64,000 nucleotides of DNA from a virus (taxonomy: Duplodnaviria; Caudoviricetes): the IMG/VR virus record IMGVR_UViG_2507262055_000001; one strand, 5' to 3'. A program made the position numbers and the translations under genes. Within the stretch, counting starts at the first letter, position 1. Every line of letters starts with the position of its first letter. The notes below the pieces were generated by a model that worked only from the letters and a program-made list of their open reading frames with translations, did no database searches and was not told where the DNA came from. This document shows positions 1-64,000 of the stretch, in pieces.

Positions 1-32
1 TGATAGCGACGGGCGAGAAGCCCCTCGAAGAC

Positions 33-395
33 ATGGAGTTGGCCGACGAGGCGGAGACTTGCGCCGCCGTGATGCGTGCTTGGCGCTGGAACAATGAAGG
101 AAAATGGAGCGTGCCCGCGGACGAAGGCATCGATCCGACGACAGCCGATCTGTTCAAGCCCACAGGAAACCACGGTCTCGTCGACGCCGAGATCTGCTTC
201 AACTCGCTACTGCTGGTCGGCGATACCGACGTCACCGAAGAGCTGGTCGCCACCTGGACGCAAGAGCAGATGGACCGTGCGTACGACTGGGCCATGAGGG
301 TTCATCTTCACGCCAGCGACAACCCCGGCGTTCTCGTGCCGGCTAGACCCGACTTCATTCTGAATTTCGCGAGGGCCGCCAGCACCGATAGCTGA
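33..395 (+). CDS. Hypothetical phage protein (may start upstream of the window)
   Basis: Open frame with host-like codon usage. Confidence 0.55.
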   Translation: MELADEAETCAAVMRAWRWNNEGKWSVPADEGIDPTTADLFKPTGNHGLVDAEICFNSLLLVGDTDVTEELVATWTQEQMDRAYDWAMRVHLHASDNPGVLVPARPDFILNFARAASTDS

Positions 396-477
396 CGTCC
401 TCGCATCCAGTTCCAGTAAGCATCACTAGCGTATCCCGACATCACCTGCAGCTGCACCCGTTCGGTCATTTCCGGAC

Positions 478-756
478 GTGAGCTTCTGCGTCCCTGAACC
501 ATGGAGCTGTTCGATGTCTCCGATCGTGCATCACCTGATCACCAGCCTCTTCGCCTACACCATGATCGGCTCCCTGGTGTGGATGGTGATCTACAGCTAC
601 GGCCATTTGGCGCGCGTGTACGACGAGCCCTCGGGCAGCGGCGAGGTGATCGACGGCATCGCCAACATCATCATCACCTTGACGCTGATCCTCGGCTGGC
701 CCGGCATGCTCGGCGTCGTCCTGCACTGGGCCCGGCAGCGGAGGGCGCGCCAGTGA
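478..756 (+). CDS. Small membrane protein (two hydrophobic segments)
   Basis: LITSLFAYTMIGSLVWMVIY and IANIIITLTLILGWPGMLGVVL; stop overlaps the next GTG. Confidence 0.55.
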   Translation: MSFCVPEPWSCSMSPIVHHLITSLFAYTMIGSLVWMVIYSYGHLARVYDEPSGSGEVIDGIANIIITLTLILGWPGMLGVVLHWARQRRARQ

Positions 757-1085
757 AGATCATCGACAACATGATGGTCGTGCTTCCCATCGCCGCAATA
801 GCGATCGCGCTGCTGTTGGCGTGCGCGCTACGGATCGTCCGCCGAGGGGCCGCGTCGTCTCCTTCGCTTTCCGCGGTGGCGGACGATCCGTTCTTTTATC
901 CGTTCGGCGAGATGCCGACCGTCCCGCCCGAGCGCCGCCTGGTGGCACGCGACTTCCGCGCCTGGGGCATTCCACTTCGTTCGCATTCCGCCGCGGTTGC
1001 CCACCAGCGGAATGAGGGCGACGGCCGTCCTGCATCCCTGTCGGGGACGGCCGTCGTTCTCAATTTTCCGAAGAGGAGCGCGTGA
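753..1085 (+). CDS. Hypothetical protein with N-terminal TM helix
   Basis: GTG start overlapping the upstream TGA; VVLPIAAIAIALLLACAL. Confidence 0.5.
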   Translation: MKIIDNMMVVLPIAAIAIALLLACALRIVRRGAASSPSLSAVADDPFFYPFGEMPTVPPERRLVARDFRAWGIPLRSHSAAVAHQRNEGDGRPASLSGTAVVLNFPKRSA

Positions 1086-1609
1086 TGCAACTCGCAGGTT
1101 GGATTCAGACGTTCACAGGTAAAAAGTTCTGGCCGCTCGATCCACGGCCTGAGGATGTCGATATCGTCGACATCGCTCACGCCCTGGCGATGCAGTGCCG
1201 GTTTGGCGGGCACTGCCTCAAATTCTACGCCAACGCCGAGCACTCGGTTTACGTCTCGCATCACAGTGGCGCCGACGCGCTCGCCGGATTGCTGCACGAT
1301 GGCAGCGAGGCCTACCTGCTCGACATGTTGTCGCCCATCAAGGCTTTCATGCCGGACTACAAGGCGGCAGAGAAGCGGTGCCAGGCCGTGGTCTACCAGG
1401 CGTTTGGCCTGCCAGACGAGACGCCGGCGAGCGTTAAGACCGCCGATCGGCGCCTGCTCAAGACTGAGCGAATGCAGATCATGGCCCCTTCGGCGGATCC
1501 GTGGGTGATCGATGCCGAGGAGACGCTGCCGATCCAGATTGGAGGCTGGTCACCCTCGACGGCCAAGGTGGCCTTTCTCGATCGGTTCGAGCAGCTGAGG
1601 AAGGCGTGA
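1082..1609 (+). CDS. HD-domain phosphohydrolase (YfbR/5'-deoxynucleotidase-like, phage type)
   Basis: IAHALAMQCRFGGH..FY..AEHSV and LLHDGSEAYLLD motifs. Confidence 0.85.
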   Translation: MMQLAGWIQTFTGKKFWPLDPRPEDVDIVDIAHALAMQCRFGGHCLKFYANAEHSVYVSHHSGADALAGLLHDGSEAYLLDMLSPIKAFMPDYKAAEKRCQAVVYQAFGLPDETPASVKTADRRLLKTERMQIMAPSADPWVIDAEETLPIQIGGWSPSTAKVAFLDRFEQLRKA

Positions 1610-1944
1610 TGCAGCAACATCTCACCCGCGCCGAGCAGGCCAATCTGATCGCCGGCCACGCCGTCGCCTACGCGACCGCCTACCTCGATGGCCGCCACAC
1701 CGCGCAGCAGCTCGCCGACAACGCCGACCGGCTGTTCCTCGACCTGCTGGTGATCGAAACCGCCGAGACCAGCACCTTCCTTATTCCGGTGCAACTGCTT
1801 GCCCTCACCATGATGCGTACCGCGCGCTGTGCGCGGGATATCTCGCAATGGCCGTCACGGGAGGATCGCTGGCAGGCCGTCATGGCCTCGCTCGTCGACC
1901 TCGTCATGAACGAAAGCCGCGAGCTCACAAAGGACCCATCATGA
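1606..1944 (+). CDS. Hypothetical protein
   Basis: Coupled start and stop on both sides. Confidence 0.6.
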   Translation: MMQQHLTRAEQANLIAGHAVAYATAYLDGRHTAQQLADNADRLFLDLLVIETAETSTFLIPVQLLALTMMRTARCARDISQWPSREDRWQAVMASLVDLVMNESRELTKDPS

Positions 1945-2270
1945 AGCCGCTCTCCGAGCACATGACCGTGCTGATCGCGACCGCCGAGGACATGATGCGG
2001 CGGCCGGTCCATCAGATCCCTACTGCGCTCCCGGCTGGTTTCGCCGAGATGGCTGCGGAGATCTATCGCGCTGATGCTTCGCCTTGCGACGGGATCCGCT
2101 CAACCATCGCTGCCGTTATCATGTGCAAGGCAATCGAAGGCTTCTTCTCCGGTCAGGCCGGTGATGGACACTATCAGTCGACCATCGGCCACACGCTGCC
2201 GCGCCTTAAAACGGAGGCATGGCAGCAGATGAAGAATGAGCGAGCGGTCTCCGAGGAGACGCGGCGATGA
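1941..2270 (+). CDS. Hypothetical protein
   Basis: AAGGA RBS, ATGA overlaps. Confidence 0.6.
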   Translation: MKPLSEHMTVLIATAEDMMRRPVHQIPTALPAGFAEMAAEIYRADASPCDGIRSTIAAVIMCKAIEGFFSGQAGDGHYQSTIGHTLPRLKTEAWQQMKNERAVSEETRR

Positions 2271-2431
2271 GCGTCAACAACGAAGAGATCCGCCGCGAGG
2301 TCGATCGGCGCCTCGCCGCCGCGCTTCGCGATGCGGCCGGCAGCGCGCTCGGCATGCCGGGTTCCGTCGACACCTTCAAGGCCATGCTCGAACGCGCCGA
2401 TCTCGCGCTCGTCCTGAAAGAGGGGGTGTGA
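2267..2431 (+). CDS. Small hypothetical protein (54 aa; not in the ORF track)
   Basis: MSVNNEEIRREVDRRL...LVLKEGV, coupled at both ends. Confidence 0.55.
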   Translation: MSVNNEEIRREVDRRLAAALRDAAGSALGMPGSVDTFKAMLERADLALVLKEGV

Positions 2432-3042
2432 TGGCCGATCGCTCCACACCCCAGGCGCAGGCCTATCCCCTGCAATGGCCGTCCGGTTTCCCGCGCTGGA
2501 AGCAGGGCCGCGTCTCGGGCTCGTTCAAGACGAACTTCGAGACGGCCTTGCGCAACGTCAAGAAAAGCCTCGAGCTGTTCGCCAAGGACAGCGGCAAGAA
2601 GATCGAATTCCCGGTTCTGTCGAGCAACATCGACATGAACCCGCTGACCTCGAATTCCGGCAACCGCCCCGCGGATCCCGGCGTCGCGGTCTGGTTCGCC
2701 TGGGATGGGCTGCAGGTCTGCATTCCCGTCGATCGCTACGACACGCCGGCGGCCAACCTGCAGGCCATCCATCACATCATCGAGGCACGCCGCGTCGAGC
2801 TCCGCCACGGCACGCTCGCCCTGGTGCGCGCGACCTTCTCCGGCTTCCAGGCGCTGCCGGCGCCGAAGGGCAAACATTGGCGCGACATCCTGCAGGTCGG
2901 CGGCAACCCGACCAGGGCCGTGGTCGAGGCCAACTACAAGCGCCTGGCGCAGGACTACCACCCCGACCGCGCCGGCGGCTCGATCGAGAAGATGTCCGAG
3001 CTCAACGCCGCGCGTGATGCGGCTATCGCGGAGATCGGGTGA
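2431..3042 (+). CDS. Phage J-domain (DnaJ-type) protein, C-terminal J domain
   Basis: WRDILQV...YKRLAQDYHPDRAGGS...LNAARD with the HPD motif. Confidence 0.85.
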   Translation: MADRSTPQAQAYPLQWPSGFPRWKQGRVSGSFKTNFETALRNVKKSLELFAKDSGKKIEFPVLSSNIDMNPLTSNSGNRPADPGVAVWFAWDGLQVCIPVDRYDTPAANLQAIHHIIEARRVELRHGTLALVRATFSGFQALPAPKGKHWRDILQVGGNPTRAVVEANYKRLAQDYHPDRAGGSIEKMSELNAARDAAIAEIG

Positions 3043-4127
3043 TGGCAGACCGCTCGGCAATCGAATGGACCGACGCAACGGTTAACTTCTGGTGGGGCTG
3101 CACCAAGGTTGGGCCCGGCTGTGATCACTGCTATGCGGAGACCTGGTCGAAGCGCACCGGCGGGGCGCATTGGGGCCATGGTGTGCCGCGCCGGAAGATC
3201 GCAAGCGCCGCGAAGTTGATCCATCGGCTCGACAACGACTACGCCGACTTCGCCGCTGATTGGCATGTGGCCGACGGCAATGCGCAAGCCTTCGGCCTTG
3301 AACGGCCGCGGCCTGGCTACAGGCGACGCGTCTTCATTCAGTCCATGTCCGATCTCTTCGATCTGGAAGTGCCACTGGAATGGTTCGCCGAGGCCTGGGG
3401 CCTGATCAAGGTCTGCAACCGCATCGAGATCCAGATCGTCACCAAGCGCATCAGCGCCGTCGAGAAGCGTCTCGCGGCAATAGGTGAAGATCTGAGGCGA
3501 TGGCCGCAGCATGCCGGCCTCATCATCACCGTCGTCAACCAGGATGAAGCCGATCGAGATGTGCGCCGCCTTCTCGATCTCAAGGCGAAGCTCGGCATTC
3601 CCTGGGTTGGGCTCAGTTGCGAGCCTCTGCTGGGTCCCGTCGATCTGACGCGCATCTGTATCTTGCCGCAGAGGCCGGGATCGATCCGCGCCGGAATCCA
3701 CCTGAATGCGCTCGCCGGCCTCTACTGCGAGAGCGGCATGCCGTACACGGGCGATTGGGACGTTTCGAAGCCAGCACCCACGATTCCGCCGGTTAGGCTC
3801 GACTGGGTGATCGTCGGCGGCGAGAGCGGCCGCGAGGCGCGCGTGATGCACCCTGACTGGGCTCGATCGCTGCGCGACCAATGCACCGCAGCCGGCGCGC
3901 CCTTCCTTTTCAAGCAATGGGGCGAATGGGCTCCGTCGACGCCGGCGGAAGCGAAAGGCAACCCGCGATCCGGATGGCAAGCGATGGCTGCACATCCGCA
4001 CGTCGCCAAGGCAGCCGAACTCTATCCCGAAGCCGGCGCGAAGTTCGTCGCGCGCGTCGGCAAGAAGGCAGCCGGCCGCCTTCTCGACGGCGTCGAGCAC
4101 AACGGCTTCCCGAAGGTGCCGGCATGA
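3039..4127 (+). CDS. DUF5131 / phage Gp37-Gp68 family protein (radical-SAM-like Cys motif)
   Basis: IEWTDATVNFWWGCTKVGPGCDHCYA; FIQSMSDLF; SCEPLLGP; WVIVGGESG; FLFKQWGEW. Confidence 0.85.
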   Translation: MMADRSAIEWTDATVNFWWGCTKVGPGCDHCYAETWSKRTGGAHWGHGVPRRKIASAAKLIHRLDNDYADFAADWHVADGNAQAFGLERPRPGYRRRVFIQSMSDLFDLEVPLEWFAEAWGLIKVCNRIEIQIVTKRISAVEKRLAAIGEDLRRWPQHAGLIITVVNQDEADRDVRRLLDLKAKLGIPWVGLSCEPLLGPVDLTRICILPQRPGSIRAGIHLNALAGLYCESGMPYTGDWDVSKPAPTIPPVRLDWVIVGGESGREARVMHPDWARSLRDQCTAAGAPFLFKQWGEWAPSTPAEAKGNPRSGWQAMAAHPHVAKAAELYPEAGAKFVARVGKKAAGRLLDGVEHNGFPKVPA

Positions 4128-5353
4128 CGCTCCGCGCCATCGACCCGGCGCCCTTCCGCGCCCGTTACGCCGGTCCGGCCTCGGAGGTCGGCGAGCGGCC
4201 GGAGCTGCAGTGGCTCAAGATCGCAAAACTTCGGATCGACCCGCGCTATCAGCGCGAGATCGGCCGCCGCGGCGGCGACAACATCGTTGCGATCGCACCG
4301 GCGTTCAAATGGGCGAAGTTCGCGCCGGTGGTGGTCGCGCCGATCGACGGCGGCCTGTTTGCCATCATTGATGGTCAGCACCGCACCACAGCTGCGGCGC
4401 TGCGGGGCTTCGAGTCCGTGCCCTGCGTCATCATCCAGGTCGACGGCGCCGAGCAGGCTGACGCCTTCGTCGCCATCAATGCCAACGTCACTGCGATGTC
4501 GCCCCTGCAGCTGCACGCCGCGCGCCTGGCCGCAGGCAACAGCGACGCGGCCGATCTGACCGAAGTCTGCCGCGAGGCGGGCGTCACGATCTGCCGCTAC
4601 CCGGTTCCGGCGAACAAGATGAAGCCAGGCGAAACCCTCGCCGTGGGCATGCTGCAGTCGGTACTCGCCAAGTTCGGCCGTGAGGTGCTCATCACCGCGC
4701 TGTGCTGCATCACCAAGACCCGGCGTGGCAATCCCGGGATGATCCGCAAGCAGATCGTGCAGGCGGTGTGCGCCGTCCTCGAGGCCGAGAGCACGTGGCT
4801 TGCCGATCGCAATCGCCTGATCTTCGCCATGCAGACCTTCGACTTCGCGGCGCAGTTTTCCGCAGCCGCGGCCAAGTCGATCGATGCAGGCGAAACCGTC
4901 TCGGCCCTTCTGGTCGAGGCGATCGCGGCCCATCTCGACGGCAAGGTCGAGACGGCGCCGCCCGCGGCCGCTCCTCCAGCCCCGGCGGCCGCGAAGTCAC
5001 CCGCAGCTACGGCGACGCCGCCGGCGGCGCCGAAGCCTGCGACCAGCCCAAAGCCTGCGAGCAACGGGCGCCCGTCGGGCCCGCTCTCGATCAGCCGGGA
5101 GGAAGTCAGCTGCAATGGTCTGCGCATCCGCGTGGTCCCGCGTGCGGCACTGCTGCTGCAGGCGCTTGCGAAGGCCCAGCCGCAGTGTGTCGGCGACGAA
5201 TGGCTGATCCAGAAGATCTGGAGCGTGCGGCCGAACAATGCGGGCGAATTGCTCGACCAGCTCGTCCGTGATCTCGACGGGCTGAAGAAGCTTGGCCTCG
5301 AGGTGCGGACGCAACGGGGCATCGGCCGGCAGCTGGTGGAAATTCCGAGATGA
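4124..5353 (+). CDS. ParB-like N-terminal domain protein with Pro/Ala linker and C-terminal OmpR-like winged helix
   Basis: LRIDPRYQR...IIDGQHRTTAA (ParB-like); C-terminal LLLQAL...LIQKIW...LGLEVRTQRGIG. Confidence 0.7.
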   Translation: MTLRAIDPAPFRARYAGPASEVGERPELQWLKIAKLRIDPRYQREIGRRGGDNIVAIAPAFKWAKFAPVVVAPIDGGLFAIIDGQHRTTAAALRGFESVPCVIIQVDGAEQADAFVAINANVTAMSPLQLHAARLAAGNSDAADLTEVCREAGVTICRYPVPANKMKPGETLAVGMLQSVLAKFGREVLITALCCITKTRRGNPGMIRKQIVQAVCAVLEAESTWLADRNRLIFAMQTFDFAAQFSAAAAKSIDAGETVSALLVEAIAAHLDGKVETAPPAAAPPAPAAAKSPAATATPPAAPKPATSPKPASNGRPSGPLSISREEVSCNGLRIRVVPRAALLLQALAKAQPQCVGDEWLIQKIWSVRPNNAGELLDQLVRDLDGLKKLGLEVRTQRGIGRQLVEIPR

Positions 5354-6405
5354 CCCAGCTCGCCGCCTACGATCGCGCCCGCGTCGCGCTTGCCGAGGCC
5401 ACCCGGGTCGACCAGGTGCTCTCGATCCGCGACGAGATGCAGCACGTCAAGCTCTATGCCCGGCAGATCCAGGACAAGGCCTTGCTCGAGGACGCGATCG
5501 TTCTGCAGACCCGAACCGAACGCCGCCTGGGAATCCTGCTCGCGGCCGCCAAGGAAGCCGGCCAGATCGCGGAAGGCCGCAAGCGGAAAGACGACACGGA
5601 AGGCGAGCGCGTTACGCTGACCGAGATCGGCGTCGACCGCAAACTGTCGGCAAGGGCACAGAAGGCCGCGGCGCTCGATGACGAGCATTTCGAGCGCTTG
5701 ATCGAGCACACCCGCGAGAAAGTCCGCGGCGGCGGCGCCATCCTGGTCGATCCTGTCAGCGCCGCGACCAAGGAAGCCGAGATCGCCGATCGCCGTGCCC
5801 AGCACGCCGCCCGCACCCTCAACGGCGGCTGCATCGCGGATCTCGGCGCGCTGGCACTGACCGGCAAGCGCTTCGGTTCGATCGGTTCTGACCCGCAATG
5901 GAAGTTTTTGACCAGGTCGGCCGCCGGCGAGGGCCGGTCCGCCAACATCCATTACAAGACCGAAGAGGTCGACAAGATCAAGGACCTCCCCGTCAACGAG
6001 CTTCTCGCCGACGATGGCGCCTTCTACATGTGGATGGTCGACTGGTGCCCGCAGGATGCGCTCGATCTGCTCGCGCATTGGGGCCTCAAGCACGTCACCA
6101 CGGCCTTCACCTGGGTCAAGCAGAACGCATCCGGCGAGGGCTGGCATATGGGGCAGGGCTATTGGACCCGCGCTAATCCAGAGCAGTGCTGGCTCGCGAC
6201 CAAAGGCAACCCCAAACGTCTCTACGCCGACGTGCGCCAGCTGATCGTCGCCCCGGTGATGGAGCATTCCCGCAAGCCCGACGAATGGCTCGACCGGATC
6301 GAGCGCCTCACTGAAGGCGATTACCTCGAGCTTCAGGCACGGCGGCCGCGAAAAGGATGGACGAGCTGGGGTGACGAGCTCGAATGGACGGGGGCCGCAG
6401 CATGA
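5350..6405 (+). CDS. MT-A70-family adenine methyltransferase with N-terminal extension
   Basis: SDPQWKF (DPPW position), FYMWMV, FTWVK, GQGYWTRANPEQC, HSRKPDE, YLELQAR..GWTSWGDE. Confidence 0.85.
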   Translation: MTQLAAYDRARVALAEATRVDQVLSIRDEMQHVKLYARQIQDKALLEDAIVLQTRTERRLGILLAAAKEAGQIAEGRKRKDDTEGERVTLTEIGVDRKLSARAQKAAALDDEHFERLIEHTREKVRGGGAILVDPVSAATKEAEIADRRAQHAARTLNGGCIADLGALALTGKRFGSIGSDPQWKFLTRSAAGEGRSANIHYKTEEVDKIKDLPVNELLADDGAFYMWMVDWCPQDALDLLAHWGLKHVTTAFTWVKQNASGEGWHMGQGYWTRANPEQCWLATKGNPKRLYADVRQLIVAPVMEHSRKPDEWLDRIERLTEGDYLELQARRPRKGWTSWGDELEWTGAAA

Positions 6406-6752
6406 CGTCTCGCACCAAGGAAAACAATCGCGAGTACATGCGCGATTACATGCGCGATCGTCGCAAGGTCAAAAAGGATGTGCGCCGGAAAGCGGCTTCA
6501 GGTCGCAACCGCGAGGCCGATCTCGCCCGCAAGCGTGACGAGTACAGGTCCGAGGCTCGTGGCATCCATACCAAGGGCGACTTCGTCCGCAGGGGCGATG
6601 CCCTTTACGATCCCCTGCGCGATGCTCCTTTGTTTTATGCCGACCTGACCGCTGCGATCCTTAAGGATCCACCGATCGGCCGGCGCGCGATCGACGAGCA
6701 CATGGCGCGTTCGGCTACCCGCTCGATATCGCTGGCGGGAGATCTGCCATGA
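6402..6752 (+). CDS. Basic hypothetical protein
   Basis: Coupled ORF. Confidence 0.55.
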   Translation: MTSRTKENNREYMRDYMRDRRKVKKDVRRKAASGRNREADLARKRDEYRSEARGIHTKGDFVRRGDALYDPLRDAPLFYADLTAAILKDPPIGRRAIDEHMARSATRSISLAGDLP

Positions 6753-6970
6753 CTTCACAGCCCCCTTTCTTCAACGCACCCAGTATCGGCATCGGAAGCT
6801 GCAAAGACCCGGCTTGCCGCTCGGTGCATGTTCATCTGCTGGACGAGCAGGATCAAGCGCACGCACAGTTCGTGATTAACTGCGAGCACATCGAAGACGT
6901 GATCGCCGACCTGCGCACCGTGCGCGATCGGATCGTCACGGGCGGCGAAAAGAAGGGGCTCGACAATTGA
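6749..6970 (+). CDS. Small hypothetical protein
   Basis: Coupled ORF. Confidence 0.5.
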   Translation: MTSQPPFFNAPSIGIGSCKDPACRSVHVHLLDEQDQAHAQFVINCEHIEDVIADLRTVRDRIVTGGEKKGLDN

Positions 6971-7314
6971 CCCATCGTCACCGCCTCGCCACCCGCCGGC
7001 GCCACGAAACCATCGCGATGGAGCACGAAGGCCAACGCTACAAGGTTGGGCTCGGCCGGGAGGTCCTGTGCGACGGTAGCTGCGGCGCGACGGCGATGCG
7101 CTTCGGTCCGATCGCCGAAGTCTTTTTCAATGCCCAGAAGGTCAACTCGCCGATCGACGTGCTGGTCTCCGACAGTGCGATCCTGATGTCGATGCTGCTG
7201 CAGTACGGCTGCCCGCCCGCGGACATCTTCCACGCTATGAAGCGCAATCCGGATGGTTCGCCGGCGTCGCCGCTCGGCCGCGCCGCGGCCTACCTGGTCG
7301 AGGGCGAGCGATGA
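6967..7314 (+). CDS. Stand-alone TSCPD-like domain (resembles the C-terminal region of class II ribonucleotide reductase)
   Basis: RHRL..RR.HET, IAEVFFN..K..S.ID...SDSAILMSMLLQYG.P pattern. Confidence 0.6.
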   Translation: MTHRHRLATRRRHETIAMEHEGQRYKVGLGREVLCDGSCGATAMRFGPIAEVFFNAQKVNSPIDVLVSDSAILMSMLLQYGCPPADIFHAMKRNPDGSPASPLGRAAAYLVEGER

Positions 7315-7317
7315 TCC

Positions 7318-7746
7318 ATGACCGATCACGACCTCAGCGACAAGCCCGTCCGCGAGAAGGCGCGAACGATCGGCGATATGATCGCGATCACAATGCATCC
7401 GGCCTTCCGGCTGGGATTCCTGGATGCGCGCGCCGGCAGGCCGCTCGATCACGACACAATCATGGCGCGGATATTCTCCGAAACGCCGGCCGGCGCCCTG
7501 AAGCGGCTCGGCTGGTCGACACCGGATCTGTTCGACGGGCCCGACATGTTCGGTGTCGAGAGCGCACAAGCCAAGCGCGCGGCGCTGAAGGTCGAGGTCG
7601 CCCAGTATCGCTACGAAGAAGGCCGCACGCTGTTTCTGGAATACGGCGTCCGCTGCAAGGCGTGGGGCCATCCAGACTTTCCGCCCGCGCAGGTGCGCGA
7701 CTTCTGTCGAAAGCGCTTCGAAGAATTGAGGTCAGGTCATGACTGA
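7318..7746 (+). CDS. Hypothetical protein
   Basis: Open frame with good codon usage. Confidence 0.55.
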   Translation: MTDHDLSDKPVREKARTIGDMIAITMHPAFRLGFLDARAGRPLDHDTIMARIFSETPAGALKRLGWSTPDLFDGPDMFGVESAQAKRAALKVEVAQYRYEEGRTLFLEYGVRCKAWGHPDFPPAQVRDFCRKRFEELRSGHD

Positions 7747-7900
7747 CATCGAGCGCCAGCTGCTGCTCAACCAGATTGCCATCATGGAGGCCTTGATCCC
7801 GCTTGGATCAAGCGGCCCGGAAGGCACGCGCGAGATCCTGCGCCGCCGGTACCGCGAGAGCGCCGAACTCGTCCGTCAACATTCACCCCCAAAAACCTGA
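7739..7900 (+). CDS. Small hypothetical protein (53 aa; not in the ORF track)
   Basis: MTDIERQLLLNQIAIMEAL...HSPPKT after an AGGT RBS. Confidence 0.45.
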   Translation: MTDIERQLLLNQIAIMEALIPLGSSGPEGTREILRRRYRESAELVRQHSPPKT

Positions 7901-7915
7901 AGGGATTCCGCCGCC

Positions 7916-9772
7916 ATGGATATCAAGGTGCCGTTGAAGATGCTCAAATTCGGCCACGAAGACGGCGAGGGCATCAACGCCCGCGTCGCCGGCCGCGATG
8001 ACGGCATTGCCGCGCTTGCCGCCAACCTCAACGCCAACGGCCAGATCGAAAACCTCGTCGTCAAGGACGCCGGCGACGGCTTCTTTTCGGTCGCCAATGG
8101 CAACCGGCGCCTTGCCGCGTTCCGCATGATGTACGGCGACGGCTCGGACCAGCCGATCGGCTGCACCCTGCACCAGGTCGATAACGCCAAGGCCTTCGAG
8201 TATTCGCTGGCAACCGCGATCACGGCGGAGCAGCTGCATCCCGTCGACCAGTATGAGGCCTTCGCCAAGCTCAAAGAGCGCGGGCAGACGGAAGAGGAGA
8301 TCGCCCAGCACTACGGCTTGACGGTCAAGTATATCCGCCAGCGGTTGGCGATGGGGTCTTTGTCGCCGCTGGTCCGTCAGGCCTGGCGATCGGGCGAGTT
8401 CGATGAAGAGGCGGCCAAGGCCTTCACGCTCGCGGCCGATCACGCGCAGCAAGAGAAGGTGTTAGAGAAGCTCCGCAAGGATATCGCCGAGCAAAGCTGG
8501 GGCGACGGCAAGATCGACGCCGACGAAGTCGAGGACGAACTCAAGGTCGACCCCAACAACATCGGGTATCTGCTGCGCTTCGTGGGCACCGAGTCCTATG
8601 AGGCCAAAAAAGGCAAGATCATCACCCGCGATCTGTTCGGGCATCGCCACAAGGTGTCTGACGAAAAGCTTTTGAAGAAGCTTGCCGATGAAAAGCTCGA
8701 GGACGCCTGCAGGCGGCTAAAGAGCGAGGGCTGGTCTTTCGCGACCACCGGCCGCCCGAACAACTCTTGGGATTACGGCACAACGAAAATCGAACCGACA
8801 CCGACGGCCGACGAAGATGCCCGGATCGAGCATCTCAATCAAATCATCGGCGACGACAACAGCCTAATGACCGGGGAGATGACCGCGGATCAAGTCCAGG
8901 CACGCACCGAGATGCAGGCGATCTGGAAGGCCATCCTCGATCGGGCTTATACTTCAGAAATGCGCGCCAAAAGCGGATGTTGGGTGGAAATCGACCATAA
9001 CGGTGAGCTCAAGGTTGAGTACGGCAAGATCAAGCCGAAGGAAAAGGCAGCAGCGGCCGTCGTCGAGCGCACCGAGCGCAAGAAGGCCGCCGCGAACCAG
9101 TCCGCGGCCGAAGGCAAGCCGGCGCCGGAGTCGAAGGTCGTCTCGAACGCCCTTAGGCAGCGCCTTGAGGCGCAGCTGATCACGGCAACGCGCGATGCGA
9201 TCGCCGGTGACCCGCTGCTCTCGGAATCGCCCTTGGCTGAGGTCATGGCCAAAACCATTTGCAGCATGATCACCCCCGATCGGGCTTATTCGATGCCGGA
9301 TGGCGTGCGGACCAAGTTGCCGACCATCCGACAGGTGCTGGATGAGAACGTCTTCAACGCCGCGATGGCGAAGCGGTTCGATGCGAAGGACTATTTCTCC
9401 AACGCGCCGAAGCCGCTGGTGCTGAAGGCCATCAGCGAGGCGGTCAATCCAGACGAGGCCCGCAAGCTTGCCAGCAAGACGAAAGCCGACATCTGGAAGT
9501 GGGCGCTGGATAATCTGGCGAAGACCGGCTGGCTGCCAAAGGAGCTCCGCACCGTTCACTACAAGGGGCCGGGATCGGAAGGCTACAAAAAGCCAGTGAC
9601 TGATGCCAAGGGCGCCAAGCCGGACATCGCGACTGCGATGCATGATGCCCTGACAAAGGCGGAGAAGGCGATGAAGCCGCTGAAACGCGCGGCCGCGGTA
9701 CGAGAGTCCGCGAAGGCCGCTGCGAAGAAGGCCGCCAAGAAGCCCGTCAAAAAACCTGCGAAGAAGAAGTAA
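7916..9772 (+). CDS. ParB/RepB/Spo0J-family protein with Lys/Ala-rich tail
   Basis: GQIENLVV...VANGNRRLAA, LHPVDQYEAF, HTH EEEIAQHYGLTVKYIRQRL; tail KKAAKKPVKKPAKKK. Confidence 0.8.
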   Translation: MDIKVPLKMLKFGHEDGEGINARVAGRDDGIAALAANLNANGQIENLVVKDAGDGFFSVANGNRRLAAFRMMYGDGSDQPIGCTLHQVDNAKAFEYSLATAITAEQLHPVDQYEAFAKLKERGQTEEEIAQHYGLTVKYIRQRLAMGSLSPLVRQAWRSGEFDEEAAKAFTLAADHAQQEKVLEKLRKDIAEQSWGDGKIDADEVEDELKVDPNNIGYLLRFVGTESYEAKKGKIITRDLFGHRHKVSDEKLLKKLADEKLEDACRRLKSEGWSFATTGRPNNSWDYGTTKIEPTPTADEDARIEHLNQIIGDDNSLMTGEMTADQVQARTEMQAIWKAILDRAYTSEMRAKSGCWVEIDHNGELKVEYGKIKPKEKAAAAVVERTERKKAAANQSAAEGKPAPESKVVSNALRQRLEAQLITATRDAIAGDPLLSESPLAEVMAKTICSMITPDRAYSMPDGVRTKLPTIRQVLDENVFNAAMAKRFDAKDYFSNAPKPLVLKAISEAVNPDEARKLASKTKADIWKWALDNLAKTGWLPKELRTVHYKGPGSEGYKKPVTDAKGAKPDIATAMHDALTKAEKAMKPLKRAAAVRESAKAAAKKAAKKPVKKPAKKK

Positions 9773-9777
9773 CGGTC

Positions 9778-10032
9778 ATGCACATCGGGCGCATCAAGGA
9801 CACCACGCGCGTGATCGGTCAGCGGCAGGGCTATCTCGGCCTGCCCCTGCGCGACATCACGATCGACTGTTCGGTCAACGGACCGCGCACGCCGGCGATG
9901 GAGACGGCCTGGCTGCCGACTCCGGAGGAGATCGCCGCGATCGTCTGCGGCGCGCCCGTGGTGCTGCGCATTCTCGGCAATCAGCATCCGCCGGTCGCGG
10001 TCTATGTCGGCGACATTCCGAGGCAGGACTAG
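9778..10032 (+). CDS. Hypothetical protein
   Basis: Open frame. Confidence 0.6.
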   Translation: MHIGRIKDTTRVIGQRQGYLGLPLRDITIDCSVNGPRTPAMETAWLPTPEEIAAIVCGAPVVLRILGNQHPPVAVYVGDIPRQD

Positions 10033-10034
10033 CC

Positions 10035-10343
10035 ATGGCAGGCGAGGCACATGAGGGCGTGGTGTCGTTCGAGCCACTGACGCTCGGCCGCGAGGCCGTG
10101 ATGCTCGGCAAGGTTCGGGTCGGCGAGATCAGCCCGCTCGACGGCAGCCGCTACCGGGCGTGCTTTCGCCTGAGTCTCCCCGAGGCCTCGGCCACCAGCT
10201 GGCGCCCTGCAAGCGATATCGACGACGCCAGGCGCCTTACCCTGATCAAGATCAACGACTGGCTCAATGCCGCAGGGGTCGTGCCGATCGGCGCGGGCGC
10301 CGGGCAGATGATTGCCTGTCACCAGCCGGAGGGAGAGCGATGA
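10035..10343 (+). CDS. Hypothetical protein
   Basis: Open frame, coupled to the next gene. Confidence 0.55.
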   Translation: MAGEAHEGVVSFEPLTLGREAVMLGKVRVGEISPLDGSRYRACFRLSLPEASATSWRPASDIDDARRLTLIKINDWLNAAGVVPIGAGAGQMIACHQPEGER

Positions 10344-10771
10344 ATTTACCACCGAGCAGCGGCAAACCCTTCGGATACGGCGTGCGTGAAGCGTCCGGCG
10401 AAACCCGACAATCGCCGACGCAAACCGTGTCGCACGCACTGCCAACCCTCGGCTCGGCAGACACGGCAGCAGAGACGCTTGTCGAACGATCGCGGCGGCT
10501 TTTGCAGCGGGAAGCGTCGCTGGAGTTCCGCATCAGCCGGGCCGCACTAGAAGTTCTGGTGACGGATAGCGAACGATACGCGGAGCTTAACCAGCGCGTA
10601 TCCGCTGCAATCCCAGTCGCGCAATCACTGCGACAAGATGGACTTCGCATAACGGGCGAGAGCTACACCATTCGCGAGACCTGCGAACGGGTTTGGAAGC
10701 TCGTCTCGTTCATCCTGAATGACGATCAGCGGCAGCTAAACACGTCTCACCGGCCGGAGGGCGGCTCCTGA
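10340..10771 (+). CDS. Hypothetical protein
   Basis: GGAGAG RBS; ATG at 10340. Confidence 0.5.
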   Translation: MNLPPSSGKPFGYGVREASGETRQSPTQTVSHALPTLGSADTAAETLVERSRRLLQREASLEFRISRAALEVLVTDSERYAELNQRVSAAIPVAQSLRQDGLRITGESYTIRETCERVWKLVSFILNDDQRQLNTSHRPEGGS

Positions 10772-11232
10772 TGGTCGCCTATTCCTACAAAGGTCGCTTC
10801 GTCGCTCCGATCCGCGTCGGCCTCGGCCTTCCCGTGCTCGACGTGCATTACGAGCTTGGCGGCTATCTCCCCGGCCAGCCGATCCGCCCGAAACGCCAGA
10901 CCATCCGCGCCAACGGCCGACGCCGGCATGCCCGGCCTGGTGAGACGCTGCAGCACTATCACAGCATGCGGACGACCAAGTGTTTCAAGATCGGCGACGC
11001 ACACTGCAGTGCCGTGAGCATGATCCGGGTGTTCGTTCACGACGGGCGAGTCTTGATCAACCAGCGCGGGCGCCTGATCGAATATCGAAAGCCGAGAGAT
11101 CTCGACATGTTTGCTCGTGATGACGGCTTCGAAGACTGGGCTGGAATGCGCAACTTTTGGCTCGATGAGCACGACGGGAAGCACCTCGGACCCTTTGTCG
11201 GCGTCCTGGTCCAGTGGGAGGCGCTGCCGTGA
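10771..11232 (+). CDS. ASCH/PUA-like domain protein
   Basis: F..PI..G..KRQTIR...PGETLQHY...FARDDGF..W..M..FW pattern. Confidence 0.6.
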   Translation: MVAYSYKGRFVAPIRVGLGLPVLDVHYELGGYLPGQPIRPKRQTIRANGRRRHARPGETLQHYHSMRTTKCFKIGDAHCSAVSMIRVFVHDGRVLINQRGRLIEYRKPRDLDMFARDDGFEDWAGMRNFWLDEHDGKHLGPFVGVLVQWEALP

Positions 11233-11516
11233 CCTTGAACATCGATCTTCCACGTCATGCTGCCGAAAAGGTCACGCGTGCCCTTAAGGACGTCCTGCAG
11301 CTGACCAAGGATCCGGGCGATCATTTGCGCATTTGCTTGCTCGCTTCGGGAGTCTGCATAGGCGGCGCCGGCCAGGCCTTTGCGCAGATGGCGAAGAATG
11401 ATGGCGAGCAGCTTTCGGAAGTCGACGCCAAGCTGGAGATCGTGAAGCTGCTCGAGGTGCTCGTCTCCAAGGGCGCCGATGCGGCCATAAGATATTTGGA
11501 TGGCGAAAGAGAATGA
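11229..11516 (+). CDS. Hypothetical protein
   Basis: GTG start coupled to the upstream stop. Confidence 0.55.
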   Translation: MTLNIDLPRHAAEKVTRALKDVLQLTKDPGDHLRICLLASGVCIGGAGQAFAQMAKNDGEQLSEVDAKLEIVKLLEVLVSKGADAAIRYLDGERE

Positions 11517-11821
11517 AGCCGCCCGGCAAAACCACGCTCGTCCGCATGCAGCGCACTGCCATGATCGAGGCCGAGCGCATCGAGATCACCCAGGACTACT
11601 GGGTCGGCGAGGGCCGCATCAAGCAGCCTGAGCCAGACTTCGTTGCTCGCCGCGACGACTTCGCGGGCATCGTTCGGATGATCGACGCGATCGAGAGTGA
11701 CGAACGGCTCAAGGAGCGTGTCATCGAGCGGATGGCAGCGCGGGCCAAGATTGCAGTCGTCGCACCGATCGCGCCGGTCAATGCCGAGGGCGATGTTGAA
11801 ATTCCGGAAGCAACCGACTGA
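11513..11821 (+). CDS. Hypothetical protein
   Basis: Coupled ORF. Confidence 0.55.
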   Translation: MKPPGKTTLVRMQRTAMIEAERIEITQDYWVGEGRIKQPEPDFVARRDDFAGIVRMIDAIESDERLKERVIERMAARAKIAVVAPIAPVNAEGDVEIPEATD

Positions 11822-13017
11822 TGGCCCGCATCACCGACGACGAGCTCGACGACATCCGCGCCCGCAACCCGATCGCGGACGTCGCCAGTGGCTACACCAA
11901 GCTGCGCCGCGCCGGCGGCCGGCTGGTCGGTCCATGCCCGATCTGCGGCGGGCGCACCAGCTCGCAGCGTTTCGAGGTGATCGAGAAGGAGGGCACTTGG
12001 CTCTGTGCCGTGTGTCCAGACGGCGGCGACGTGATCCGCCTGGTCGAGAAGGTCGAGGGCTGCGACTTCCGCGCCGCGATCGAGAAGCTCGGCGGCCGTA
12101 CCGCGATCGATGCGGCCCGCGCCAAGGAATTGTTCGAGGAACGGGAGCGCAAGCGCCTGGCGCGCGAGAAGACCTCGGCCGACTACCGCGAGGCCGAGCG
12201 CAAGCGGCTGTTCCGGACGTGGAAAGGCGCACTGCCGATTCACGACACCGTCGCCGCGCGCTATCTCGAGGGCCGGGGCCTGGCGCTGCCTGATCATTGC
12301 CCCGGCCTGCGCTTTATGCCCACAATGTCCTATTGGCACGGCGAGACGATCGACGAGCGCGGCCGCAAGGCGCCGCGGCAGATCTATGCGGGCCCGGCGA
12401 TGTGCGGCGCCTTCATACGGCCGGACGGAAAGTTCGGCGGGCTTCACCTGACCTGGCTGAACGTCGCTACGTCACCTGATGACGTAACCGCGCCGGCGCC
12501 GGTGAAAGCCGAGATCCTCGATCCGGATTCCGGCGAGGTCCTCAACTCAAAGAAGATGCGCGGATCCAAGACCGGCGCCTATATCGCCATCGTGATGCAC
12601 GACGCGCCGCGGCGCCTGGTGATCGGCGAGGGGATCGAAACGGTGCTGTCGGTCTGGACCGCGATGCACCAGGCCGGCCGGCCGCTCGATGACATGGCCT
12701 TCTGGGCCGCCGGCGACCTGGGCAATCTCGCCGGCCGAGCGAACAAGACGGTCAACCACCCGACCTTGAAGCGGCCGAACGGTCAGCCCCAGAAGGTGCC
12801 CGATCGCTTCCCCGACCTCGACGATCTCGGCCTGTCGATCCCCGATTCCGTGGAGGAACTGATCCTGCTCGGCGACGGCGACAGCGAAAAGGTGCTGACC
12901 GAGAACGCCATGGAACGCGCAGCGCGCCGCTACGCGCGGCAAGGGCGCGTGATCCGGATTGCGTTTGCGCCGTCCGGGCTCGATTTCAATGACCTGCTGA
13001 AGGCGGAGGCGGCGTGA
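11821..13017 (+). CDS. DNA primase (CHC2-type zinc finger + Toprim)
   Basis: GPCPICGG...WLCAVC..GGDVI; LVIGEGIETVLS; LILLGDGD; DFNDLL. Confidence 0.85.
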   Translation: MARITDDELDDIRARNPIADVASGYTKLRRAGGRLVGPCPICGGRTSSQRFEVIEKEGTWLCAVCPDGGDVIRLVEKVEGCDFRAAIEKLGGRTAIDAARAKELFEERERKRLAREKTSADYREAERKRLFRTWKGALPIHDTVAARYLEGRGLALPDHCPGLRFMPTMSYWHGETIDERGRKAPRQIYAGPAMCGAFIRPDGKFGGLHLTWLNVATSPDDVTAPAPVKAEILDPDSGEVLNSKKMRGSKTGAYIAIVMHDAPRRLVIGEGIETVLSVWTAMHQAGRPLDDMAFWAAGDLGNLAGRANKTVNHPTLKRPNGQPQKVPDRFPDLDDLGLSIPDSVEELILLGDGDSEKVLTENAMERAARRYARQGRVIRIAFAPSGLDFNDLLKAEAA

Positions 13018-13253
13018 GCGTGAAGTTGACCGATGCGCAGCGCCGCATGCTGCTGGAAAGCAAGCCCGACGATCGCACGGGTGATGAGGGATGTGGTGTC
13101 GAGCTGCGTACAGGGGCCGATTATGCAGCAGCTAAGGCGCTGCAGCGTCGTGGCCTTGGCTCTGTGACCGGGCCCGACGGAAGTCTGCCTGGAATGTATT
13201 GGAGCAACAGCGCTGGCCTGCAGCGCCGTTCTGAGCTGATCGAGTCCGCATGA
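13014..13253 (+). CDS. Small hypothetical protein
   Basis: Coupled between primase and helicase. Confidence 0.55.
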   Translation: MSVKLTDAQRRMLLESKPDDRTGDEGCGVELRTGADYAAAKALQRRGLGSVTGPDGSLPGMYWSNSAGLQRRSELIESA

Positions 13254-15514
13254 CCCTCGAAGCCGTCCTCGACCTGGTCGACAACGCTCCCGCGTTCGTC
13301 GACGTCGACCCCGCAACCCTCGCACAGGCTGAGCGCAAGTTCGGACTCGAGCAGCTGAACGCCGGCCTGGCGCAGATCCGCGCAGCCGAGGGCGTCGATC
13401 GCGCGCCCATGCTGGCGTCGATCGCCGAGCAGCTCGGCGAGCTCGCGGGCGCCGGCGCGATCGACGAGCGCTTCGCCAAGGCCTCGCTCGAGGATGCGGC
13501 CGCCGGCGTCGGTCTGATCCGCGATCTGGGTGCGAAGGCCGTCAAGAGCGCGATCGCCGCCGGCCTGAAGCTTGGCCGGAAGTCGCCCCGGGATTTAACC
13601 GAGGTGCGACGCGCCGCTTCTTCAGCGGCGCTTGGAGCACCTCATGATGATGGGCGCCCGCGAGAGGCGGGCGACAATGTGATCTCTTTCCCGGCCGATC
13701 GGCCGGACCTTGCGTTTTCTTCTTTCGCTTCGTCCTCCCCCCGCACCCCCTCGGGGGAAGAAGAGAGTCAGAATGAAACCCTCACAAACGAGGATAAGGA
13801 TCAGGGACCGCCGGACGACGAAATCAGCGACCAGACGTTCCGGGACTGCGCGGAGCTCGATCAATCCGACGTCGACAACGGCAAGCGCCTGATTGCCTAT
13901 TTCGGGCGCGACCTGATGGTGAGGCAGGAAGACGATGTTGCGGCCGGCCAGATGCTGGCCTGGACCGGCACGCATTGGGATCTCGCCGGCGGCGAAGCGC
14001 TCGCACATCTGATCGGCCAGCGCGTCGGCGACCTGATCAAGCTGGAAGCGGCCTACATCGAGTTTTCGAATTCGGAGGCCCGCGCGGTCAACGCGGCCGA
14101 GGCGGCGGCCAAGGAGCTCAAAGACCTCGTCCCGGATACGCCCGAGCAATTTGCGAGGGTTGAGGAGCTCGGCGCGATCGTCGCTGCGGGGAAAAAGGCG
14201 CGGACAGCGCTCTCGACGCGGCGCGCCAATCGCAAGAAATGGGGCATCGCCACCAAGAACGCCGGGCGCATCGCCGCCATGATCAAATGCGCAGCGCCAC
14301 ATCTGCGCCGGCATCCCGATGCCTTCAACGCGGATCCGCTCAAGGTCGCGACTTTGACGCACACACTGTCGTTCGTGCCCATGCTCGATCCTGAAAATCC
14401 AGACCCCGACGGCAAGCGCCAGCTGGTGGTCGACGGCCGCGTTCAGTACGAGATGGTCGCCAAGCCCGGCCACGAACGCGAGGACCTGCTCACGGCCGTG
14501 ATACCCTACGCCTACAAGAAGGGTGCGACGGCGCGCGAGTTCAACGTCTTCCTCGATCTGTTCCAGCCGGAAGCCAAGAAGCGCCGAACCGTGCAGCAAT
14601 ACTCCGGCATGAGCCTCACGGCCCAGCCGGTGCAGCGGGTCATGTTCCACACCGGCACCGGCGGCAACGGCAAGAGCGTCTTCCTCGAGGTGCTGGCGCG
14701 CGTGTTCGGCGACGGCCTGTCCGTCGGCGTGCCCGCGGAAACGGTCTCGGGCGTGGTCGCGAACAATCCAAGCGCGCCGACGCCCGACATCGCCCGCTGC
14801 TACGCCAAGCGCTACCTGCGCATTGCCGAGCTGCCGAAGGATGCTCCGCTCAAGATGGAGACCATCAAGAAGCTGACCGGCGGCGAACGCTGGCCGGTGC
14901 GCACGATGTACAAGGGCTATTTCGAGTTCAAGCCGACGGCCAAGCCGCACATGAGCGGCAACGGCGAGCCGAAGTTCGATGGCTCCGACGGCGGCATGAA
15001 GCGGCGCCTGGCGATCGTGGAATGGTCGGTGACGCTGCCGCCGGAAAAGCATCGCGACTTCGAGGACGTCGTCACCGAGATCGTTGCCGAAGGCTCCGGC
15101 ATCCTGAACTGGCTGATCGCCGGCGCCCTCGACTTTCTCAACAACGGCTTCATCCTCTCCGAGGACGTGCTGCAGACCACCGCAGAGCACTTCGCCGAGA
15201 TGGATCCTGTCGGCCAGTTTGCCGACGCACATGTGAAACCTGACGCCGGCGGACCAGGCGTGCCGGCACGCGCGATGTTTCTTGCCTACAAGGCCTGGAG
15301 CGAAGCCAACGGCAAGGCGCACATGCACGAGACCCGGTTCGGCCGCACCATGAAGAAGAAGTTCAAGCGCGACGACAGCGGCCGCATCCACCGCTATGTC
15401 GACGTCGCGTTGCACGACGTGCCGGAGAGCCCACACCAGCAGAGTACACCATCCTCACCGCCGGACGACGGCTACCAACCGCCGACCCGCCACCCTGGCG
15501 ATGACGAAATCTGA
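13250..15514 (+). CDS. P4/D5-family SF3 helicase (phage/plasmid primase-helicase) with C-terminal winged helix
   Basis: SDVDNGKRL (D5_N); Walker A GTGGNGKS; IAEL (Walker B); IKKLTGGE; SGNGEPKF..SDGGMKRRL. Confidence 0.9.
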   Translation: MTLEAVLDLVDNAPAFVDVDPATLAQAERKFGLEQLNAGLAQIRAAEGVDRAPMLASIAEQLGELAGAGAIDERFAKASLEDAAAGVGLIRDLGAKAVKSAIAAGLKLGRKSPRDLTEVRRAASSAALGAPHDDGRPREAGDNVISFPADRPDLAFSSFASSSPRTPSGEEESQNETLTNEDKDQGPPDDEISDQTFRDCAELDQSDVDNGKRLIAYFGRDLMVRQEDDVAAGQMLAWTGTHWDLAGGEALAHLIGQRVGDLIKLEAAYIEFSNSEARAVNAAEAAAKELKDLVPDTPEQFARVEELGAIVAAGKKARTALSTRRANRKKWGIATKNAGRIAAMIKCAAPHLRRHPDAFNADPLKVATLTHTLSFVPMLDPENPDPDGKRQLVVDGRVQYEMVAKPGHEREDLLTAVIPYAYKKGATAREFNVFLDLFQPEAKKRRTVQQYSGMSLTAQPVQRVMFHTGTGGNGKSVFLEVLARVFGDGLSVGVPAETVSGVVANNPSAPTPDIARCYAKRYLRIAELPKDAPLKMETIKKLTGGERWPVRTMYKGYFEFKPTAKPHMSGNGEPKFDGSDGGMKRRLAIVEWSVTLPPEKHRDFEDVVTEIVAEGSGILNWLIAGALDFLNNGFILSEDVLQTTAEHFAEMDPVGQFADAHVKPDAGGPGVPARAMFLAYKAWSEANGKAHMHETRFGRTMKKKFKRDDSGRIHRYVDVALHDVPESPHQQSTPSSPPDDGYQPPTRHPGDDEI

Positions 15515-15544
15515 CAATGGAAAGGCGCATCTGTTGCAAATAGA

Positions 15545-15885
15545 TCACCGAGGGTCTCGGATTTTCGAGGGTTTGTCGAGGGTCCAAGTTTTAACCCTCG
15601 TCACGCGATATGTGCCTGTGTCGCAATGGCTTTTGCACTCGCGTCGAGGGTTTCGAGGGTCTCGCGCGCGCATACACATGCGAGAGGGGAAAGCGGACGC
15701 ACATGGTGTCCGTGTTGGCGGAGGTCACCTGCTTTCTGTGAAGGGTACAAAATCCTAGATCATGTAAGACAAACTCTCGAAACCCTCGAAAATATTGAAG
15801 AAAACACTGTAGATATAGCATTCGCGAGGGTTTTCTGATTCAATTTCTATACTATCGCAAACTCTCGAAACCCTCGAAAGGACGG
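15545..15885. repeat. Putative replication origin: iteron cluster
   Basis: Nine CGAGGG/CCCTCG cores in both orientations; exact 22-bp direct repeat CAAACTCTCGAAACCCTCGAAA at 15770-15791 and 15858-15879 flanking an AT-rich tract. Confidence 0.7.
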
Positions 15886-15889
15886 TTCG

Positions 15890-16561
15890 ATGTCGGCAAG
15901 GTTGAAATCTGACGGGAGCTTGGTGGACGTGAAAATGCCGAGCGGTGCCCGGCCTGAACGGCGTCGAGTGCCGGTAGCGAGAAAACCTCGCGATCTCAGC
16001 CGCGGATCTAAGATCTATTTCATTCTTTGTCAGGCGACAGGCCGTGTGAAATGTGGCGTGGCGAATGATCCGCGGGCGAGACTTTCGGGGTTGCAGGTTG
16101 GATCACCGACGCCCTTGAAGCTGATTGCAGAGATCGACGGTGACGACGCGAAGGAGAAGTTGATCCATAGGCGGTTGGATCCATGGCACATCCACGGCGA
16201 ATGGTTTCACTACGTGCCAGATGTGTGCGGCATTATCGTTGACGAGATTTCCTCGTTTTTTAAGAGGTTGTACCTAGGTGATGATATTGTCCGGACGTTT
16301 GCAGCTGATGGCATTCCGCAGCACACCAGGCCGACAGACCCACGCATACACCGCTTCATCGCCGACTATACCGTCAGCAGCCCTGGCGCCCGCACGCAGT
16401 CCAGCAACCTCTACAAGGCATTCGAGGTGTGGTGCGGATCGGCGGGAATAATTGCTTGCAGCCAAAAAGCGTTCACGATGGCCATGGCAAACGCCGGTTA
16501 TCGCCGCATCACATCCAGCGTCGTGTTCTTCCTCGACATTGCGCTGAAAGCACATCCATAG
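15890..16561 (+). CDS. GIY-YIG-like (T5orf172/Mug113) nuclease fused to a D5-C-terminal-like winged helix
   Basis: IYFI...VKCGVANDP..RL..LQVGSP...EK.IH...GEWF; C-terminal RFIADY...SSNLYKAFEVWC. Confidence 0.75.
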   Translation: MSARLKSDGSLVDVKMPSGARPERRRVPVARKPRDLSRGSKIYFILCQATGRVKCGVANDPRARLSGLQVGSPTPLKLIAEIDGDDAKEKLIHRRLDPWHIHGEWFHYVPDVCGIIVDEISSFFKRLYLGDDIVRTFAADGIPQHTRPTDPRIHRFIADYTVSSPGARTQSSNLYKAFEVWCGSAGIIACSQKAFTMAMANAGYRRITSSVVFFLDIALKAHP

Positions 16562-16697
16562 AGGGAGTAGCGACGGGATGATGTTCTAAGGGGCTCTGGG
16601 CAAGCTCCCGACCATTCTGCGAGAAACTGTACCCGGTTGGTACAGTTTCTGACGACCAGCAAATCGACAGGGAAAATCGAGATGTTGGAGCTACCGA

Positions 16698-17273
16698 ATG
16701 AAGCCGCTGTCGACCGCACCACTTCCGGATCCACAATTGGTCCGCAAGACGCGATCCCAACTGTTCCGCGAAGCAGAGATTGCCGTCGCCGAGATGACGA
16801 AACGGTTCGACGTCTCAAAGCTGCGCAACGCTGAGATCGTCGAAGGTGAACTGGCTAAATGGTATGTGGTCGAGGTGTATGCATCCGAACAGCATGACGT
16901 TGCCGTTGAACTGGCAAAGCATCGGTTCGGCGTCTACGTTCCAGTGATCAGCGAAACCGTAATCCTGCGGGGACGCAAGATCGACCGGCGCATTCCGTTG
17001 TTGTCGGGCTACGTCTTCGTCTTCATGTGGTTTAACGACAGACACTGGCGCTGGATCTCGGACACACCTGGCGTCGTCAGCATTCTTGGATGGATCGATG
17101 ACAGAGAGATCCACCGTGTTCGATTTGAGGAAAGCTGCGAACAGTTGAGCGCGGAGGATCGCAGGAAGGTAGAGCAACGCGTGCTGAGCAAGCTGCATAA
17201 GCGGGCAGGATCGTCGCGCCGGAAGAAGCGGCGATCGAAAAAGGGCAACCTCAAAACTCAGGAGGCCGCTTGA
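16698..17273 (+). CDS. NusG/RfaH-family transcription antiterminator (NGN domain, basic tail, no KOW domain)
   Basis: KWYVVEV...FGVYVP...PLLSGYVFV...TPGVVSILG. Confidence 0.85.
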   Translation: MKPLSTAPLPDPQLVRKTRSQLFREAEIAVAEMTKRFDVSKLRNAEIVEGELAKWYVVEVYASEQHDVAVELAKHRFGVYVPVISETVILRGRKIDRRIPLLSGYVFVFMWFNDRHWRWISDTPGVVSILGWIDDREIHRVRFEESCEQLSAEDRRKVEQRVLSKLHKRAGSSRRKKRRSKKGNLKTQEAA

Positions 17274-17427
17274 CGCGGTCTCTTAGAATCAGCCATTGGC
17301 GTTGGTGGCTGATTGCCTCGCTTCATTTGAGCTCACCGAATTGGGGGTTGGTGCTCTGAGCGATGGTGGACCGAAGCGGATTTATCCCTTCACCAGCCGG
17401 AACTGTGCCCAAAGCAAATCGACCCTG

Positions 17428-17458
17428 AGCCCGGACACGGAAACGTGCCGGGCTTTTG
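17428..17458 (+). terminator. Intrinsic terminator ahead of the packaging genes
   Basis: AGCCCGG(A)CACG-GAAA-CGTGCCGGGCT followed by TTTG. Confidence 0.7.
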
Positions 17459-17592
17459 TGTTTGCATAGGGTGTGCGGTCGCGCACCTGTGCGTTGCCGC
17501 TGCCCTCCTTGGGCGTTTCCTCCTTAGACTTGGCCGCGCCGCCTGCATTGACTGCATCATGCAGGCGGCGGCCCTTTCCCACGGTGGTCGAT

Positions 17593-17946
17593 GTGGCGTT
17601 ACGGGTGTTGGGCCACAAGCTGAGACCGCCAGCGCGCAATACGCTCATCTCGGTAAGGCCGAAGGAAGCGCTGCCGTTCTACCTGTCGCCTGAGTGGAAG
17701 GCCCTGATGAGACAGATCATCAAGGTTAGGGGCAGGCGATGCGAAGATCCGCAGCATGACATAGCCAAGCCGCGCGATGGCATTCGGCTCTACGGTGACC
17801 ACATCATCGAGCTTGCTGATCGTGGACCCAAGCTCGATCCATCCAACGTGCTGCTGCGTTGCGGTCCGTGCCACGGTCGCAAGACGGCCGAAGCCAGGGC
17901 CGCTCGCGCCCAAGGCCGAGGGGGGCCTTCAATCTCTGGCGCGTAA
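17593..17946 (+). CDS. Packaging-associated HNH endonuclease (start estimated)
   Basis: FYLSPEWK...RCE...GDHIIEL...DPSNVLLRCGPCHGRKT, directly upstream of the terminase. Confidence 0.8.
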   Translation: MALRVLGHKLRPPARNTLISVRPKEALPFYLSPEWKALMRQIIKVRGRRCEDPQHDIAKPRDGIRLYGDHIIELADRGPKLDPSNVLLRCGPCHGRKTAEARAARAQGRGGPSISGA

Positions 17947-17990
17947 GGAGCGGGAACCGCATGGTTCGTCATACGCGGAAATTTTTTCTG
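17918..17990 (+). other. Candidate cos/packaging site
   Basis: G-run, GAACC-GCAT-GGTTC dyad, then GAAATTTTTT between HNH and terS, the usual cos position in HK97-like phages. Confidence 0.4.
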
Positions 17991-18041
17991 GGCCCAGAGC
18001 GTTGATTTAATCGAAGCCCAATCAAAGAAATCAAACGGCCC

Positions 18042-18671
18042 ATGAGTTTTGGCGACGAGACGGCTCCGAAGTCCAAGCGCGGCGGCAAACGCCCTGGCGC
18101 TGGCCGGAAGCCGAAGGGTCACAAGGCGACTTCGGCGCTGCCGGCACTCGATCTCGAGGCGGCCTTGGCGGCGCCGGCGCCCGACGACATCGAGTCGACC
18201 GCGCAGGCCTATTCCCGCGGCGCGATCGCCTCGCTGGTGAAGCAGCTCTGCCACGGCAAGAGCGAGTCCTCGAAGGTGAACGCGGCGAACGCCATCCTCG
18301 ATCGAGGTTACGGCAAACCGTCAGTCGACATCGGCGGCCTCTCGCAGCTGTCGCTGTTCGGCGGCATTCGGCCGGCGGCCGTCGTCGGCGACGAGATCCG
18401 CGTCGAGGCGCGCAAGTACGCCAACCTGGCGATCGAGGTGCTGGGTTCGATCGCCACGCGCGGTGAAACCGAGAGCGCGAGGGTTTCGGCCGCGAAGTCG
18501 CTCCTCGATCGAGGAGTGGGAACGGTGCAGGTGGCCAAGGTGCCGGAAGGCTTGCAGCCAAAGGCGTTGGGTAAGAAGGAAGAGGCCGCCGTCGCCGCCC
18601 GCAATGCTGCGGCCGGGAAATATGCTCCGCCTGCTGCGCCGGGCTCACGTAGGGTTGAGACCGTTCAGTGA
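18042..18671 (+). CDS. Probable terminase small subunit
   Basis: RGGKRPGAGRKPKG N-terminus, position before terL, two LLDRG-type helical repeats. Confidence 0.6.
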   Translation: MSFGDETAPKSKRGGKRPGAGRKPKGHKATSALPALDLEAALAAPAPDDIESTAQAYSRGAIASLVKQLCHGKSESSKVNAANAILDRGYGKPSVDIGGLSQLSLFGGIRPAAVVGDEIRVEARKYANLAIEVLGSIATRGETESARVSAAKSLLDRGVGTVQVAKVPEGLQPKALGKKEEAAVAARNAAAGKYAPPAAPGSRRVETVQ

Positions 18672-20611
18672 ACATGATGCCGACGTGGTCGACCGCGTGC
18701 CTCGACTGGAAGGAACGCATCGTCAACCGGCAATCGCTGGTGACGTTCGACGCCCTCTTCCCGGATGAAGCGGAAGCAGCTCTGTCGATCTTTCGGGATC
18801 TGATCCTGGTCGACGTGCCTGGTCGACCGACGATCGGCGAATGTTGCCTGCCGTGGGTCTATGATCTCCCGCGCATCCTGTTCGGCTCATACGATGCCGA
18901 GGGGATCTCCGACCCGGCTAATCTCGGCCGCCGACTGATCCGCTATTTTCTTCTTCACGTTGCGAAGAAGAACACCAAGTCCACACTGGCCGCCGGCGTG
19001 ATGGTCACAGCACTCCTGCGCAACTGGCGCGAGAGCGGCGAGTTCTACATCCTGGCGCCGACCAAGGAAGTTGCCGACAACTCGTTTTTCCCCGCGCGCG
19101 ACATGATCCGCGCCGACGAGGAACTGCTCAAGCTTCTGCACGTCCAGGACAGCCAGCGGCTGATCACACACAGGACGACGGGCGCGTTTCTGAAGGTCGC
19201 CGCGGCCGACAGCGAAACGGTGTCCGGCAAGAAGACGATCGGGCTCCTGATCGACGAACTCTGGCTGTTCGGGCAGCGCGCCAATGCTGAATCGATGATC
19301 CGTGAGGCCGAGGGCGGTCTCAACTCGCGACCCGAGGGCTTCGTGATCTATCTGACGACGCAATCGCCGAAGCCGCCCGCCGGCATCTTCGATCAGAAGC
19401 TGAAGGACTTCCGCGACATCCGCGACGGCAAACTGGTCGATCCGCAGAGCCTGCCGATCATCTACGAGTTCCCCGAGGAGATGATCAAGTCGAAGGCTTA
19501 CGAGAAGCCTGAGAACTGGTTCATCCCGAATCCCAACTGGGGCAAGTCGGTCGACCCGAACTTTCTGATCGGCAAGCGCGCCGAGGCTGCCCGCAGCGGC
19601 AAGGCCTCGCTGATCGACTGGGACGCGAAGTTTCTCAACGTCCAGGCCGGCATGTCGCAGCGTGCCGATGGCTGGGCTGGCGCCGAGCTCTGGGATCGCG
19701 GCATCGACCGATCGCTCACATTGGACACGGTCCTCGAGCGGAGCGAGGTCGTGACGATGGGCCTCGACGGCGGCGGCCTCGACGATCTGCTTGGCGCCGG
19801 CGTGGTCGGACGCGAGAAGGTAACGAAGCGCTGGCTCGGTTGGGCTTGCGCCCTGATTTCGACGATCGGTCTTTATCGCCGGAAGGCAAACCTGACGGAG
19901 TACAAGAAGTTCATCGCATCCGGTGATCTGATCGTGTTCCGCTTTCATAGCAAAGATGCCGAGGAAGCCGAGAGCGATCCGGACGTGGCCGCGCTGCTGG
20001 CCGAATTTCCGCCGGCCATCAGCATCGAGGGCGAACTTCCATTCGACATCAAGTTCGTTGTCGACCTGGTGGCGAAGATCCGGGACGTCGGCTTGCTTGC
20101 CCAGGTCGGCGTCGACGCCGCCGGCATCGGCGCCATCGTCGACGCGCTCGCCGGGATCGACATCACGCAGGACGCCGAGACGCTCGACGCCGTGCGGCAG
20201 GGCATCGGCCTGATGGGTGCCTACAAGACTGTCGAGCGCAAGCTTGGCGATCGGACATTCCTTCACTGTGGGTCCGAGCTTCTCAACTGGTGTGTCGGCA
20301 ATGCACGCGTGGTGCTGACGACGACCGCGTCGCGGATTGCGCGTGAAGAAGCCGGCTTTGGAAAGATCGACCCGTTGATCGCGCTGTTCAATGCGGCCCA
20401 CTTGATGACGCTCAACCCCGAAGCGAGCGGGCTGTCCGTTTTCGACACCATGGGCGACGGCGAAGACCCGCAATCGGATGCCGAGTCCGCGCAAGACGTT
20501 GCCGAAGAGGCGGCGATCCTCCGCGATCCGCAGCATCCTCGCTTCGAAGAGATGCGCGAGCGTTTCAACGCGCGCCTGGCCGCCAACGATCAGGACGATC
20601 TGTATGCGTAA
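18668..20611 (+). CDS. terL: Terminase large subunit
   Basis: Walker A variant AKKNTKST, YILAPTKE, LLIDELW (Walker B), GLDGGGLDD nuclease motif, KIDPLIA. Confidence 0.92.
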   Translation: MNMMPTWSTACLDWKERIVNRQSLVTFDALFPDEAEAALSIFRDLILVDVPGRPTIGECCLPWVYDLPRILFGSYDAEGISDPANLGRRLIRYFLLHVAKKNTKSTLAAGVMVTALLRNWRESGEFYILAPTKEVADNSFFPARDMIRADEELLKLLHVQDSQRLITHRTTGAFLKVAAADSETVSGKKTIGLLIDELWLFGQRANAESMIREAEGGLNSRPEGFVIYLTTQSPKPPAGIFDQKLKDFRDIRDGKLVDPQSLPIIYEFPEEMIKSKAYEKPENWFIPNPNWGKSVDPNFLIGKRAEAARSGKASLIDWDAKFLNVQAGMSQRADGWAGAELWDRGIDRSLTLDTVLERSEVVTMGLDGGGLDDLLGAGVVGREKVTKRWLGWACALISTIGLYRRKANLTEYKKFIASGDLIVFRFHSKDAEEAESDPDVAALLAEFPPAISIEGELPFDIKFVVDLVAKIRDVGLLAQVGVDAAGIGAIVDALAGIDITQDAETLDAVRQGIGLMGAYKTVERKLGDRTFLHCGSELLNWCVGNARVVLTTTASRIAREEAGFGKIDPLIALFNAAHLMTLNPEASGLSVFDTMGDGEDPQSDAESAQDVAEEAAILRDPQHPRFEEMRERFNARLAANDQDDLYA

Positions 20612-20807
20612 GGCACTTGCAGCGGTGGGCGTCTGGGTCCGCGCGAACATCGACGCGCGTGATGTCATGCTGGCGTCCGGCCTGACGCTCCTGGCCTTGG
20701 GCCTCTGGCAGGTCTGGCCGCCGGCGGCACTGATCGTGCCAGGCGTAATCATCTCGGCGGTGGCGATCTTCGCCGGCCGCATCAACGGCAGCGCAGGGGA
20801 GGGCTGA
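20604..20807 (+). CDS. Small membrane protein between terL and portal
   Basis: DVMLASGLTLLALGLWQVWPPAALIVPGVIISAVAIF. Confidence 0.6.
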   Translation: MRKALAAVGVWVRANIDARDVMLASGLTLLALGLWQVWPPAALIVPGVIISAVAIFAGRINGSAGEG

Positions 20808-20808
20808 C

Positions 20809-22194
20809 ATGGGAATCCTCGCGCGCGTGACGTCCGACCAGCGCTATCCTGGTGCTGCTCGCGTCTCGAATCCCATCCGCACGCTTGCTGGCGTCGCGAT
20901 CACGCCGGACACCGCAATCACCAGCGCGACCGTTTGGGCATGCATCCGCTATCTGTCGCAGACGGTGGCTGTGCCGCCGTGGCACGTAAAGAAGGATGGG
21001 AAGAACGGCCCGGAGATCCAGTCCTCGCACGGCGTCGACTACCTGTTGTGGAAGCGGCCGAGCAGAGAGTGGTCTTCGTTCCAGTTCAGAGAGACGCTGA
21101 CGCATTGGGCACTCCGCTGGGGAAACGGTTATGGGGAAATCGAGCCTGATCAGCTTGGGCGTCCGTTTGCGATGTGGCCCATCCATCCCGAGCGGGTCAC
21201 GGTCTACCGGGCAATCGAACCTGCCGAAGATGCATATGGCACGGTTATTGAGACCGGGGATCTGTACTACGAGGTCGACACCCGCGGCGAGACGCAGGGT
21301 CCGCGGACGATCCTCGCCGCTGCCAACATGTTCCATATCCGCGGCTTTGGCGAAGGCCCCGTCGGCGTCAACGTAATTTCCTATGCGGCGCAGTCGCTCG
21401 GTTGGGCCCGGGCGGCGCAGTTGTTCGGCGCATCCTTCTTCGGCAACGGCATGAATCCCGCCGGCGTGGTCGTCAACAAGAAGCCATTGAAGCCGGATGG
21501 ATTGAAGCGCCAGAAAGCGGAATTCGAGCAGCTCTACAAGGGCCCGAACAATGCCAACCGCACGGCATTCCTCGATAACGATGCCGACTGGAAAGCGATC
21601 GGCTTCAACGCGCGTGATGCGCAGCTGATCGACGTTCACCAGTTCCTGATCGAAGAACAATGTCGATGGTTCGGTGTGCCGCCGCACAAGGTCATGCACC
21701 TGTTGCGCGCGACCTTCACCAACATCGAGAGCCAGGGCATCGAAGTCGTGGTCGATTCCATCTCCCCTTGGGTGAAGCGCTTCGAGGATGAGGCCGAATA
21801 CAAATTGTTCGGCCAGAACCGCCAGAGGCTTTACACCAAGATCGACATGCGGGGCCTGATGCGGGGCGACATGGCGGCGCGCGTAGCCTACTACCAGGCC
21901 ATGGTCGGCATCGGGGCCTATTCGCCGAACCGCGTGCTCGAGCTCGAGGACGAGAACACGATCGGGGCGGATGGCGATATCCACGTGATGCAGTCGCAGA
22001 ACGTGACGCTGGAGCGCATCGCCGATGGCACTGCGACGGCCGCGGCCGCACCTGGTTCAACGCCAGCTGAGCCGGCCGAGCCAGATGATCCGGCGACGCC
22101 GCCAGAAGTCGGCGAGGATGAAGAAACGCAGGCGCGGATGGCCCGGAGGCTTTACGCGATCGAGCAGCTGATGGGCGAGCCCACGCATGTCTAA
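20809..22194 (+). CDS. Portal protein (HK97 family)
   Basis: VWACIRYLSQTVA; WGNGYGEI; FFGNGMNPAGV; RWFGVPPHKV; FTNIESQ. Confidence 0.93.
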   Translation: MGILARVTSDQRYPGAARVSNPIRTLAGVAITPDTAITSATVWACIRYLSQTVAVPPWHVKKDGKNGPEIQSSHGVDYLLWKRPSREWSSFQFRETLTHWALRWGNGYGEIEPDQLGRPFAMWPIHPERVTVYRAIEPAEDAYGTVIETGDLYYEVDTRGETQGPRTILAAANMFHIRGFGEGPVGVNVISYAAQSLGWARAAQLFGASFFGNGMNPAGVVVNKKPLKPDGLKRQKAEFEQLYKGPNNANRTAFLDNDADWKAIGFNARDAQLIDVHQFLIEEQCRWFGVPPHKVMHLLRATFTNIESQGIEVVVDSISPWVKRFEDEAEYKLFGQNRQRLYTKIDMRGLMRGDMAARVAYYQAMVGIGAYSPNRVLELEDENTIGADGDIHVMQSQNVTLERIADGTATAAAAPGSTPAEPAEPDDPATPPEVGEDEETQARMARRLYAIEQLMGEPTHV

Positions 22195-23254
22195 GGTCCC
22201 CGTCATGCTCGCGCGCGGCGAAACGCCGCCGCTCGAGAAGCCGGTCTCGCTGCTTGAGCGCACTATCGCTCTGGTGGAGCGGCTCGTCGGCCGCGTCAGT
22301 GCGCTCGAGCAGAAGCCGCTCGGCCGCGATGGTCGCGATGGTATCCAGGGCGAACGCGGCGCCGCGGGCGAAGCAGGACCGCGCGGCGAGGCCGGGCCGA
22401 TCGGCGAGCGTGGTGAGCAAGGCCCGCGCGGCGAGGCCGGTCCAGCCGGTGAACAGGGGCTGGCCGGCGACCGCGGCGAAGCCGGTCCGCAAGGTGATCA
22501 CGGTCCCGCTGGCGAGCCCGGCGAAGCTGGTCCGCAGGGCGCGCGCGGCGAGCCAGGTGAGCGTGGTGAGACCGGACCGCAGGGTGATCAGGGCCCGGCC
22601 GGTGAACGCGGCGAAGCCGGCCGGCAGGGTGAGCGCGGCGAGGCAGGCGAGCGTGGTGAGGCCGGACCGCAGGGCGACGCCGGACCAGCCGGTGAGCGCG
22701 GCGAAGTCGGTCCGCAAGGCGAAGCTGGCCCGCGTGGCGAGCGTGGCGACATCGGTCCTCGGGGCGAGATCGGCCCTGTCGGCGAACGAGGTACGGCCGG
22801 AGAAGCTGGCCCGACCGGCGAGCAGGGTCCCGAAGGCCAAATCGGCCGCGACGGTCGCGACGGTTTGCCGGGCATCCAGGGCGAGCGAGGCCCCCATGGC
22901 GAGGCCGGCGCGATCGGCCCGCAAGGTGAAGCCGGTCCGCGCGGTGAAACCGGCGAGCCTGGTCCGCGTGGTGAAGGCGGTCCGATGGGCCCGCAAGGCG
23001 ATCAAGGACTCCCGGGCCCGCGCGGCGAGCGCGGCGAGGCCGGTCCCCGCGGTGAACAGGGATTGCAGGGCCCGATCGGCAAGCAAGGCCCGCGCGGCGA
23101 GGCTGGTCCGATCGGCCAGCGGGGCGAGCCTGGTGCGAACATCGAGATCGGCGACGTCTTCCGTGCCGGCATCACGTCGAAGGACCTGGATCGCCTTATG
23201 GTCCGCGAGATCACCGTCAATGGCGAGACCTTTCAGGTCCTCGTTCCGAATTGA
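22187..23254 (+). CDS. Collagen-like protein (about 91 uninterrupted Gly-X-Y triplets)
   Basis: Continuous GXY from GRDGRDGIQ to GEPGAN; N-terminal coiled-coil-like segment; short C-terminal beta domain. Confidence 0.9.
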   Translation: MSKVPVMLARGETPPLEKPVSLLERTIALVERLVGRVSALEQKPLGRDGRDGIQGERGAAGEAGPRGEAGPIGERGEQGPRGEAGPAGEQGLAGDRGEAGPQGDHGPAGEPGEAGPQGARGEPGERGETGPQGDQGPAGERGEAGRQGERGEAGERGEAGPQGDAGPAGERGEVGPQGEAGPRGERGDIGPRGEIGPVGERGTAGEAGPTGEQGPEGQIGRDGRDGLPGIQGERGPHGEAGAIGPQGEAGPRGETGEPGPRGEGGPMGPQGDQGLPGPRGERGEAGPRGEQGLQGPIGKQGPRGEAGPIGQRGEPGANIEIGDVFRAGITSKDLDRLMVREITVNGETFQVLVPN

Positions 23255-23262
23255 GGTCTGAT

Positions 23263-24000
23263 ATGAGCAAGCGCTTTCCGATCTTCAACGCCGTCGTGCC
23301 GATCAAGGCCAAGCCAACCGCCGGCGCCAAGCCGAGCGGCTATCGCGTTGTCGCCAACAAGGCGACCAATAGCGCCGAGATCTACGTCTACGGCGTGATC
23401 GGCGGCGACTGGTTCGGAGAGGGCGTGACCGCCAAGCAGTTTGCCGACGATCTCAAGGCGCTCGGCAACGTCAAGACCATCGACCTTCGGATCAACTCCG
23501 AAGGCGGTTCAGTGTTCGACGGCAAGGCGATGTACTCGCTCCTCAACGAGCACAAGGCCAAGAAGATCGTGCACATTGACGGGCTGGCGGCGAGCGCTGC
23601 CTCGTTCCTGGCGATGGCCGGCGACGAGATCGAGATTGCCGAAGGCGCCTTCGTGATGATCCACAACGCCTACACCATTGCGATGGGCGATGCGCGCGAG
23701 CTGCGACGCTCGGCCGAGATGCTCGACACCGTCAACAACACCATCATCGACGTCTATGCGGCGCGCACCAAGGGCGATCGCAAGAAGATCACGCAAATGA
23801 TGAACGACGAGACCTGGATGACCGGTGCGGAAGCCGTCGAGAACGGCTTTGCCGATCGCATGGTCGAGAATCTGAAGATCGCCGCCTGCGTCAGCAACGC
23901 AAAGGCGCTCGAGACCTTCAAGAAGGTCCCAGCATCGCTGAAGCCGAACAACCGCCGCGCCGCTGCCGCCTTTGCGCGCATCGCGGCGCTGAAGACCTGA
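23263..24000 (+). CDS. ClpP-like (S14) head maturation protease
   Basis: LRINSEGGSV, DGLAASAASF (catalytic Ser), MIHNA (His), ETWMTGAEAVENGFAD. Confidence 0.9.
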   Translation: MSKRFPIFNAVVPIKAKPTAGAKPSGYRVVANKATNSAEIYVYGVIGGDWFGEGVTAKQFADDLKALGNVKTIDLRINSEGGSVFDGKAMYSLLNEHKAKKIVHIDGLAASAASFLAMAGDEIEIAEGAFVMIHNAYTIAMGDARELRRSAEMLDTVNNTIIDVYAARTKGDRKKITQMMNDETWMTGAEAVENGFADRMVENLKIAACVSNAKALETFKKVPASLKPNNRRAAAAFARIAALKT

Positions 24001-24026
24001 TCACGAGATTCCGTCTGCAGACGGAT

Positions 24027-24050
24027 ACGCGCCGCAGTGATGCGCCGCGT
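24027..24050 (+). promoter_or_regulatory. GUGA-tetraloop hairpin with C.C mismatch in the capsid gene leader (copy 1)
   Basis: ACGCG-C-CGCA-GTGA-TGCG-C-CGCGT; its 16-nt core is repeated at 41503-41518. Confidence 0.5.
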
Positions 24051-24128
24051 CAATCGCGACCGATGTGAGATCGGCCGCATCATAGGTCCCGTCGTGAGAC
24101 GAGACAGCCCATAGAAGGACAGAATTCT

Positions 24129-25598
24129 ATGACCATGAAGAGCGCCCTTCTGGGCGAAACGAGAATGCTCGCTTTGCTGTCGACCTCGCGCCTGGCCGCA
24201 CTTGCGGCGGTCGGTGCGATGTCGATCGGCATGATCCGGATGGACACCGCCGGCAACACGCTTCCCGAGCTCGAGGCGCGCGCCGTCGAGATCAACGCGG
24301 CGCTCGATGCCTTCCGCGTTCGCGCTGAGGCCGGCGAGGATCTCACCGACGAAGAGACCGACGAGATTGAGGCCACCGCCGGTGAGCTCGAGAAGCTCAA
24401 CAAGAAGATCAAGGCGATGAAGCTGCTGCAGCCCACGGGTCAGGGCCGCCGCAGCTCGCCGGAGGCGCGGACCGAACCTGCCGCCGGCGGCCGCCGCACC
24501 GTGCCGGCCGAGCCGCGGCAGGATGCCCAGCGCATGGGCTTCCGCTCGTTCGGCGAGTTCGCGCAGACGGTGCAGAACCATTACCGCGGTAACGTGAATG
24601 ATCAAGTCACGCGCCTCCGCAACGCCGCGACAACCTTCGGCAATGAAGGTGTCGGCGCCGATGGCGGCTTCCTGATCCCCCCGTCGTTCTCCGCCAACAT
24701 CTGGCAGAAGGTCAACGGCATCGAGAGCCTGCTGTCGCGTTGCACGCCGCTGACCACTGACGGGAACAGCCTCACGATTCCGAAGGACGAGGTCACGCCT
24801 TGGGACACCACCAAGGGTGTGCAGGTCTACTGGGAGGGTGAGGGCCAGCAGATCCCGCAGTCCAAGGGCCTTTACGAAATGGGCCAGCTGCGTCTCTCCA
24901 AGCTGTCGGCCCTGGTGCCGATCAGCGAAGAGATGATGCAGGACGCTTCGGGCCTCGAGTCCTGGCTGAATGCCAAGGCGCCGCAGAAGATGACCTCGAA
25001 GATCAACACCGCGATCGTCGCCGGCACCGGCGCCGGTCAGCCGCTCGGCATGATCCCGGGCTATGGTGCGGTCGGTGCGTCCGTCATCCAGGTCTCGAAG
25101 GAAACCTCGCAGCCCGCTGCTACCGTCTGGTTCGCCAACATCAACAAGATGTGGGGCCGGATGTACGCCGGGTGGCGCAGCAACGCGATCTGGCTGGTCA
25201 ACCAGGACGTCGAGCCGCAGCTCGAAGGCATGGCGTTTGTCGGCAACGGCATCACGCCGACGGCGGCGTCGTCGACGCCGGTCTATCTGCCGCCCGGTGG
25301 CCTCAACGACGCGCCGTATGCGCGCCTCAAGGGCCGTCCGGTCGTGCCGATCGAGGCGTGCTCCGCACTCGGCAATCTGGGCGACATCATCCTCTGCGAT
25401 CTGAGCCAGTACTGGGCCCTGACCAAGGCGGGTGGTGCGATCCAGACCGACACCAGCATCCATCTCTACTTCGACCAGGCGCTGACGGCGTTCCGCTTCA
25501 TCTTCCGGGTGAACGGTCAGCCCGCCTGGTCGGCGCCGATCACGCGCCAGAACGGCAGCAACACGCTGTCCTGGGCCGTCACGCTGCAGGCGCGCTGA
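24129..25598 (+). CDS. Major capsid protein (HK97 fold) with N-terminal delta/scaffold-like region
   Basis: GGFLIPPSF, YWEGEG, KLSALVPISEEMMQD, LKGRPVV, GDIILCDLSQY. Confidence 0.92.
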   Translation: MTMKSALLGETRMLALLSTSRLAALAAVGAMSIGMIRMDTAGNTLPELEARAVEINAALDAFRVRAEAGEDLTDEETDEIEATAGELEKLNKKIKAMKLLQPTGQGRRSSPEARTEPAAGGRRTVPAEPRQDAQRMGFRSFGEFAQTVQNHYRGNVNDQVTRLRNAATTFGNEGVGADGGFLIPPSFSANIWQKVNGIESLLSRCTPLTTDGNSLTIPKDEVTPWDTTKGVQVYWEGEGQQIPQSKGLYEMGQLRLSKLSALVPISEEMMQDASGLESWLNAKAPQKMTSKINTAIVAGTGAGQPLGMIPGYGAVGASVIQVSKETSQPAATVWFANINKMWGRMYAGWRSNAIWLVNQDVEPQLEGMAFVGNGITPTAASSTPVYLPPGGLNDAPYARLKGRPVVPIEACSALGNLGDIILCDLSQYWALTKAGGAIQTDTSIHLYFDQALTAFRFIFRVNGQPAWSAPITRQNGSNTLSWAVTLQAR

Positions 25599-25607
25599 TC
25601 CGACTGA

Positions 25608-25631
25608 GCCTGCGCCTTACCCGGCGCAGGC
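25608..25631 (+). promoter_or_regulatory. Strong hairpin immediately 3' of the capsid gene (mRNA stabiliser or attenuator, no U-tract)
   Basis: GCCTGCGCC-TTACCC-GGCGCAGGC. Confidence 0.45.
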
Positions 25632-25686
25632 CTCCCCGCAATCCTCGCGCCCCGCGCGGCGCCATTTCTCGAAGGGACCACCCCAA

Positions 25687-26229
25687 ATGGACTTCAACCA
25701 GCACTTCTGTGAAAAGAACCAGATCGCGCAGGGCTTGCTGCCGGTTCTGATGAACACCGCGGCCAACAACGGCGACTGGGTCAGCATGAAGGGCTACGGC
25801 CGCATGGCGATCCTGGTCTTCAAGGCCGTCGGCACCGCCGGCGACGATCCCACCATCACCATCAAGCAGGCGACCGACGTATCCGGTACCGGCGCGAAGG
25901 CGCTCGGCTTCACCGAGGTCCGCAAGAAGCAGGCCACGCCGAATCTGCTGGCGGTCGACCAGTTCACCAAGTCCACCGTCGCGTCTCCCGCGACCAACGA
26001 CACCTTCAACACGACGAACGGCACCTGGACGAATACGGATCTCGCCGAGCAGGCCGCGATCATCGTCATCGACATCAAGGCCGAGGATCTCGACGTCAAC
26101 GGCGGCTTTGACTGCATCCAGGTCTCGATCGCCGACATTGGCACCAACGCCCAGCTCGGCTCCGCGCTCTACTTCGGGCACGAGCCGCGCTACCCGAAGG
26201 ATGCACTCGACTCCATGATCGTCGACTGA
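25687..26229 (+). CDS. Putative capsid decoration/cement protein
   Basis: Beta-rich 180 aa, directly after the capsid gene, strong RBS. Confidence 0.45.
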   Translation: MDFNQHFCEKNQIAQGLLPVLMNTAANNGDWVSMKGYGRMAILVFKAVGTAGDDPTITIKQATDVSGTGAKALGFTEVRKKQATPNLLAVDQFTKSTVASPATNDTFNTTNGTWTNTDLAEQAAIIVIDIKAEDLDVNGGFDCIQVSIADIGTNAQLGSALYFGHEPRYPKDALDSMIVD

Positions 26230-26258
26230 TCGGTCTCCCTTGATCGACAAGTAGCTGG

Positions 26259-26286
26259 AAAGCCCCGCCATCGCGCGGGGCTTTTT
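26259..26286 (+). terminator. Intrinsic terminator inside the late operon
   Basis: AAAGCCCCGC-CATCGC-GCGGGGCTTTTT. Confidence 0.8.
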
Positions 26287-26328
26287 CGCGTCTAGGGTAT
26301 AGGGCAGTTTTCAAAACCGGAGCCGATC

Positions 26329-26709
26329 ATGAAGATCCAGTTCGTTCAGCAGCACATCCTCCGCGGCGAAACGCGCGACAAGGACGTTGTCTTTGAGAAA
26401 GACCAGGTGGTCGATTTCGGCAAGGACCGCGTCGAAAACAGCTACGCGCAGGCGTACATCGATCGCGGCTATGCCGTCGAGTTCGACGAAGCTGGCGATC
26501 GCGTGCGCGAGAAGGGCAAGGCCGATACCACCAGGGCCGCAGCGAGGCTCGAAGCCCGCGGCAAGATCGTAATTCCGGACGATCTGTCGACGTTGGCCGA
26601 TGCTGATCTGATCAATCTCGGCCGATCGGTCAGCGACGACCAGGTCAAGACCAAGGATGATGCGCTGAAGGCGATCGAGACCGAGAAGGCTCGCCGCAAC
26701 CCTACGTGA
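26329..26709 (+). CDS. Hypothetical protein (C-terminal small helical HeH/LEM-like segment)
   Basis: GGAG RBS; LSTLADADLINLG...KTKDDALKAI. Confidence 0.6.
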   Translation: MKIQFVQQHILRGETRDKDVVFEKDQVVDFGKDRVENSYAQAYIDRGYAVEFDEAGDRVREKGKADTTRAAARLEARGKIVIPDDLSTLADADLINLGRSVSDDQVKTKDDALKAIETEKARRNPT

Positions 26710-27044
26710 CGCCGGAAGGCGATCGGCTCGATCGCCACCTCCGGACCTCCATCACCGAGCTCTCCAAACCGAGCGAGCAAGCAACCATGCGCGGCATTCA
26801 GCGGCTGGCCAACGCGGCAGGCAATCTGATGAAGCAAGCGGACGCCGAGGCTGATGCCGCGGCGTCCGAGCTCGAGGCCGCCTATGCCGAGCAGGCCAGC
26901 GTCGCGAAGCGCTATTCGGCCTTCGCCAAGCAGGTCTCGCAGGCTTCGAAAGAGGCGCTCGATAATCTGAACCAGATCAGCAACGTCCCTTTGCCGGATG
27001 GGGACGGCTCCGAGAAGCCGCCCGGTTCGACGCCGGGCTCCTGA
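26706..27044 (+). CDS. Helical hypothetical protein
   Basis: GTG start coupled to the upstream stop. Confidence 0.55.
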   Translation: MTPEGDRLDRHLRTSITELSKPSEQATMRGIQRLANAAGNLMKQADAEADAAASELEAAYAEQASVAKRYSAFAKQVSQASKEALDNLNQISNVPLPDGDGSEKPPGSTPGS

Positions 27045-27047
27045 TCC

Positions 27048-27590
27048 ATGATCGACCCGTCTGCGTTCATCCATGAGCGGGCGCTGGCCGATGCGAGCGT
27101 CAGCATCGGTGCGCGCAGTCGCGTCTGGCAGTTCGCGAGCGTCATTCGCGGGACCGTGCTGGGTGAGGACTGCACCGTGGCGTCCAGCGCCACGCTCGAC
27201 GGGCCGGTGTTCGGGGATCGCTGCATCATCTCGCAGGGTGTGGCGATGGGGCCGGGGTTTCTGATCGGCGACGATGTCTTCATCGGCCCGAACGTCACGG
27301 TCTGCAACGACCGCTGGCCACGGACCTACAAAACGGGCTTCGACCTCAAGAAGTTTCAGTCCGGCTTCGTCACGGTGCGGATCCACAATTGGGTGAGCAT
27401 CGGCGCCAATGCCGTCATCCTGCCGGGCGTCGTGCTCGGAAAGCGCGTGATGGTCGCTGCCGGCGCCGTAGTCGACCGCAATGTGCCGGCGGATTGTCTC
27501 TATACCCGCGGGGGCAAGATGCTGCCGCTGTCCGAGAAGCATGAGACCCGCTACGCGCGGGCGCGGATGCGCAAGGCACTCGAATGCTGA
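27048..27590 (+). CDS. Hexapeptide-repeat (left-handed beta-helix) acyltransferase, FdtC/WbpD-like sugar N-acetyltransferase
   Basis: IGARSRVWQF...IGDDVFIGPNVTVCNDRWPR...SIGANAVILPGVVLG..VMVAAGAVV. Confidence 0.85.
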   Translation: MIDPSAFIHERALADASVSIGARSRVWQFASVIRGTVLGEDCTVASSATLDGPVFGDRCIISQGVAMGPGFLIGDDVFIGPNVTVCNDRWPRTYKTGFDLKKFQSGFVTVRIHNWVSIGANAVILPGVVLGKRVMVAAGAVVDRNVPADCLYTRGGKMLPLSEKHETRYARARMRKALEC

Positions 27591-28198
27591 CGGTCGCAAC
27601 GTTGCTGTGGGATGCGAACGACGCCTCGCTGCCGTTCTCGCGATGCTACAACGAATCCTGGGTGCGCAAGCTCCACGACGGCTTCGACCGGAACCTGACG
27701 CAGCCGTTCCGCTTCGTGCTGTTTACCGATCGGGAACGGCCGCTTCCGGCTCATATCGAGCAGGTCCGGATGAAGTCGAAGATGCCGGATTATTCGTCCT
27801 GCATCGAGCCGTATCGTTTTGGGGTGCCGATGATCCTGGTCGGGCTCGACACGATCGTCACCGGTAGCATCGACCACCTGGCGGACTATTGCCTGAACGC
27901 AGACACCATCGCGCTGCCGCGGGATCCGTTCTTTCCGGAGCATGCATGCAACGGCGTCGCACTGATCCCGGAGGGTCAACAGCACGTCTGGCGCAACCAT
28001 CGCGGCGAAAACGACATGGATTGGATGCGGGCGCAGGATCACGTCTTCATCGACGACCTGTTTCCGGGGCAGGTCGTCAGCTTTAAGGGTCATGTCCGCG
28101 ATCACGGACTTGGGGATGCCCGCATCGTCTATTTCCACGGCAACGACAAGCCGCACCAGCTGCCCAACGTGCCGTGGATCCAGGAGCATTGGCGATGA
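27584..28198 (+). CDS. Glycosyltransferase-like protein (GT-A type, phage family)
   Basis: WVRKL..GFDRNLTQPFRFVLFTD; ILVGLDTIVTG (DxD position); FPGQVVSFK; ARIVYFHGNDKPH. Confidence 0.7.
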   Translation: MLTVATLLWDANDASLPFSRCYNESWVRKLHDGFDRNLTQPFRFVLFTDRERPLPAHIEQVRMKSKMPDYSSCIEPYRFGVPMILVGLDTIVTGSIDHLADYCLNADTIALPRDPFFPEHACNGVALIPEGQQHVWRNHRGENDMDWMRAQDHVFIDDLFPGQVVSFKGHVRDHGLGDARIVYFHGNDKPHQLPNVPWIQEHWR

Positions 28199-28512
28199 TC
28201 ACCTATATGCAGAATTCTCATCTGCGTGATCGCAGGGCGGTAGTCGAGATTAATCCGACTCTTATCGCCGAATGCGTTCCGGTCTTAGTCGATGCGGGCT
28301 TCAAGATCGTCGGCAGCGCGACGTCTCGCGGCCTGCCCATCGAAGTCGTTCGTCTCATCATTGAGGGCGACGCACTGCCGGCCGAGTGTGATGGCGCGCA
28401 TGGCTTGCTACTGGTTAGCCTGACCGTGCAGCAGGAGCAGTATGGCCGCCAGCGGATCACGCGCGTAAAGGATGTCGCCCTCGTCAGGGGCGCCGAGGCC
28501 GTCACCGCATGA
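28195..28512 (+). CDS. Hypothetical protein within the glycosylation cassette
   Basis: ATGA-coupled at both ends. Confidence 0.55.
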   Translation: MITYMQNSHLRDRRAVVEINPTLIAECVPVLVDAGFKIVGSATSRGLPIEVVRLIIEGDALPAECDGAHGLLLVSLTVQQEQYGRQRITRVKDVALVRGAEAVTA

Positions 28513-29165
28513 CCGTGGCTGCCTCACGCGAATTCGAATACTGGTCGCCCGAGCCCCTGTTCAAGGGCGAGACGATCTTCTGCCTGGCGTCGGGCCCGGG
28601 CCTGACCGCGGAGATATGCCAGCGGATCCGCGGGCGCCGGGCCATTGCCATCAATTCGAGCGCCGTGCTTGCGCCCTGGGCCAGCGTGCTGTTCTTCACC
28701 GATTCCGGCTGGTACGAGCCGCGGCGCGAGCTGGTGGCGAACTGGGCCGGCCTGGTGGTGTCGATGTCGCGGACTGCGAAGCGCGAGCTTCCCGACAAGG
28801 TCAAGCGGGTGCAGGGGGAGGGCGACCCCCAGGCGCTGCCGGGCTTCAGCCGCGGCCCTCACGTCATCCAGCAGGGCCGATCGAGCGGTCATACCGCGGT
28901 GAGCCTGGCGATCGCGCTGGGCGCTTCGCGAGTGGTGTTGCTCGGCTATGACATGCGCTTCGTCGGCGGCCGCGAGCACTGCCACGACGAGTACAAGGGG
29001 GCGGCTCGCGATGTCGAAATCTACAGCCGCGAGTTCGTACCGGGCTTTGCCGGCTGGGATGAGGCCGCGCGCGCAGTCGGCGTCGAGGTCGTCAACGCGA
29101 CCGAGGGCAGCGCGGTGAAGGAATTTCGGTTTGCCAAGCTCGAGGAGATCTTGAATGCCCCGTAG
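28509..29165 (+). CDS. Maf/DUF115/CstII-like glycosyltransferase-fold protein
   Basis: TIFCLASGPGL, AIAINSS, LFFTD, SSGHTAVSLAIALGASRVVLLGYDM. Confidence 0.65.
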   Translation: MTVAASREFEYWSPEPLFKGETIFCLASGPGLTAEICQRIRGRRAIAINSSAVLAPWASVLFFTDSGWYEPRRELVANWAGLVVSMSRTAKRELPDKVKRVQGEGDPQALPGFSRGPHVIQQGRSSGHTAVSLAIALGASRVVLLGYDMRFVGGREHCHDEYKGAARDVEIYSREFVPGFAGWDEAARAVGVEVVNATEGSAVKEFRFAKLEEILNAP

Positions 29166-29532
29166 TCTCGCTCTTCTCGCTTCCGCGGCTTGCATTGCGC
29201 TCCTGTCGACTGAAGCGTTCGCCGCCAAATGCTATGTGAGGGAATACGCGGCCGTCGGCGCCGTGACGCGCCAGGGCGGCGTCGCCTTGCAGGCTGCGGC
29301 CGAGCCGCCGATCGTCGATCAGGCCGCCGTCGACTTCACCAGCGGCCACGCGGAGTCGGCGGCCTTCAATTCCGAAACCCGCTACATCCGCGTGTGGTGC
29401 GATGCTCAGGCTTCGTACCAGACAGGGGCAGCTCCGGTCGCGACCAACGCGATGTCGCCCCTCACGGCGGCGTTTCCGGAGTATTTCGGCGTGACGCCGG
29501 GCCACAAGATCTCCGTCGTCGCCAATCCCTGA
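29155..29532 (+). CDS. Secreted small beta protein (Sec signal), virion-accessory type
   Basis: MPRSLALLASAACIALLSTEAFA|AK; two Cys in the mature part. Confidence 0.7.
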   Translation: MPRSLALLASAACIALLSTEAFAAKCYVREYAAVGAVTRQGGVALQAAAEPPIVDQAAVDFTSGHAESAAFNSETRYIRVWCDAQASYQTGAAPVATNAMSPLTAAFPEYFGVTPGHKISVVANP

Positions 29533-29541
29533 CGCCATCCG

Positions 29542-29790
29542 ATGAACTTGAAGCAATTACTCGCCGCCACGATCGGCGTCGCGCTGCTCCTGGGCGCGCT
29601 CAAGGCGCCCGAGGTCTATGCGTTCGGCATGGGCCGCGAAGGCGCGAGCTTTGGCAGGATGGGTGCGATCGTGAAGAAGCAGAGCGGCGGAGCTGGCGCG
29701 AACACCGGCAGCATCCTGCTGGTCGATGGATCGTCGTTCCTGCTGCAGGTCGACGGGACGAGCCGTGTCTGCCTAGCTGGAGGCTGCTGA
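29542..29790 (+). CDS. Secreted small protein (Sec signal) with LLVDG/LLQVDG motif
   Basis: MNLKQLLAATIGVALLLGALKAPEVYA|FG; C-terminal CLAGGC. Confidence 0.65.
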   Translation: MNLKQLLAATIGVALLLGALKAPEVYAFGMGREGASFGRMGAIVKKQSGGAGANTGSILLVDGSSFLLQVDGTSRVCLAGGC

Positions 29791-29793
29791 GCC

Positions 29794-31611
29794 ATGAGAT
29801 TATCCTGGAAATCGCTTGCGGTCGCAACCGCGCTGATCGGGCTGTCGCCAGCGGCTCATGCCGCGAATAGTGCCGTGCCGGCTATGACCGCCGCGACTTC
29901 CGTGGTCGGGACGGATCTGCTCTACTGCATCCAGTCGAGCGGCACCCTAGATCGAAAGTGCACGCCAGCCCAGATGGCCGCGTACATCTACGGCCTGACC
30001 AGCGGCGACGCGACGATCAACGGCACGGGCGCGGTGACGTTCGCCACGGTGAACGCCAACGTCGGTGCGTTCGGGTCTGCCACGCAATGCGTCGCTCACA
30101 CGGTGAACGCCAAGGGCCTGATCACGGCCACTTCGGCGGTGACCTGCACGCCTGCAATTGGCAGCCTGACCGGCACGGGTACTGGCGTTATCACTGCCCT
30201 GGGTGTCAACGTGGGCACCGCAGGCTCTGTCGTCGTCAACGGCGGCGCGCTCGGCACGCCGTCCTCCGGCACTGCCACGAACCTGACGGGCACCGCCGCT
30301 GGCCTCACGGCCGGCAACGTCACGACCAACGCAAACCTGACCGGCGCTGTGACATCGAGCGGCAACGCTACCTCGCTCGGATCGTTCACTAGCGCGCAAC
30401 TCCTTGCCGCCCTGACGACCAAAACCGGCAGTGGTAGCGCTGTGTTCGGTACCGCGCCGACGATTGACAGCCTGAACGCCACGACCGCCATGACGCTGGC
30501 ATGGATCACGGGCTCGACGCAGTGTTTGCAGGTCAACACGTCCGGCGTTGTGAGCGGCACCGGCTCGGGTTGCGGCGGCTCCGGCTCGACCGGCGCGAAC
30601 CCGACCGCTACCGCCGGCCCTACGGCCAACAACGGCGTCGCCACCACATTCATGCGGTCGGATGCTAGCCCTGCTGTGCAGCAGGGCAGCGCCTCGCAAA
30701 AGGGCATCGTTCAGGTTGACGGCACGACACTCCTGGCTTCGTCCGGCGTCATCAGCGCCGCGCCAACGACGGTCGCAACCAGCGTCCAGACTGGTGCGAA
30801 TTATCCGTTCTTGACGGGCGACCAAGCGAAGCTTGTCTACCTCAACAACGCCAGCAATCAGGTGCCGACAATTCCGCAGGCCGGCACCACTGGCTTTGCT
30901 GCAAGCTGGTTTGTTCAAGTCTGCAACATCGGCGCAGGCACTCAGACAATCACACCGACCATCTCAACCATAGGGGGCGCAGCCAGCTATCTGTTGCCGG
31001 CGGCATCCGCGGCTGATCCTGCTTGCGTCGCCGTCGTGTCTGATGGCAGCAACTACGTGATAGCTCCTGACTTCACAAAGGATGCCTCCAGGTTTTCTGC
31101 GGGTGTGTTGGCCGCCGCGCGAGGCGGTGCCGGTACTATTACTGGCGCTCTGAAGGCGAACGGTTCGGGCGTTGTCTCCCAGGCAGCCTGCGCCGATCTG
31201 TCGAATGCACAGACCGGCTGCTCCACTGCGACCGGCACGTCTGGCGGGACGCTGCCGCTGCTCAATGGCGCGAACACTTGGTCCGCTACGCAAACCTTCG
31301 GGCCGGTGGTCGGTACCGTCACTACGCAATCGGGCACCACCTACACCTTCGCATCGAGCGATTGCGGCACAACGGTTCGCTTCTCCAATGCAGGCGCAGT
31401 GACTGCGACGATTCCTCAAGGCTTGCCTGTGGGTTGCAACATCGCCGTCATGCAGGCCGCAGCCGGTCAGGTGTCTGTCAACGGCTCTGCGGTAACCCCT
31501 GCCACGTTGCAGAGCGCGCACAGCTACACCAAGACATTCGGGGCAGGCGCAATCATCGGCCTCTTCAATGACGCCACCAATCATGTGGTGTTGACGGGGG
31601 ATGGCGCATGA
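29794..31611 (+). CDS. Secreted Thr/Gly/Ala/Ser-rich fibre-like protein
   Basis: Signal MRLSWKSLAVATALIGLSPAAHA|AN; GTPSSGT repeat; two C-terminal Y.F...D.G/K-type beta modules; 12 Cys. Confidence 0.75.
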   Translation: MRLSWKSLAVATALIGLSPAAHAANSAVPAMTAATSVVGTDLLYCIQSSGTLDRKCTPAQMAAYIYGLTSGDATINGTGAVTFATVNANVGAFGSATQCVAHTVNAKGLITATSAVTCTPAIGSLTGTGTGVITALGVNVGTAGSVVVNGGALGTPSSGTATNLTGTAAGLTAGNVTTNANLTGAVTSSGNATSLGSFTSAQLLAALTTKTGSGSAVFGTAPTIDSLNATTAMTLAWITGSTQCLQVNTSGVVSGTGSGCGGSGSTGANPTATAGPTANNGVATTFMRSDASPAVQQGSASQKGIVQVDGTTLLASSGVISAAPTTVATSVQTGANYPFLTGDQAKLVYLNNASNQVPTIPQAGTTGFAASWFVQVCNIGAGTQTITPTISTIGGAASYLLPAASAADPACVAVVSDGSNYVIAPDFTKDASRFSAGVLAAARGGAGTITGALKANGSGVVSQAACADLSNAQTGCSTATGTSGGTLPLLNGANTWSATQTFGPVVGTVTTQSGTTYTFASSDCGTTVRFSNAGAVTATIPQGLPVGCNIAVMQAAAGQVSVNGSAVTPATLQSAHSYTKTFGAGAIIGLFNDATNHVVLTGDGA

Positions 31612-32501
31612 TCCGAGCAATTCTAGCGTGGCTCATGCTGTGTTCGGGGGCTGCCGCGCAAGTTGGGCAGATGCCGAACATTGCTCAGTTGCAGCCTGCA
31701 TCGGCCGCATATGCCGGGCCGGGCGATGTCGTCGCGAGCGCCTCCGGGTGGTGGGGCTTTCGAGCCTACAGCGCCGCCAAAAAGGGCACCAAGGCGATAA
31801 ACGTCTGCAACGTGAGTGACGTTGCTTGCGCCGACATGAACACGGACGCCATAACTGGCGCGCTCGTCATCACCCTTGTGGGCGGGTCAGATTGCAGTTC
31901 TGTCACGTGCACGATCAAGACCGTTTATGACCAGAGCGGCGGCACGAATTGCAGCGCTGCGGCTTGCGATCTGACCAATTCGACGATCGCCAATCGGCCC
32001 ACGCTGCAAACAAACTGCGCCAACGGTCAGCCTTGCGCTGTGTGCAATGGCGCGTCCTCGCAAAAGCTAGCGAACACATCGGCGCCGACGCTCGCGCAGC
32101 CTATCAGTGGTGCCTATGTTGGTGCTCGGACGGGCACGTTTACGACGGGAGGCGGCTTGCTCTCTTCCGCCTCGACAGGTTTAATCGCTGGCTTCGCGCC
32201 AAGCACAAATACATTCCGGATCTTCAACGGAACGTCTCTACCGGCGACGGCGTCAGACTCTACTGTCCATTCGTTTCAGACGGTTTCAAATAACACGTCG
32301 AGCGTCGTAGTTGTCGATGGATCGGCAACTAGCGGTACGTCCAGCACTGGCGGCATCGCTACAAATCTGGATATCTGCAATTCAAATGGAAGTTTTCTGA
32401 CCGGCCAATGGATGGAGGCCGGCTTCTGGACTGTTGCGTTCACCAGCACGCAATACGGAAACTTGCGGCTAAACCAGAAGGGATTTTGGAATACGCCATG
32501 A
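31608..32501 (+). CDS. Secreted ConA/LamG-like (arabinofuranosidase-B-like) beta-sandwich protein
   Basis: Signal MIRAILAWLMLCSGAAA|Q; GWWGFRAYS; TVYDQSG; 10 mature Cys. Confidence 0.6.
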   Translation: MIRAILAWLMLCSGAAAQVGQMPNIAQLQPASAAYAGPGDVVASASGWWGFRAYSAAKKGTKAINVCNVSDVACADMNTDAITGALVITLVGGSDCSSVTCTIKTVYDQSGGTNCSAAACDLTNSTIANRPTLQTNCANGQPCAVCNGASSQKLANTSAPTLAQPISGAYVGARTGTFTTGGGLLSSASTGLIAGFAPSTNTFRIFNGTSLPATASDSTVHSFQTVSNNTSSVVVVDGSATSGTSSTGGIATNLDICNSNGSFLTGQWMEAGFWTVAFTSTQYGNLRLNQKGFWNTP

Positions 32502-35500
32502 AGAAAGTAGTAGCTGTACTTTTTAGCGCTGTGCTTGTCGTGCTGCTGCTGTCGCCCGCGCTTGCGTTTATACGCGGCCAGCAGTCAGGGTTCAGCGGTG
32601 GCCGCACGCAGATTGGGCTCAATGGCATCGGCTTCACCGGCGAGGGGATGTACCTGAACATCCTTAAAATATCCGGCAATTGGAACTGGGCAGACAACGC
32701 GAGCGGTGGCCCCGGCCCCGACATGCTGGACTCGAACGGTTATCCGATTTTCAAATCGACGTACCTGGGGAATAGTTGCGGGTCTGGTGGCATCTGCCAC
32801 GGCGGCATCAAGACCGTCACGGAGGTGCCCCCGTGTGCGACGCGTTCATGCTCCTATGTGCCGATCTCTACAGGGACGTGCACCTGGTCGGTCTCAGGTT
32901 CCGGCAGCATGTCGGTGAGCGGTGTTAACACGGTTGGGGCGACCTTCACTGCAACACCAACATTCCTAAGCAATCTGAACGCGTCGCAGGTTACGTTCCA
33001 GATTACGGCGACCGACGCCACCACGCCATGCACGAGCCTGGCCGTCGTCCATGTCGATGACGTGGTAGGAGCCGATTTCACCAACTATACGACCAAGGCC
33101 GGCACTGCGGTCGGCAAGTTCGGCTCGAAATTTTTGTCGCGGTTAGTCCAGGCAAAATTTGCCGTGATCCGTTTCATGAACTCGCAGAACACAAATGCGT
33201 CGAACGTGACCAGATGGGAAGATCGGACCCCGCAGAACTACGTTTTTTACAACGCCTACACGTACAATGCCGCCTATTACACAGGGGCCTCGACCAACAG
33301 CGGCACTTTGGGGAACGACTTTGCGGTCTCGCTTGGAAGCGGAGGCCCGGTCGATAAGCAGCCCTTGCACGTTCTCATAGGGCCCGATGGCAAGGCGACT
33401 TCTACGGGATCGACGATCTCCGGCAGCGTTCTGACCGTGGCTGGCTACACTGGCGGGACGTATGCCGTAGGCCAGCGTCTATCAGGGACTGGCGTTGACG
33501 CAAATCTTTATATTGCTTCCCTCGGAACGGGCACCGGCCAAAATGGCACGTACAACCTCTCGCAATCCGCCAGCACGGTTGCCGTGGGGCAGAGCATCAC
33601 AGGTTGGTACGGAACGAGAGTGGTCGGAACGACGGCTGCAAGCTGCTCTTTGTCGTGGCCTGCACATGGCGTAAGCGTAAACGACCCGATAGGGTTTTAT
33701 TCCAGCGGCACCATTGCCGACAGCCTGCCCTTTTATTCCGGTGGCAATTATTACGTCGTGAGCGTGCCTGACGCTGACCACGTTACCGTATCGAACACGG
33801 TTGGAGGTACGTGTCTCCAGGCCGCTGTAACCAGACCTTCATCCACAATCGCGATCAGACAACCGACGCTGAGCCTCAACGGCTCGACCCCGATCACCAT
33901 TAAGAATATGTACAGCAATACGCTGACAGGGCCGAACGCAATCTCGGGCGCGAACACGGAAAATCCGGAGAGTGGTCGAATCGGAACCTTTGTCTACGAT
34001 GACGATCTGAAGTCTTATTTGATGTTCGGCGGGACACAGGGTGACGGGCTTTTCAACCAAGGCATCATCAACGGCATTCCGATCGAAGACTGTCTGCTGC
34101 TCGCCACATACGTGGGCGCTCATCCATGGTTTGTGCAGCCGTTTTTGACGTCGAACGCATCTGCGGGGGCGGCGTATCCGAACTGGATCAATGGCCTCGC
34201 TACGTACCTGAAGGCCAATATGCCGGCTTGGATGATTCCGCGCATCGAGCCCGTCGTTAATGAGGACTGGAACTCGCTTTTCTATGGCACCAGCTACTCC
34301 AACAACAAAGCCAGTGTCTACTGGGGAACGCCAACGTCTCCTAACCTGAACGATTACAATAACTATTATGGATACGCCGCGTCTTTGAGTGGGCAGGCAG
34401 TCAATGCTGTTTTCGGTGGCTCAGTGCCTAGGGACGGCAAGAGATACCAAGTCCCGATTGGCGTGCAGCAGACTAGCAGCCCGTCATCGAATGACGCGCG
34501 CCTTGCGTCTACCAAGTTTCTAAGCTCCGGCCCAACGCCGCCAGCAGGGTTTGTTCAAGAGGCCGCCTACAAGTGGGTTACGCATGAGGCCCCCGCGAAT
34601 TACTACGGTCTTAGCCTCGGTGCCGCTGCTCTTGTCCAGACGGCTTACCTATACAGCACGGGCGACGCCACCCAACTCACGTCCTATGTGGCCAGCACCG
34701 GGTTGAGCAACCCGCCTAACGGCGGATCGATCCCGGTCAAAGTTGCTTCTTTCCTTGACCATTATCAGTGGGGGCAGGGCACCGGAGCCTACACAGGCAA
34801 GCCATGGGCACTTGACGGAATCGCTATTCGACAGACCGCTTATGAAGGCGGCTGGTCTCCCCCTTATGTGCAAAACACCGTGCCTGGCACGCTGGATTTC
34901 ACAACCAGTTCGGCCAGCGTCAATTCATCCTCCCCGGTCACATCGGTCAGCAAAGCGGCAGCAGCCGTGCTCGCGATGCCGACGACAACGACTCCTTTCG
35001 GCACGGTCCCAAATACCGGCAACGGCGCCGTGGTGGGAATGCCCATCCGCATCGTCAATGCGGCCGGCGGCGACTTCACCAAGCTGAACAGTTCGCGCCA
35101 GACCGTCACATTCACAAACAGCTCGTGCGATATTTCGCTGACGGCGAACGGGTACGTTGCCAACGAGGCGGCTGTGTTCAACACCAGCGGTTCGCTGGGA
35201 GCGTCGCTGACTGCTGGAGCGGCCTATTTCATCGTTAACCCGACGACCAATGCTTTCCAAGTGTCGCTCACAAAGGGGGGCTCGTGCATCTCGATCAACA
35301 CAGCGGGAATATCTGGAAGCAATCAGGTGACGCCCGGCTGGTTTGTCAATGGCGTTGGCGGCGCGCTCGGTGCGAACAATATCAGCCTTGATGTCGATAC
35401 CAGCGCGTACACCGGGACTTACGCTGCCAGCAGCGCGTCGGCGGTCTACATCAACGATGGCAACAACAATTCGATGATAATGTTGGCGTCGCTGTCAGCC

Positions 35501-35695
35501 AGCAACGCCGGCTCATTCTTGGCGGGGAATGGCTCTGCATTCTACGATCAGCTTATTGCCAACGGATGCGAATTTCCGTCTCAGTTCGATATGGCGGGCA
35601 ACAACGCCACGTTACCGTGGTCCCCGCTTTATCCGAACGTCTACGTGACACCCGACCCGTCCTATTGGACTGCGATCTCAGCCTACAATCACTGA
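32498..35695 (+). CDS. Large secreted clan GH-A-like glycoside hydrolase with inserted phage beta-domains
   Basis: Signal MKKVVAVLFSAVLVVLLLSPALA|F; IRFMN..NTN.S..TRWEDR; GIPIE...L..VGAHPWF; VNEDWN; TAYEGG. Confidence 0.65.
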   Translation: MKKVVAVLFSAVLVVLLLSPALAFIRGQQSGFSGGRTQIGLNGIGFTGEGMYLNILKISGNWNWADNASGGPGPDMLDSNGYPIFKSTYLGNSCGSGGICHGGIKTVTEVPPCATRSCSYVPISTGTCTWSVSGSGSMSVSGVNTVGATFTATPTFLSNLNASQVTFQITATDATTPCTSLAVVHVDDVVGADFTNYTTKAGTAVGKFGSKFLSRLVQAKFAVIRFMNSQNTNASNVTRWEDRTPQNYVFYNAYTYNAAYYTGASTNSGTLGNDFAVSLGSGGPVDKQPLHVLIGPDGKATSTGSTISGSVLTVAGYTGGTYAVGQRLSGTGVDANLYIASLGTGTGQNGTYNLSQSASTVAVGQSITGWYGTRVVGTTAASCSLSWPAHGVSVNDPIGFYSSGTIADSLPFYSGGNYYVVSVPDADHVTVSNTVGGTCLQAAVTRPSSTIAIRQPTLSLNGSTPITIKNMYSNTLTGPNAISGANTENPESGRIGTFVYDDDLKSYLMFGGTQGDGLFNQGIINGIPIEDCLLLATYVGAHPWFVQPFLTSNASAGAAYPNWINGLATYLKANMPAWMIPRIEPVVNEDWNSLFYGTSYSNNKASVYWGTPTSPNLNDYNNYYGYAASLSGQAVNAVFGGSVPRDGKRYQVPIGVQQTSSPSSNDARLASTKFLSSGPTPPAGFVQEAAYKWVTHEAPANYYGLSLGAAALVQTAYLYSTGDATQLTSYVASTGLSNPPNGGSIPVKVASFLDHYQWGQGTGAYTGKPWALDGIAIRQTAYEGGWSPPYVQNTVPGTLDFTTSSASVNSSSPVTSVSKAAAAVLAMPTTTTPFGTVPNTGNGAVVGMPIRIVNAAGGDFTKLNSSRQTVTFTNSSCDISLTANGYVANEAAVFNTSGSLGASLTAGAAYFIVNPTTNAFQVSLTKGGSCISINTAGISGSNQVTPGWFVNGVGGALGANNISLDVDTSAYTGTYAASSASAVYINDGNNNSMIMLASLSASNAGSFLAGNGSAFYDQLIANGCEFPSQFDMAGNNATLPWSPLYPNVYVTPDPSYWTAISAYNH

Positions 35696-35710
35696 GTCCG
35701 GAGATAGTTC

Positions 35711-35932
35711 TCACCCAAAGGTTCGGGCGATGAACTTTGCGATCCTGACGGTCGGGCGGCTTTTCACGTCGATACGGTTTGCGAAGACACCAATCCCGAG
35801 CGGGATGTCGCCTTCAAGCTCAAACAAACCTTCTTTGGTAACGGAGAATTCGAGCTTCTTGCCGTCGACCTCGAAACTGTAGATCCCAGCACGTGTGAAA
35901 TAGCTGTCGCGTAGTCGCCATTGTGATTTCAT
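35711..35932 (-). CDS. Small hypothetical moron protein (73 aa)
   Basis: ATG at 35932 preceded by an AAGGGA RBS; avoids overlap with the upstream PEP-CTERM gene. Confidence 0.45.
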   Translation of the reverse strand: MKSQWRLRDSYFTRAGIYSFEVDGKKLEFSVTKEGLFELEGDIPLGIGVFANRIDVKSRPTVRIAKFIARTFG

Positions 35933-35946
35933 GCAACCCAATTCCC

Positions 35947-36660
35947 TTAAGAGAAGTTCTCCGCGCGCCTGTTCCTCGCGACTGAAATACCAATTGTCGA
36001 GAAGCCTAGGATCAGCATCACCCAAGTTGTCGGCTCAGGGACGCTTGTGATCGGCGCGGATAGTCCATCGACCACAATATCAACAGAGGAGATCGAAAGG
36101 GCGTAACCCACTGTCCCACCCCCTTCACCACGCGTGCCATACCAGTAGGTGAGCCCGCCTGATCCAACGAAGTCTTTGATGCTGACCGGTGTGAGGATAT
36201 CGCTCGGAAGCAAAGGGTTATCACCAGTTATCCAGAGATGAACGGCTTGGCCGTAAGCCCCTTCTAGGCTGTTGATGTACCCCAGAGCTGTGAAGATATG
36301 ACCATTGTTGATCGTCAAGGTGGCGTCGGACCAGAAAAATTCGTCGAACATGCCGGTGGCGAAGCCAGGTGCTCGTTCCGGCTGGGAGTTGCAGGAGCAA
36401 CCTGGATCGGTAGTATAGAACGCGGTGGGACTGACAATAGCTCTGGCATCATTGGTATCGAAGACGAAGCCAAAGACGCCCCGTCCTGAACCTAAAGCGC
36501 CTTCTCCAAATCCGCCGGGAGCCGTTTGGCCCGTCCTAGGGTCGTAGTTACCAGACCAAGAGGCAGCATAAGTGCCAGTGTAGTTCACTTGGATAATGGC
36601 CGCTTGGGCGCTGAAGTTGACGCTGACAAACGCGGCGACCAGCAATAAGAACTTGAGCAT
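35947..36660 (-). CDS. PEP-CTERM surface protein
   Basis: Signal peptide ...SAQA|; C-terminal VPEPTTWVMLILGF + TM + RNRR. Confidence 0.85.
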   Translation of the reverse strand: MLKFLLLVAAFVSVNFSAQAAIIQVNYTGTYAASWSGNYDPRTGQTAPGGFGEGALGSGRGVFGFVFDTNDARAIVSPTAFYTTDPGCSCNSQPERAPGFATGMFDEFFWSDATLTINNGHIFTALGYINSLEGAYGQAVHLWITGDNPLLPSDILTPVSIKDFVGSGGLTYWYGTRGEGGGTVGYALSISSVDIVVDGLSAPITSVPEPTTWVMLILGFSTIGISVARNRRAENFS

Positions 36661-36800
36661 ACTATGACACTCCTAAAGGGCAGGCATTCCACCGTTCGCG
36701 CGGGGATTGAGTCAATCGCGGAAGCCAAAAAAACTCTGTTTGACTTCCTTATGTTCGCTAGGCGTTCTCCGGCCCGCCTAGCCCAGAAAGAAAGTTATAG

Positions 36801-37337
36801 TCAAAATTCGGGGACTCTTAAGGTTGGGCCACACAGAAGCCCCATCAGCATAATAAGTATCTGTACTGTCATCAGAAAGAGGTCTCTATTATTCGTTGGG
36901 GCACTAACCGGAGGCCCCCCGGCCAAAAACGCTTCAAAGGGTGTTGCCCCTCCATGGAGGACACCATCAATTTCGAGGCGAGCGATAGATTTGAGCGATC
37001 GCATGTGGTCAGAAATAGGGGGCTTATCGAAAGTCAGGGGTTCCGGACGGTGTGCAAACTCGTTCCGGATATCCCTAATGCGATCGAGGTCCCATCTTAC
37101 ATCGGCACTATAGAGCTGCAACAGATAGCCAAGAGTTATGTTGCGGGCGAAGGCCGTATCAACGAACACGCGGGCTGCTTTTTCATCCGATGATAGTACT
37201 CGCTTAAGCGCATGCTTCAACCCGTCTTCAATGAACGAGCCGGCCATGATGGCTAGCGCTCGATCGGAGTGCTTTCCGTTTTCAAGGTCTTCGATGATCT
37301 CGCGATCACGATCATCTCTAATGAACCATTGCGGCAT
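36801..37337 (-). CDS. MtlR-like/HEPN-fold protein
   Basis: DRALAIMAGSFIE..L; IRDIRNEFAH (Rx4H). Confidence 0.65.
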   Translation of the reverse strand: MPQWFIRDDRDREIIEDLENGKHSDRALAIMAGSFIEDGLKHALKRVLSSDEKAARVFVDTAFARNITLGYLLQLYSADVRWDLDRIRDIRNEFAHRPEPLTFDKPPISDHMRSLKSIARLEIDGVLHGGATPFEAFLAGGPPVSAPTNNRDLFLMTVQILIMLMGLLCGPTLRVPEF

Positions 37338-37624
37338 GCATTACCTTCTTTCGTTTCCGGAAGGAATTGGGGAGGGCGTCAGAACTTCTTCAGCAGCCGA
37401 GCGGCTTCCTCTGCCTTCAGACAAGTAATAGACGACTTCACGTGCGAGGCGGCGGCCAATTAGCTGCACGATCGTGCATTTTTACCCGCGATCTGGACCG
37501 GTCGGTACCGGTAGAGGATTGGTGTCCTCGAGACCGCGGGCTCACCGCTCGGCCGCCTTGGATAGAGGCATGAGATTCCGGTTAGTGCCGGCTCACCCGG
37601 TAAGGTTCAGAGGAAGTCCCGAAA

Positions 37625-37755
37625 ATGAGGTCAATCGTCACGGTGGCATGCCCGCCTCGGATACGGCGCTGACGACGCTTGAGTTGGTGAAGCTTCAGCT
37701 CGGGCATCAACGGTGCCGACTGCAACAACGACGAGGTACTGCAGCAAAGAGAGAG
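37625..37755 (+). pseudogene. Frameshifted remnant of the 5' end of a head-tail adaptor gene
   Basis: With two frameshifts it reads MRSIVTVA-PASDTALTTLELVKLQLG-INGADCNNDEVLQ, versus MRSIVTVASPASDTALTTLERVKLELGIPDSNTASNEVLQ at 38705. Confidence 0.8.
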
Positions 37756-37761
37756 GCATGA

Positions 37762-37792
37762 CAAAATGAGAGACCGCCCGAAGGCGGTCTCT
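37762..37792 (-). terminator. Intrinsic terminator of the PEP-CTERM moron
   Basis: AGAGACCGCC-CGAA-GGCGGTCTCT with a T-tract on the minus strand. Confidence 0.75.
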
Positions 37793-37812
37793 GTACTCTT
37801 CTATGATGGCGA

Positions 37813-38556
37813 TCAGGCGGCGTCGAGCGCGGTTGATCGATTGCGGCGGCGATAAGCCATGAAGCCAACGCCGGAGAAACCGAGGATCATCATCGCCCAG
37901 GTTGAGGGCTCAGGCACTCCGCCGATCGTACCCGATGTGTCGCTGGTCACTTCAGCGTAGAGATCGGCGGTTGCTGTCAGGCCTTCGCGAACGTGAAGTT
38001 GGGAGCCACTCGAGGCCAGAAAGCCATCGCCTACAACGTTTTCGAAGCCGACCAATTTGACCGTGTAGTTGGTGCCGCCGACATTGAAGATAGTCGGAGT
38101 GAAGGTCGAAGGAAGGTTGACGTAATCTGCATCAGCGTCGGGATCAACGTTGCCATTTGTAGTGATCACCAAGCCCAGGCTGAAAATAGTCTGGATCAAG
38201 CCGAGCGCCGGATTCGTGAAGTTGGTGGCCAAGTTAAAATCGATCGAGTTCGGAGTGGTCCCGACCGCGGTCGTCCCATTGAAATAGGTCAGCGTTCCTA
38301 CTTTAAATGGCGTCTCGAAAGCGCTTGAGAACCCGACACCTGCAAACGTCAGGGAATTGGGCCCGGTGCCGAAACCAGCGCTGTCGCCGTAAGTGAAGGC
38401 GTTTGTACCGACGCCCGTGACCGTCGCACCGCCGGGCTGGGGGTTAACGAAGCTCGCATCAGCAGATCCGATAACGTCGGCAGCGAACGTTGGGACGGCG
38501 CTGATTGCGGTGAGGAGAGCGGCGAGACCAAGTGATTTTAATTGATGCACTTTCAA
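37813..38556 (-). CDS. PEPxxWA-CTERM surface protein (choice-of-anchor-K-like domain)
   Basis: Signal ...VPTFA|AD; [12 protein letters not shown]; [25 protein letters not shown]. Confidence 0.9.
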
Positions 38557-38583
38557 ACTCCCAATTTAAATTAACAATAGTTA

Positions 38584-38612
38584 ATTCTTTACCCGCCACG
38601 CCCGCGCGTCAA
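38584..38612 (-). promoter_or_regulatory. Putative sigma70 promoter of the PEP-CTERM moron
   Basis: Minus strand TTGACG-17 nt-AAGAAT upstream of 38556. Confidence 0.55.
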
Positions 38613-38704
38613 TACGCTTTCCGCCTCTCCTGGATGGAATTCAGAGTGACCAAGCTCACACGCCTTCCCGTCGCCATTCACTGCTTTGCCGCCCCGGAGC
38701 CCGC

Positions 38705-39346
38705 ATGAGATCGATCGTTACGGTTGCCAGTCCAGCTTCGGACACGGCGTTGACAACGCTGGAGCGGGTGAAGCTCGAGCTCGGCATCCCGGATTCCAAT
38801 ACCGCCAGCAACGAGGTCCTGCAGGAGAAGATCGACGAGGCCTCGGATGATATCGAGGCCGCTCTCGGCTTCCGCCTGGTGCGGGAGACCGCGGTGGAGA
38901 CCTTCTGGCACGAGCAATATGACAGCGCGCCGGAGAAGCTCGTCCTGGACCGGACGCCGGTGGCTTCGATCACGAGCGTGGTGGTCGATGGGGTCGCGAT
39001 CGACGCCTCGACCTGGCGGCTCGATCCGAACACGGGTGAGCTGTTTGCGCTCTGCAACGGCTATCCGAGCGTCTGGTTGTTCTTGCAGAGCATCGTCGTG
39101 AGCTATGGTGGTGGGTATATCCTGCCGCCGGCGAGCAACCGGACTTTGCCGAAGGGGATCGAGGGTGCGTGCGTGGCGCTGGTGTCGAGCTTCTGGGCGG
39201 CGCGTGGGCGGGATCCGACGCTGCGGTCCGAAGAGATTCCGGATCTGATCAGCGCGACGTACTGGGTCGGGGCCGTCGGCGAAGATGGCGAGCTGCCGCC
39301 CGACATCGTCGCCAAGCTGGCGCCGTTCCGCAGGGCGATCGCATGA
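38705..39346 (+). CDS. Head-tail adaptor/connector protein
   Basis: LTTLERVKLELGI; PVASITSV; VSYGGGY..P..IEGAC; first neck gene position. Confidence 0.75.
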   Translation: MRSIVTVASPASDTALTTLERVKLELGIPDSNTASNEVLQEKIDEASDDIEAALGFRLVRETAVETFWHEQYDSAPEKLVLDRTPVASITSVVVDGVAIDASTWRLDPNTGELFALCNGYPSVWLFLQSIVVSYGGGYILPPASNRTLPKGIEGACVALVSSFWAARGRDPTLRSEEIPDLISATYWVGAVGEDGELPPDIVAKLAPFRRAIA

Positions 39347-39693
39347 CGCCGGAGATGGCACGGCAGCGCTATGCGATCGCGCTCAGTCGCTTCAGCCAGG
39401 TGACGATCCGTCGCTACTACGGCGCGGGCAGCCCGCGGGCGCACTATGAGAAGGCCTGCCGCGGTCGCGAATTACAGTATTCGCCAAACGAGATCGTCGG
39501 GCCGATCCTGCAGGGGGACTGGAAGATCATCCTGCTGGCTGAAGATCTCGAGAGCGGCGCCGTGAGCCTGCCGCTGTTGTCGACCGACAAGGCGGTCGTG
39601 CGCGGCAAGGAGCTGACCATCGCCGGCATCGACGACAAGACACGTCGGTTCGGCGACGTGTTGGTGGCCTATGTGTTGCAGGTGAGGGGATGA
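39343..39693 (+). CDS. Putative head closure/stopper protein
   Basis: Position and size; C-terminal YVLQVRG. Confidence 0.55.
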   Translation: MTPEMARQRYAIALSRFSQVTIRRYYGAGSPRAHYEKACRGRELQYSPNEIVGPILQGDWKIILLAEDLESGAVSLPLLSTDKAVVRGKELTIAGIDDKTRRFGDVLVAYVLQVRG

Positions 39694-40148
39694 GCACCAC
39701 CGAAGCCCAGGCCCGCGCCGCGGTCCGTGCGCAGCTGCCCGGAAGCGCCTTCGCGTTCCCGATCTATTGGCAGGGTGATGACGCACCGACCTTGCCGGAC
39801 ACGCCGGCGGCGTTCGCGTTCGTGGTGTTCAACAATGAGGGCTCCGGCGGGCGGCCGGCAGCGTTCGGCGGCGGCCGCGGCCGCAATCTGTTTCGCAACC
39901 GCGCCCTGGTCGAGGCCTACGTGTTCTCGCCGATCGGCGCGGAGACCGGCGCCGATGCCGCCTCAGGCCGGGCCGAGCTGATCGCGGCGCGGCTGCGCGG
40001 CTTCCGTGACAACGATATCAGCGTGTTCAGCGCCGACGTGATCTTCATCGGACCGGGGTCATCGATCTCGGTGCCGGGCGTGACGGCGCCGAACAGCTAT
40101 CAGTGCGCGGTCGCCGAGATCGTGCTCACGTTCGACCAGATCGGCTAG
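39690..40148 (+). CDS. Putative tail terminator/completion protein
   Basis: Directly before the tail tube gene; typical size and fold pattern. Confidence 0.55.
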   Translation: MSTTEAQARAAVRAQLPGSAFAFPIYWQGDDAPTLPDTPAAFAFVVFNNEGSGGRPAAFGGGRGRNLFRNRALVEAYVFSPIGAETGADAASGRAELIAARLRGFRDNDISVFSADVIFIGPGSSISVPGVTAPNSYQCAVAEIVLTFDQIG

Positions 40149-40203
40149 AGCCGCAACCGCACCGTCGAGACGACGGCGCACTCCATCTCGAAAGGACCAT
40201 GCC

Positions 40204-41454
40204 ATGCCCTTGGCCGAAGGCGTATCAGCCAGTATCCGCTACAAAGCCTATTCGACCGGCGTCATCACGTCGAACGTCGAGCCGGTGCCGGCGGTGGACC
40301 CTGCCGTCACAGGCGGCCAGATTCTGCGGCGCGTCTCGTCGTCGCTGAAGCTTGGCAAGGATACCTATCAGTCGAACGAGATCCGGACCGATCGGCAGAT
40401 TGCCGATTTCCGGCACGGCAAGCGCAGCGTCTCGGGATCGATTACGGGCGAGCTCTCGCCGGCGACATGGTTCGACTTCATCGAGGCGTCGTGCCGCGGC
40501 ACGAAGTCGGCTGCGTTGATCGCGCTGGGGCCGTCGGCGCTGACCAGCATCGCCGCCGACAATGCGACCAGCAAGTTCATCGCCGCCGGCGGCGACCCCG
40601 TGGCACTCGGCTGGCGCATCGGCGACATCCTGCGCGGGACCAACCTGTCGGACCCCGACAACAATGCGAAGAACTTCATGGTGACCGGCTTTGGTGGCAC
40701 CAGCAACCGCAATATCTCGGTCTATCCGGCGCCGGATACGATGACGGCGGACACGTCGTTTTCGCTGACGAACACGGGCAAATCCATCTTTGTGCCGTCG
40801 TCCAGCTTCGTGTCGCGCAAGTTCGGGATCGAGATCTACAACTCCGATATCGACGTCTCGCGGCTGTTCACGGAATGCCGCGCGGCGGGGTTCACGCTGA
40901 ACCTGCCCGCAAGCGGCATGGCAACGATGGAAGTGCCGTTCATGGGCCGCGACATGGTTGTCGGCTCCGGCGCGTCGGCGCCGTTCTATACGGCGCCCGC
41001 GGCCGAGACCACGACCGGCCTGATCGCGGCAGTGAACGGCCTGTTGATGGTGTCGGGCGCGGCTGTCGGCGTGGTCACCGGCCTCAACATCAAGATGGAT
41101 CTGAGTCCGTCGGTCGATGCCGTCGTCGGTCAGAACTTCGTGCCTGAGGTCTTCCTCGGACGCGCCAACGTGACCGGCCAGGCCACGGCATTCTTCCAGG
41201 ACTCGACGCTGATCGGGGACTTCATCAACGAAAGCGAGGTCTCGATCCTCGCCTATTTGACGACAACCTCGGCGCTGAATTCGCCGGCGATGTCTATCTA
41301 TTTGCCGCGCGTCAAGTTCGGTGATGCGGACGTCGCGACCTCGGGCGAGGGCGGCCAGGCCATCACCATGCCGTTCCAGGCATTGAAGGCCGATGGCACG
41401 ACCGCGGGCGACGAGGCGACCACGATCCGCATCGTGGACACCCAGGCGACCTGA
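40204..41454 (+). CDS. Tail tube (major tail) protein with inserted domain
   Basis: SNEIRTDRQIADFRHG..SVSGSI.GEL; GRANVTGQATAFF; IYLPRVKF. Confidence 0.8.
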   Translation: MPLAEGVSASIRYKAYSTGVITSNVEPVPAVDPAVTGGQILRRVSSSLKLGKDTYQSNEIRTDRQIADFRHGKRSVSGSITGELSPATWFDFIEASCRGTKSAALIALGPSALTSIAADNATSKFIAAGGDPVALGWRIGDILRGTNLSDPDNNAKNFMVTGFGGTSNRNISVYPAPDTMTADTSFSLTNTGKSIFVPSSSFVSRKFGIEIYNSDIDVSRLFTECRAAGFTLNLPASGMATMEVPFMGRDMVVGSGASAPFYTAPAAETTTGLIAAVNGLLMVSGAAVGVVTGLNIKMDLSPSVDAVVGQNFVPEVFLGRANVTGQATAFFQDSTLIGDFINESEVSILAYLTTTSALNSPAMSIYLPRVKFGDADVATSGEGGQAITMPFQALKADGTTAGDEATTIRIVDTQAT

Positions 41455-41501
41455 CACACATCCACAGTTCCCCGCCGCACACGGGGATCCTCGCACGGGC
41501 T

Positions 41502-41519
41502 GGCCGCAGTGATGCGCCC
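41502..41519 (+). promoter_or_regulatory. GUGA-tetraloop hairpin with C.C mismatch between tube and chaperone genes (copy 2)
   Basis: GG-C-CGCA-GTGA-TGCG-C-CC; 16-nt identity with 24031-24046. Confidence 0.5.
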
Positions 41520-41594
41520 TGACCGGGCGGTGACGTCACCGAGCGGCCTCGCTGGCGGGCGAGGCCGTTCACCCTTCCGCCAAAGGAAATCAGC

Positions 41595-42068
41595 ATGAGC
41601 AAGTTCGGCAATCTCGCCGCGAACACGTCCGAGGTATTCAAGGTCGAAATCATCGACGCCACCACCGATGAGGTGCTGCGCGACAAGGAGGGCAAGGCCT
41701 CTTACATCGAGGTGCTCGCCGCCGACAGCGTCGAGGGCAGGGCCTTCGATCGCGATCGCCAGCAGGTGTTCCGCAAGAAGGCCGCGCGCACCCGCGGCGG
41801 CATGCCGGACTTTGATCAGCTCGAGGAGAACGTCGCCAAGTGTGCGGCGCTCACCAAGGGCTGGTACCTAGTCGATCCCGTCACGCGCGAAAAGATCGAT
41901 GTCGACTGCACCCGCGCCAACGCGCTGGAGCTGTATTCGGCGCCGGGCATGCACTGGCTGTTCATCCAGCCGTGGGTTGCACTCAATGATGCTGCAAATT
42001 TTATTCGGAGCTCGTCGAGGAACTCTACGCCTTCGCCGAGCACGAATTCCGCAACCAGAGAAAGCTGA
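41595..42068 (+). CDS. Tail assembly chaperone (gpG-like)
   Basis: Between tube and tape measure; slippery A AAT TTT near the 3' end. Confidence 0.8.
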   Translation: MSKFGNLAANTSEVFKVEIIDATTDEVLRDKEGKASYIEVLAADSVEGRAFDRDRQQVFRKKAARTRGGMPDFDQLEENVAKCAALTKGWYLVDPVTREKIDVDCTRANALELYSAPGMHWLFIQPWVALNDAANFIRSSSRNSTPSPSTNSATRES

Positions 42069-42412
42069 GCGACTGCGCGACAGTCGGCGATCACGCCGAG
42101 TCGGCGGCGCGCCAGTTCGCCGCCCTCGGCAAGAAGGTCAAGGTTGCCGCGATCGACGATGCCGCCGAATGCCCGGAGGCGCTGGCGTATCTCTGGCGCT
42201 TCTTCGCCGAACTGTCGATGGGGCTGGCGTCGAACGGCTTTGGGCCGGCGCTGGTGACATGGGAAGCATTGCGGGCATGGTCCGAGTTCATGGCTGTCAG
42301 CCTGGAGCCTTGGGAGGCGAAGGTGCTGGTCACTCTTGGATACCGGCGGGCCGTGATCGCCGACGAAGAGCAGGCAAAAAAGGCGCAGCGTGGCGGTCAG
42401 AACAAGAATTGA
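41996..42412 (+). CDS. -1 frameshift extension of the tail chaperone (gpT-like)
   Basis: The -1 frame is open from the heptamer 41996-42002: YSELVEELYAFAEHEF...YLWRFFAELSMG..GFGP..VTWEAL.AW...LEPWE. Confidence 0.8.
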   Translation, partial: KFYSELVEELYAFAEHEFRNQRKLSDCATVGDHAESAARQFAALGKKVKVAAIDDAAECPEALAYLWRFFAELSMGLASNGFGPALVTWEALRAWSEFMAVSLEPWEAKVLVTLGYRRAVIADEEQAKKAQRGGQNKN

Positions 42413-43100
42413 TTCCATCGCAACCGACATCAACCTCATCGTCAGCCGCGATCTTTCGCCGACAGGCCAGAGCCGCGCGATCGCCGACTACGCGCGGACT
42501 GAAATTGCCCGCGCCGACGACAAGAACAAGCGCATCTTGGGCCGCGTCCCGCCCAGGGTGATCACGGTCGACGGGCGCAAGGGCGGCCAGCTTGAGGATG
42601 TCCGGCCGAATGGCGGGTCGATCATTACCGAGTGGGAAATCGTCAGCGACGTCCTGGTATGGATCGGCGATACGCTAAGGGATCGCTCGCCATTTGTCTC
42701 CGGCGATTTCCGTGAGGGATGGATGCTGCTGGCCGACGGTCAGGTTGTCGAGTTGGGCGGACAGATCCCGCCGGCGGACGTGTACACCTTCGTCAACGTC
42801 GTGCCGTATGCGCGGAAGATCGAGGTGGGCAAGACGACTTCGGGGCGCGACTTCGTCGTTCAGGTCCCGAACAGAATTGCCGAGCGCACGGCCAAGGATG
42901 CAACGGCGAGGTTCGGCAATATTGCCAAGATCAGGTCGGTCTGGATATCGCTTGCCAATCCATACACTCTGAAGAACGACCAGGTCTCACGCTCGTTCGC
43001 CGGCGGCAAGATCCGCATCAGTAAGCGGCAGCGCCCCGATCGCGTCCGGGGCAGTGCGATCACCTATCCCGCCATCACTGTCACCCTGAAGGCTGCATAA
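42390..43100 (+). CDS. Tail completion-like protein (HK97 gp10-like), displaced next to the tape measure gene
   Basis: RSPFVSGDFREGW; FVNVVPYARKIEVG. Confidence 0.5.
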   Translation: MAVRTRIDSIATDINLIVSRDLSPTGQSRAIADYARTEIARADDKNKRILGRVPPRVITVDGRKGGQLEDVRPNGGSIITEWEIVSDVLVWIGDTLRDRSPFVSGDFREGWMLLADGQVVELGGQIPPADVYTFVNVVPYARKIEVGKTTSGRDFVVQVPNRIAERTAKDATARFGNIAKIRSVWISLANPYTLKNDQVSRSFAGGKIRISKRQRPDRVRGSAITYPAITVTLKAA

Positions 43101-45667
43101 TGGCTGATGTGCAAGAGGCCGTCCGGCGTTTGTCAATCCAGACGACTGAGACCGGTACGGCCGACGCAACAAAAAAACTGAACGACCTTGCCAAGGCGCA
43201 AGGCGGCGTTGCCGTGGCATCTGCGAACACCGAGAAGGCGACGCTGTCGCTCGACAAGAGCTTTACCTCGATCGAGCGCAAGTATGTCGCAGGGGTTCGC
43301 GCCCAGCAGGACTATGAGAAGATCCAACGTCAGGTAAATGCGGCAGTATCGCAGAACCCCGCGCTGCAGGAGCGGGCGAACGTCGTCCTGGCAGCTGCAC
43401 GTGAGCGGCATGACCAGCTTGCTGGCTCGCAGCGGGCGTTGAGCGTGATCGCGTCCGACCTTAACGGCAGGGTGCAGGCACAGGCAGGTTCGTTCGGCGT
43501 GGTGGGGCAGGCCCTGACGGCGTTAGGTCCGGCGGGCCTCGCGACGGCGGCTACCCTTGGCAGTTTGGCTGCGGCATTCTATCTTGCGTCTGCGGGGGCA
43601 CATGAACTCGCGGCGAAGGCTCGTGAGCTAAAGGATTTCAGTGAAGCGACAGGCCTGACGGTCAACCAGGTGCAGGCGCTACGCTCGGAGGCAACCAAGT
43701 TCGGGGTCGACTCTGATACGCTGCAGGCGGGCCTGCAGAAGTTCACGACGGGGTTTCAGGAGCTCCGGCTGGGTACCGGGGATCTGCTGACGCAGGTTCG
43801 GCGCATCAATCCTGCTCTCGCCGATCAGATGGCGCTCGCAACCGATACCGCTACGGCTTTTACGCTGTACGGCCAGGCGGTCGCCCAGACAACCAACATC
43901 TTCGAGCGAAACGCGCTGGCACGGGCGGGCCTCGGCAAGGGCGGCCCGACGGTTGCTGAATTTCTCGGCAAGGTTGGCGACGTCAAGGCGTTGGCTGATG
44001 CCTACGAAGCGGCCGGCAAGGGCCTGCAGAGGAACATGATCGACAAAGTGTCGGAGCTGGATCTGCAGATTGCCAAGACGACCGGCAAAGCCAGGGAAAA
44101 TTTCTCGTCGATCTTCGCAGAGCCGGTGCTGCAGGCCGAGCTGACGTTTGCAAAGGCCTTCCTCAGCGTCTCGGAGATCGCGAAGAACTTCTCAATGTCG
44201 GAGGACTTGAAGCGGTATTTACAGACGTATCTGCGGATCGCAACAGCGCCGATTCCGGTCGTTGGCCTCGCGGTCTCGGCCGGACTTGGTCTGGCCGGTT
44301 CGGGCGGCGGACGTCCGAGCACGTCGATCGACGATGCTCACCGGCAGGCATCGATGGCCGAGGCGCTTGCCATTTCGGATGCCGTTCCCCGGACGCGACC
44401 TTCATCCGGAGGCAGCACCGAAACGCCGGAGTCGCTGGCGGCCAAATGGCGGAACTACGTGTCAGTGCTGGGTACCGCGGCTACGCCGAGCGAACGGCTC
44501 AATGCCGCGATCTCGGAGCTGGGGGTCAAGGCGAAAGAGGCGGGCGTCGATGCAGACGTGTTGGCGCGTGGAATCGCAGGACTGAAGCTGGACGACGCGA
44601 TTGCGCGCCAGAGCGCACACAATTCCGCGCTGGGCGCTGCCGCATCTCAGGCTGATCTTCTCCGGGCAAAGACGTTGGAGCTTGTCAAGGCCCAACAACA
44701 GGGAGCCGGCCTTACCGATCAGCAGATTGCAAAGATCAAGGAAGTGACCGCGGCGCAGGCGCTCGGAACCTACCAGATCGATGCTGCAACTGCCGCGGAA
44801 GAGCTTCGCATCAAAACGCTGTTGATGGGCTCGGAAGCGGCGTTGTCCTACGCGACCTCGCAGGACATCATCAACAAGAAACTGCAGGCGGGCGAGCCGC
44901 TCAATGAAGACCAGATCAAGCAGATCAGGGCTTCAGCCGATGCCTATGCGAAGGTCAAGACGCAGGCCGACCTCTATAGCGAGGCGCTCAATGGCATAGC
45001 CTCGTCGATGTCCAGTACGCTGACAACCGGGATCACCGACATTCTGGATGGGACCAAGTCAATAGGGCAGGGCTTCCAGGACATGAGCAAGATGATCGTT
45101 CGCGCCATCGAGGAGGCGATCGTTAAGCTCCTGATCGTCGGTCCGCTCATCAATGCGCTAAAGGGAAGCCTTGGCGCGGGCGGCGGCTTCGATCTCTCCA
45201 GCTTGTTTGGGGGCGGCGCGGGATCGATCAATGCGAACGGCTCGATCGCGGGCGCCGTCGGGGCAACATCGGTCGGCGGCGCGCCGCTGGTTGGCCTGCA
45301 CAGTGGCGGCATCGTGGGCGCGGAGGCGACGTTCCACCGCTACGTCCATCCGGCTCATTTCAATGACGCCATGCGCTACCATACCGGCGGCATCGCCGGC
45401 GACGAGGTCCCGATCATCGCCAAGCGCGGCGAGGGCGTGTTCACGCAAGGGCAGATGGCTGCCATGGGCGGCGCGTCTTCGCCGAAGGTCAGCGTGACCG
45501 TGAACAACTTCGGAAGTGAGCAGGCGACGGTGAACCGGAAGCAGAGCGCCAACGGCGATATCGATTTCGAGGTGATCATCGGGGCAGCCGCGGCCAAGCA
45601 GGCCGGTAACCCCGGCTCGTCTCTCAGCCGCGTGCTTGATCAGCGCGGCAGATTGGCGTCGCGCTGA
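43100..45667 (+). CDS. Tail tape measure protein
   Basis: 855 aa Ala-rich helical; C-terminal LHSGG...YHTGG...DEVPIIAKRGEGV. Confidence 0.88.
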   Translation: MADVQEAVRRLSIQTTETGTADATKKLNDLAKAQGGVAVASANTEKATLSLDKSFTSIERKYVAGVRAQQDYEKIQRQVNAAVSQNPALQERANVVLAAARERHDQLAGSQRALSVIASDLNGRVQAQAGSFGVVGQALTALGPAGLATAATLGSLAAAFYLASAGAHELAAKARELKDFSEATGLTVNQVQALRSEATKFGVDSDTLQAGLQKFTTGFQELRLGTGDLLTQVRRINPALADQMALATDTATAFTLYGQAVAQTTNIFERNALARAGLGKGGPTVAEFLGKVGDVKALADAYEAAGKGLQRNMIDKVSELDLQIAKTTGKARENFSSIFAEPVLQAELTFAKAFLSVSEIAKNFSMSEDLKRYLQTYLRIATAPIPVVGLAVSAGLGLAGSGGGRPSTSIDDAHRQASMAEALAISDAVPRTRPSSGGSTETPESLAAKWRNYVSVLGTAATPSERLNAAISELGVKAKEAGVDADVLARGIAGLKLDDAIARQSAHNSALGAAASQADLLRAKTLELVKAQQQGAGLTDQQIAKIKEVTAAQALGTYQIDAATAAEELRIKTLLMGSEAALSYATSQDIINKKLQAGEPLNEDQIKQIRASADAYAKVKTQADLYSEALNGIASSMSSTLTTGITDILDGTKSIGQGFQDMSKMIVRAIEEAIVKLLIVGPLINALKGSLGAGGGFDLSSLFGGGAGSINANGSIAGAVGATSVGGAPLVGLHSGGIVGAEATFHRYVHPAHFNDAMRYHTGGIAGDEVPIIAKRGEGVFTQGQMAAMGGASSPKVSVTVNNFGSEQATVNRKQSANGDIDFEVIIGAAAAKQAGNPGSSLSRVLDQRGRLASR

Positions 45668-46023
45668 TGGTGGACGCGTGGCCCGGGACGCTGCCACAAG
45701 TCGTCTTGGTGGACGGCTTCAGCCAGACTATCGGCGACGGCCGGATTCGGATGAAGCCAGATGCAGGGCCGGCGCTGGTTCGTCGCCGCTCGAGTGCCAT
45801 GCCGAAGGCGATGCCGTGCAACATCGATGTCGACGACGATCAATGGGATGATCTCATGACGTTCGGAGAGACGACTTTGATCGGCTGGACGCTGCCGTTC
45901 ACGTTTCCGGATCCCGCGGGCGGCGCTGACCTGCTCGTGCGGTTTGCCGACAATCTGCCGTCGCGCAGCGAGGTCGTCACCGGCGTATGGCGGGTTGCGC
46001 TCGATCTGGAGATTTTGCCTTGA
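45667..46023 (+). CDS. Distal tail/hub-type protein
   Basis: WPGTLP; GRIRMKPDAGP; directly after the tape measure gene. Confidence 0.6.
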   Translation: MVDAWPGTLPQVVLVDGFSQTIGDGRIRMKPDAGPALVRRRSSAMPKAMPCNIDVDDDQWDDLMTFGETTLIGWTLPFTFPDPAGGADLLVRFADNLPSRSEVVTGVWRVALDLEILP

Positions 46024-46523
46024 GGGTCTTATCCCTGAACTTCCGCCAGGCCCTGTTTGCGCAGCAGTCGGGCGAGGTCCCGATTTTCCTGCTGACCATC
46101 ACGCATCCGCAGCTTGCGAATCCGATCCTCTTGACGACCGATCCGACGACGCGGATCACGACAGATCCGCTGGTTTACGGCACGGTGTCGCGCGGCGAGA
46201 CCTATCTCTTTGCCGGCGTCGACATCACCTTGCCGGACGAGCAGGACAAGTCGCCACCGGCCTCGAAGCTGTCGATCCAGAACGTCACGCGCGACCTGAT
46301 CCCGCTGGCGCGCTCGGTCGCGACGCCGCCGCAGGTACTGATCGAGGCCGTCCTGGCCTCAGCCCCCGATACGGTCGAGACCACTTTTGCGACGTTCGAC
46401 ATGGCCAATCTGGTCGCGGACGCCGCCATGCTGAATTTCGACCTGACCATCGACGCGCTGGCGACCGAGCCGTACCCGTCCGGCACGTTCTCGCCGGCCT
46501 CGTTTCCCGGACTGTTCTATTGA
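46020..46523 (+). CDS. DUF1833-like tail tip protein (TTG start)
   Basis: LLTITHP; ITLPDE; LSIQNV; PYPSGTFSPASFPGLF. Confidence 0.7.
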   Translation: MRVLSLNFRQALFAQQSGEVPIFLLTITHPQLANPILLTTDPTTRITTDPLVYGTVSRGETYLFAGVDITLPDEQDKSPPASKLSIQNVTRDLIPLARSVATPPQVLIEAVLASAPDTVETTFATFDMANLVADAAMLNFDLTIDALATEPYPSGTFSPASFPGLFY

Positions 46524-46924
46524 GCAAGGCGTTCGAGCCCTATGTCGGCATTCCCTATCTCGAGCGCGGCCGGAGCATCTCCGGCTGCGATTGCTACGGC
46601 CTGGTGCGACTGGTGCTGGCCGAGCTGCGGGGCGCCGAGCTGCCGTCCTTTGTCGAGGCCTACGTCTCAGCAACCGACCGCGCCGCGCTGGCGCGGTTGA
46701 TCGCAGGCGAGATCGCGCCATGGCAGCCCGTTGCGTTCGGCGAGGAGCGGCCCTTCGACGGCGTGCTGATGCGGGCAGGGCGGCTGTTGTCCCATATCGG
46801 CCTGGTGGTCGAGCCGGGGCGGCTGCTGCACGTCAGCGAGGGCGAAGAGTCCAGGATCGAGCGCTATCGTGCACCGCCGCTCAGCCATCGCGTCGTCGGG
46901 TTCTACAGGTGGCAGGCCGTATGA
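46520..46924 (+). CDS. NlpC/P60 tail tip protein (TipK-like, no JAB domain)
   Basis: YVGIPY..GR...GCDCYGLVRLV; HIGLVV; LLHV. Confidence 0.85.
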   Translation: MSKAFEPYVGIPYLERGRSISGCDCYGLVRLVLAELRGAELPSFVEAYVSATDRAALARLIAGEIAPWQPVAFGEERPFDGVLMRAGRLLSHIGLVVEPGRLLHVSEGEESRIERYRAPPLSHRVVGFYRWQAV

Positions 46925-49900
46925 TGCTTCCGGTTCGGCAGCTGCACCAGGGCGAGATCCTGTCGCCGGCGGCGACCGTGCGCGTCATCGGGCGGACCCA
47001 TCCGCTCGCCGGCGAGCGCGTGGTGCGCGACGTCGCGGCCGGGCTGTCGATTGCCGAGATCCTCGCGCTTTGCGCCGGTGAGAGCTATGCCGGCGGCTTT
47101 ATCGTTCATATCAACGGGCACGCGGTCCCGCCGGAGCATTTTCGAAAGGTGCGGGTCAAGGCGGGCGCGACCGTTACGTTCATGCCGCGGCTGCAGGGCG
47201 GCGGCAACGTCTGGCGCACCGTCCTGTCGGCGGTCATCGCGGTCACGGCGCTGGTGGTTGCGCCTTATTTGGCGCCCTTCCTTGTCCCGTTGGGGCTGTC
47301 GCTCGGTGTTGCCACCGCTCTTGTCGCCGGTGGCATCATGCTGGCCGGCACGCTGGCGCTCAACGCGCTGTTTCCGGTGCGGCCGCCGCAGCTCGGCGAC
47401 AACACCGCTTCGGCCTCGCTCAATTCGATCCAGGGCGCGCAGAACCAGGCTGCGCCGTTCGGCGCGGTGCCGGTGGTGCTGGGCCGTCACCGCCAGTCGC
47501 CGTTCTATGCCGCCAAGCCCTACACCGAGATTGTCGGCGAGGATCAATATCTCCGGCTGCTGTTCTGTCCCGGCTATGGCCCGCTCGCGATCGACGACTT
47601 GCAGATCGGCGAGACGCTGCTGTCGTCCTATTCCAATTACGATATCGAGGTGCGCCAGGGCCTTGTCTCGGATGCGGCGGTGACGCTCTATCCCGGTACC
47701 GTCGACGAGGTCGCGCTGTCGATCACGCTGGCCAATGGCAATGATCCTGCCGGCTCGGATACCGGCACCGGCGGCCCATGGCAGAGCCTGACCACGCCGC
47801 CCGACACCGACGAGATCTCGCTCGATTTCGTCGCGCCGCAGGGCTGCTACCAGGTCAACAGCAACAGCGGCAATGCCGACGAATATCGCGTCACCATCAA
47901 GTGCCAGTATCGGCCGGTGGGGACGGTCAGCTGGTTCAACATGTCGGACGCCGTCTTCAATCGCTCGACCAGCCCGATCAGGCGCGGCGTGCGCGAGGTG
48001 GTTGCGCGCGGACAGTACGAGGTGCGCGCCAAGAAACAGACCGGCGATGGCCGTGACGACAAGATCAAGGACGAGGTGGCGTGGACCGCGATCCGCTCGC
48101 TCAAGAACGCGGCGCCGATCGGCTTTGCCAAGCCGCTGGCCTTGATCGCCCTGCGGATCCGCGCCAGCGATCAGCTGTCCGGCGTCATCAGCACCCTGAA
48201 CTGTATCACCACCTCGCTGGTCAAGGCCTATTCCGGCGCTGGCAATGTGTGGAGCGACGACACCGCCTCGCAATGGCCGCCGGATCTGTTCCGGCATGTG
48301 CTGCAGGGCCCGGCCAATGCGCGGCCGGTTGCCGATGCCGGCATTGATCTCGGCAATCTGCAGGAATGGTGGGTCTACTGCGTCGCCAACGGTTTCAAAT
48401 TCAACCAGGTGCTGACATCGGCAGGCTCGGTCTATGACAAGCTTGCCGACATCGCCGCAGCTGGCCGCGCCGTTCCGACTTTCATCAACGGCAAATGGGG
48501 CGTGATCTGGGACCGGCCGGATGATGCCATCGTGCAGCACTTCACCCCGCGTAACTCCTGGGGTTTCCAGCTGCAGCACCCCTATGCCCAGCAGCCGCAC
48601 GGCTGGCGAGTCAGCTTCATCAACGAGGACAACGGCTTCACGCAGGACGAGCGCATCGTCTACGACGACGGCTACGATGCCACCAATGCGACCCTGTTTG
48701 AGGGGTTACAGTTTCCCGGTGTCACCGATCCTGACGGCATCTGGAAGCACGGCCGGTTTCATATCGCGCAGTCCCGGCTGCGGCCGGAGAAGATCTCGCT
48801 CAATGTCGGCTGGGAGCATCTTGTCTGCACCCGCGGCGATCGCGTCCGGGTCACTCACGACGTGCTGCTGATCGGGCTCGCTGCGGCCCGGGTCAAGGCA
48901 GTTCCGGGTCAGACCATAATGGTGGATGGAATTGAGGTGACGCTCGGCGCGCAGGAGATCGTGATCGATGAGACCGTCACGATTGAGGCCGGCAAGACCT
49001 ACGGCATGACCTTCCGCGTCCCCGACGACGTTCGCACCATCACCCGCGCCGTCGATGCGGTGATGACGGCTGGCGACTATACCGCGCTGACGCTGGTCGG
49101 GGACCTCTCCGGCATTGCCGACGGCGTCCTGGTCGCCTTCGGCGAGACCGACCGCGCCAGTGCCAATTATCGCGTCCAGGGGATCGCGCACCAGAAAGAC
49201 CTGATCGCAACCCTGACCCTGGTCGACGATGCCCCGGAAATATCGCAGGCCGATCAGGGCGAGATCCCGGCCTACAATCCGAACGTCACAATCCCGGCCG
49301 ATCCGTTCTCGCTGCCTCCGCGCGACCTGCAGTATCTCGAGGTGATCGACGGCTATGGTGCTTCGGTCCGCGCCCTTGTGCACCTGTCCTGGCAACTGCC
49401 GCGCTTCGGCAATGTCGCATCCTTCGAGGTGCAGCAGCAGGATAACGATGGCGGCGCGGCCTGGGTGACGGTTGCGTCCGTGCTGCCGCCGAACATGTCG
49501 GCGGACGTACCGATTATCGCGGCTGGTGCATGGAGCTTTCGGGTTCGCTGCGTCTTCACCAACGGCACGGTGTCGGCGTGGACGGCGCTCAACGGGCTGG
49601 CTCTGCTCGGACTGTCGTCTGTTCCGGGCGACATCGTCAACCTGCACCAGCACAGCGTCGATGGCCAGACCGTGCTGGATTGGGACGATGTCACCGATCA
49701 CCGCCTGGTCTATTACGAGGTCCGCAAAGGCACTTCGTGGGACACCGGCCTGGTCGTCGGCGATGTCGTCACCCAGCCGCCATGGCCCACCACGGGCGAC
49801 GGCACCTATCACGTCAGGGCCTATGTGCTGTCGCCGTTCGGCGTGCGGATCTACAGCGCTTCCACAGCCTCGATCGCGATCGCCGATTCCATCATCTCGC

Positions 49901-50754
49901 GCAACATCATCGTCTCCAACGATGAGCAGGCTGCGGGATGGCCGGGTGGGCTCGATGGCGGCGTCATCGCCGGCAGCTTCATCCGCACCGACGTCGGCGC
50001 GGCGATCTCGATGCCTTGGGCGCAGGAGATCGTCGACCAGCTCAGCCTCGATGGCCTGCACATCGCGGTCTATCTCTCTTCGGTGATCGTGGACATCGGT
50101 CGCGCCGCCGAGTGCCGGTTCTGGACCGAGTACGAGGCCTCCGGTGTGCTGCAAGGCGAGGATTTTCTGGCGCAGCCGGACGTCCTTGGATCGGGCGATA
50201 TTCTCGGGACCTCGCCAACACGCTTCATCCAGGCGTTCCCGATCTGGCGGTTTGCATCCTCGGGCACCAACGACGTCTTTACGCCGACGGACGTGTTTGC
50301 GCCGACCGACGTGTTCACGGCGGATGTTGTTTGGGGGGATTTCGTTGCGATCGCGTCGGGCACGCGGGTCGGTCGGTACTTTCGCGCGGGCTTGGTGCTG
50401 ATCACCAACGACGCAACCACGGACGCGACCGGCACGAAGTTCAGTTGGTTCGTCGACGTGCCCGATCGCAATGACGACTACACCGAGCTCGCCGTGCCGA
50501 ACACCGGGCTCGAGGTCACCTTCTATAGCGGCGGCTATGACGCCACGCCCGCGGGCGGGGCCACGCCGGTGCCGTTCAATGGTGGCCCGAACGGGTCAAC
50601 CGTGCCGCACGTGCAGCGCGCCATCATCAACGGCAGCAACGGCGACGAGGTCAAGGTCACCAACCTCACGCTGGCGGGCTGCACCGTCCATGTCGTCAAC
50701 GCCGGCTCCAACGTGACGCGCAGCGGCGTCAATCTTCTGGTTCGCGGCTTTTAG
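46921..50754 (+). CDS. Central tail fibre/host-specificity protein (TipJ-like) with fused N-terminal TipI/ubiquitin-like domain
   Basis: RLQGGG; VPVVLGRHR; LIALRIRASDQLSG; GDRVRVTHD; FN3-like repeats. Confidence 0.85.
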   Translation: MMLPVRQLHQGEILSPAATVRVIGRTHPLAGERVVRDVAAGLSIAEILALCAGESYAGGFIVHINGHAVPPEHFRKVRVKAGATVTFMPRLQGGGNVWRTVLSAVIAVTALVVAPYLAPFLVPLGLSLGVATALVAGGIMLAGTLALNALFPVRPPQLGDNTASASLNSIQGAQNQAAPFGAVPVVLGRHRQSPFYAAKPYTEIVGEDQYLRLLFCPGYGPLAIDDLQIGETLLSSYSNYDIEVRQGLVSDAAVTLYPGTVDEVALSITLANGNDPAGSDTGTGGPWQSLTTPPDTDEISLDFVAPQGCYQVNSNSGNADEYRVTIKCQYRPVGTVSWFNMSDAVFNRSTSPIRRGVREVVARGQYEVRAKKQTGDGRDDKIKDEVAWTAIRSLKNAAPIGFAKPLALIALRIRASDQLSGVISTLNCITTSLVKAYSGAGNVWSDDTASQWPPDLFRHVLQGPANARPVADAGIDLGNLQEWWVYCVANGFKFNQVLTSAGSVYDKLADIAAAGRAVPTFINGKWGVIWDRPDDAIVQHFTPRNSWGFQLQHPYAQQPHGWRVSFINEDNGFTQDERIVYDDGYDATNATLFEGLQFPGVTDPDGIWKHGRFHIAQSRLRPEKISLNVGWEHLVCTRGDRVRVTHDVLLIGLAAARVKAVPGQTIMVDGIEVTLGAQEIVIDETVTIEAGKTYGMTFRVPDDVRTITRAVDAVMTAGDYTALTLVGDLSGIADGVLVAFGETDRASANYRVQGIAHQKDLIATLTLVDDAPEISQADQGEIPAYNPNVTIPADPFSLPPRDLQYLEVIDGYGASVRALVHLSWQLPRFGNVASFEVQQQDNDGGAAWVTVASVLPPNMSADVPIIAAGAWSFRVRCVFTNGTVSAWTALNGLALLGLSSVPGDIVNLHQHSVDGQTVLDWDDVTDHRLVYYEVRKGTSWDTGLVVGDVVTQPPWPTTGDGTYHVRAYVLSPFGVRIYSASTASIAIADSIISRNIIVSNDEQAAGWPGGLDGGVIAGSFIRTDVGAAISMPWAQEIVDQLSLDGLHIAVYLSSVIVDIGRAAECRFWTEYEASGVLQGEDFLAQPDVLGSGDILGTSPTRFIQAFPIWRFASSGTNDVFTPTDVFAPTDVFTADVVWGDFVAIASGTRVGRYFRAGLVLITNDATTDATGTKFSWFVDVPDRNDDYTELAVPNTGLEVTFYSGGYDATPAGGATPVPFNGGPNGSTVPHVQRAIINGSNGDEVKVTNLTLAGCTVHVVNAGSNVTRSGVNLLVRGF

Positions 50755-50766
50755 GAGCATCACGAA

Positions 50767-52212
50767 ATGAAGCGTCAACTTCACCTGATCGCCATCGCGG
50801 CGATCGCGGGATCGATCGCGGCCGGCGCCGTGCAGTCGCTGATCTCGGCCTGGGCCGTGCAGAACGAGTTGGTGCCGCCGACGTCCGGCATCTACACCGG
50901 CGTGCAGTACTCGCAAAAGATCGGCGATGCTTTTCGATCGCTCGCGAGCTGCAACAAAGGCGCAACCGCGCCGGCCAATGTTGGCGGCGCGACGGTCGAC
51001 GGCCTTTGTTGGATCGACGATTCCCTGACGCCGTGGAGCGTCAAGCAATATGTCAACGGCGGCTGGGCCGTCACCGGCTACCTCGATCCCTCCAACAGCA
51101 GTTTTTCGGGCGTCGTCGGCGGCGGGCTTGGTTCGATCGCCTCGGCCTCGACCACGGATCTCGGCTCGGTGCCGCAAGCCAGCGTGACCATCACGGGCAC
51201 CGCGACGATCTCCGCGTTCGGTTCGGCCGCGCCAGATGGTACGATCAAGTTCATTCGGTTTGCTGGCGCGTTGAAGCTTGCCAATTCTGCCGCGCTTGCG
51301 GTCCCTGGCGGCTATGACCTGGTCACGGCGGCCGGCGACCGCGCGATCGTCACACATCTCGGCAGCGGCAGCTGGGAAATTACGCAATACACCCGTGCCA
51401 ATGGCATTCCGGTCGACGTCGCGTCGGTCGGAAAGATCGAGTACGGCAATTTCGAAAGCATCCCGCCGAATAGCGTTTCCGGCTACGGCCAGGCGCTGTC
51501 CAGGGCGAGCTATCCGGTTTACCTGGCAAAGGTGACGCGGGCGCAGAACGGCACCCGTACCTCCGGCAATGCGACGATCACGGGCATCGCCAACACGGAA
51601 GGGTTCGGCCCCGGCATGCCGGTCGAGGGCACCGGCATCAATGCCGGCTGCATCATCGCGAGCTTCGTTCAGAACACCTCGATCACTCTCAACTCGTCCT
51701 CTTGCGTTACTGCGTCGGGGACATCGGCCGTTACTGTGTTTCTGACGGGCTACGGCGTTTCGGGGAACTCCACCACGGTCGGTGTCAAGGATTGCCGCGG
51801 CCGAGCCCTTGCGGGGCGTGATCTCTTCAGAAACGGCGCTTGGGCAAACCGGCTGACCCCGTCCTATTTTGGTGTGGACTCATCGATATCTGGCATCGCC
51901 AATGGTTCGGAATTTCAGACGCTGACCCTCGGCCAGCTCCCGACTGGGATTACCGTCGCCGGGACCATTCACGTCACCTCGGATCAGGGCAACATCCCGT
52001 CGAGCACAACCCAATCGGGTGCGGTCGATGCCACCAGTGGCACTCGCTGGGGCATCATCGGGCCGGCCTCAGGCACCACGCCTGCGACGATCGGCGACAT
52101 CACGTCGACCGGTACGGCGCAAACCATGACGTCGACGAACACCAGCGGCAATTCGCATCCGATCGTACCTCCGACGCTGATCGCCGACTGCGTCGTTCGC
52201 GTGACGCCGTAA
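50767..52212 (+). CDS. Tail-fibre/collar-like protein with predicted Sec signal
   Basis: MKRQLHLIAIAAIAGSIAAGAVQSLISAWA|; collar-like KDCRGRALAG; C-terminal HPIVPPTL; 6 Cys. Confidence 0.7.
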   Translation: MKRQLHLIAIAAIAGSIAAGAVQSLISAWAVQNELVPPTSGIYTGVQYSQKIGDAFRSLASCNKGATAPANVGGATVDGLCWIDDSLTPWSVKQYVNGGWAVTGYLDPSNSSFSGVVGGGLGSIASASTTDLGSVPQASVTITGTATISAFGSAAPDGTIKFIRFAGALKLANSAALAVPGGYDLVTAAGDRAIVTHLGSGSWEITQYTRANGIPVDVASVGKIEYGNFESIPPNSVSGYGQALSRASYPVYLAKVTRAQNGTRTSGNATITGIANTEGFGPGMPVEGTGINAGCIIASFVQNTSITLNSSSCVTASGTSAVTVFLTGYGVSGNSTTVGVKDCRGRALAGRDLFRNGAWANRLTPSYFGVDSSISGIANGSEFQTLTLGQLPTGITVAGTIHVTSDQGNIPSSTTQSGAVDATSGTRWGIIGPASGTTPATIGDITSTGTAQTMTSTNTSGNSHPIVPPTLIADCVVRVTP

Positions 52213-52240
52213 AGCGCCCTCTGGAAAAGGAACACTTCGC

Positions 52241-54277
52241 ATGAAGCTGCAACGCCTTCTCGGCGCGGTCTGCGCTGCGCTGCTGCTTGTCGCGCCGCTG
52301 CGCGCGGCCGAGCAGTCGAGCTATGTCACGCCGACCGCCGGGCCGATGAGCATGGCCACGTTCACGGCGACCTATCTCAATCCGGCACTCCGGGCGCTGG
52401 CGGCATGCCACAACGGTTCATCGGCGCCGGCAAACGGGCCGAGCAGTGCGCCGATGGCCTATCAGGTCTGGTGCGACACCACGACCAACCCGGCGATCGT
52501 CAAGCGCTATGACGGCGCGTCCTGGGTGGCCATCGGTGCGCTCGATACCGTCTCCCACGCTTGGACGCCGTACCTCACCGGTGGCACCTCCGGCGGCCTG
52601 CCTTACTTCTCGAGCACGGGGGTGATGGCGTCCTCGGCCTTGCTGGCGCAGAACGGTTTTGTCGTCGGCGGTGGCGCTGGTGCGGCGCCGGCCTCGATCG
52701 CGGCGTGCACGGCCGACCAGATCGCGTTCGGCCGGACCGGAAGCGCGCCGCTGTGCCGCACGGTGACCGGTGACATCAGCTTTGCGACTGGCGTCAGCGC
52801 GGTCGGCGCCTCCAAGGTCACCTCGGCGATGCTCAATGCCGACGTATTCTCGACCGCGCATAGCTGGTCCGGCCAGCAGACTTTGGTGGCGCCGATCCTG
52901 GGCACGCCGGCCTCCGGGACGCTCACCAACGCCACGGGCCTGCCGATCGCGACGGGCGTCTCCGGGCTTGGCACCGGCGTCGCTGCGGCGCTCGCGGTCA
53001 ATACCGGCTCTGCCGGCGCGCCGGTGTTGTTCAATGGCGCGTTGGGAGCGCCATCGTCGGGCACGCTGACCAATGCGACGGGGCTGCCGGTGGCGAGCGG
53101 CGTCAGTGGGCTTGGGACCGGGGTTGCGACATTTCTGGCGACGCCGTCCAGCGCGAATCTGCGTGCGGCGTTGACCGACGAGGTCGGGACCGGGGCGGCG
53201 TATTTCATCGGCGGCGCGCTGGGCACGCCGGCCTCGGGCACAGCAACCAATCTGACTGGGCTTCCGATATCGAGCGGACTGACCGGAGCCGGGACGGGGG
53301 TTCTCACGGCGCTCGGCACCAACGTCGGCTCCGCCGGCTCGGTCATCGTGAATGGTGGTGCGCTGGGGACGCCGTCCTCGGGAACGCTAACCAGCGCGAC
53401 CGGCTTGCCGCTGTCGACCGGCGTCACCGGAACGCTGCCGCTCAGCAATGGCGGCACCGGCCAGACCACGGCAGCGGCGGCGCGCGCCTCGTCCGGCCTC
53501 AATGTCGAGAGCTTCACCGGCCACGGCGACTCCATCTACACGATCCTGGCGACCGATCGCACCGTTGGCACCAACGCGGCCTTTACGGCCTCGCGCACCT
53601 GGACTCTGCCGGCCGCCAGCGTCGTCAATCCCGGCCAGGACCTTGTTGTTGCCGACTTCCAGGGCACGGTGACGGGAACCAATACGCTGGTGATCCAGCG
53701 CGCCGGCTCTGACACCGTCAACGGCGGCAGTGCGGTCACGATCTCGGTTGCGAACGGCGCCTATCTCTTCAAGAGCGACGGCGTCTCGAAATGGACCGCG
53801 CAATCGATGGGCGCGGCCTCAGGCGGCGGCGTTTCCAGCGTGACGTGCTTTGGCGTGGCGATAACGAGCTCCGGCACCTGTGCGACGGCCGCAACGAAGT
53901 CGGATCAGCAGACCGGCACTTCGACGACGGCGATCGTCACGCCATCGCAGCAGCAAAGTCATGATAGTGCGCTGAAGGCCTCGGCCGTTATCACGCAGTC
54001 TGCCGGGACATACACCCTGGTCGCCGCTCCCGTCAGCTACGGCGTCGCGTCGATCTCAAAATCATCGACAGGCATCGTGGTGGTGACGCTGAGCACGGCG
54101 ATGGCGAGTGCTAACTACAAGGTGTTGTGCATGGCCACCCAGACCACGCCAGTCACCGTCCAGGAAGCGGGCGGAAACAGAACGACGACCACATTCGAGA
54201 TAAGAATCCAGAGCGTCGGGGCAACCCCCGCCGCAACCGACAGTGGATTTTCCTGCGACGTTTCCGGGCGTCAGTGA
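52241..54277 (+). CDS. Tail-fibre-like protein with Sec signal and four GTP(A/S)SGT repeats
   Basis: MKLQRLLGAVCAALLLVAPLRA|AE; LPLSNGGTG; N-terminal domain homologous to 50767; 8 mature Cys. Confidence 0.75.
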   Translation: MKLQRLLGAVCAALLLVAPLRAAEQSSYVTPTAGPMSMATFTATYLNPALRALAACHNGSSAPANGPSSAPMAYQVWCDTTTNPAIVKRYDGASWVAIGALDTVSHAWTPYLTGGTSGGLPYFSSTGVMASSALLAQNGFVVGGGAGAAPASIAACTADQIAFGRTGSAPLCRTVTGDISFATGVSAVGASKVTSAMLNADVFSTAHSWSGQQTLVAPILGTPASGTLTNATGLPIATGVSGLGTGVAAALAVNTGSAGAPVLFNGALGAPSSGTLTNATGLPVASGVSGLGTGVATFLATPSSANLRAALTDEVGTGAAYFIGGALGTPASGTATNLTGLPISSGLTGAGTGVLTALGTNVGSAGSVIVNGGALGTPSSGTLTSATGLPLSTGVTGTLPLSNGGTGQTTAAAARASSGLNVESFTGHGDSIYTILATDRTVGTNAAFTASRTWTLPAASVVNPGQDLVVADFQGTVTGTNTLVIQRAGSDTVNGGSAVTISVANGAYLFKSDGVSKWTAQSMGAASGGGVSSVTCFGVAITSSGTCATAATKSDQQTGTSTTAIVTPSQQQSHDSALKASAVITQSAGTYTLVAAPVSYGVASISKSSTGIVVVTLSTAMASANYKVLCMATQTTPVTVQEAGGNRTTTTFEIRIQSVGATPAATDSGFSCDVSGRQ

Positions 54278-54471
54278 GTTTGGGCGCACCGAAGCGCGGC
54301 GGCTGCTCCGGCGAACTGACAGAAATGCGCGGTCGCGGTGGCGCTTCCATAGGTGGTCGTGGGTGCGAATGCTGCGAGGGACATCGTGAGCAAAAGCGGA
54401 AGGCATATTCCGCAGGCCGCTGCCGCCAGCCCGACAACGGCTCCCGTCAATATTGCAGCTTGCTCGTCCAT
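54271..54471 (-). CDS. Possible small hydrophobic moron protein (66 aa)
   Basis: GGGGA RBS-like sequence before ATG; hydrophobic N-half; could be spurious. Confidence 0.3.
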   Translation of the reverse strand: MDEQAAILTGAVVGLAAAACGICLPLLLTMSLAAFAPTTTYGSATATAHFCQFAGAAAALRCAQTH

Positions 54472-54628
54472 GTTGTCCCCCCAGCCGCGCGCAACCTGAA
54501 TCGGAATGGCCTGAAAGTCAAGGGTTGGTCGGGAAAACCCGCCAGACCAAGTGGCGCGCCGACGCTGTTCCAGCTCAGGGAACTCTCGATATGCCGCCAT
54601 CGCGGCATCTTCAGAAGGAGCTAAACCA

Positions 54629-55408
54629 ATGACCTACAGCCTGACCTGGCTGCCCGGCGTGCTGCGCGACGCTGGCCTCGAGGTGCTCGAACATCCCGGC
54701 TGGCAAACCCGCGGCCATGGCGATATGGGCAAGGTGCAGGGCGTGTTGTGCCACCACACCTGCGGGCCGCTGCATGGCGATCTGCCCGACATCAATGTGC
54801 TGGTCGACGGCCGGCCGGATCTCGGCGGCCCGCTCTGCAATCTCGGCCTCGGCCGTTCGGGAAAGGTCTACATGATCGCGGCCGGCAAGGGCTGGCACGC
54901 CGGCGCCGGATCCTGGCAGGGCGTCACCGACGGCAATTCACACTTCATCGGCATCGAGGCCGAGAACACCGGCGAGACCAAGGGCCCGCGCGCCGAGGCG
55001 TGGCCCGACGTGCAGATGACGGCCTATATGCGGGTCTGCGCCGCGATCATCACGCACATCGGCGCCGGTGTGGGCATGGTCGCTGGCCACAAGGAATATG
55101 CACGTCCGCTCGGCCGCAAGGACGACCCCAGCTTCGACATGGTGATGTTCCGCGCCGGCGTTGCCCAGAAGGTCGCGAACAAGCCGGTCGCGGCGCAGGT
55201 GCCGCACCAGGCCGCAGGCGCCGGCACCGTCAACATCGACGGCCTCAACGTCCGCTCCAACGCTTCGGCGGCCTCGACCATCGTCGGCGTGCTGTTCAAG
55301 GGCGACAAAGTCGAGGTCAGCGGCGAGGTGATGAACGGCACCAGCAAATGGCTGCGCGTCGCCGGCGGCTACGTCGCCGCGCGCTATGTGGACGTTGCGG
55401 CGGGCTGA
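54629..55408 (+). CDS. Endolysin: Amidase_2 N-acetylmuramoyl-L-alanine amidase + C-terminal SH3b
   Basis: VLCHHT; GKGWHAG; IGIEAEN; GHKEYA; KDDP; LNVRS...GDKVEV...W. Confidence 0.9.
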   Translation: MTYSLTWLPGVLRDAGLEVLEHPGWQTRGHGDMGKVQGVLCHHTCGPLHGDLPDINVLVDGRPDLGGPLCNLGLGRSGKVYMIAAGKGWHAGAGSWQGVTDGNSHFIGIEAENTGETKGPRAEAWPDVQMTAYMRVCAAIITHIGAGVGMVAGHKEYARPLGRKDDPSFDMVMFRAGVAQKVANKPVAAQVPHQAAGAGTVNIDGLNVRSNASAASTIVGVLFKGDKVEVSGEVMNGTSKWLRVAGGYVAARYVDVAAG

Positions 55409-55938
55409 TGGAAACCTGGCTCAACCTGTTCCGCCGGACCCGGCGGGAATATTTCGCGGACTTCTTCATCACGCCGCCGCTCACGCTCGGCCTGGTGCTG
55501 ATCTCGCTGGCGCAGGCTGATTGGTGGTGGCCGGTGCTGTTCGGTGCGGGACTGCTGCTCTGGACCTTCTATGAGTACGTCACGCACCGCTGGGTCGCGC
55601 ACGGCGTACCCTTCTTCCGCGAGGCGCACGCGCTGCACCACAAGGCGCAGCGCGACTACATCGCCCTACATCCAGTGGCGACGCTTGCGATGTATCTGGT
55701 GTTCTGGGCGCTGTTCGGCTTTGGCGGCGGCGCGATGTCGGCCGGGTTTTCGTCAGGCTACGTGTTCTACTCGATCTTGCACACCGCCTTCCATTACGGC
55801 GCGATCGAGCCTGGGCAGGGCCTCTATCGTCTGAAGCTGCGCCACGCGCTGCATCATCGCGCCGATTGCAATTACGGCGTTTCGACCTCGCTTTGGGACC
55901 GCGTCTTCGGCTCCGAGGCCGAGATCCGTCTCGTCTGA
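55408..55938 (+). CDS. Fatty-acid hydroxylase / sterol desaturase family membrane di-iron enzyme
   Basis: His boxes EYVTHRWVAH, HALHH, HTAFH, HALHH plus NYGVSTSLWDRVFGS; TGATG overlap with the endolysin. Confidence 0.88.
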   Translation: METWLNLFRRTRREYFADFFITPPLTLGLVLISLAQADWWWPVLFGAGLLLWTFYEYVTHRWVAHGVPFFREAHALHHKAQRDYIALHPVATLAMYLVFWALFGFGGGAMSAGFSSGYVFYSILHTAFHYGAIEPGQGLYRLKLRHALHHRADCNYGVSTSLWDRVFGSEAEIRLV

Positions 55939-55985
55939 ATCCGCCGCGCGACGGCATCGCGCTCAAGCATCATCGGAGAACGACC

Positions 55986-56342
55986 ATGCAGCTGCCTACT
56001 CAGGCGCAAGTCAACACGGCTGGGCGCTATGCCGGCGCGATCGCCGGTACCGCGTTCGCGATCTTCGGCCTTCAGGCCAAGGGCATCTCGCTCGACCAGG
56101 TCAAGGCGATGATCGCGGCACTCGGGACCGTGATCAACGACATCGTTGTGTTCGCGGGCCTTGCGGCGACGGCCTACGCCTCGATCCGGGGCGTCGTGAG
56201 CTCGAGCCCGACCGGGCAGGCGGCATCGATTGGTGCCAACGCGTCGACCGTAGTGCAGCCCGCGCCTGGCGGGACCGCCACGGTCACCATCACGGATCCG
56301 GCGATGGCTTCGGCTGCGCTCGACGCGCAGCGGAAGGGCTAG
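55986..56342 (+). CDS. Holin-like membrane protein
   Basis: Two hydrophobic helices; located in the lysis cassette. Confidence 0.5.
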   Translation: MQLPTQAQVNTAGRYAGAIAGTAFAIFGLQAKGISLDQVKAMIAALGTVINDIVVFAGLAATAYASIRGVVSSSPTGQAASIGANASTVVQPAPGGTATVTITDPAMASAALDAQRKG

Positions 56343-56348
56343 GGGGCC

Positions 56349-56768
56349 GTGATGCTGAAACGCATTCTCGCAATTGCCGGGCTGGCTTTCGCGCTCGCCG
56401 GCTGCGCGCAGTGGCAGGCGATCGAGCAGAAGGTCTCGACCGTCGCCAATGCGATCTCCGGCGCCACGGTCAATCCGCAGGCCGTCCTGGTCGCCTCGAA
56501 CATCTTCGATGGACTCGAGGTGACCGCGACCAACTATCTGCGGCTGGTCAAGTGCAACGGCACCACGCCGGTCTGCCGCGATCCCGTGGCCACCAGAGCC
56601 ATCATCCCGGCCATCCGTTCCGGCCGGGTCGCCCGCAACAACCTGCAGCAGTTCTTCAAGGATCATCCGGGTCAGCTCGGCCCGGCCGGCCTCTACGACG
56701 CCCTGCAGAAAAGCATCGGGACGCTGCAGAGCGTCTTTGCGCAATACCAGATCGGAGGTGCGTCTTGA
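56349..56768 (+). CDS. Lipoprotein (spanin candidate)
   Basis: Lipobox LAGC after a hydrophobic signal. Confidence 0.65.
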   Translation: MMLKRILAIAGLAFALAGCAQWQAIEQKVSTVANAISGATVNPQAVLVASNIFDGLEVTATNYLRLVKCNGTTPVCRDPVATRAIIPAIRSGRVARNNLQQFFKDHPGQLGPAGLYDALQKSIGTLQSVFAQYQIGGAS

Positions 56769-57055
56769 CCGCGATGCTGACCACAATCCTCGGCCTGATC
56801 TCCGCGCTGGTGCCGGCGGGCACCAATGCGGCGCTGATCGAGAAGATCATCGAAGCCCTGATCGCAATCGTCCCCGTGGTGGTGAAGGAATATCAGGACC
56901 TGGCCCCGATCGTCCGCAACATCATTGGCGCGCTCAAGGCGGATCCGTCGACCACGGCGGCCCAGCTCGAGCAGCTGCAACAGCTCGAGGTGCAATGGGA
57001 TGCCGACTTCGAGGCCGCGGCTGCGGCCGCTATCGCCGAAGACGGTGCCGGCTGA
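56765..57055 (+). CDS. Amphipathic helical protein, lysis region
   Basis: Coupled to the lipoprotein gene; MLTTILGLISALVP. Confidence 0.55.
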   Translation: MTAMLTTILGLISALVPAGTNAALIEKIIEALIAIVPVVVKEYQDLAPIVRNIIGALKADPSTTAAQLEQLQQLEVQWDADFEAAAAAAIAEDGAG

Positions 57056-57118
57056 GCAAAATCCAGAAGGCGCGCCGCCGCGGGCTGTTCCGCGGCGGCA
57101 ATCGGGCATGGGGATACG

Positions 57119-57427
57119 ATGACAGCGACGCATCTCACGGAAGAAGACATCACCCGCATCGTTCGCGCCGTTTTGGATGCGGAAGCCGAGCGGCGCGGTC
57201 ATACCCTCGATGATGTCGTGATGAAGGCGGTCGCGACAATCCTGACGTCCTTCGGCGTGGAGGATGATGATCGCAAGGAGATTCGGGCTGACTTCGAGCA
57301 CCTTCGCAAATGGCGCAAAAGCGTGGAGCAGGCGCAGAGCCTGACGTTCCGCATGATTTTGACGGCGATCGTCACCGGCCTCGTCGGAGCAACCTGGCTC
57401 GGCATCAAGACGCTGCTCGGCAAATAA
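57119..57427 (+). CDS. Membrane protein with C-terminal TM (holin/hemolysin-like)
   Basis: Coiled-coil then ILTAIVTGLVGATWLGI. Confidence 0.55.
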   Translation: MTATHLTEEDITRIVRAVLDAEAERRGHTLDDVVMKAVATILTSFGVEDDDRKEIRADFEHLRKWRKSVEQAQSLTFRMILTAIVTGLVGATWLGIKTLLGK

Positions 57428-57466
57428 CGATCGGCTCATAACCACTCAGTTCCAAAGGAGCATCAC

Positions 57467-58141
57467 ATGGTTCGTCACCGCATTCTCGCGGCGATTGCGC
57501 TCGCCTGCGCGACGCTGTTTTTCACGTCGACGGCAGACGCGCGGCATCTGCGCCATCACGCTGCGCACATGCAGTTGGCCCATCCCGACTGCAACGTGAT
57601 CTTCCCCTGCGACGGGGTCGTGAGCTCGCCACGCGGCGAGATGATCGCACGCAAGGTCGGGATCGGCACGCCACAGAAGATCTATCGCCAACGCGCGCAA
57701 GGGCAGGGCGCCACGATCGTGTCACACCCAGCCGGTTGCCCGGCGCGGGCTTTCTGTGGCTGCGGGGCGGCCCTACGTGTCTTCGGCCAGCCCTTGCGCG
57801 AGCTATGGCTGGCGGCGAACTGGTTCAAGTTTCCGCGCGCAGCGCCTGGCGCCGGCATGGTCGCAGTGCGCCGGCACCATGTCTTCGTGCTCGAGCAACA
57901 TCTCGGCGGGAGCACCTGGCAGGTCTACGATGCCAACTCAGGCGGGCACGCCACGCGCATCCACGCCCGCTCAATCGCTGGCTACACAATCGTTGACCCG
58001 CATGCCGGCGGCTGGCCTGGAGGGCGTAGCCATGCGCTGCGACTGGCTTGTGCCGCTCTTCATCCTCTTGGTCGCGGTGAGCTGGCCGCTGCCGTTTGTG
58101 CTCGCGCGCGAAGATGGCCGCTTCGCCAATTCGGAGCTTAA
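57467..58141 (+). CDS. Secreted CHAP/NlpC-like cysteine hydrolase candidate
   Basis: Signal ...STADA|; FCGC, LAANW, HHVFVL, YDANSG; the last ~110 nt overlap the next gene. Confidence 0.55.
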   Translation: MVRHRILAAIALACATLFFTSTADARHLRHHAAHMQLAHPDCNVIFPCDGVVSSPRGEMIARKVGIGTPQKIYRQRAQGQGATIVSHPAGCPARAFCGCGAALRVFGQPLRELWLAANWFKFPRAAPGAGMVAVRRHHVFVLEQHLGGSTWQVYDANSGGHATRIHARSIAGYTIVDPHAGGWPGGRSHALRLACAALHPLGRGELAAAVCARARRWPLRQFGA

Positions 58142-58421
58142 GCCCTGGTTCGACGGCTTGCGCAGCGGCAAGGGCCCGTGTTGCTCCGATGCCGACGGCT
58201 ATGCGCTCGCCGACGTCGATTGGCAGAGCGCGGGCGTTCGGTACCGCGTGAGGATCCCGCGCTCGAACGACCCGGCCGATAAGAACGTGATGGTCTGGGT
58301 GGACGTGCCCGAAGATGCCGTGCTCACCGAGCCGAACCGCGCGGGCCGCACCATGGTGTGGCCGATCTGGGGCTACCAGGGGCCGACGATCCGCTGCTTC
58401 ATGCCCGGGAGCATGACGTGA
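58032..58421 (+). CDS. Secreted Cys-containing protein (CCSDADG type)
   Basis: Signal-like N-terminus; WFDGLRSGKGPCCSDADG; IRCFMPG. Confidence 0.6.
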   Translation: MRCDWLVPLFILLVAVSWPLPFVLAREDGRFANSELKPWFDGLRSGKGPCCSDADGYALADVDWQSAGVRYRVRIPRSNDPADKNVMVWVDVPEDAVLTEPNRAGRTMVWPIWGYQGPTIRCFMPGSMT

Positions 58422-58738
58422 GGAATCCCACCAGACGAAAGTTTCTCGGCTTGCTCGCGGCAGCGCCCGTTGTCGCGCCAATGGTCGCGCAGGCTGCGGC
58501 TGCACGGAAGCTATATTTCAGCGGCGGCATTTCCGGGCTCTCGGGAGAGTTTCTGGTTGGCGAGGCGTGCGGAGAATCGCTGCTCACTCCGGCTCAGATG
58601 AACGCCTTTGACGCGGTGCTTTCAGCCCCGGCCGCGCCGAATGAGGCGTTGCGACGCTTGATGAGCATCGTGCCGCCGTGGAGCATTCCAAACCGTCTCT
58701 ACGGCGCGCGCATCAACGACGACGGGGACGCGGTTTAG
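58418..58738 (+). CDS. Tat-signal protein
   Basis: TRRKFLGLLAAAPVVAP...AQA twin-arginine motif. Confidence 0.55.
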   Translation: MRNPTRRKFLGLLAAAPVVAPMVAQAAAARKLYFSGGISGLSGEFLVGEACGESLLTPAQMNAFDAVLSAPAAPNEALRRLMSIVPPWSIPNRLYGARINDDGDAV

Positions 58739-58739
58739 C

Positions 58740-59009
58740 ATGTCGTCAATCCGCAAGCGTGTGTTCGGCTATCTCTGCGCAGCGCGCGAGCGAGGCGCCT
58801 TTCTCGTCTCCGGTATCTTCTGCGGTCTCGATGCTGAAGATATCGCCGACGAGATCGCGCGGGATTGGGATTCCGGTGATCGCGACGGCAAGCTGCTGTG
58901 GTCTCCCGGTGACAGCAAGCCGGAGGCTTCCGATATCGCGGCGCATGTAGAGGCATGGCTAGACCAGGAGGACGGCGTTCCGGCGCGCCGCGAGAAAATA
59001 AAGTCATGA
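58740..59009 (+). CDS. Acidic hypothetical protein
   Basis: Open frame coupled to the next gene. Confidence 0.45.
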   Translation: MSSIRKRVFGYLCAARERGAFLVSGIFCGLDAEDIADEIARDWDSGDRDGKLLWSPGDSKPEASDIAAHVEAWLDQEDGVPARREKIKS

Positions 59010-59686
59010 CACCGATCAAGGTCTTTTTTCTGGAGCCGACCGATCGCGAGCGGCAATGGCTGCGGCGCTTCCAGTTCTCGAGCAAGCGGATATGCAGCGC
59101 CAATGCCTATGGCTGCGACGCCATGTTCGAGATCGGCGAGGCCGACATTCTCTACACTGCGGACGGCATGATTGACGCGACGTCACAAGGGCCTCGCGCC
59201 ATTCCATCCCGCGAGGATCCGCGGTGGCCCAGAACCTGCGCTGCGTGCGGCGAACCATTCCAACAGCATGACGAATATCAGCTTCACGGGAAGCAGATTT
59301 ACGTCCGGCCGGATACTGGCGAGCGGTTCACGCTGCGCGACGCGCCGATCGGAGCCTGCTGGGATGCATGGTGGGTCCACCAGCGCGCCCGCCGGCGGTT
59401 TCCGGGGGAGGCGGTCGAGGCCGCTGGCGTCGGCAACATGATCGGCCCGGATGGCCGATCGCTGGTTGTCCGCTGCCCCGACGGTCATGACTGGATGATC
59501 GACAGCCGAGCGAGCAACTGCACCATGAAGGAAGACGACGCTCACCATTGCTGGGTGCGCCACGGCCGGCCCGAGGACGGCACACTTCACGTCGACAAGG
59601 CAGGCAATACCTGCGCTGCCGGCGCCGGCTCGATCCAGACCGACAAGTGGCACGGCTTCTTGCGCAACGGCTTTTTGGTTGAATGA
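59006..59686 (+). CDS. Cys/His-rich putative metal-binding protein (C-terminal DUF6527-like)
   Basis: CAAC; CPDGHDW; HHCWVRHG; CAAGAGSI..WHGFLRNG. Confidence 0.55.
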   Translation: MTPIKVFFLEPTDRERQWLRRFQFSSKRICSANAYGCDAMFEIGEADILYTADGMIDATSQGPRAIPSREDPRWPRTCAACGEPFQQHDEYQLHGKQIYVRPDTGERFTLRDAPIGACWDAWWVHQRARRRFPGEAVEAAGVGNMIGPDGRSLVVRCPDGHDWMIDSRASNCTMKEDDAHHCWVRHGRPEDGTLHVDKAGNTCAAGAGSIQTDKWHGFLRNGFLVE

Positions 59687-59698
59687 GACGAGGCATCG

Positions 59699-60067
59699 AT
59701 GAGCAAAACGATCTACGCACACACGGCCCTGAATCCACTTTACCCGGGCTACATCAACTTCACGCGCGAGGATGACGGCACGGTTTCCGTTCACCTGCGC
59801 GGCGACCCTCGATCAGTGGAGGCCTCGTACATCTGCGGATATGCGGCGGACAAGGGGAAGCCCGGCCGCTGCACGGCCGGCGACGATCGCTGCAACAACT
59901 ACTGCAACATGGCCCCGTCAAAAGGACCGATGCAGCGGTCGCCGGCAGCCTGCGTCCAGGTCATCTGCAGCGAGGTCGTTAAGCTCTCGCTCTCGTCGGC
60001 CGAGTTCGAGCAGCTCGTCGCCGCTTTCGAGGAGATCGGCCGGCAACCTGAATTCGTCCGAGTTTAA
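59699..60067 (+). CDS. Hypothetical protein (Cys-rich)
   Basis: Open frame with GAGG RBS. Confidence 0.5.
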   Translation: MSKTIYAHTALNPLYPGYINFTREDDGTVSVHLRGDPRSVEASYICGYAADKGKPGRCTAGDDRCNNYCNMAPSKGPMQRSPAACVQVICSEVVKLSLSSAEFEQLVAAFEEIGRQPEFVRV

Positions 60068-60109
60068 CCTCCCGGACGAATGCCGAGCCGCTGGGGGCGG
60101 CTCGGTCAG

Positions 60110-60145
60110 CCCGGCGCGCCATGACCCGGTGCGCCGGGTTTTCTT
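60110..60145 (+). terminator. Intrinsic terminator ending the late operon
   Basis: CCCGGCGCGCC-ATGACCC-GGTGCGCCGGG-TTTTCTT. Confidence 0.75.
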
Positions 60146-60453
60146 GTTACGAATGAAAAAAGCCCGCGAGCGTGAGGGGGAGGGCGCTTGGACTGCAAAG
60201 CCGACTAGCGCTGTCTTCGCTCCCGCATCCTGCGGGTGAGCCTGTCAGCCAGTATGGCGGCCAGAAAGCAAGCCGCCAACATCCCGCCCGAAAACAGAGC
60301 CAAGAACCAATTTTGGATCATTTCTCAACTATGCCTATTTGGTCCGCGACGCTTCGATACCAGGCCCTGGAGACCCATGCGGCGTGGCGGGGTTGTTACT
60401 TGCCGGTCTGCAAAGCTGACCGCGTTTTCGGAAGCAACAGCTTTGCCAGCAGT

Positions 60454-61275
60454 TCAACCCGGGGGCCGGATTTTTTGTATCTCCTTCATCAGCTGTAGGC
60501 GCGGGTCGTCATTGTCTTCGAGGTGTTTCTCGAATGACATCAGGTTGGTCCGAGATCTCCTAGCCTGCTGGTCTTCGTAGCCCTCGTTGCCGGAATATTC
60601 ACAGTACTTCTGTAGCGCGGCGAGCGCGTTGTTGGCGGTTTCGCGCCATCGCTTCAGTCTGCTTATGGCTAACGGTTTGCTTGCGTTCCAGGTGGATAGT
60701 GCCCGCGCGTCCTGATGCAGTCTGCCGATGTCGGTCTTTAGATGTCGCGACATGATCGCGATTTCTGTGTAAATCGCTTTCAATTCCGGGTCGATCTCCC
60801 AGCCCAATTTGGCGTCGATCTCGTCGACGATGCGCTTCAGTTCGTTGTCGTCGTCCACTGTTTCCACGGCCGGTGGCGTGATCGGCCATGGCGGAGGATG
60901 GTCTAGTCGGACCTCGGCATCTCGTCCGTACAACCAGATGCTTTGAAGAAGCGATTCTGAGATGAAGAACATCGTTTCTCTGGCAAGGCGGCGTTGCAGT
61001 ACGGCCTTGTCGGAAGCTGCCGATGGGCTATTGATAGTGACTGGCCCGGCGTAAATCGTTCCCGCATTGCTACCGATAGCCATCGCCGTGTTGTTGGCGC
61101 CTTGTGCGCTCGCGTTGTTTTGAGGCTTTGCTGAGGCCTCTGGCTCCGGCTTGAAGCGGAGGATCGCGGTCGGACCAAATACGCCCAAGAGCCCCGCGAT
61201 CCCTGCAAAAGCGACGAGGCGCAATGCCCAGTGGATATCGACGAGCAGGGCGGAGATCTTGAAAATGTAGTCCAT
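60454..61275 (-). CDS. Membrane-anchored hypothetical protein (moron-like)
   Basis: N-terminal TM LRLVAFAGIAGLLGVFGPTAIL, helical C-terminal domain, antisense, lower GC. Confidence 0.65.
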   Translation of the reverse strand: MDYIFKISALLVDIHWALRLVAFAGIAGLLGVFGPTAILRFKPEPEASAKPQNNASAQGANNTAMAIGSNAGTIYAGPVTINSPSAASDKAVLQRRLARETMFFISESLLQSIWLYGRDAEVRLDHPPPWPITPPAVETVDDDNELKRIVDEIDAKLGWEIDPELKAIYTEIAIMSRHLKTDIGRLHQDARALSTWNASKPLAISRLKRWRETANNALAALQKYCEYSGNEGYEDQQARRSRTNLMSFEKHLEDNDDPRLQLMKEIQKIRPPG

Positions 61276-61461
61276 CAGGGGATCAAAAACTTCGCGACGG
61301 GGTGCAACCAGTAGCAGAATACAGGGCCAGCGGCCTCTTTGTCACCAATGGGTTGCCGGCAAACAGGCGCAACGTATCCAGTATCCAAAAGGTACCATGT
61401 TGCAAAAGAAACGCAGTAAAAACAAAGGCTGACCCTCGCACCATCCGGGGTGCGCCGGGCC

Positions 61462-62064
61462 TTATTTGTGCGCGTCCATCACCCGGGTGAATGCTGGGTG
61501 CGTGCGGTTCTTGACCTTGATCCAGTCCTTCGACCGGCCGCCGCTGTAGCGGCGATCGCGGCGCTTCGACACCAGGCCCTCGAGGCCCATGCGGGCGGCG
61601 GCGCCGAACAGCTCGCTGCCGATCTCACCTGGCTCGAACGGCGCGACGAACATGCCGTCAGGGCGGCCGCGCAGCAGCCGCGCCAGATTGGTCTTGCGCA
61701 TCGAGAGCGGCAGTGCACGAAGATCCTCGCCGCCAAGCGCGAGGACGTCAAAGGCGTAGAGCTGCACCTCGTCGTCGTGCTTGCGCGAATGCAGCGCGTT
61801 GAAGTCGGACACGCCGTCGACGCCGAGCACCACGGCCTCGCCATCGATGACGAACTGCTGCTCGCGGTTCTTCAGCGCCGCTTCGACGATCCAGGGGAAG
61901 CGCGTCGTCCAGTCATGGCCGTTCCTGGTGATCAGCCGCACGGCCTTGCCCTGGCGCTCGACGCGCAGGCGATATCCGTCATATTTAATTTCGTGGATCC
62001 AGTCGGCGCCGTCAGGCACGACCTTGGCGGCCGTGGGCAGGCAGAACTCGAACGATTTGGGCAT
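61462..62064 (-). CDS. Minimal ATP-dependent DNA ligase (adenylation domain only, LigC/LigD-like)
   Basis: EIKYDGYR (motif I), VIDGE, YAFDVL, EGLVSK, WIKVK; no OB-fold. Confidence 0.85.
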   Translation of the reverse strand: MPKSFEFCLPTAAKVVPDGADWIHEIKYDGYRLRVERQGKAVRLITRNGHDWTTRFPWIVEAALKNREQQFVIDGEAVVLGVDGVSDFNALHSRKHDDEVQLYAFDVLALGGEDLRALPLSMRKTNLARLLRGRPDGMFVAPFEPGEIGSELFGAAARMGLEGLVSKRRDRRYSGGRSKDWIKVKNRTHPAFTRVMDAHK

Positions 62065-62350
62065 GGCTGAAAGATGGGCATCGGCAACGCTTATTGCGAA
62101 TCTGGAACCCGCGCGCCGAGCGGAAATGGGTGGAGGGTACGCGTCGCGGTCGAGGTTGTCAGAACGCCCGCGGCGCGGACCTAAACGCCAGCTAAGATGC
62201 TAAAAGCGCTTGAGATTGCCGTGTGACGTGGCTGCAGCTCGACCATACCGTCGCGAGTGACCAGCTTGGTAAATAACCCAAAGTGGCATTGCATCGACGG
62301 CGGAGTAAGCGTAACGATTCATTTACTAATAAAATCAATGGGCTGGAAAA

Positions 62351-62974
62351 ATGAAAATGCACAAGGTTATATCGAGGACAATCGCGGCCTTAGCGATTGT
62401 TGGGTTTGGCTTCATCTCTGCCGCGCAAGCTGCTCCCGTTGTTACCTACAGTTGGACAACGACGAGCCAAGGTTTTGGCCCCCATGTGGGCCAGCCGTCC
62501 CTCGCCACCTTTGACGTTCCGTTGAGCGATGTGCTCGCGGGAATGATTCCCATGTTCGACGTGACAAATATCCAGGTCGCGTATCCCGGAATTACGTTGA
62601 ACGCCTTCACCGTCAGCGGTACCGGCTTCGACTTCGCTGCCTACGTGAATCCTGTCAACGGCCAGTTTGTTTTTCACGATAATCAGCAGGGATTCGCGAT
62701 CTTTGCCTACGACAGCAGCGATCCGAATTTCACGACCTTTGTGTCTATCCTTGCTGACAATCCCGTCTCGGGCATTGTGAAAGATCAGTTCAACGCACTC
62801 AACCACGGGACCCCTTATGCCGGGTTCCCGACCGCCGGATATTGGACCGCGAGTTTCCCCGTCGTCGCGGCGGTGCCTGAACCTTCAACTTGGGCGATGA
62901 TGATGCTCGGCTTCGCAGGTGTCGGGTTCATGGCCTATCGGCGCAAGTCGAAACCAGCGCTAACGATCAGCTGA
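62351..62974 (+). CDS. PEPxxWA-CTERM surface protein
   Basis: Signal ...SAAQA|AP; [25 protein letters not shown]. Confidence 0.9.
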
Positions 62975-62997
62975 TCCGACGCGGCCATAATTGAACT

Positions 62998-63022
62998 GAA
63001 GAGCCGCCTCGAGCGGCTCTTC
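62998..63022. terminator. Hairpin terminator between convergent genes
   Basis: GAAGAGCCGC-CTCGA-GCGGCTCTTC. Confidence 0.6.
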
Positions 63023-63044
63023 TCATTTGACGGGAGAGGTCGGA

Positions 63045-63362
63045 CTAGCTCCGCGGCTTCCGACGTGGCTTTCCAGCCGGGTTCCGCAGCAGCTGGCGCA
63101 TGATCTCCATGTTGGTGAGGCCGGGGTCGAAGCCCTTCGGCAGCACGGGCAGCTCGTCGTGCGCGGCATCGTTGCAGTTCGGGCAGGGCTCGCCGGCGCC
63201 GCCACAGCCGCAGGCCTTGGGCCCGTCCCAAGGCCGATCGGGATGGCTCTCGCAAACCCAGTGAGTGCCGTCACAGCGGGCGCATGCCACGTCCGGTCCT
63301 CCGTCAATGTGCCGTGGGCTCTTCCTCGATCTCCTGGCCGTGCAGATGGTCGAGCACGTCAC
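63045..63362 (-). CDS. Small Cys-rich hypothetical protein (true start probably further 3')
   Basis: CARCDGTHWVCESHPDRPW..CGCGGAGEPCPNCN. Confidence 0.55.
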   Translation of the reverse strand: MTCSTICTARRSRKSPRHIDGGPDVACARCDGTHWVCESHPDRPWDGPKACGCGGAGEPCPNCNDAAHDELPVLPKGFDPGLTNMEIMRQLLRNPAGKPRRKPRS

Positions 63363-63682
63363 CCAGGTCGCGCATGTCCAGCATCTTGCCGCAGACCGGG
63401 CATCGGATGAAGTGCTCGCGTTCGTCTTGCGGCGCAGGACCTTGCGGCTTGCCCTCCCGGAACATCAAGCCGCGCCCCGGAGCGGCAGCGTATTGCGGTC
63501 GAGGCGATCGGCCGGCACGATCGAGGGCGAGGAACGCATACGCTTACTCCATACTATCGCCCCCGACGGAGACACGGCCCCGGCTTCAGGGGGCTTTTGA
63601 GGTTAGGCCGGGGCCGCTCCGCCAGCTCGGGCGGTGAGCCGGCAGCGGTTTAACCTTCGACCGAATTCCACGTTCCTTGTCT

Positions 63683-64000
63683 TTATCGGTGCCACGGGCG
63701 CCGGCGGCCCTGGATCTCGCGTGCCTTCCTGATGTCATCGTAGCTGATCTGCCCGTGCAGATCGTCCCACGCGGTGCGGAAGCGGGCCTTGGCCTCGGTG
63801 AGGCTGCCGGCGCCGCCGCGGTGCTGGTCGCGCTGGGGCACGTTCGGCAGGAAGACCGACCAGGACCACCCGTCGCTGCCGCCGACGCCGACGCCGCGCA
63901 AGATCCGTCCGATCGAAAGCTCGTCCCAGATTACCTCGTAATCATCAGGCACGGTTTCGCCGCCGATCACGGTGCGGCGCATAGTGAGGTCGTCTGACAT
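63683..64000 (-). CDS. Hypothetical protein
   Basis: Open frame starting at the window edge. Confidence 0.5.
   Translation of the reverse strand: MSDDLTMRRTVIGGETVPDDYEVIWDELSIGRILRGVGVGGSDGWSWSVFLPNVPQRDQHRGGAGSLTEAKARFRTAWDDLHGQISYDDIRKAREIQGRRRPWHR

Follow-up and report, generated by a model that had tools for sequence, protein, structure and literature searches.

Predicted export signals and paired cysteines in seven fiber-type and sugar-active late proteins of a Bradyrhizobium-type prophage

In textbook tailed phages every virion part is built in the reducing cytoplasm. The window analyzed here, a stretch of 64,000 nucleotides (IMG/VR record IMGVR_UViG_2507262055_000001) from a prophage of a Bradyrhizobium-type soil bacterium, raises the question of whether some parts mature outside the cytoplasm and, if so, whether they end up on the particle. 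An earlier note on this DNA had listed seven plus strand genes for exported, disulfide-folded proteins and had proposed that these dock on virions once the holin has breached the inner membrane. The genes and their context are given in Table 1.

Table 1. Features of the late region of the window. Export is predicted from the signals; cysteines are given for the mature protein, with the full-length count in brackets.
Feature	Position	Strand	Cysteines	Evidence or remarks
Cassette gene A, 125-aa exported small protein	29155..29532	+	2 (3)	Signal ..EAFA, mature start AKCYV
Cassette gene B, 82-aa exported Gly-rich peptide	29542..29790	+	2 (2)	C-terminal LL.DG..LL repeat and C.AGGC
Cassette gene F, 605-aa exported fiber	29794..31611	+	12 (12)	Homologues, Cys covariation, AF2 fold, phrog_21978
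Cassette gene 4, 297-aa exported ConA/LamG-like (GH54-catalytic-like) beta-sandwich protein	31608..32501	+	10 (11)	
Cassette gene 5, 1065-aa exported clan GH-A (beta/alpha)8 glycoside hydrolase with large beta inserts	32498..35695	+	12 (12)	
gpJ-type tail tip protein, 1277 aa, no signal	46921..50754	+		PF24801 FNIII-A_GpJ, Lambda_tail_I
481-aa exported tail-collar-type fiber	50767..52212	+	6 (6)	12 nt after gpJ
678-aa exported fiber	52241..54277	+	8 (9)	phrog_11355 tail fiber (E 2e-4)
Lysis region (context)	54551..56768	+		Amidase-type endolysin without export signal, membrane proteins, lipobox protein 56349

The seven Sec-type signals described earlier were found again by inspection and by a simple signal-peptide rule. 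All seven N-termini have a basic n-region, an uncharged hydrophobic core and a small-x-small site, and none carries the RR motif of Tat signals (S/T-R-R-x-F-L-K type). The proposed mature N-termini ANSAVP, AEQSSY and FIRGQQ agree with the predicted cleavage ends. When the rule was run on the 58 plus strand ORFs of the window it flagged all seven and only two more, the lipobox protein 56349 and the Cys-rich protein 57467, both of the lysis region. The core late proteins had been said to lack signals, and the terminase, portal, protease, capsid, connector, tube, tape measure and gpJ were indeed unflagged. The mature cysteine counts were as claimed, with one cysteine falling within the signal in the products of gene A, gene 4 and the 678-aa gene. 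The fiber motifs were located as DCRGR (481-aa protein, residue 342), LPLSNGGTG (678-aa protein, residue 399), GTPSSGT (605-aa residue 154 and 678-aa residue 376) and Y.F...D (605-aa residues 337 and 517). Each gene start overlaps the upstream stop or is preceded by a Shine-Dalgarno-like sequence. For the fifth gene the best start is the ATG at 32498, which overlaps the preceding stop in ATGA. An alternative upstream ATG at 32408 is also in an open frame.

It is the homologues, not the window alone, that place the signals beyond chance. The comparison proposed in the earlier note showed paired cysteines and, over hundreds of homologues, signals whose type is kept while their sequence is not. 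In the 481-aa family the mature-start motif could be placed in 81 members. All of these have a signal-like presequence of 20-36 aa, and Ala occupies position -3 in 72 and position -1 in 77. The n-h-c layout and AxA site are kept while the presequence itself drifts (34% identity in the signal vs 64% in mature residues 30-90). Of the 120 homologues listed for the 605-aa protein, nearly all likewise have a signal before the conserved mature start. Homologues of cassette genes 4 and 5 often have canonical Tat signals (RRRFLK, SRRKFIRG, DRRSFIHAG among cassette homologues), at about 36-38 of 152 in the 1065-aa family. The Tat system carries already folded proteins across the membrane. Because of these Tat signals, oxidative folding would not be the sole reason for export, and location outside the cytoplasm appears to be the selected trait.

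A different reading is that the N-terminal hydrophobic stretches are nonfunctional, being wrong starts or buried helices of proteins that fold in the cytoplasm. The presequence at 50767 is long and only moderately hydrophobic, and about 16 of the 120 listed 605-aa homologues begin instead with a longer N-terminus of another kind (MFL..LVEMGGFELNHHWHG..), after which comes a hydrophobic stretch. This reading is nevertheless highly improbable, given the well-marked gene starts, a layout and cleavage site that outlast sequence drift, and homologues that alternate between Sec and Tat.

The cysteines speak against it as well. In the 605-aa family the pairs 45/56, 99/118 and 377/411 had both, one or neither cysteine in 28/0/25, 28/1/24 and 45/0/8 members, respectively, and the mature count was even in 52/53. 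The corresponding figures in the 481-aa family were 54/0/62 for pair 62/81 and 115/0/1 for pair 295/313, and Cys 343 and 475 were invariant. By this covariation the cysteines behave as disulfide pairs in both families. In the 1065-aa family cysteine parity did not differ between members with and without signals. Among IMG/VR fiber-domain proteins the median cysteine content was 1.81% with a signal (n = 29) vs 0.46% without (n = 32), a difference of about four times (Mann-Whitney p = 5e-10). The host genome has DsbA-family and DsbB genes. The prediction that the signals are real export signals, with export and disulfide bonding of the products, is well supported, and we infer that the signals are cleaved. 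As the secretion signals appear genuine and the cysteines paired, the seven proteins very probably mature outside the cytoplasm. The periplasmic oxidative folding claimed earlier thus stands as far as export signals and disulfide-type cysteines go, but not with folding as the only purpose, in view of the Tat-bearing homologues.

The seven genes lie in the late operon, as is supported by their strand and spacing. Their starts overlap the upstream stop or sit 3-28 nt from it, gene A overlapping the stop of the gene at 28509-29165. Between the seven genes and the capsid and gpJ genes no plus strand promoter-like or terminator-like sites were found, which is weak evidence as the scan used the sigma-70 consensus only. 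The neighboring minus strand genes have both kinds of site. No assembly chaperone gene precedes the lysis genes. The lysis region has counterparts in L092 and in the phage ppBdUSDA122-1 annotated as Amidase_2 / N-acetylmuramoyl-L-alanine amidase.

The earlier note had treated the seven genes as one system. They fall instead into two units, a conserved tail-tip pair after gpJ and a mobile five-gene cassette. Downstream of gpJ come the 481-aa and 678-aa genes, both in the window and in L004, L091 and L092; the other five genes are not placed there. The order gpJ, 481-aa family, second signal-bearing fiber and lysis genes was found in ORS 278, another Bradyrhizobium-type contig and ppBdUSDA122-1. 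The gpJ of the window is 70% identical to the tail protein of ppBdUSDA122-1 and is a candidate docking partner of both products. A gpJ start at 46591 was rejected in favor of the one in Table 1.

The 481-aa protein had no Pfam match at E 0.01 or below; Pfam Collar (PF07484) was found in its homologues P0296 and P0360. Over residues 44-256 it aligns with the tail-collar protein of RHph_TM16 (MN988459, EVB27_007; 32% identity, E 5e-19), which is encoded directly after gpJ in a lytic Rhizobium phage. The RHph_TM16 protein has neither a signal nor the Cys62/Cys81 pair, and it begins exactly at the mature start of the 481-aa protein, a further point against nonfunctional presequences. The 678-aa protein has an N-terminal Cys-pair domain in common with the 481-aa protein, likely a docking module, and fiber repeats in common with the 605-aa protein. 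In L004, L091 and L092 its counterparts are also signal-bearing, retain AEQ(S/G)S as the mature start and have 14-18 cysteines. By electron microscopy ppBdUSDA122-1 forms siphophage particles, and spontaneous release of a related siphophage from B. diazoefficiens USDA 122 amounts to about two particles per cell (PMC10127595). The siphophage of USDA 122 carries orthologues of both tail-tip genes. No virion proteome of the window phage or of ppBdUSDA122-1 was found in the literature.

The cassette encodes, in order, two small proteins, a fiber, a lectin-like protein and a glycanase. Its position varies: in the window it comes after the capsid gene, in L005/L006 it lies behind the lysis genes, and in L024 it precedes the protease-capsid gene. 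Signal-bearing homologues of gene A occur in L006, L022, L095 and L096 (36-44% identity), and those of gene B in L006, L007, L015 and L022 have a common C-terminal C(R/L)AGGC. In the P22-like locus L093 a tail like that of gene B (LL.EDG..LLE) stands on a signal-less protein, and a P22-like phage has a signal-less counterpart of the A-B-fiber module after the coat gene. In the window the cassette is part of a 12-kb island that separates the capsid gene from the connector gene. G+C in the distal island is 0.55-0.57 vs about 0.64, with the dip spanning 32-38 kb. Since ppBdUSDA122-1 lacks the island and the distal G+C is lower, the cassette is an accessory unit and may be cargo without a structural role. 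Neither the 605-aa nor the 1065-aa protein was found among 50,697 records of isolated phages, so the cassette has no cultured reference. Each of two queries was found in 2/200 other genomes of the family.

This patchy distribution and the lower G+C would fit morons, lysogenic-conversion genes expressed in the uninduced cell whose products decorate or remodel the lysogen surface or matrix; lambda Lom and Bor, Legionella LdtA and surface fiber proteins of Bdellovibrio are of this kind. The cassette also adjoins minus strand PEP-CTERM-type morons with their own promoter-like sites and a strong terminator, and a PEP-CTERM-type gene follows the cassette in L006 too. However, the seven genes have their strand and their tight or overlapping spacing in common with the late genes, plus strand promoter-like and terminator-like flanks of their own are lacking at the strength of the scan described above, and the tail-tip pair is constant in the tail module of all relatives. 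Decoration of the lysogen surface is not favored by the present evidence, and we consider moron status quite unlikely.

The 605-aa protein is, on its model, a phage fiber with a T4 gp10-like domain. It comprises a fiber-type N-terminal motif, GTPSSGT-type repeats, the gp10-like domain at about residues 325-430 and a C-terminal beta domain, and has >3599 homologues. The repeats also occur in signal-less phage fibers. In Foldseek searches the best-modeled domain of the AF2 model matched the phage KP1 baseplate (E 2e-5), with further matches to the Pa223 capsid spike, the Solidus tailspike, the CBA120 TSP4 N-terminus and the T4 baseplate.

Virion-fiber modules had been claimed for the whole set. 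This stood for the fibers; two of the seven are instead a clan GH-A glycosidase and a ConA/LamG-like protein. The latter (297 aa) had an Atlas feature score of 0.99 and a TM of 0.79 to clusters carrying PF09206 or Laminin_G_3. These clusters are labelled 95-100% viral, which also counts against morons. Tat signals occur on the genes that occupy its position in L007, L016 and L014, and the L007 gene has Laminin_G_3. The AF2 model of the 1065-aa protein (pLDDT 82.9, pTM 0.85) aligned in VIA-align with GH51 1pz2 (Z 24.1, rmsd 3.0 Å, 296 residues) and with GH39, GH79, GH30 and GH5 chains (Z 17-21), with Z 19-20 for GH39 and GH79. The motifs NEDW at 588 and YEGG at 782 provide the candidate clan GH-A Asn-Glu acid/base and later Glu nucleophile; across 61 homologues E589 is invariant and N588 and Y782-E783-G784 are nearly so. 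The protein also matched a PHROG tail-fiber family (E 4e-5). A host paralogue, 39% identical, lies within a polysaccharide synthesis cluster that also encodes a Wzx-type flippase, a pyruvyl transferase, glycosyltransferases and an acyltransferase. Exopolysaccharide is taken as the substrate on account of these neighbors, and the 1065-aa protein, a candidate exopolysaccharide glycanase, probably cuts that of the host. In the Atlas its structural relatives have RTX, CBM or dockerin modules of the kind usual in extracellular glycanases.

The reading that we prefer, and to which we give about an even chance, is that the proteins are compartment-switched appendage modules, Sec-exported from the late operon, disulfide-folded in the periplasm and docked after holin action. 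That they belong to the class of phage fiber, spike or depolymerase-type parts is supported, and docking on virions after the holin breach is plausible. During the late phase the proteins would build up in the periplasm and may assemble into complexes there. One unit would be the two side-fiber-type proteins, docking through their common N-terminal domain; the other would consist of A, B, the gp10-like branching fiber, the lectin-like protein and the glycanase. Opening of the inner membrane by the holin, expected to be of the large-hole type because the endolysin is soluble, would bring the first contact with cytoplasmically built particles. The exported proteins would then attach to the outside of finished particles, as last-adding fibers and decoration proteins can do, and the surplus would be set free as exopolysaccharide-binding and -cutting complexes. 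Little time passes between holin action and the dispersal of the cell contents, which puts the efficiency of docking in question.

An alternative is that the exported late proteins never join the particle and have the envelope of the producing cell as their target. In the periplasm or at lysis, the glycanase, lectin and fibers would bind nascent exopolysaccharide or O-antigen and cut it, freeing progeny from the matrix and destroying or masking receptors on debris (exit, anti-readsorption, exclusion), and free depolymerase would diffuse to neighboring cells. The host paralogue in its polysaccharide cluster, the RTX, CBM and dockerin modules of the Atlas relatives, and the accessory nature and shifting position of the cassette fit this. 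As Tat signals allow folding in the cytoplasm, export would serve location, which suits action on the envelope no less than a place on the virion; their presence on many homologues indicates selection for an extracytoplasmic location. On the other hand, the 481-aa protein is a positional and sequence homologue of a signal-less post-gpJ fiber of a lytic phage, and its gene is kept after gpJ in every relative examined. N-terminal modules of the particle-anchoring type and a gp10-like inter-fiber docking domain would be superfluous in a free periplasmic factor, and reaching the cell surface requires an extra secretion step, none of which is encoded nearby. We regard a purely envelope-acting role as rather unlikely.

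The tail-tip pair resembles lambda-like side fibers (lambda Stf, RHph_TM16) in the 481-aa gene directly after gpJ and the collar-type DCRGR. Those fibers are signal-less with few cysteines and a downstream chaperone, whereas here there are a cleavable-type signal, 6-8 paired cysteines and no chaperone. The cassette resembles the gp10-based branched tailspikes (CBA120 TSP4 7rfv, 7rej; T4 gp10), which the 605-aa domain matched with a Foldseek probability of 1.00 (E 5e-5 to 6e-4) and in which a fiber gene is likewise followed by sugar-active partner genes. Such tailspikes assemble in the cytoplasm on the baseplate, while the cassette components all bear signals. Cellular precedents for exported folds of phage-fiber type are the Legionella DGR lipoprotein LdtA, which has a Tat signal, and the fiber-like adhesins of Bdellovibrio. 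These are cellular genes outside virion operons; the window genes lie inside the late operon of a complete-looking prophage. Rhizobial ExoK, ExsH, PlyA and PlyB are extracytoplasmic enzymes that trim the cell's own exopolysaccharide, either GH16 enzymes with Sec signals or type I secreted with RTX repeats, whereas the 1065-aa enzyme has a clan GH-A barrel and Sec export, with Tat in relatives. Signal-peptide proteins encoded among tail genes are also known as lambda Lom and Bor and T5 Llp, the lom gene sitting between J and stf (PMC12309495). They are membrane proteins or lipoproteins unrelated to fibers, and Lom and Bor are expressed in the lysogen; the window proteins have fiber, spike and glycosidase folds and show no sign of a promoter of their own. 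XepA of Bacillus subtilis PBSX is a prophage late-region protein reported as exported (PMC6834076); it differs in its Gram-positive host, its pentameric dumbbell fold unrelated to fibers and its place in the lysis cassette. No published description of exported, disulfide-bonded phage fibers was found in the literature.

The host-recognition and sugar-cutting parts of this phage thus have conserved export signals and disulfide-type cysteines, and close signal-less relatives have neither. If the proteins do not reach the particle, they would be a new class of fiber-derived, envelope-acting late proteins. If they are on the particle, an extracytoplasmic step in phage assembly has gone unrecognized, with a bearing on fiber prediction and annotation and on what holin timing and spanins permit, and such receptor-binding proteins and depolymerases would be best expressed in the periplasm or in oxidizing hosts. 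More tentatively, it is possible that in a widespread group of soil and rhizosphere tailed phages the outermost, last-adding parts are disulfide-bonded and pre-assembled in the periplasm, which would then be a second assembly compartment for Caudoviricetes. Side fibers, branching head or tail fibers and attached depolymerases would dock on particles built in the cytoplasm, and only during the short interval after holin action in which the outer membrane still bounds the cell.

Seven plus-strand genes of the prophage encode proteins with signal-like N-termini. An earlier note had listed these ORFs with their N-termini, mature ends, Cys counts and motifs, and all were present in the sequence. 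The window (G000:C1:4760120-4824119) is part of a complete 8.05-Mb host genome. Related proteins came from Bradyrhizobium strains and the sole phage DNA match was Bradyrhizobium phage ppBdUSDA122-1. The siphophage late region is on the plus strand and looks complete. A 1,387-aa ORF from TTG 46591 (46591-50754) was rejected as an overcall, the start of gpJ being further downstream. The collagen triple-helix repeat protein had no signal peptide and no Cys. Another signal-peptide protein, with 8 Cys, is encoded in the lysis region at 57467-58141. In relatives, an RlpA/DPBB-type protein that carries a signal is among the products of the lysis region (L005:8935-9348; ppBdUSDA122-1).

Features of the late region and the seven signal-bearing genes (starts only where a single position is given)
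Feature	Position	Strand	Details
Large terminase	18668	+	
Portal	20809	+	
Collagen-repeat protein	22187-23254	+	PF01391, E 1.9e-47; between portal and prohead protease genes
ClpP-type protease	23251	+	
HK97-type capsid	24129	+	
Protein A	29155	+	125 aa; cassette
Protein B	29542	+	82 aa; cassette
Fibre	29794	+	605 aa; cassette
Lectin-like protein (gene 4)	31608	+	297 aa; cassette
Candidate glycanase (gene 5)	32498	+	1065 aa; cassette
Minus-strand cargo	35947-38556	-	promoter-like sites 38612-38535, strong terminator 37792-37769, low G+C
Head-tail connector	38705	+	
Tube	40204	+	
Tape measure	43100	+	
NlpC/P60 (gpK-type) gene	from 46502 to about 46921		other frame than gpJ ORF
gpJ	46921-50754	+	1277 aa from ATG 46921; 70% identical to ppBdUSDA122-1 tail protein
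481-aa protein	50767	+	tail-tip pair
678-aa protein	52241	+	tail-tip pair

A simple signal-peptide rule was applied to the 58 plus-strand ORFs of the window. Besides the seven flagged genes it selected only two, which belong to the lysis region, and no gene for core virion or replication functions. The signal of the 481-aa protein had been regarded as the least typical, and comparison with homologues supported it as a signal. The mature-start motif could be located in 81 of 120 relatives retrieved, and all 81 had a presequence of 20-36 residues of signal-peptide character, with Ala at -3 in 72 and at -1 in 77. Identity between members was 34% in the presequence compared to 64% in the following 60 residues. 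The layout is kept while the sequence drifts, as such signals evolve, which points to a real cleavable-type signal. The 605-aa fibre had more than 3,599 relatives and the N-termini of the 120 listed were inspected. In nearly all of them the signal precedes a mature start that is conserved and of the A-[DN]-S-T-V-S-A-M-T-A-A type. About 16 of the 120 had an additional conserved N-terminal stretch, MFL..LVEMGGFELNHHWHGIDVL, and a hydrophobic segment ahead of the signal-like region (P0013, P0014, P0020-P0022, P0030, P0037, P0039 and others; L006:10001-10150). This stretch might serve as a membrane anchor or represent a small gene of its own.

In other phages, the genes corresponding to cassette genes 4 and 5 frequently encode canonical twin-arginine signals in place of Sec signals. 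Such Sec/Tat interchange is otherwise hard to explain, suggesting that export is a selected property; that the signals of the flagged proteins are non-functional is less likely. According to the main rival explanation, the flagged proteins would have their function at the envelope or in the matrix without ever becoming part of the particle. The Tat signals on homologues favour this explanation.

Homologue comparison for Cys showed pairs gained or lost jointly in the 605-aa and 481-aa families, as the earlier note's proposal of disulfides would predict. In the 605-aa family pairs 45/56, 99/118, 377/411 and 466/476 had both Cys in 28, 28, 45 and 19 members, one in 0, 1, 0 and 1, and neither in 25, 24, 8 and 33, respectively. 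The mature Cys number was even in 52 of 53 members. In the 481-aa family the pair Cys62/Cys81 was complete in 54 members, half present in none and absent in 62, the corresponding values for Cys295/Cys313 were 115, 0 and 1, and Cys343/Cys475 was invariant. Cys parity was uninformative in the 1065-aa family, being the same across signal types. Among 61 IMG/VR proteins having the central domain of the 605-aa fibre, median Cys content was 1.81% in 29 that carry a signal or a membrane anchor compared to 0.46% in the 32 that carry neither (p = 5e-10). The host genome encodes several DsbA-family genes and DsbB. With signal layout conserved and Cys pairs covarying, the predicted export and oxidative folding of the flagged proteins, as first proposed from the window, is well supported by these comparisons.

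The seven genes had been described as one system. All seven carry signals, but they form two units, the tail-tip pair and a five-gene cassette of varying position. The 481-aa protein was 61% identical to the product of the gene directly after gpJ in ppBdUSDA122-1, where the signal and 6 Cys are retained. From residue 44, just past the signal, it aligned with a tail-collar-domain protein of the lytic Rhizobium phage RHph_TM16, also encoded directly after gpJ, which in contrast has no signal and no Cys62/Cys81 pair. That the tail-tip pair is positionally homologous to a true fibre argues against a role restricted to the envelope or matrix. The 678-aa and 481-aa proteins have an N-terminal Cys-pair domain in common (31% over 93 residues), and the fibre repeats of the 678-aa protein also occur in the 605-aa protein. 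The N-terminal 198 residues of the 678-aa protein had 75% identity to the protein annotated as tail fiber in ppBdUSDA122-1, and tblastn of the 678-aa protein against 50,697 phage records gave only short repeat matches besides that phage. The order gpJ, 481-aa family, second signal-bearing fibre and lysis genes was also found in Bradyrhizobium sp. ORS 278 and another contig. The pair is a constant component of the tail module in this phage lineage. Orthologues of both genes are present in ppBdUSDA122-1, which is spontaneously released by a culturable strain as siphophage particles with a 63-nm head and 125-nm tail (PMC10127595).

The cassette lies in a 12-kb island (about 26.3-38.6 kb) separating the capsid and connector genes. 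Besides five of the seven flagged genes, the island contains genes for sugar modification and, on the minus strand, cargo genes. In ppBdUSDA122-1, by contrast, the island is absent and only one small gene separates the capsid and connector genes. G+C was 0.55-0.57 at 32000-38000, spanning the 1065-aa gene and the minus-strand cargo, compared to about 0.63-0.68 elsewhere, consistent with the distal part of the island having been acquired more recently. A hexapeptide acyltransferase, 204-aa and 112-aa genes (no Pfam matches) and an MptE/DUF115-like protein are encoded at 27048-29165, with overlaps that continue up to the start of the first gene with a signal peptide. In other phages the cassette does not include them. 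Modification of the flagged proteins by upstream glycosylation genes was set aside because Sec substrates cross the membrane unfolded.

Genes A, B and fibre were conserved in L006, L007, L015 and L022, loci from other genomes, and were followed by variable exported lectin-like and glycanase-like genes. The cassette was located after the capsid gene in the window, L007, L015 and L016, after the lysis genes in L005 and L006, and before a protease-capsid gene in L024. This accessory and mobile character favours action on the envelope or matrix. Scanning the seven flagged proteins directly against Pfam and NCBIfam gave no matches, PHROGs gave three weak matches only and PDB sequence searches nothing useful. 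The 605-aa protein had no tblastn match in the 50,697 phage records. Its AF2 model was of high confidence only per domain, as monomeric models of fibres are expected to be. The best domain (residues about 325-430, pLDDT above 90) matched phage KP1 baseplate proteins, the Pa223 capsid spike, the Acinetobacter phage Solidus tailspike, CBA120 TSP4 N-terminal docking domains and the T4 baseplate. The gp10-like domain in such phages connects fibres and spikes with each other. Retention of docking-type domains counts against proteins that never join the particle. The 297-aa protein resembled ConA/LamG-type beta-sandwich proteins in almost wholly viral clusters of the Atlas, a protein structure and feature resource.

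The C-terminus of protein B (29542-29790) has an LL.DG..LL repeat and C.AGGC. The P22-like phage L093 has a signal-less counterpart of A, B and fibre: downstream of its coat gene, two small proteins are encoded and then a fibre that has no more than 2 Cys. The second small protein (L093:9652-9993), likewise signal-less, ends in LLKEDGSYILQENGSRILLE, similar to the end of protein B, with which it shares the LL.EDG..LLE motif. This match of only 21 residues suggests that the cassette may derive from an ordinary cytoplasmic appendage module beside the capsid gene. Given this counterpart and the capsid-spike match of the fibre, a head-fibre role for the cassette is possible.

The model of the 1065-aa protein (pLDDT 82.9, pTM 0.85) gave no Foldseek matches in PDB at E <= 0.001, and the fold was assigned by VIA-align as a clan GH-A barrel with large beta inserts (Z 24.1 to GH51 arabinofuranosidase; Z 17-21 to GH39, GH79, GH30 and GH5 enzymes). 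An Atlas feature search gave no usable match and tblastn against the 50,697 phage records none. Word-based search found three homologues and the family was set from an exhaustive HMMER search. E589 was invariant in 61 homologues and N588 and Tyr-Glu-Gly 782-784 nearly so. A 752-aa host paralogue with 39% identity (G000:C1:2803033-2805177; L008:9929-12187) lies in a polysaccharide synthesis cluster beside a Wzx-type flippase, pyruvyl transferase, GT4 and GT2 transferases and an acyltransferase. Host exopolysaccharide is therefore the likely substrate, and this polysaccharide link again favours the envelope or matrix as site of action. A family group with neither Sec nor Tat signal (P0149-P0151, P0155, P0163, P0170, P0173 and others) had a short conserved M-[TP]-V-G-L-L-S-F-A start directly before the catalytic domain, which may serve virion-bound forms as an adaptor peptide. 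Gene contexts of two signal-less members, P0150 and P0130, were uninformative.

Genes within each unit overlap or are 3-28 nt apart, and the first gene of each unit overlaps the preceding late gene or follows it by 12 nt. A consensus scan found no plus-strand promoter-like or terminator-like sites setting the flagged genes apart; both kinds were found at the minus-strand genes at 35.9-38.6 kb. As the scan is crude, this is weak evidence that the flagged genes are co-transcribed with the late genes. Lysogenic conversion by the flagged genes is a less likely reading. In L006 a weak PEP-CTERM match (L006:15108-15743) occupies the same relative place after the cassette as the minus-strand cargo, and cassette and PEP-CTERM-type cargo may travel together.

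In the favoured mechanism the exported proteins would accumulate in the periplasm and add onto finished particles after the holin opens the inner membrane. The cassette proteins could possibly pre-assemble on the gp10-like domain of the fibre. As the endolysin encoded in the window lacks an export signal, established lysis biology would predict a large-hole holin. Between holin triggering and outer-membrane disruption the cytoplasm and periplasm are one compartment, and last-adding fibres and decoration proteins are able to bind finished particles.

Side fibres, gp10-like hubs and depolymerases are known kinds of component. Literature on signal-bearing tail fibres, with few subscription journals covered, yielded only SAR endolysins, spanins and Lom, the periplasmic route being undescribed there. 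The new trait is the presence of export signals and disulfide-type cysteines on these appendage parts. A further new point is that ppBdUSDA122-1, with its tail-tip orthologues and spontaneous release, offers a practical source of particles.
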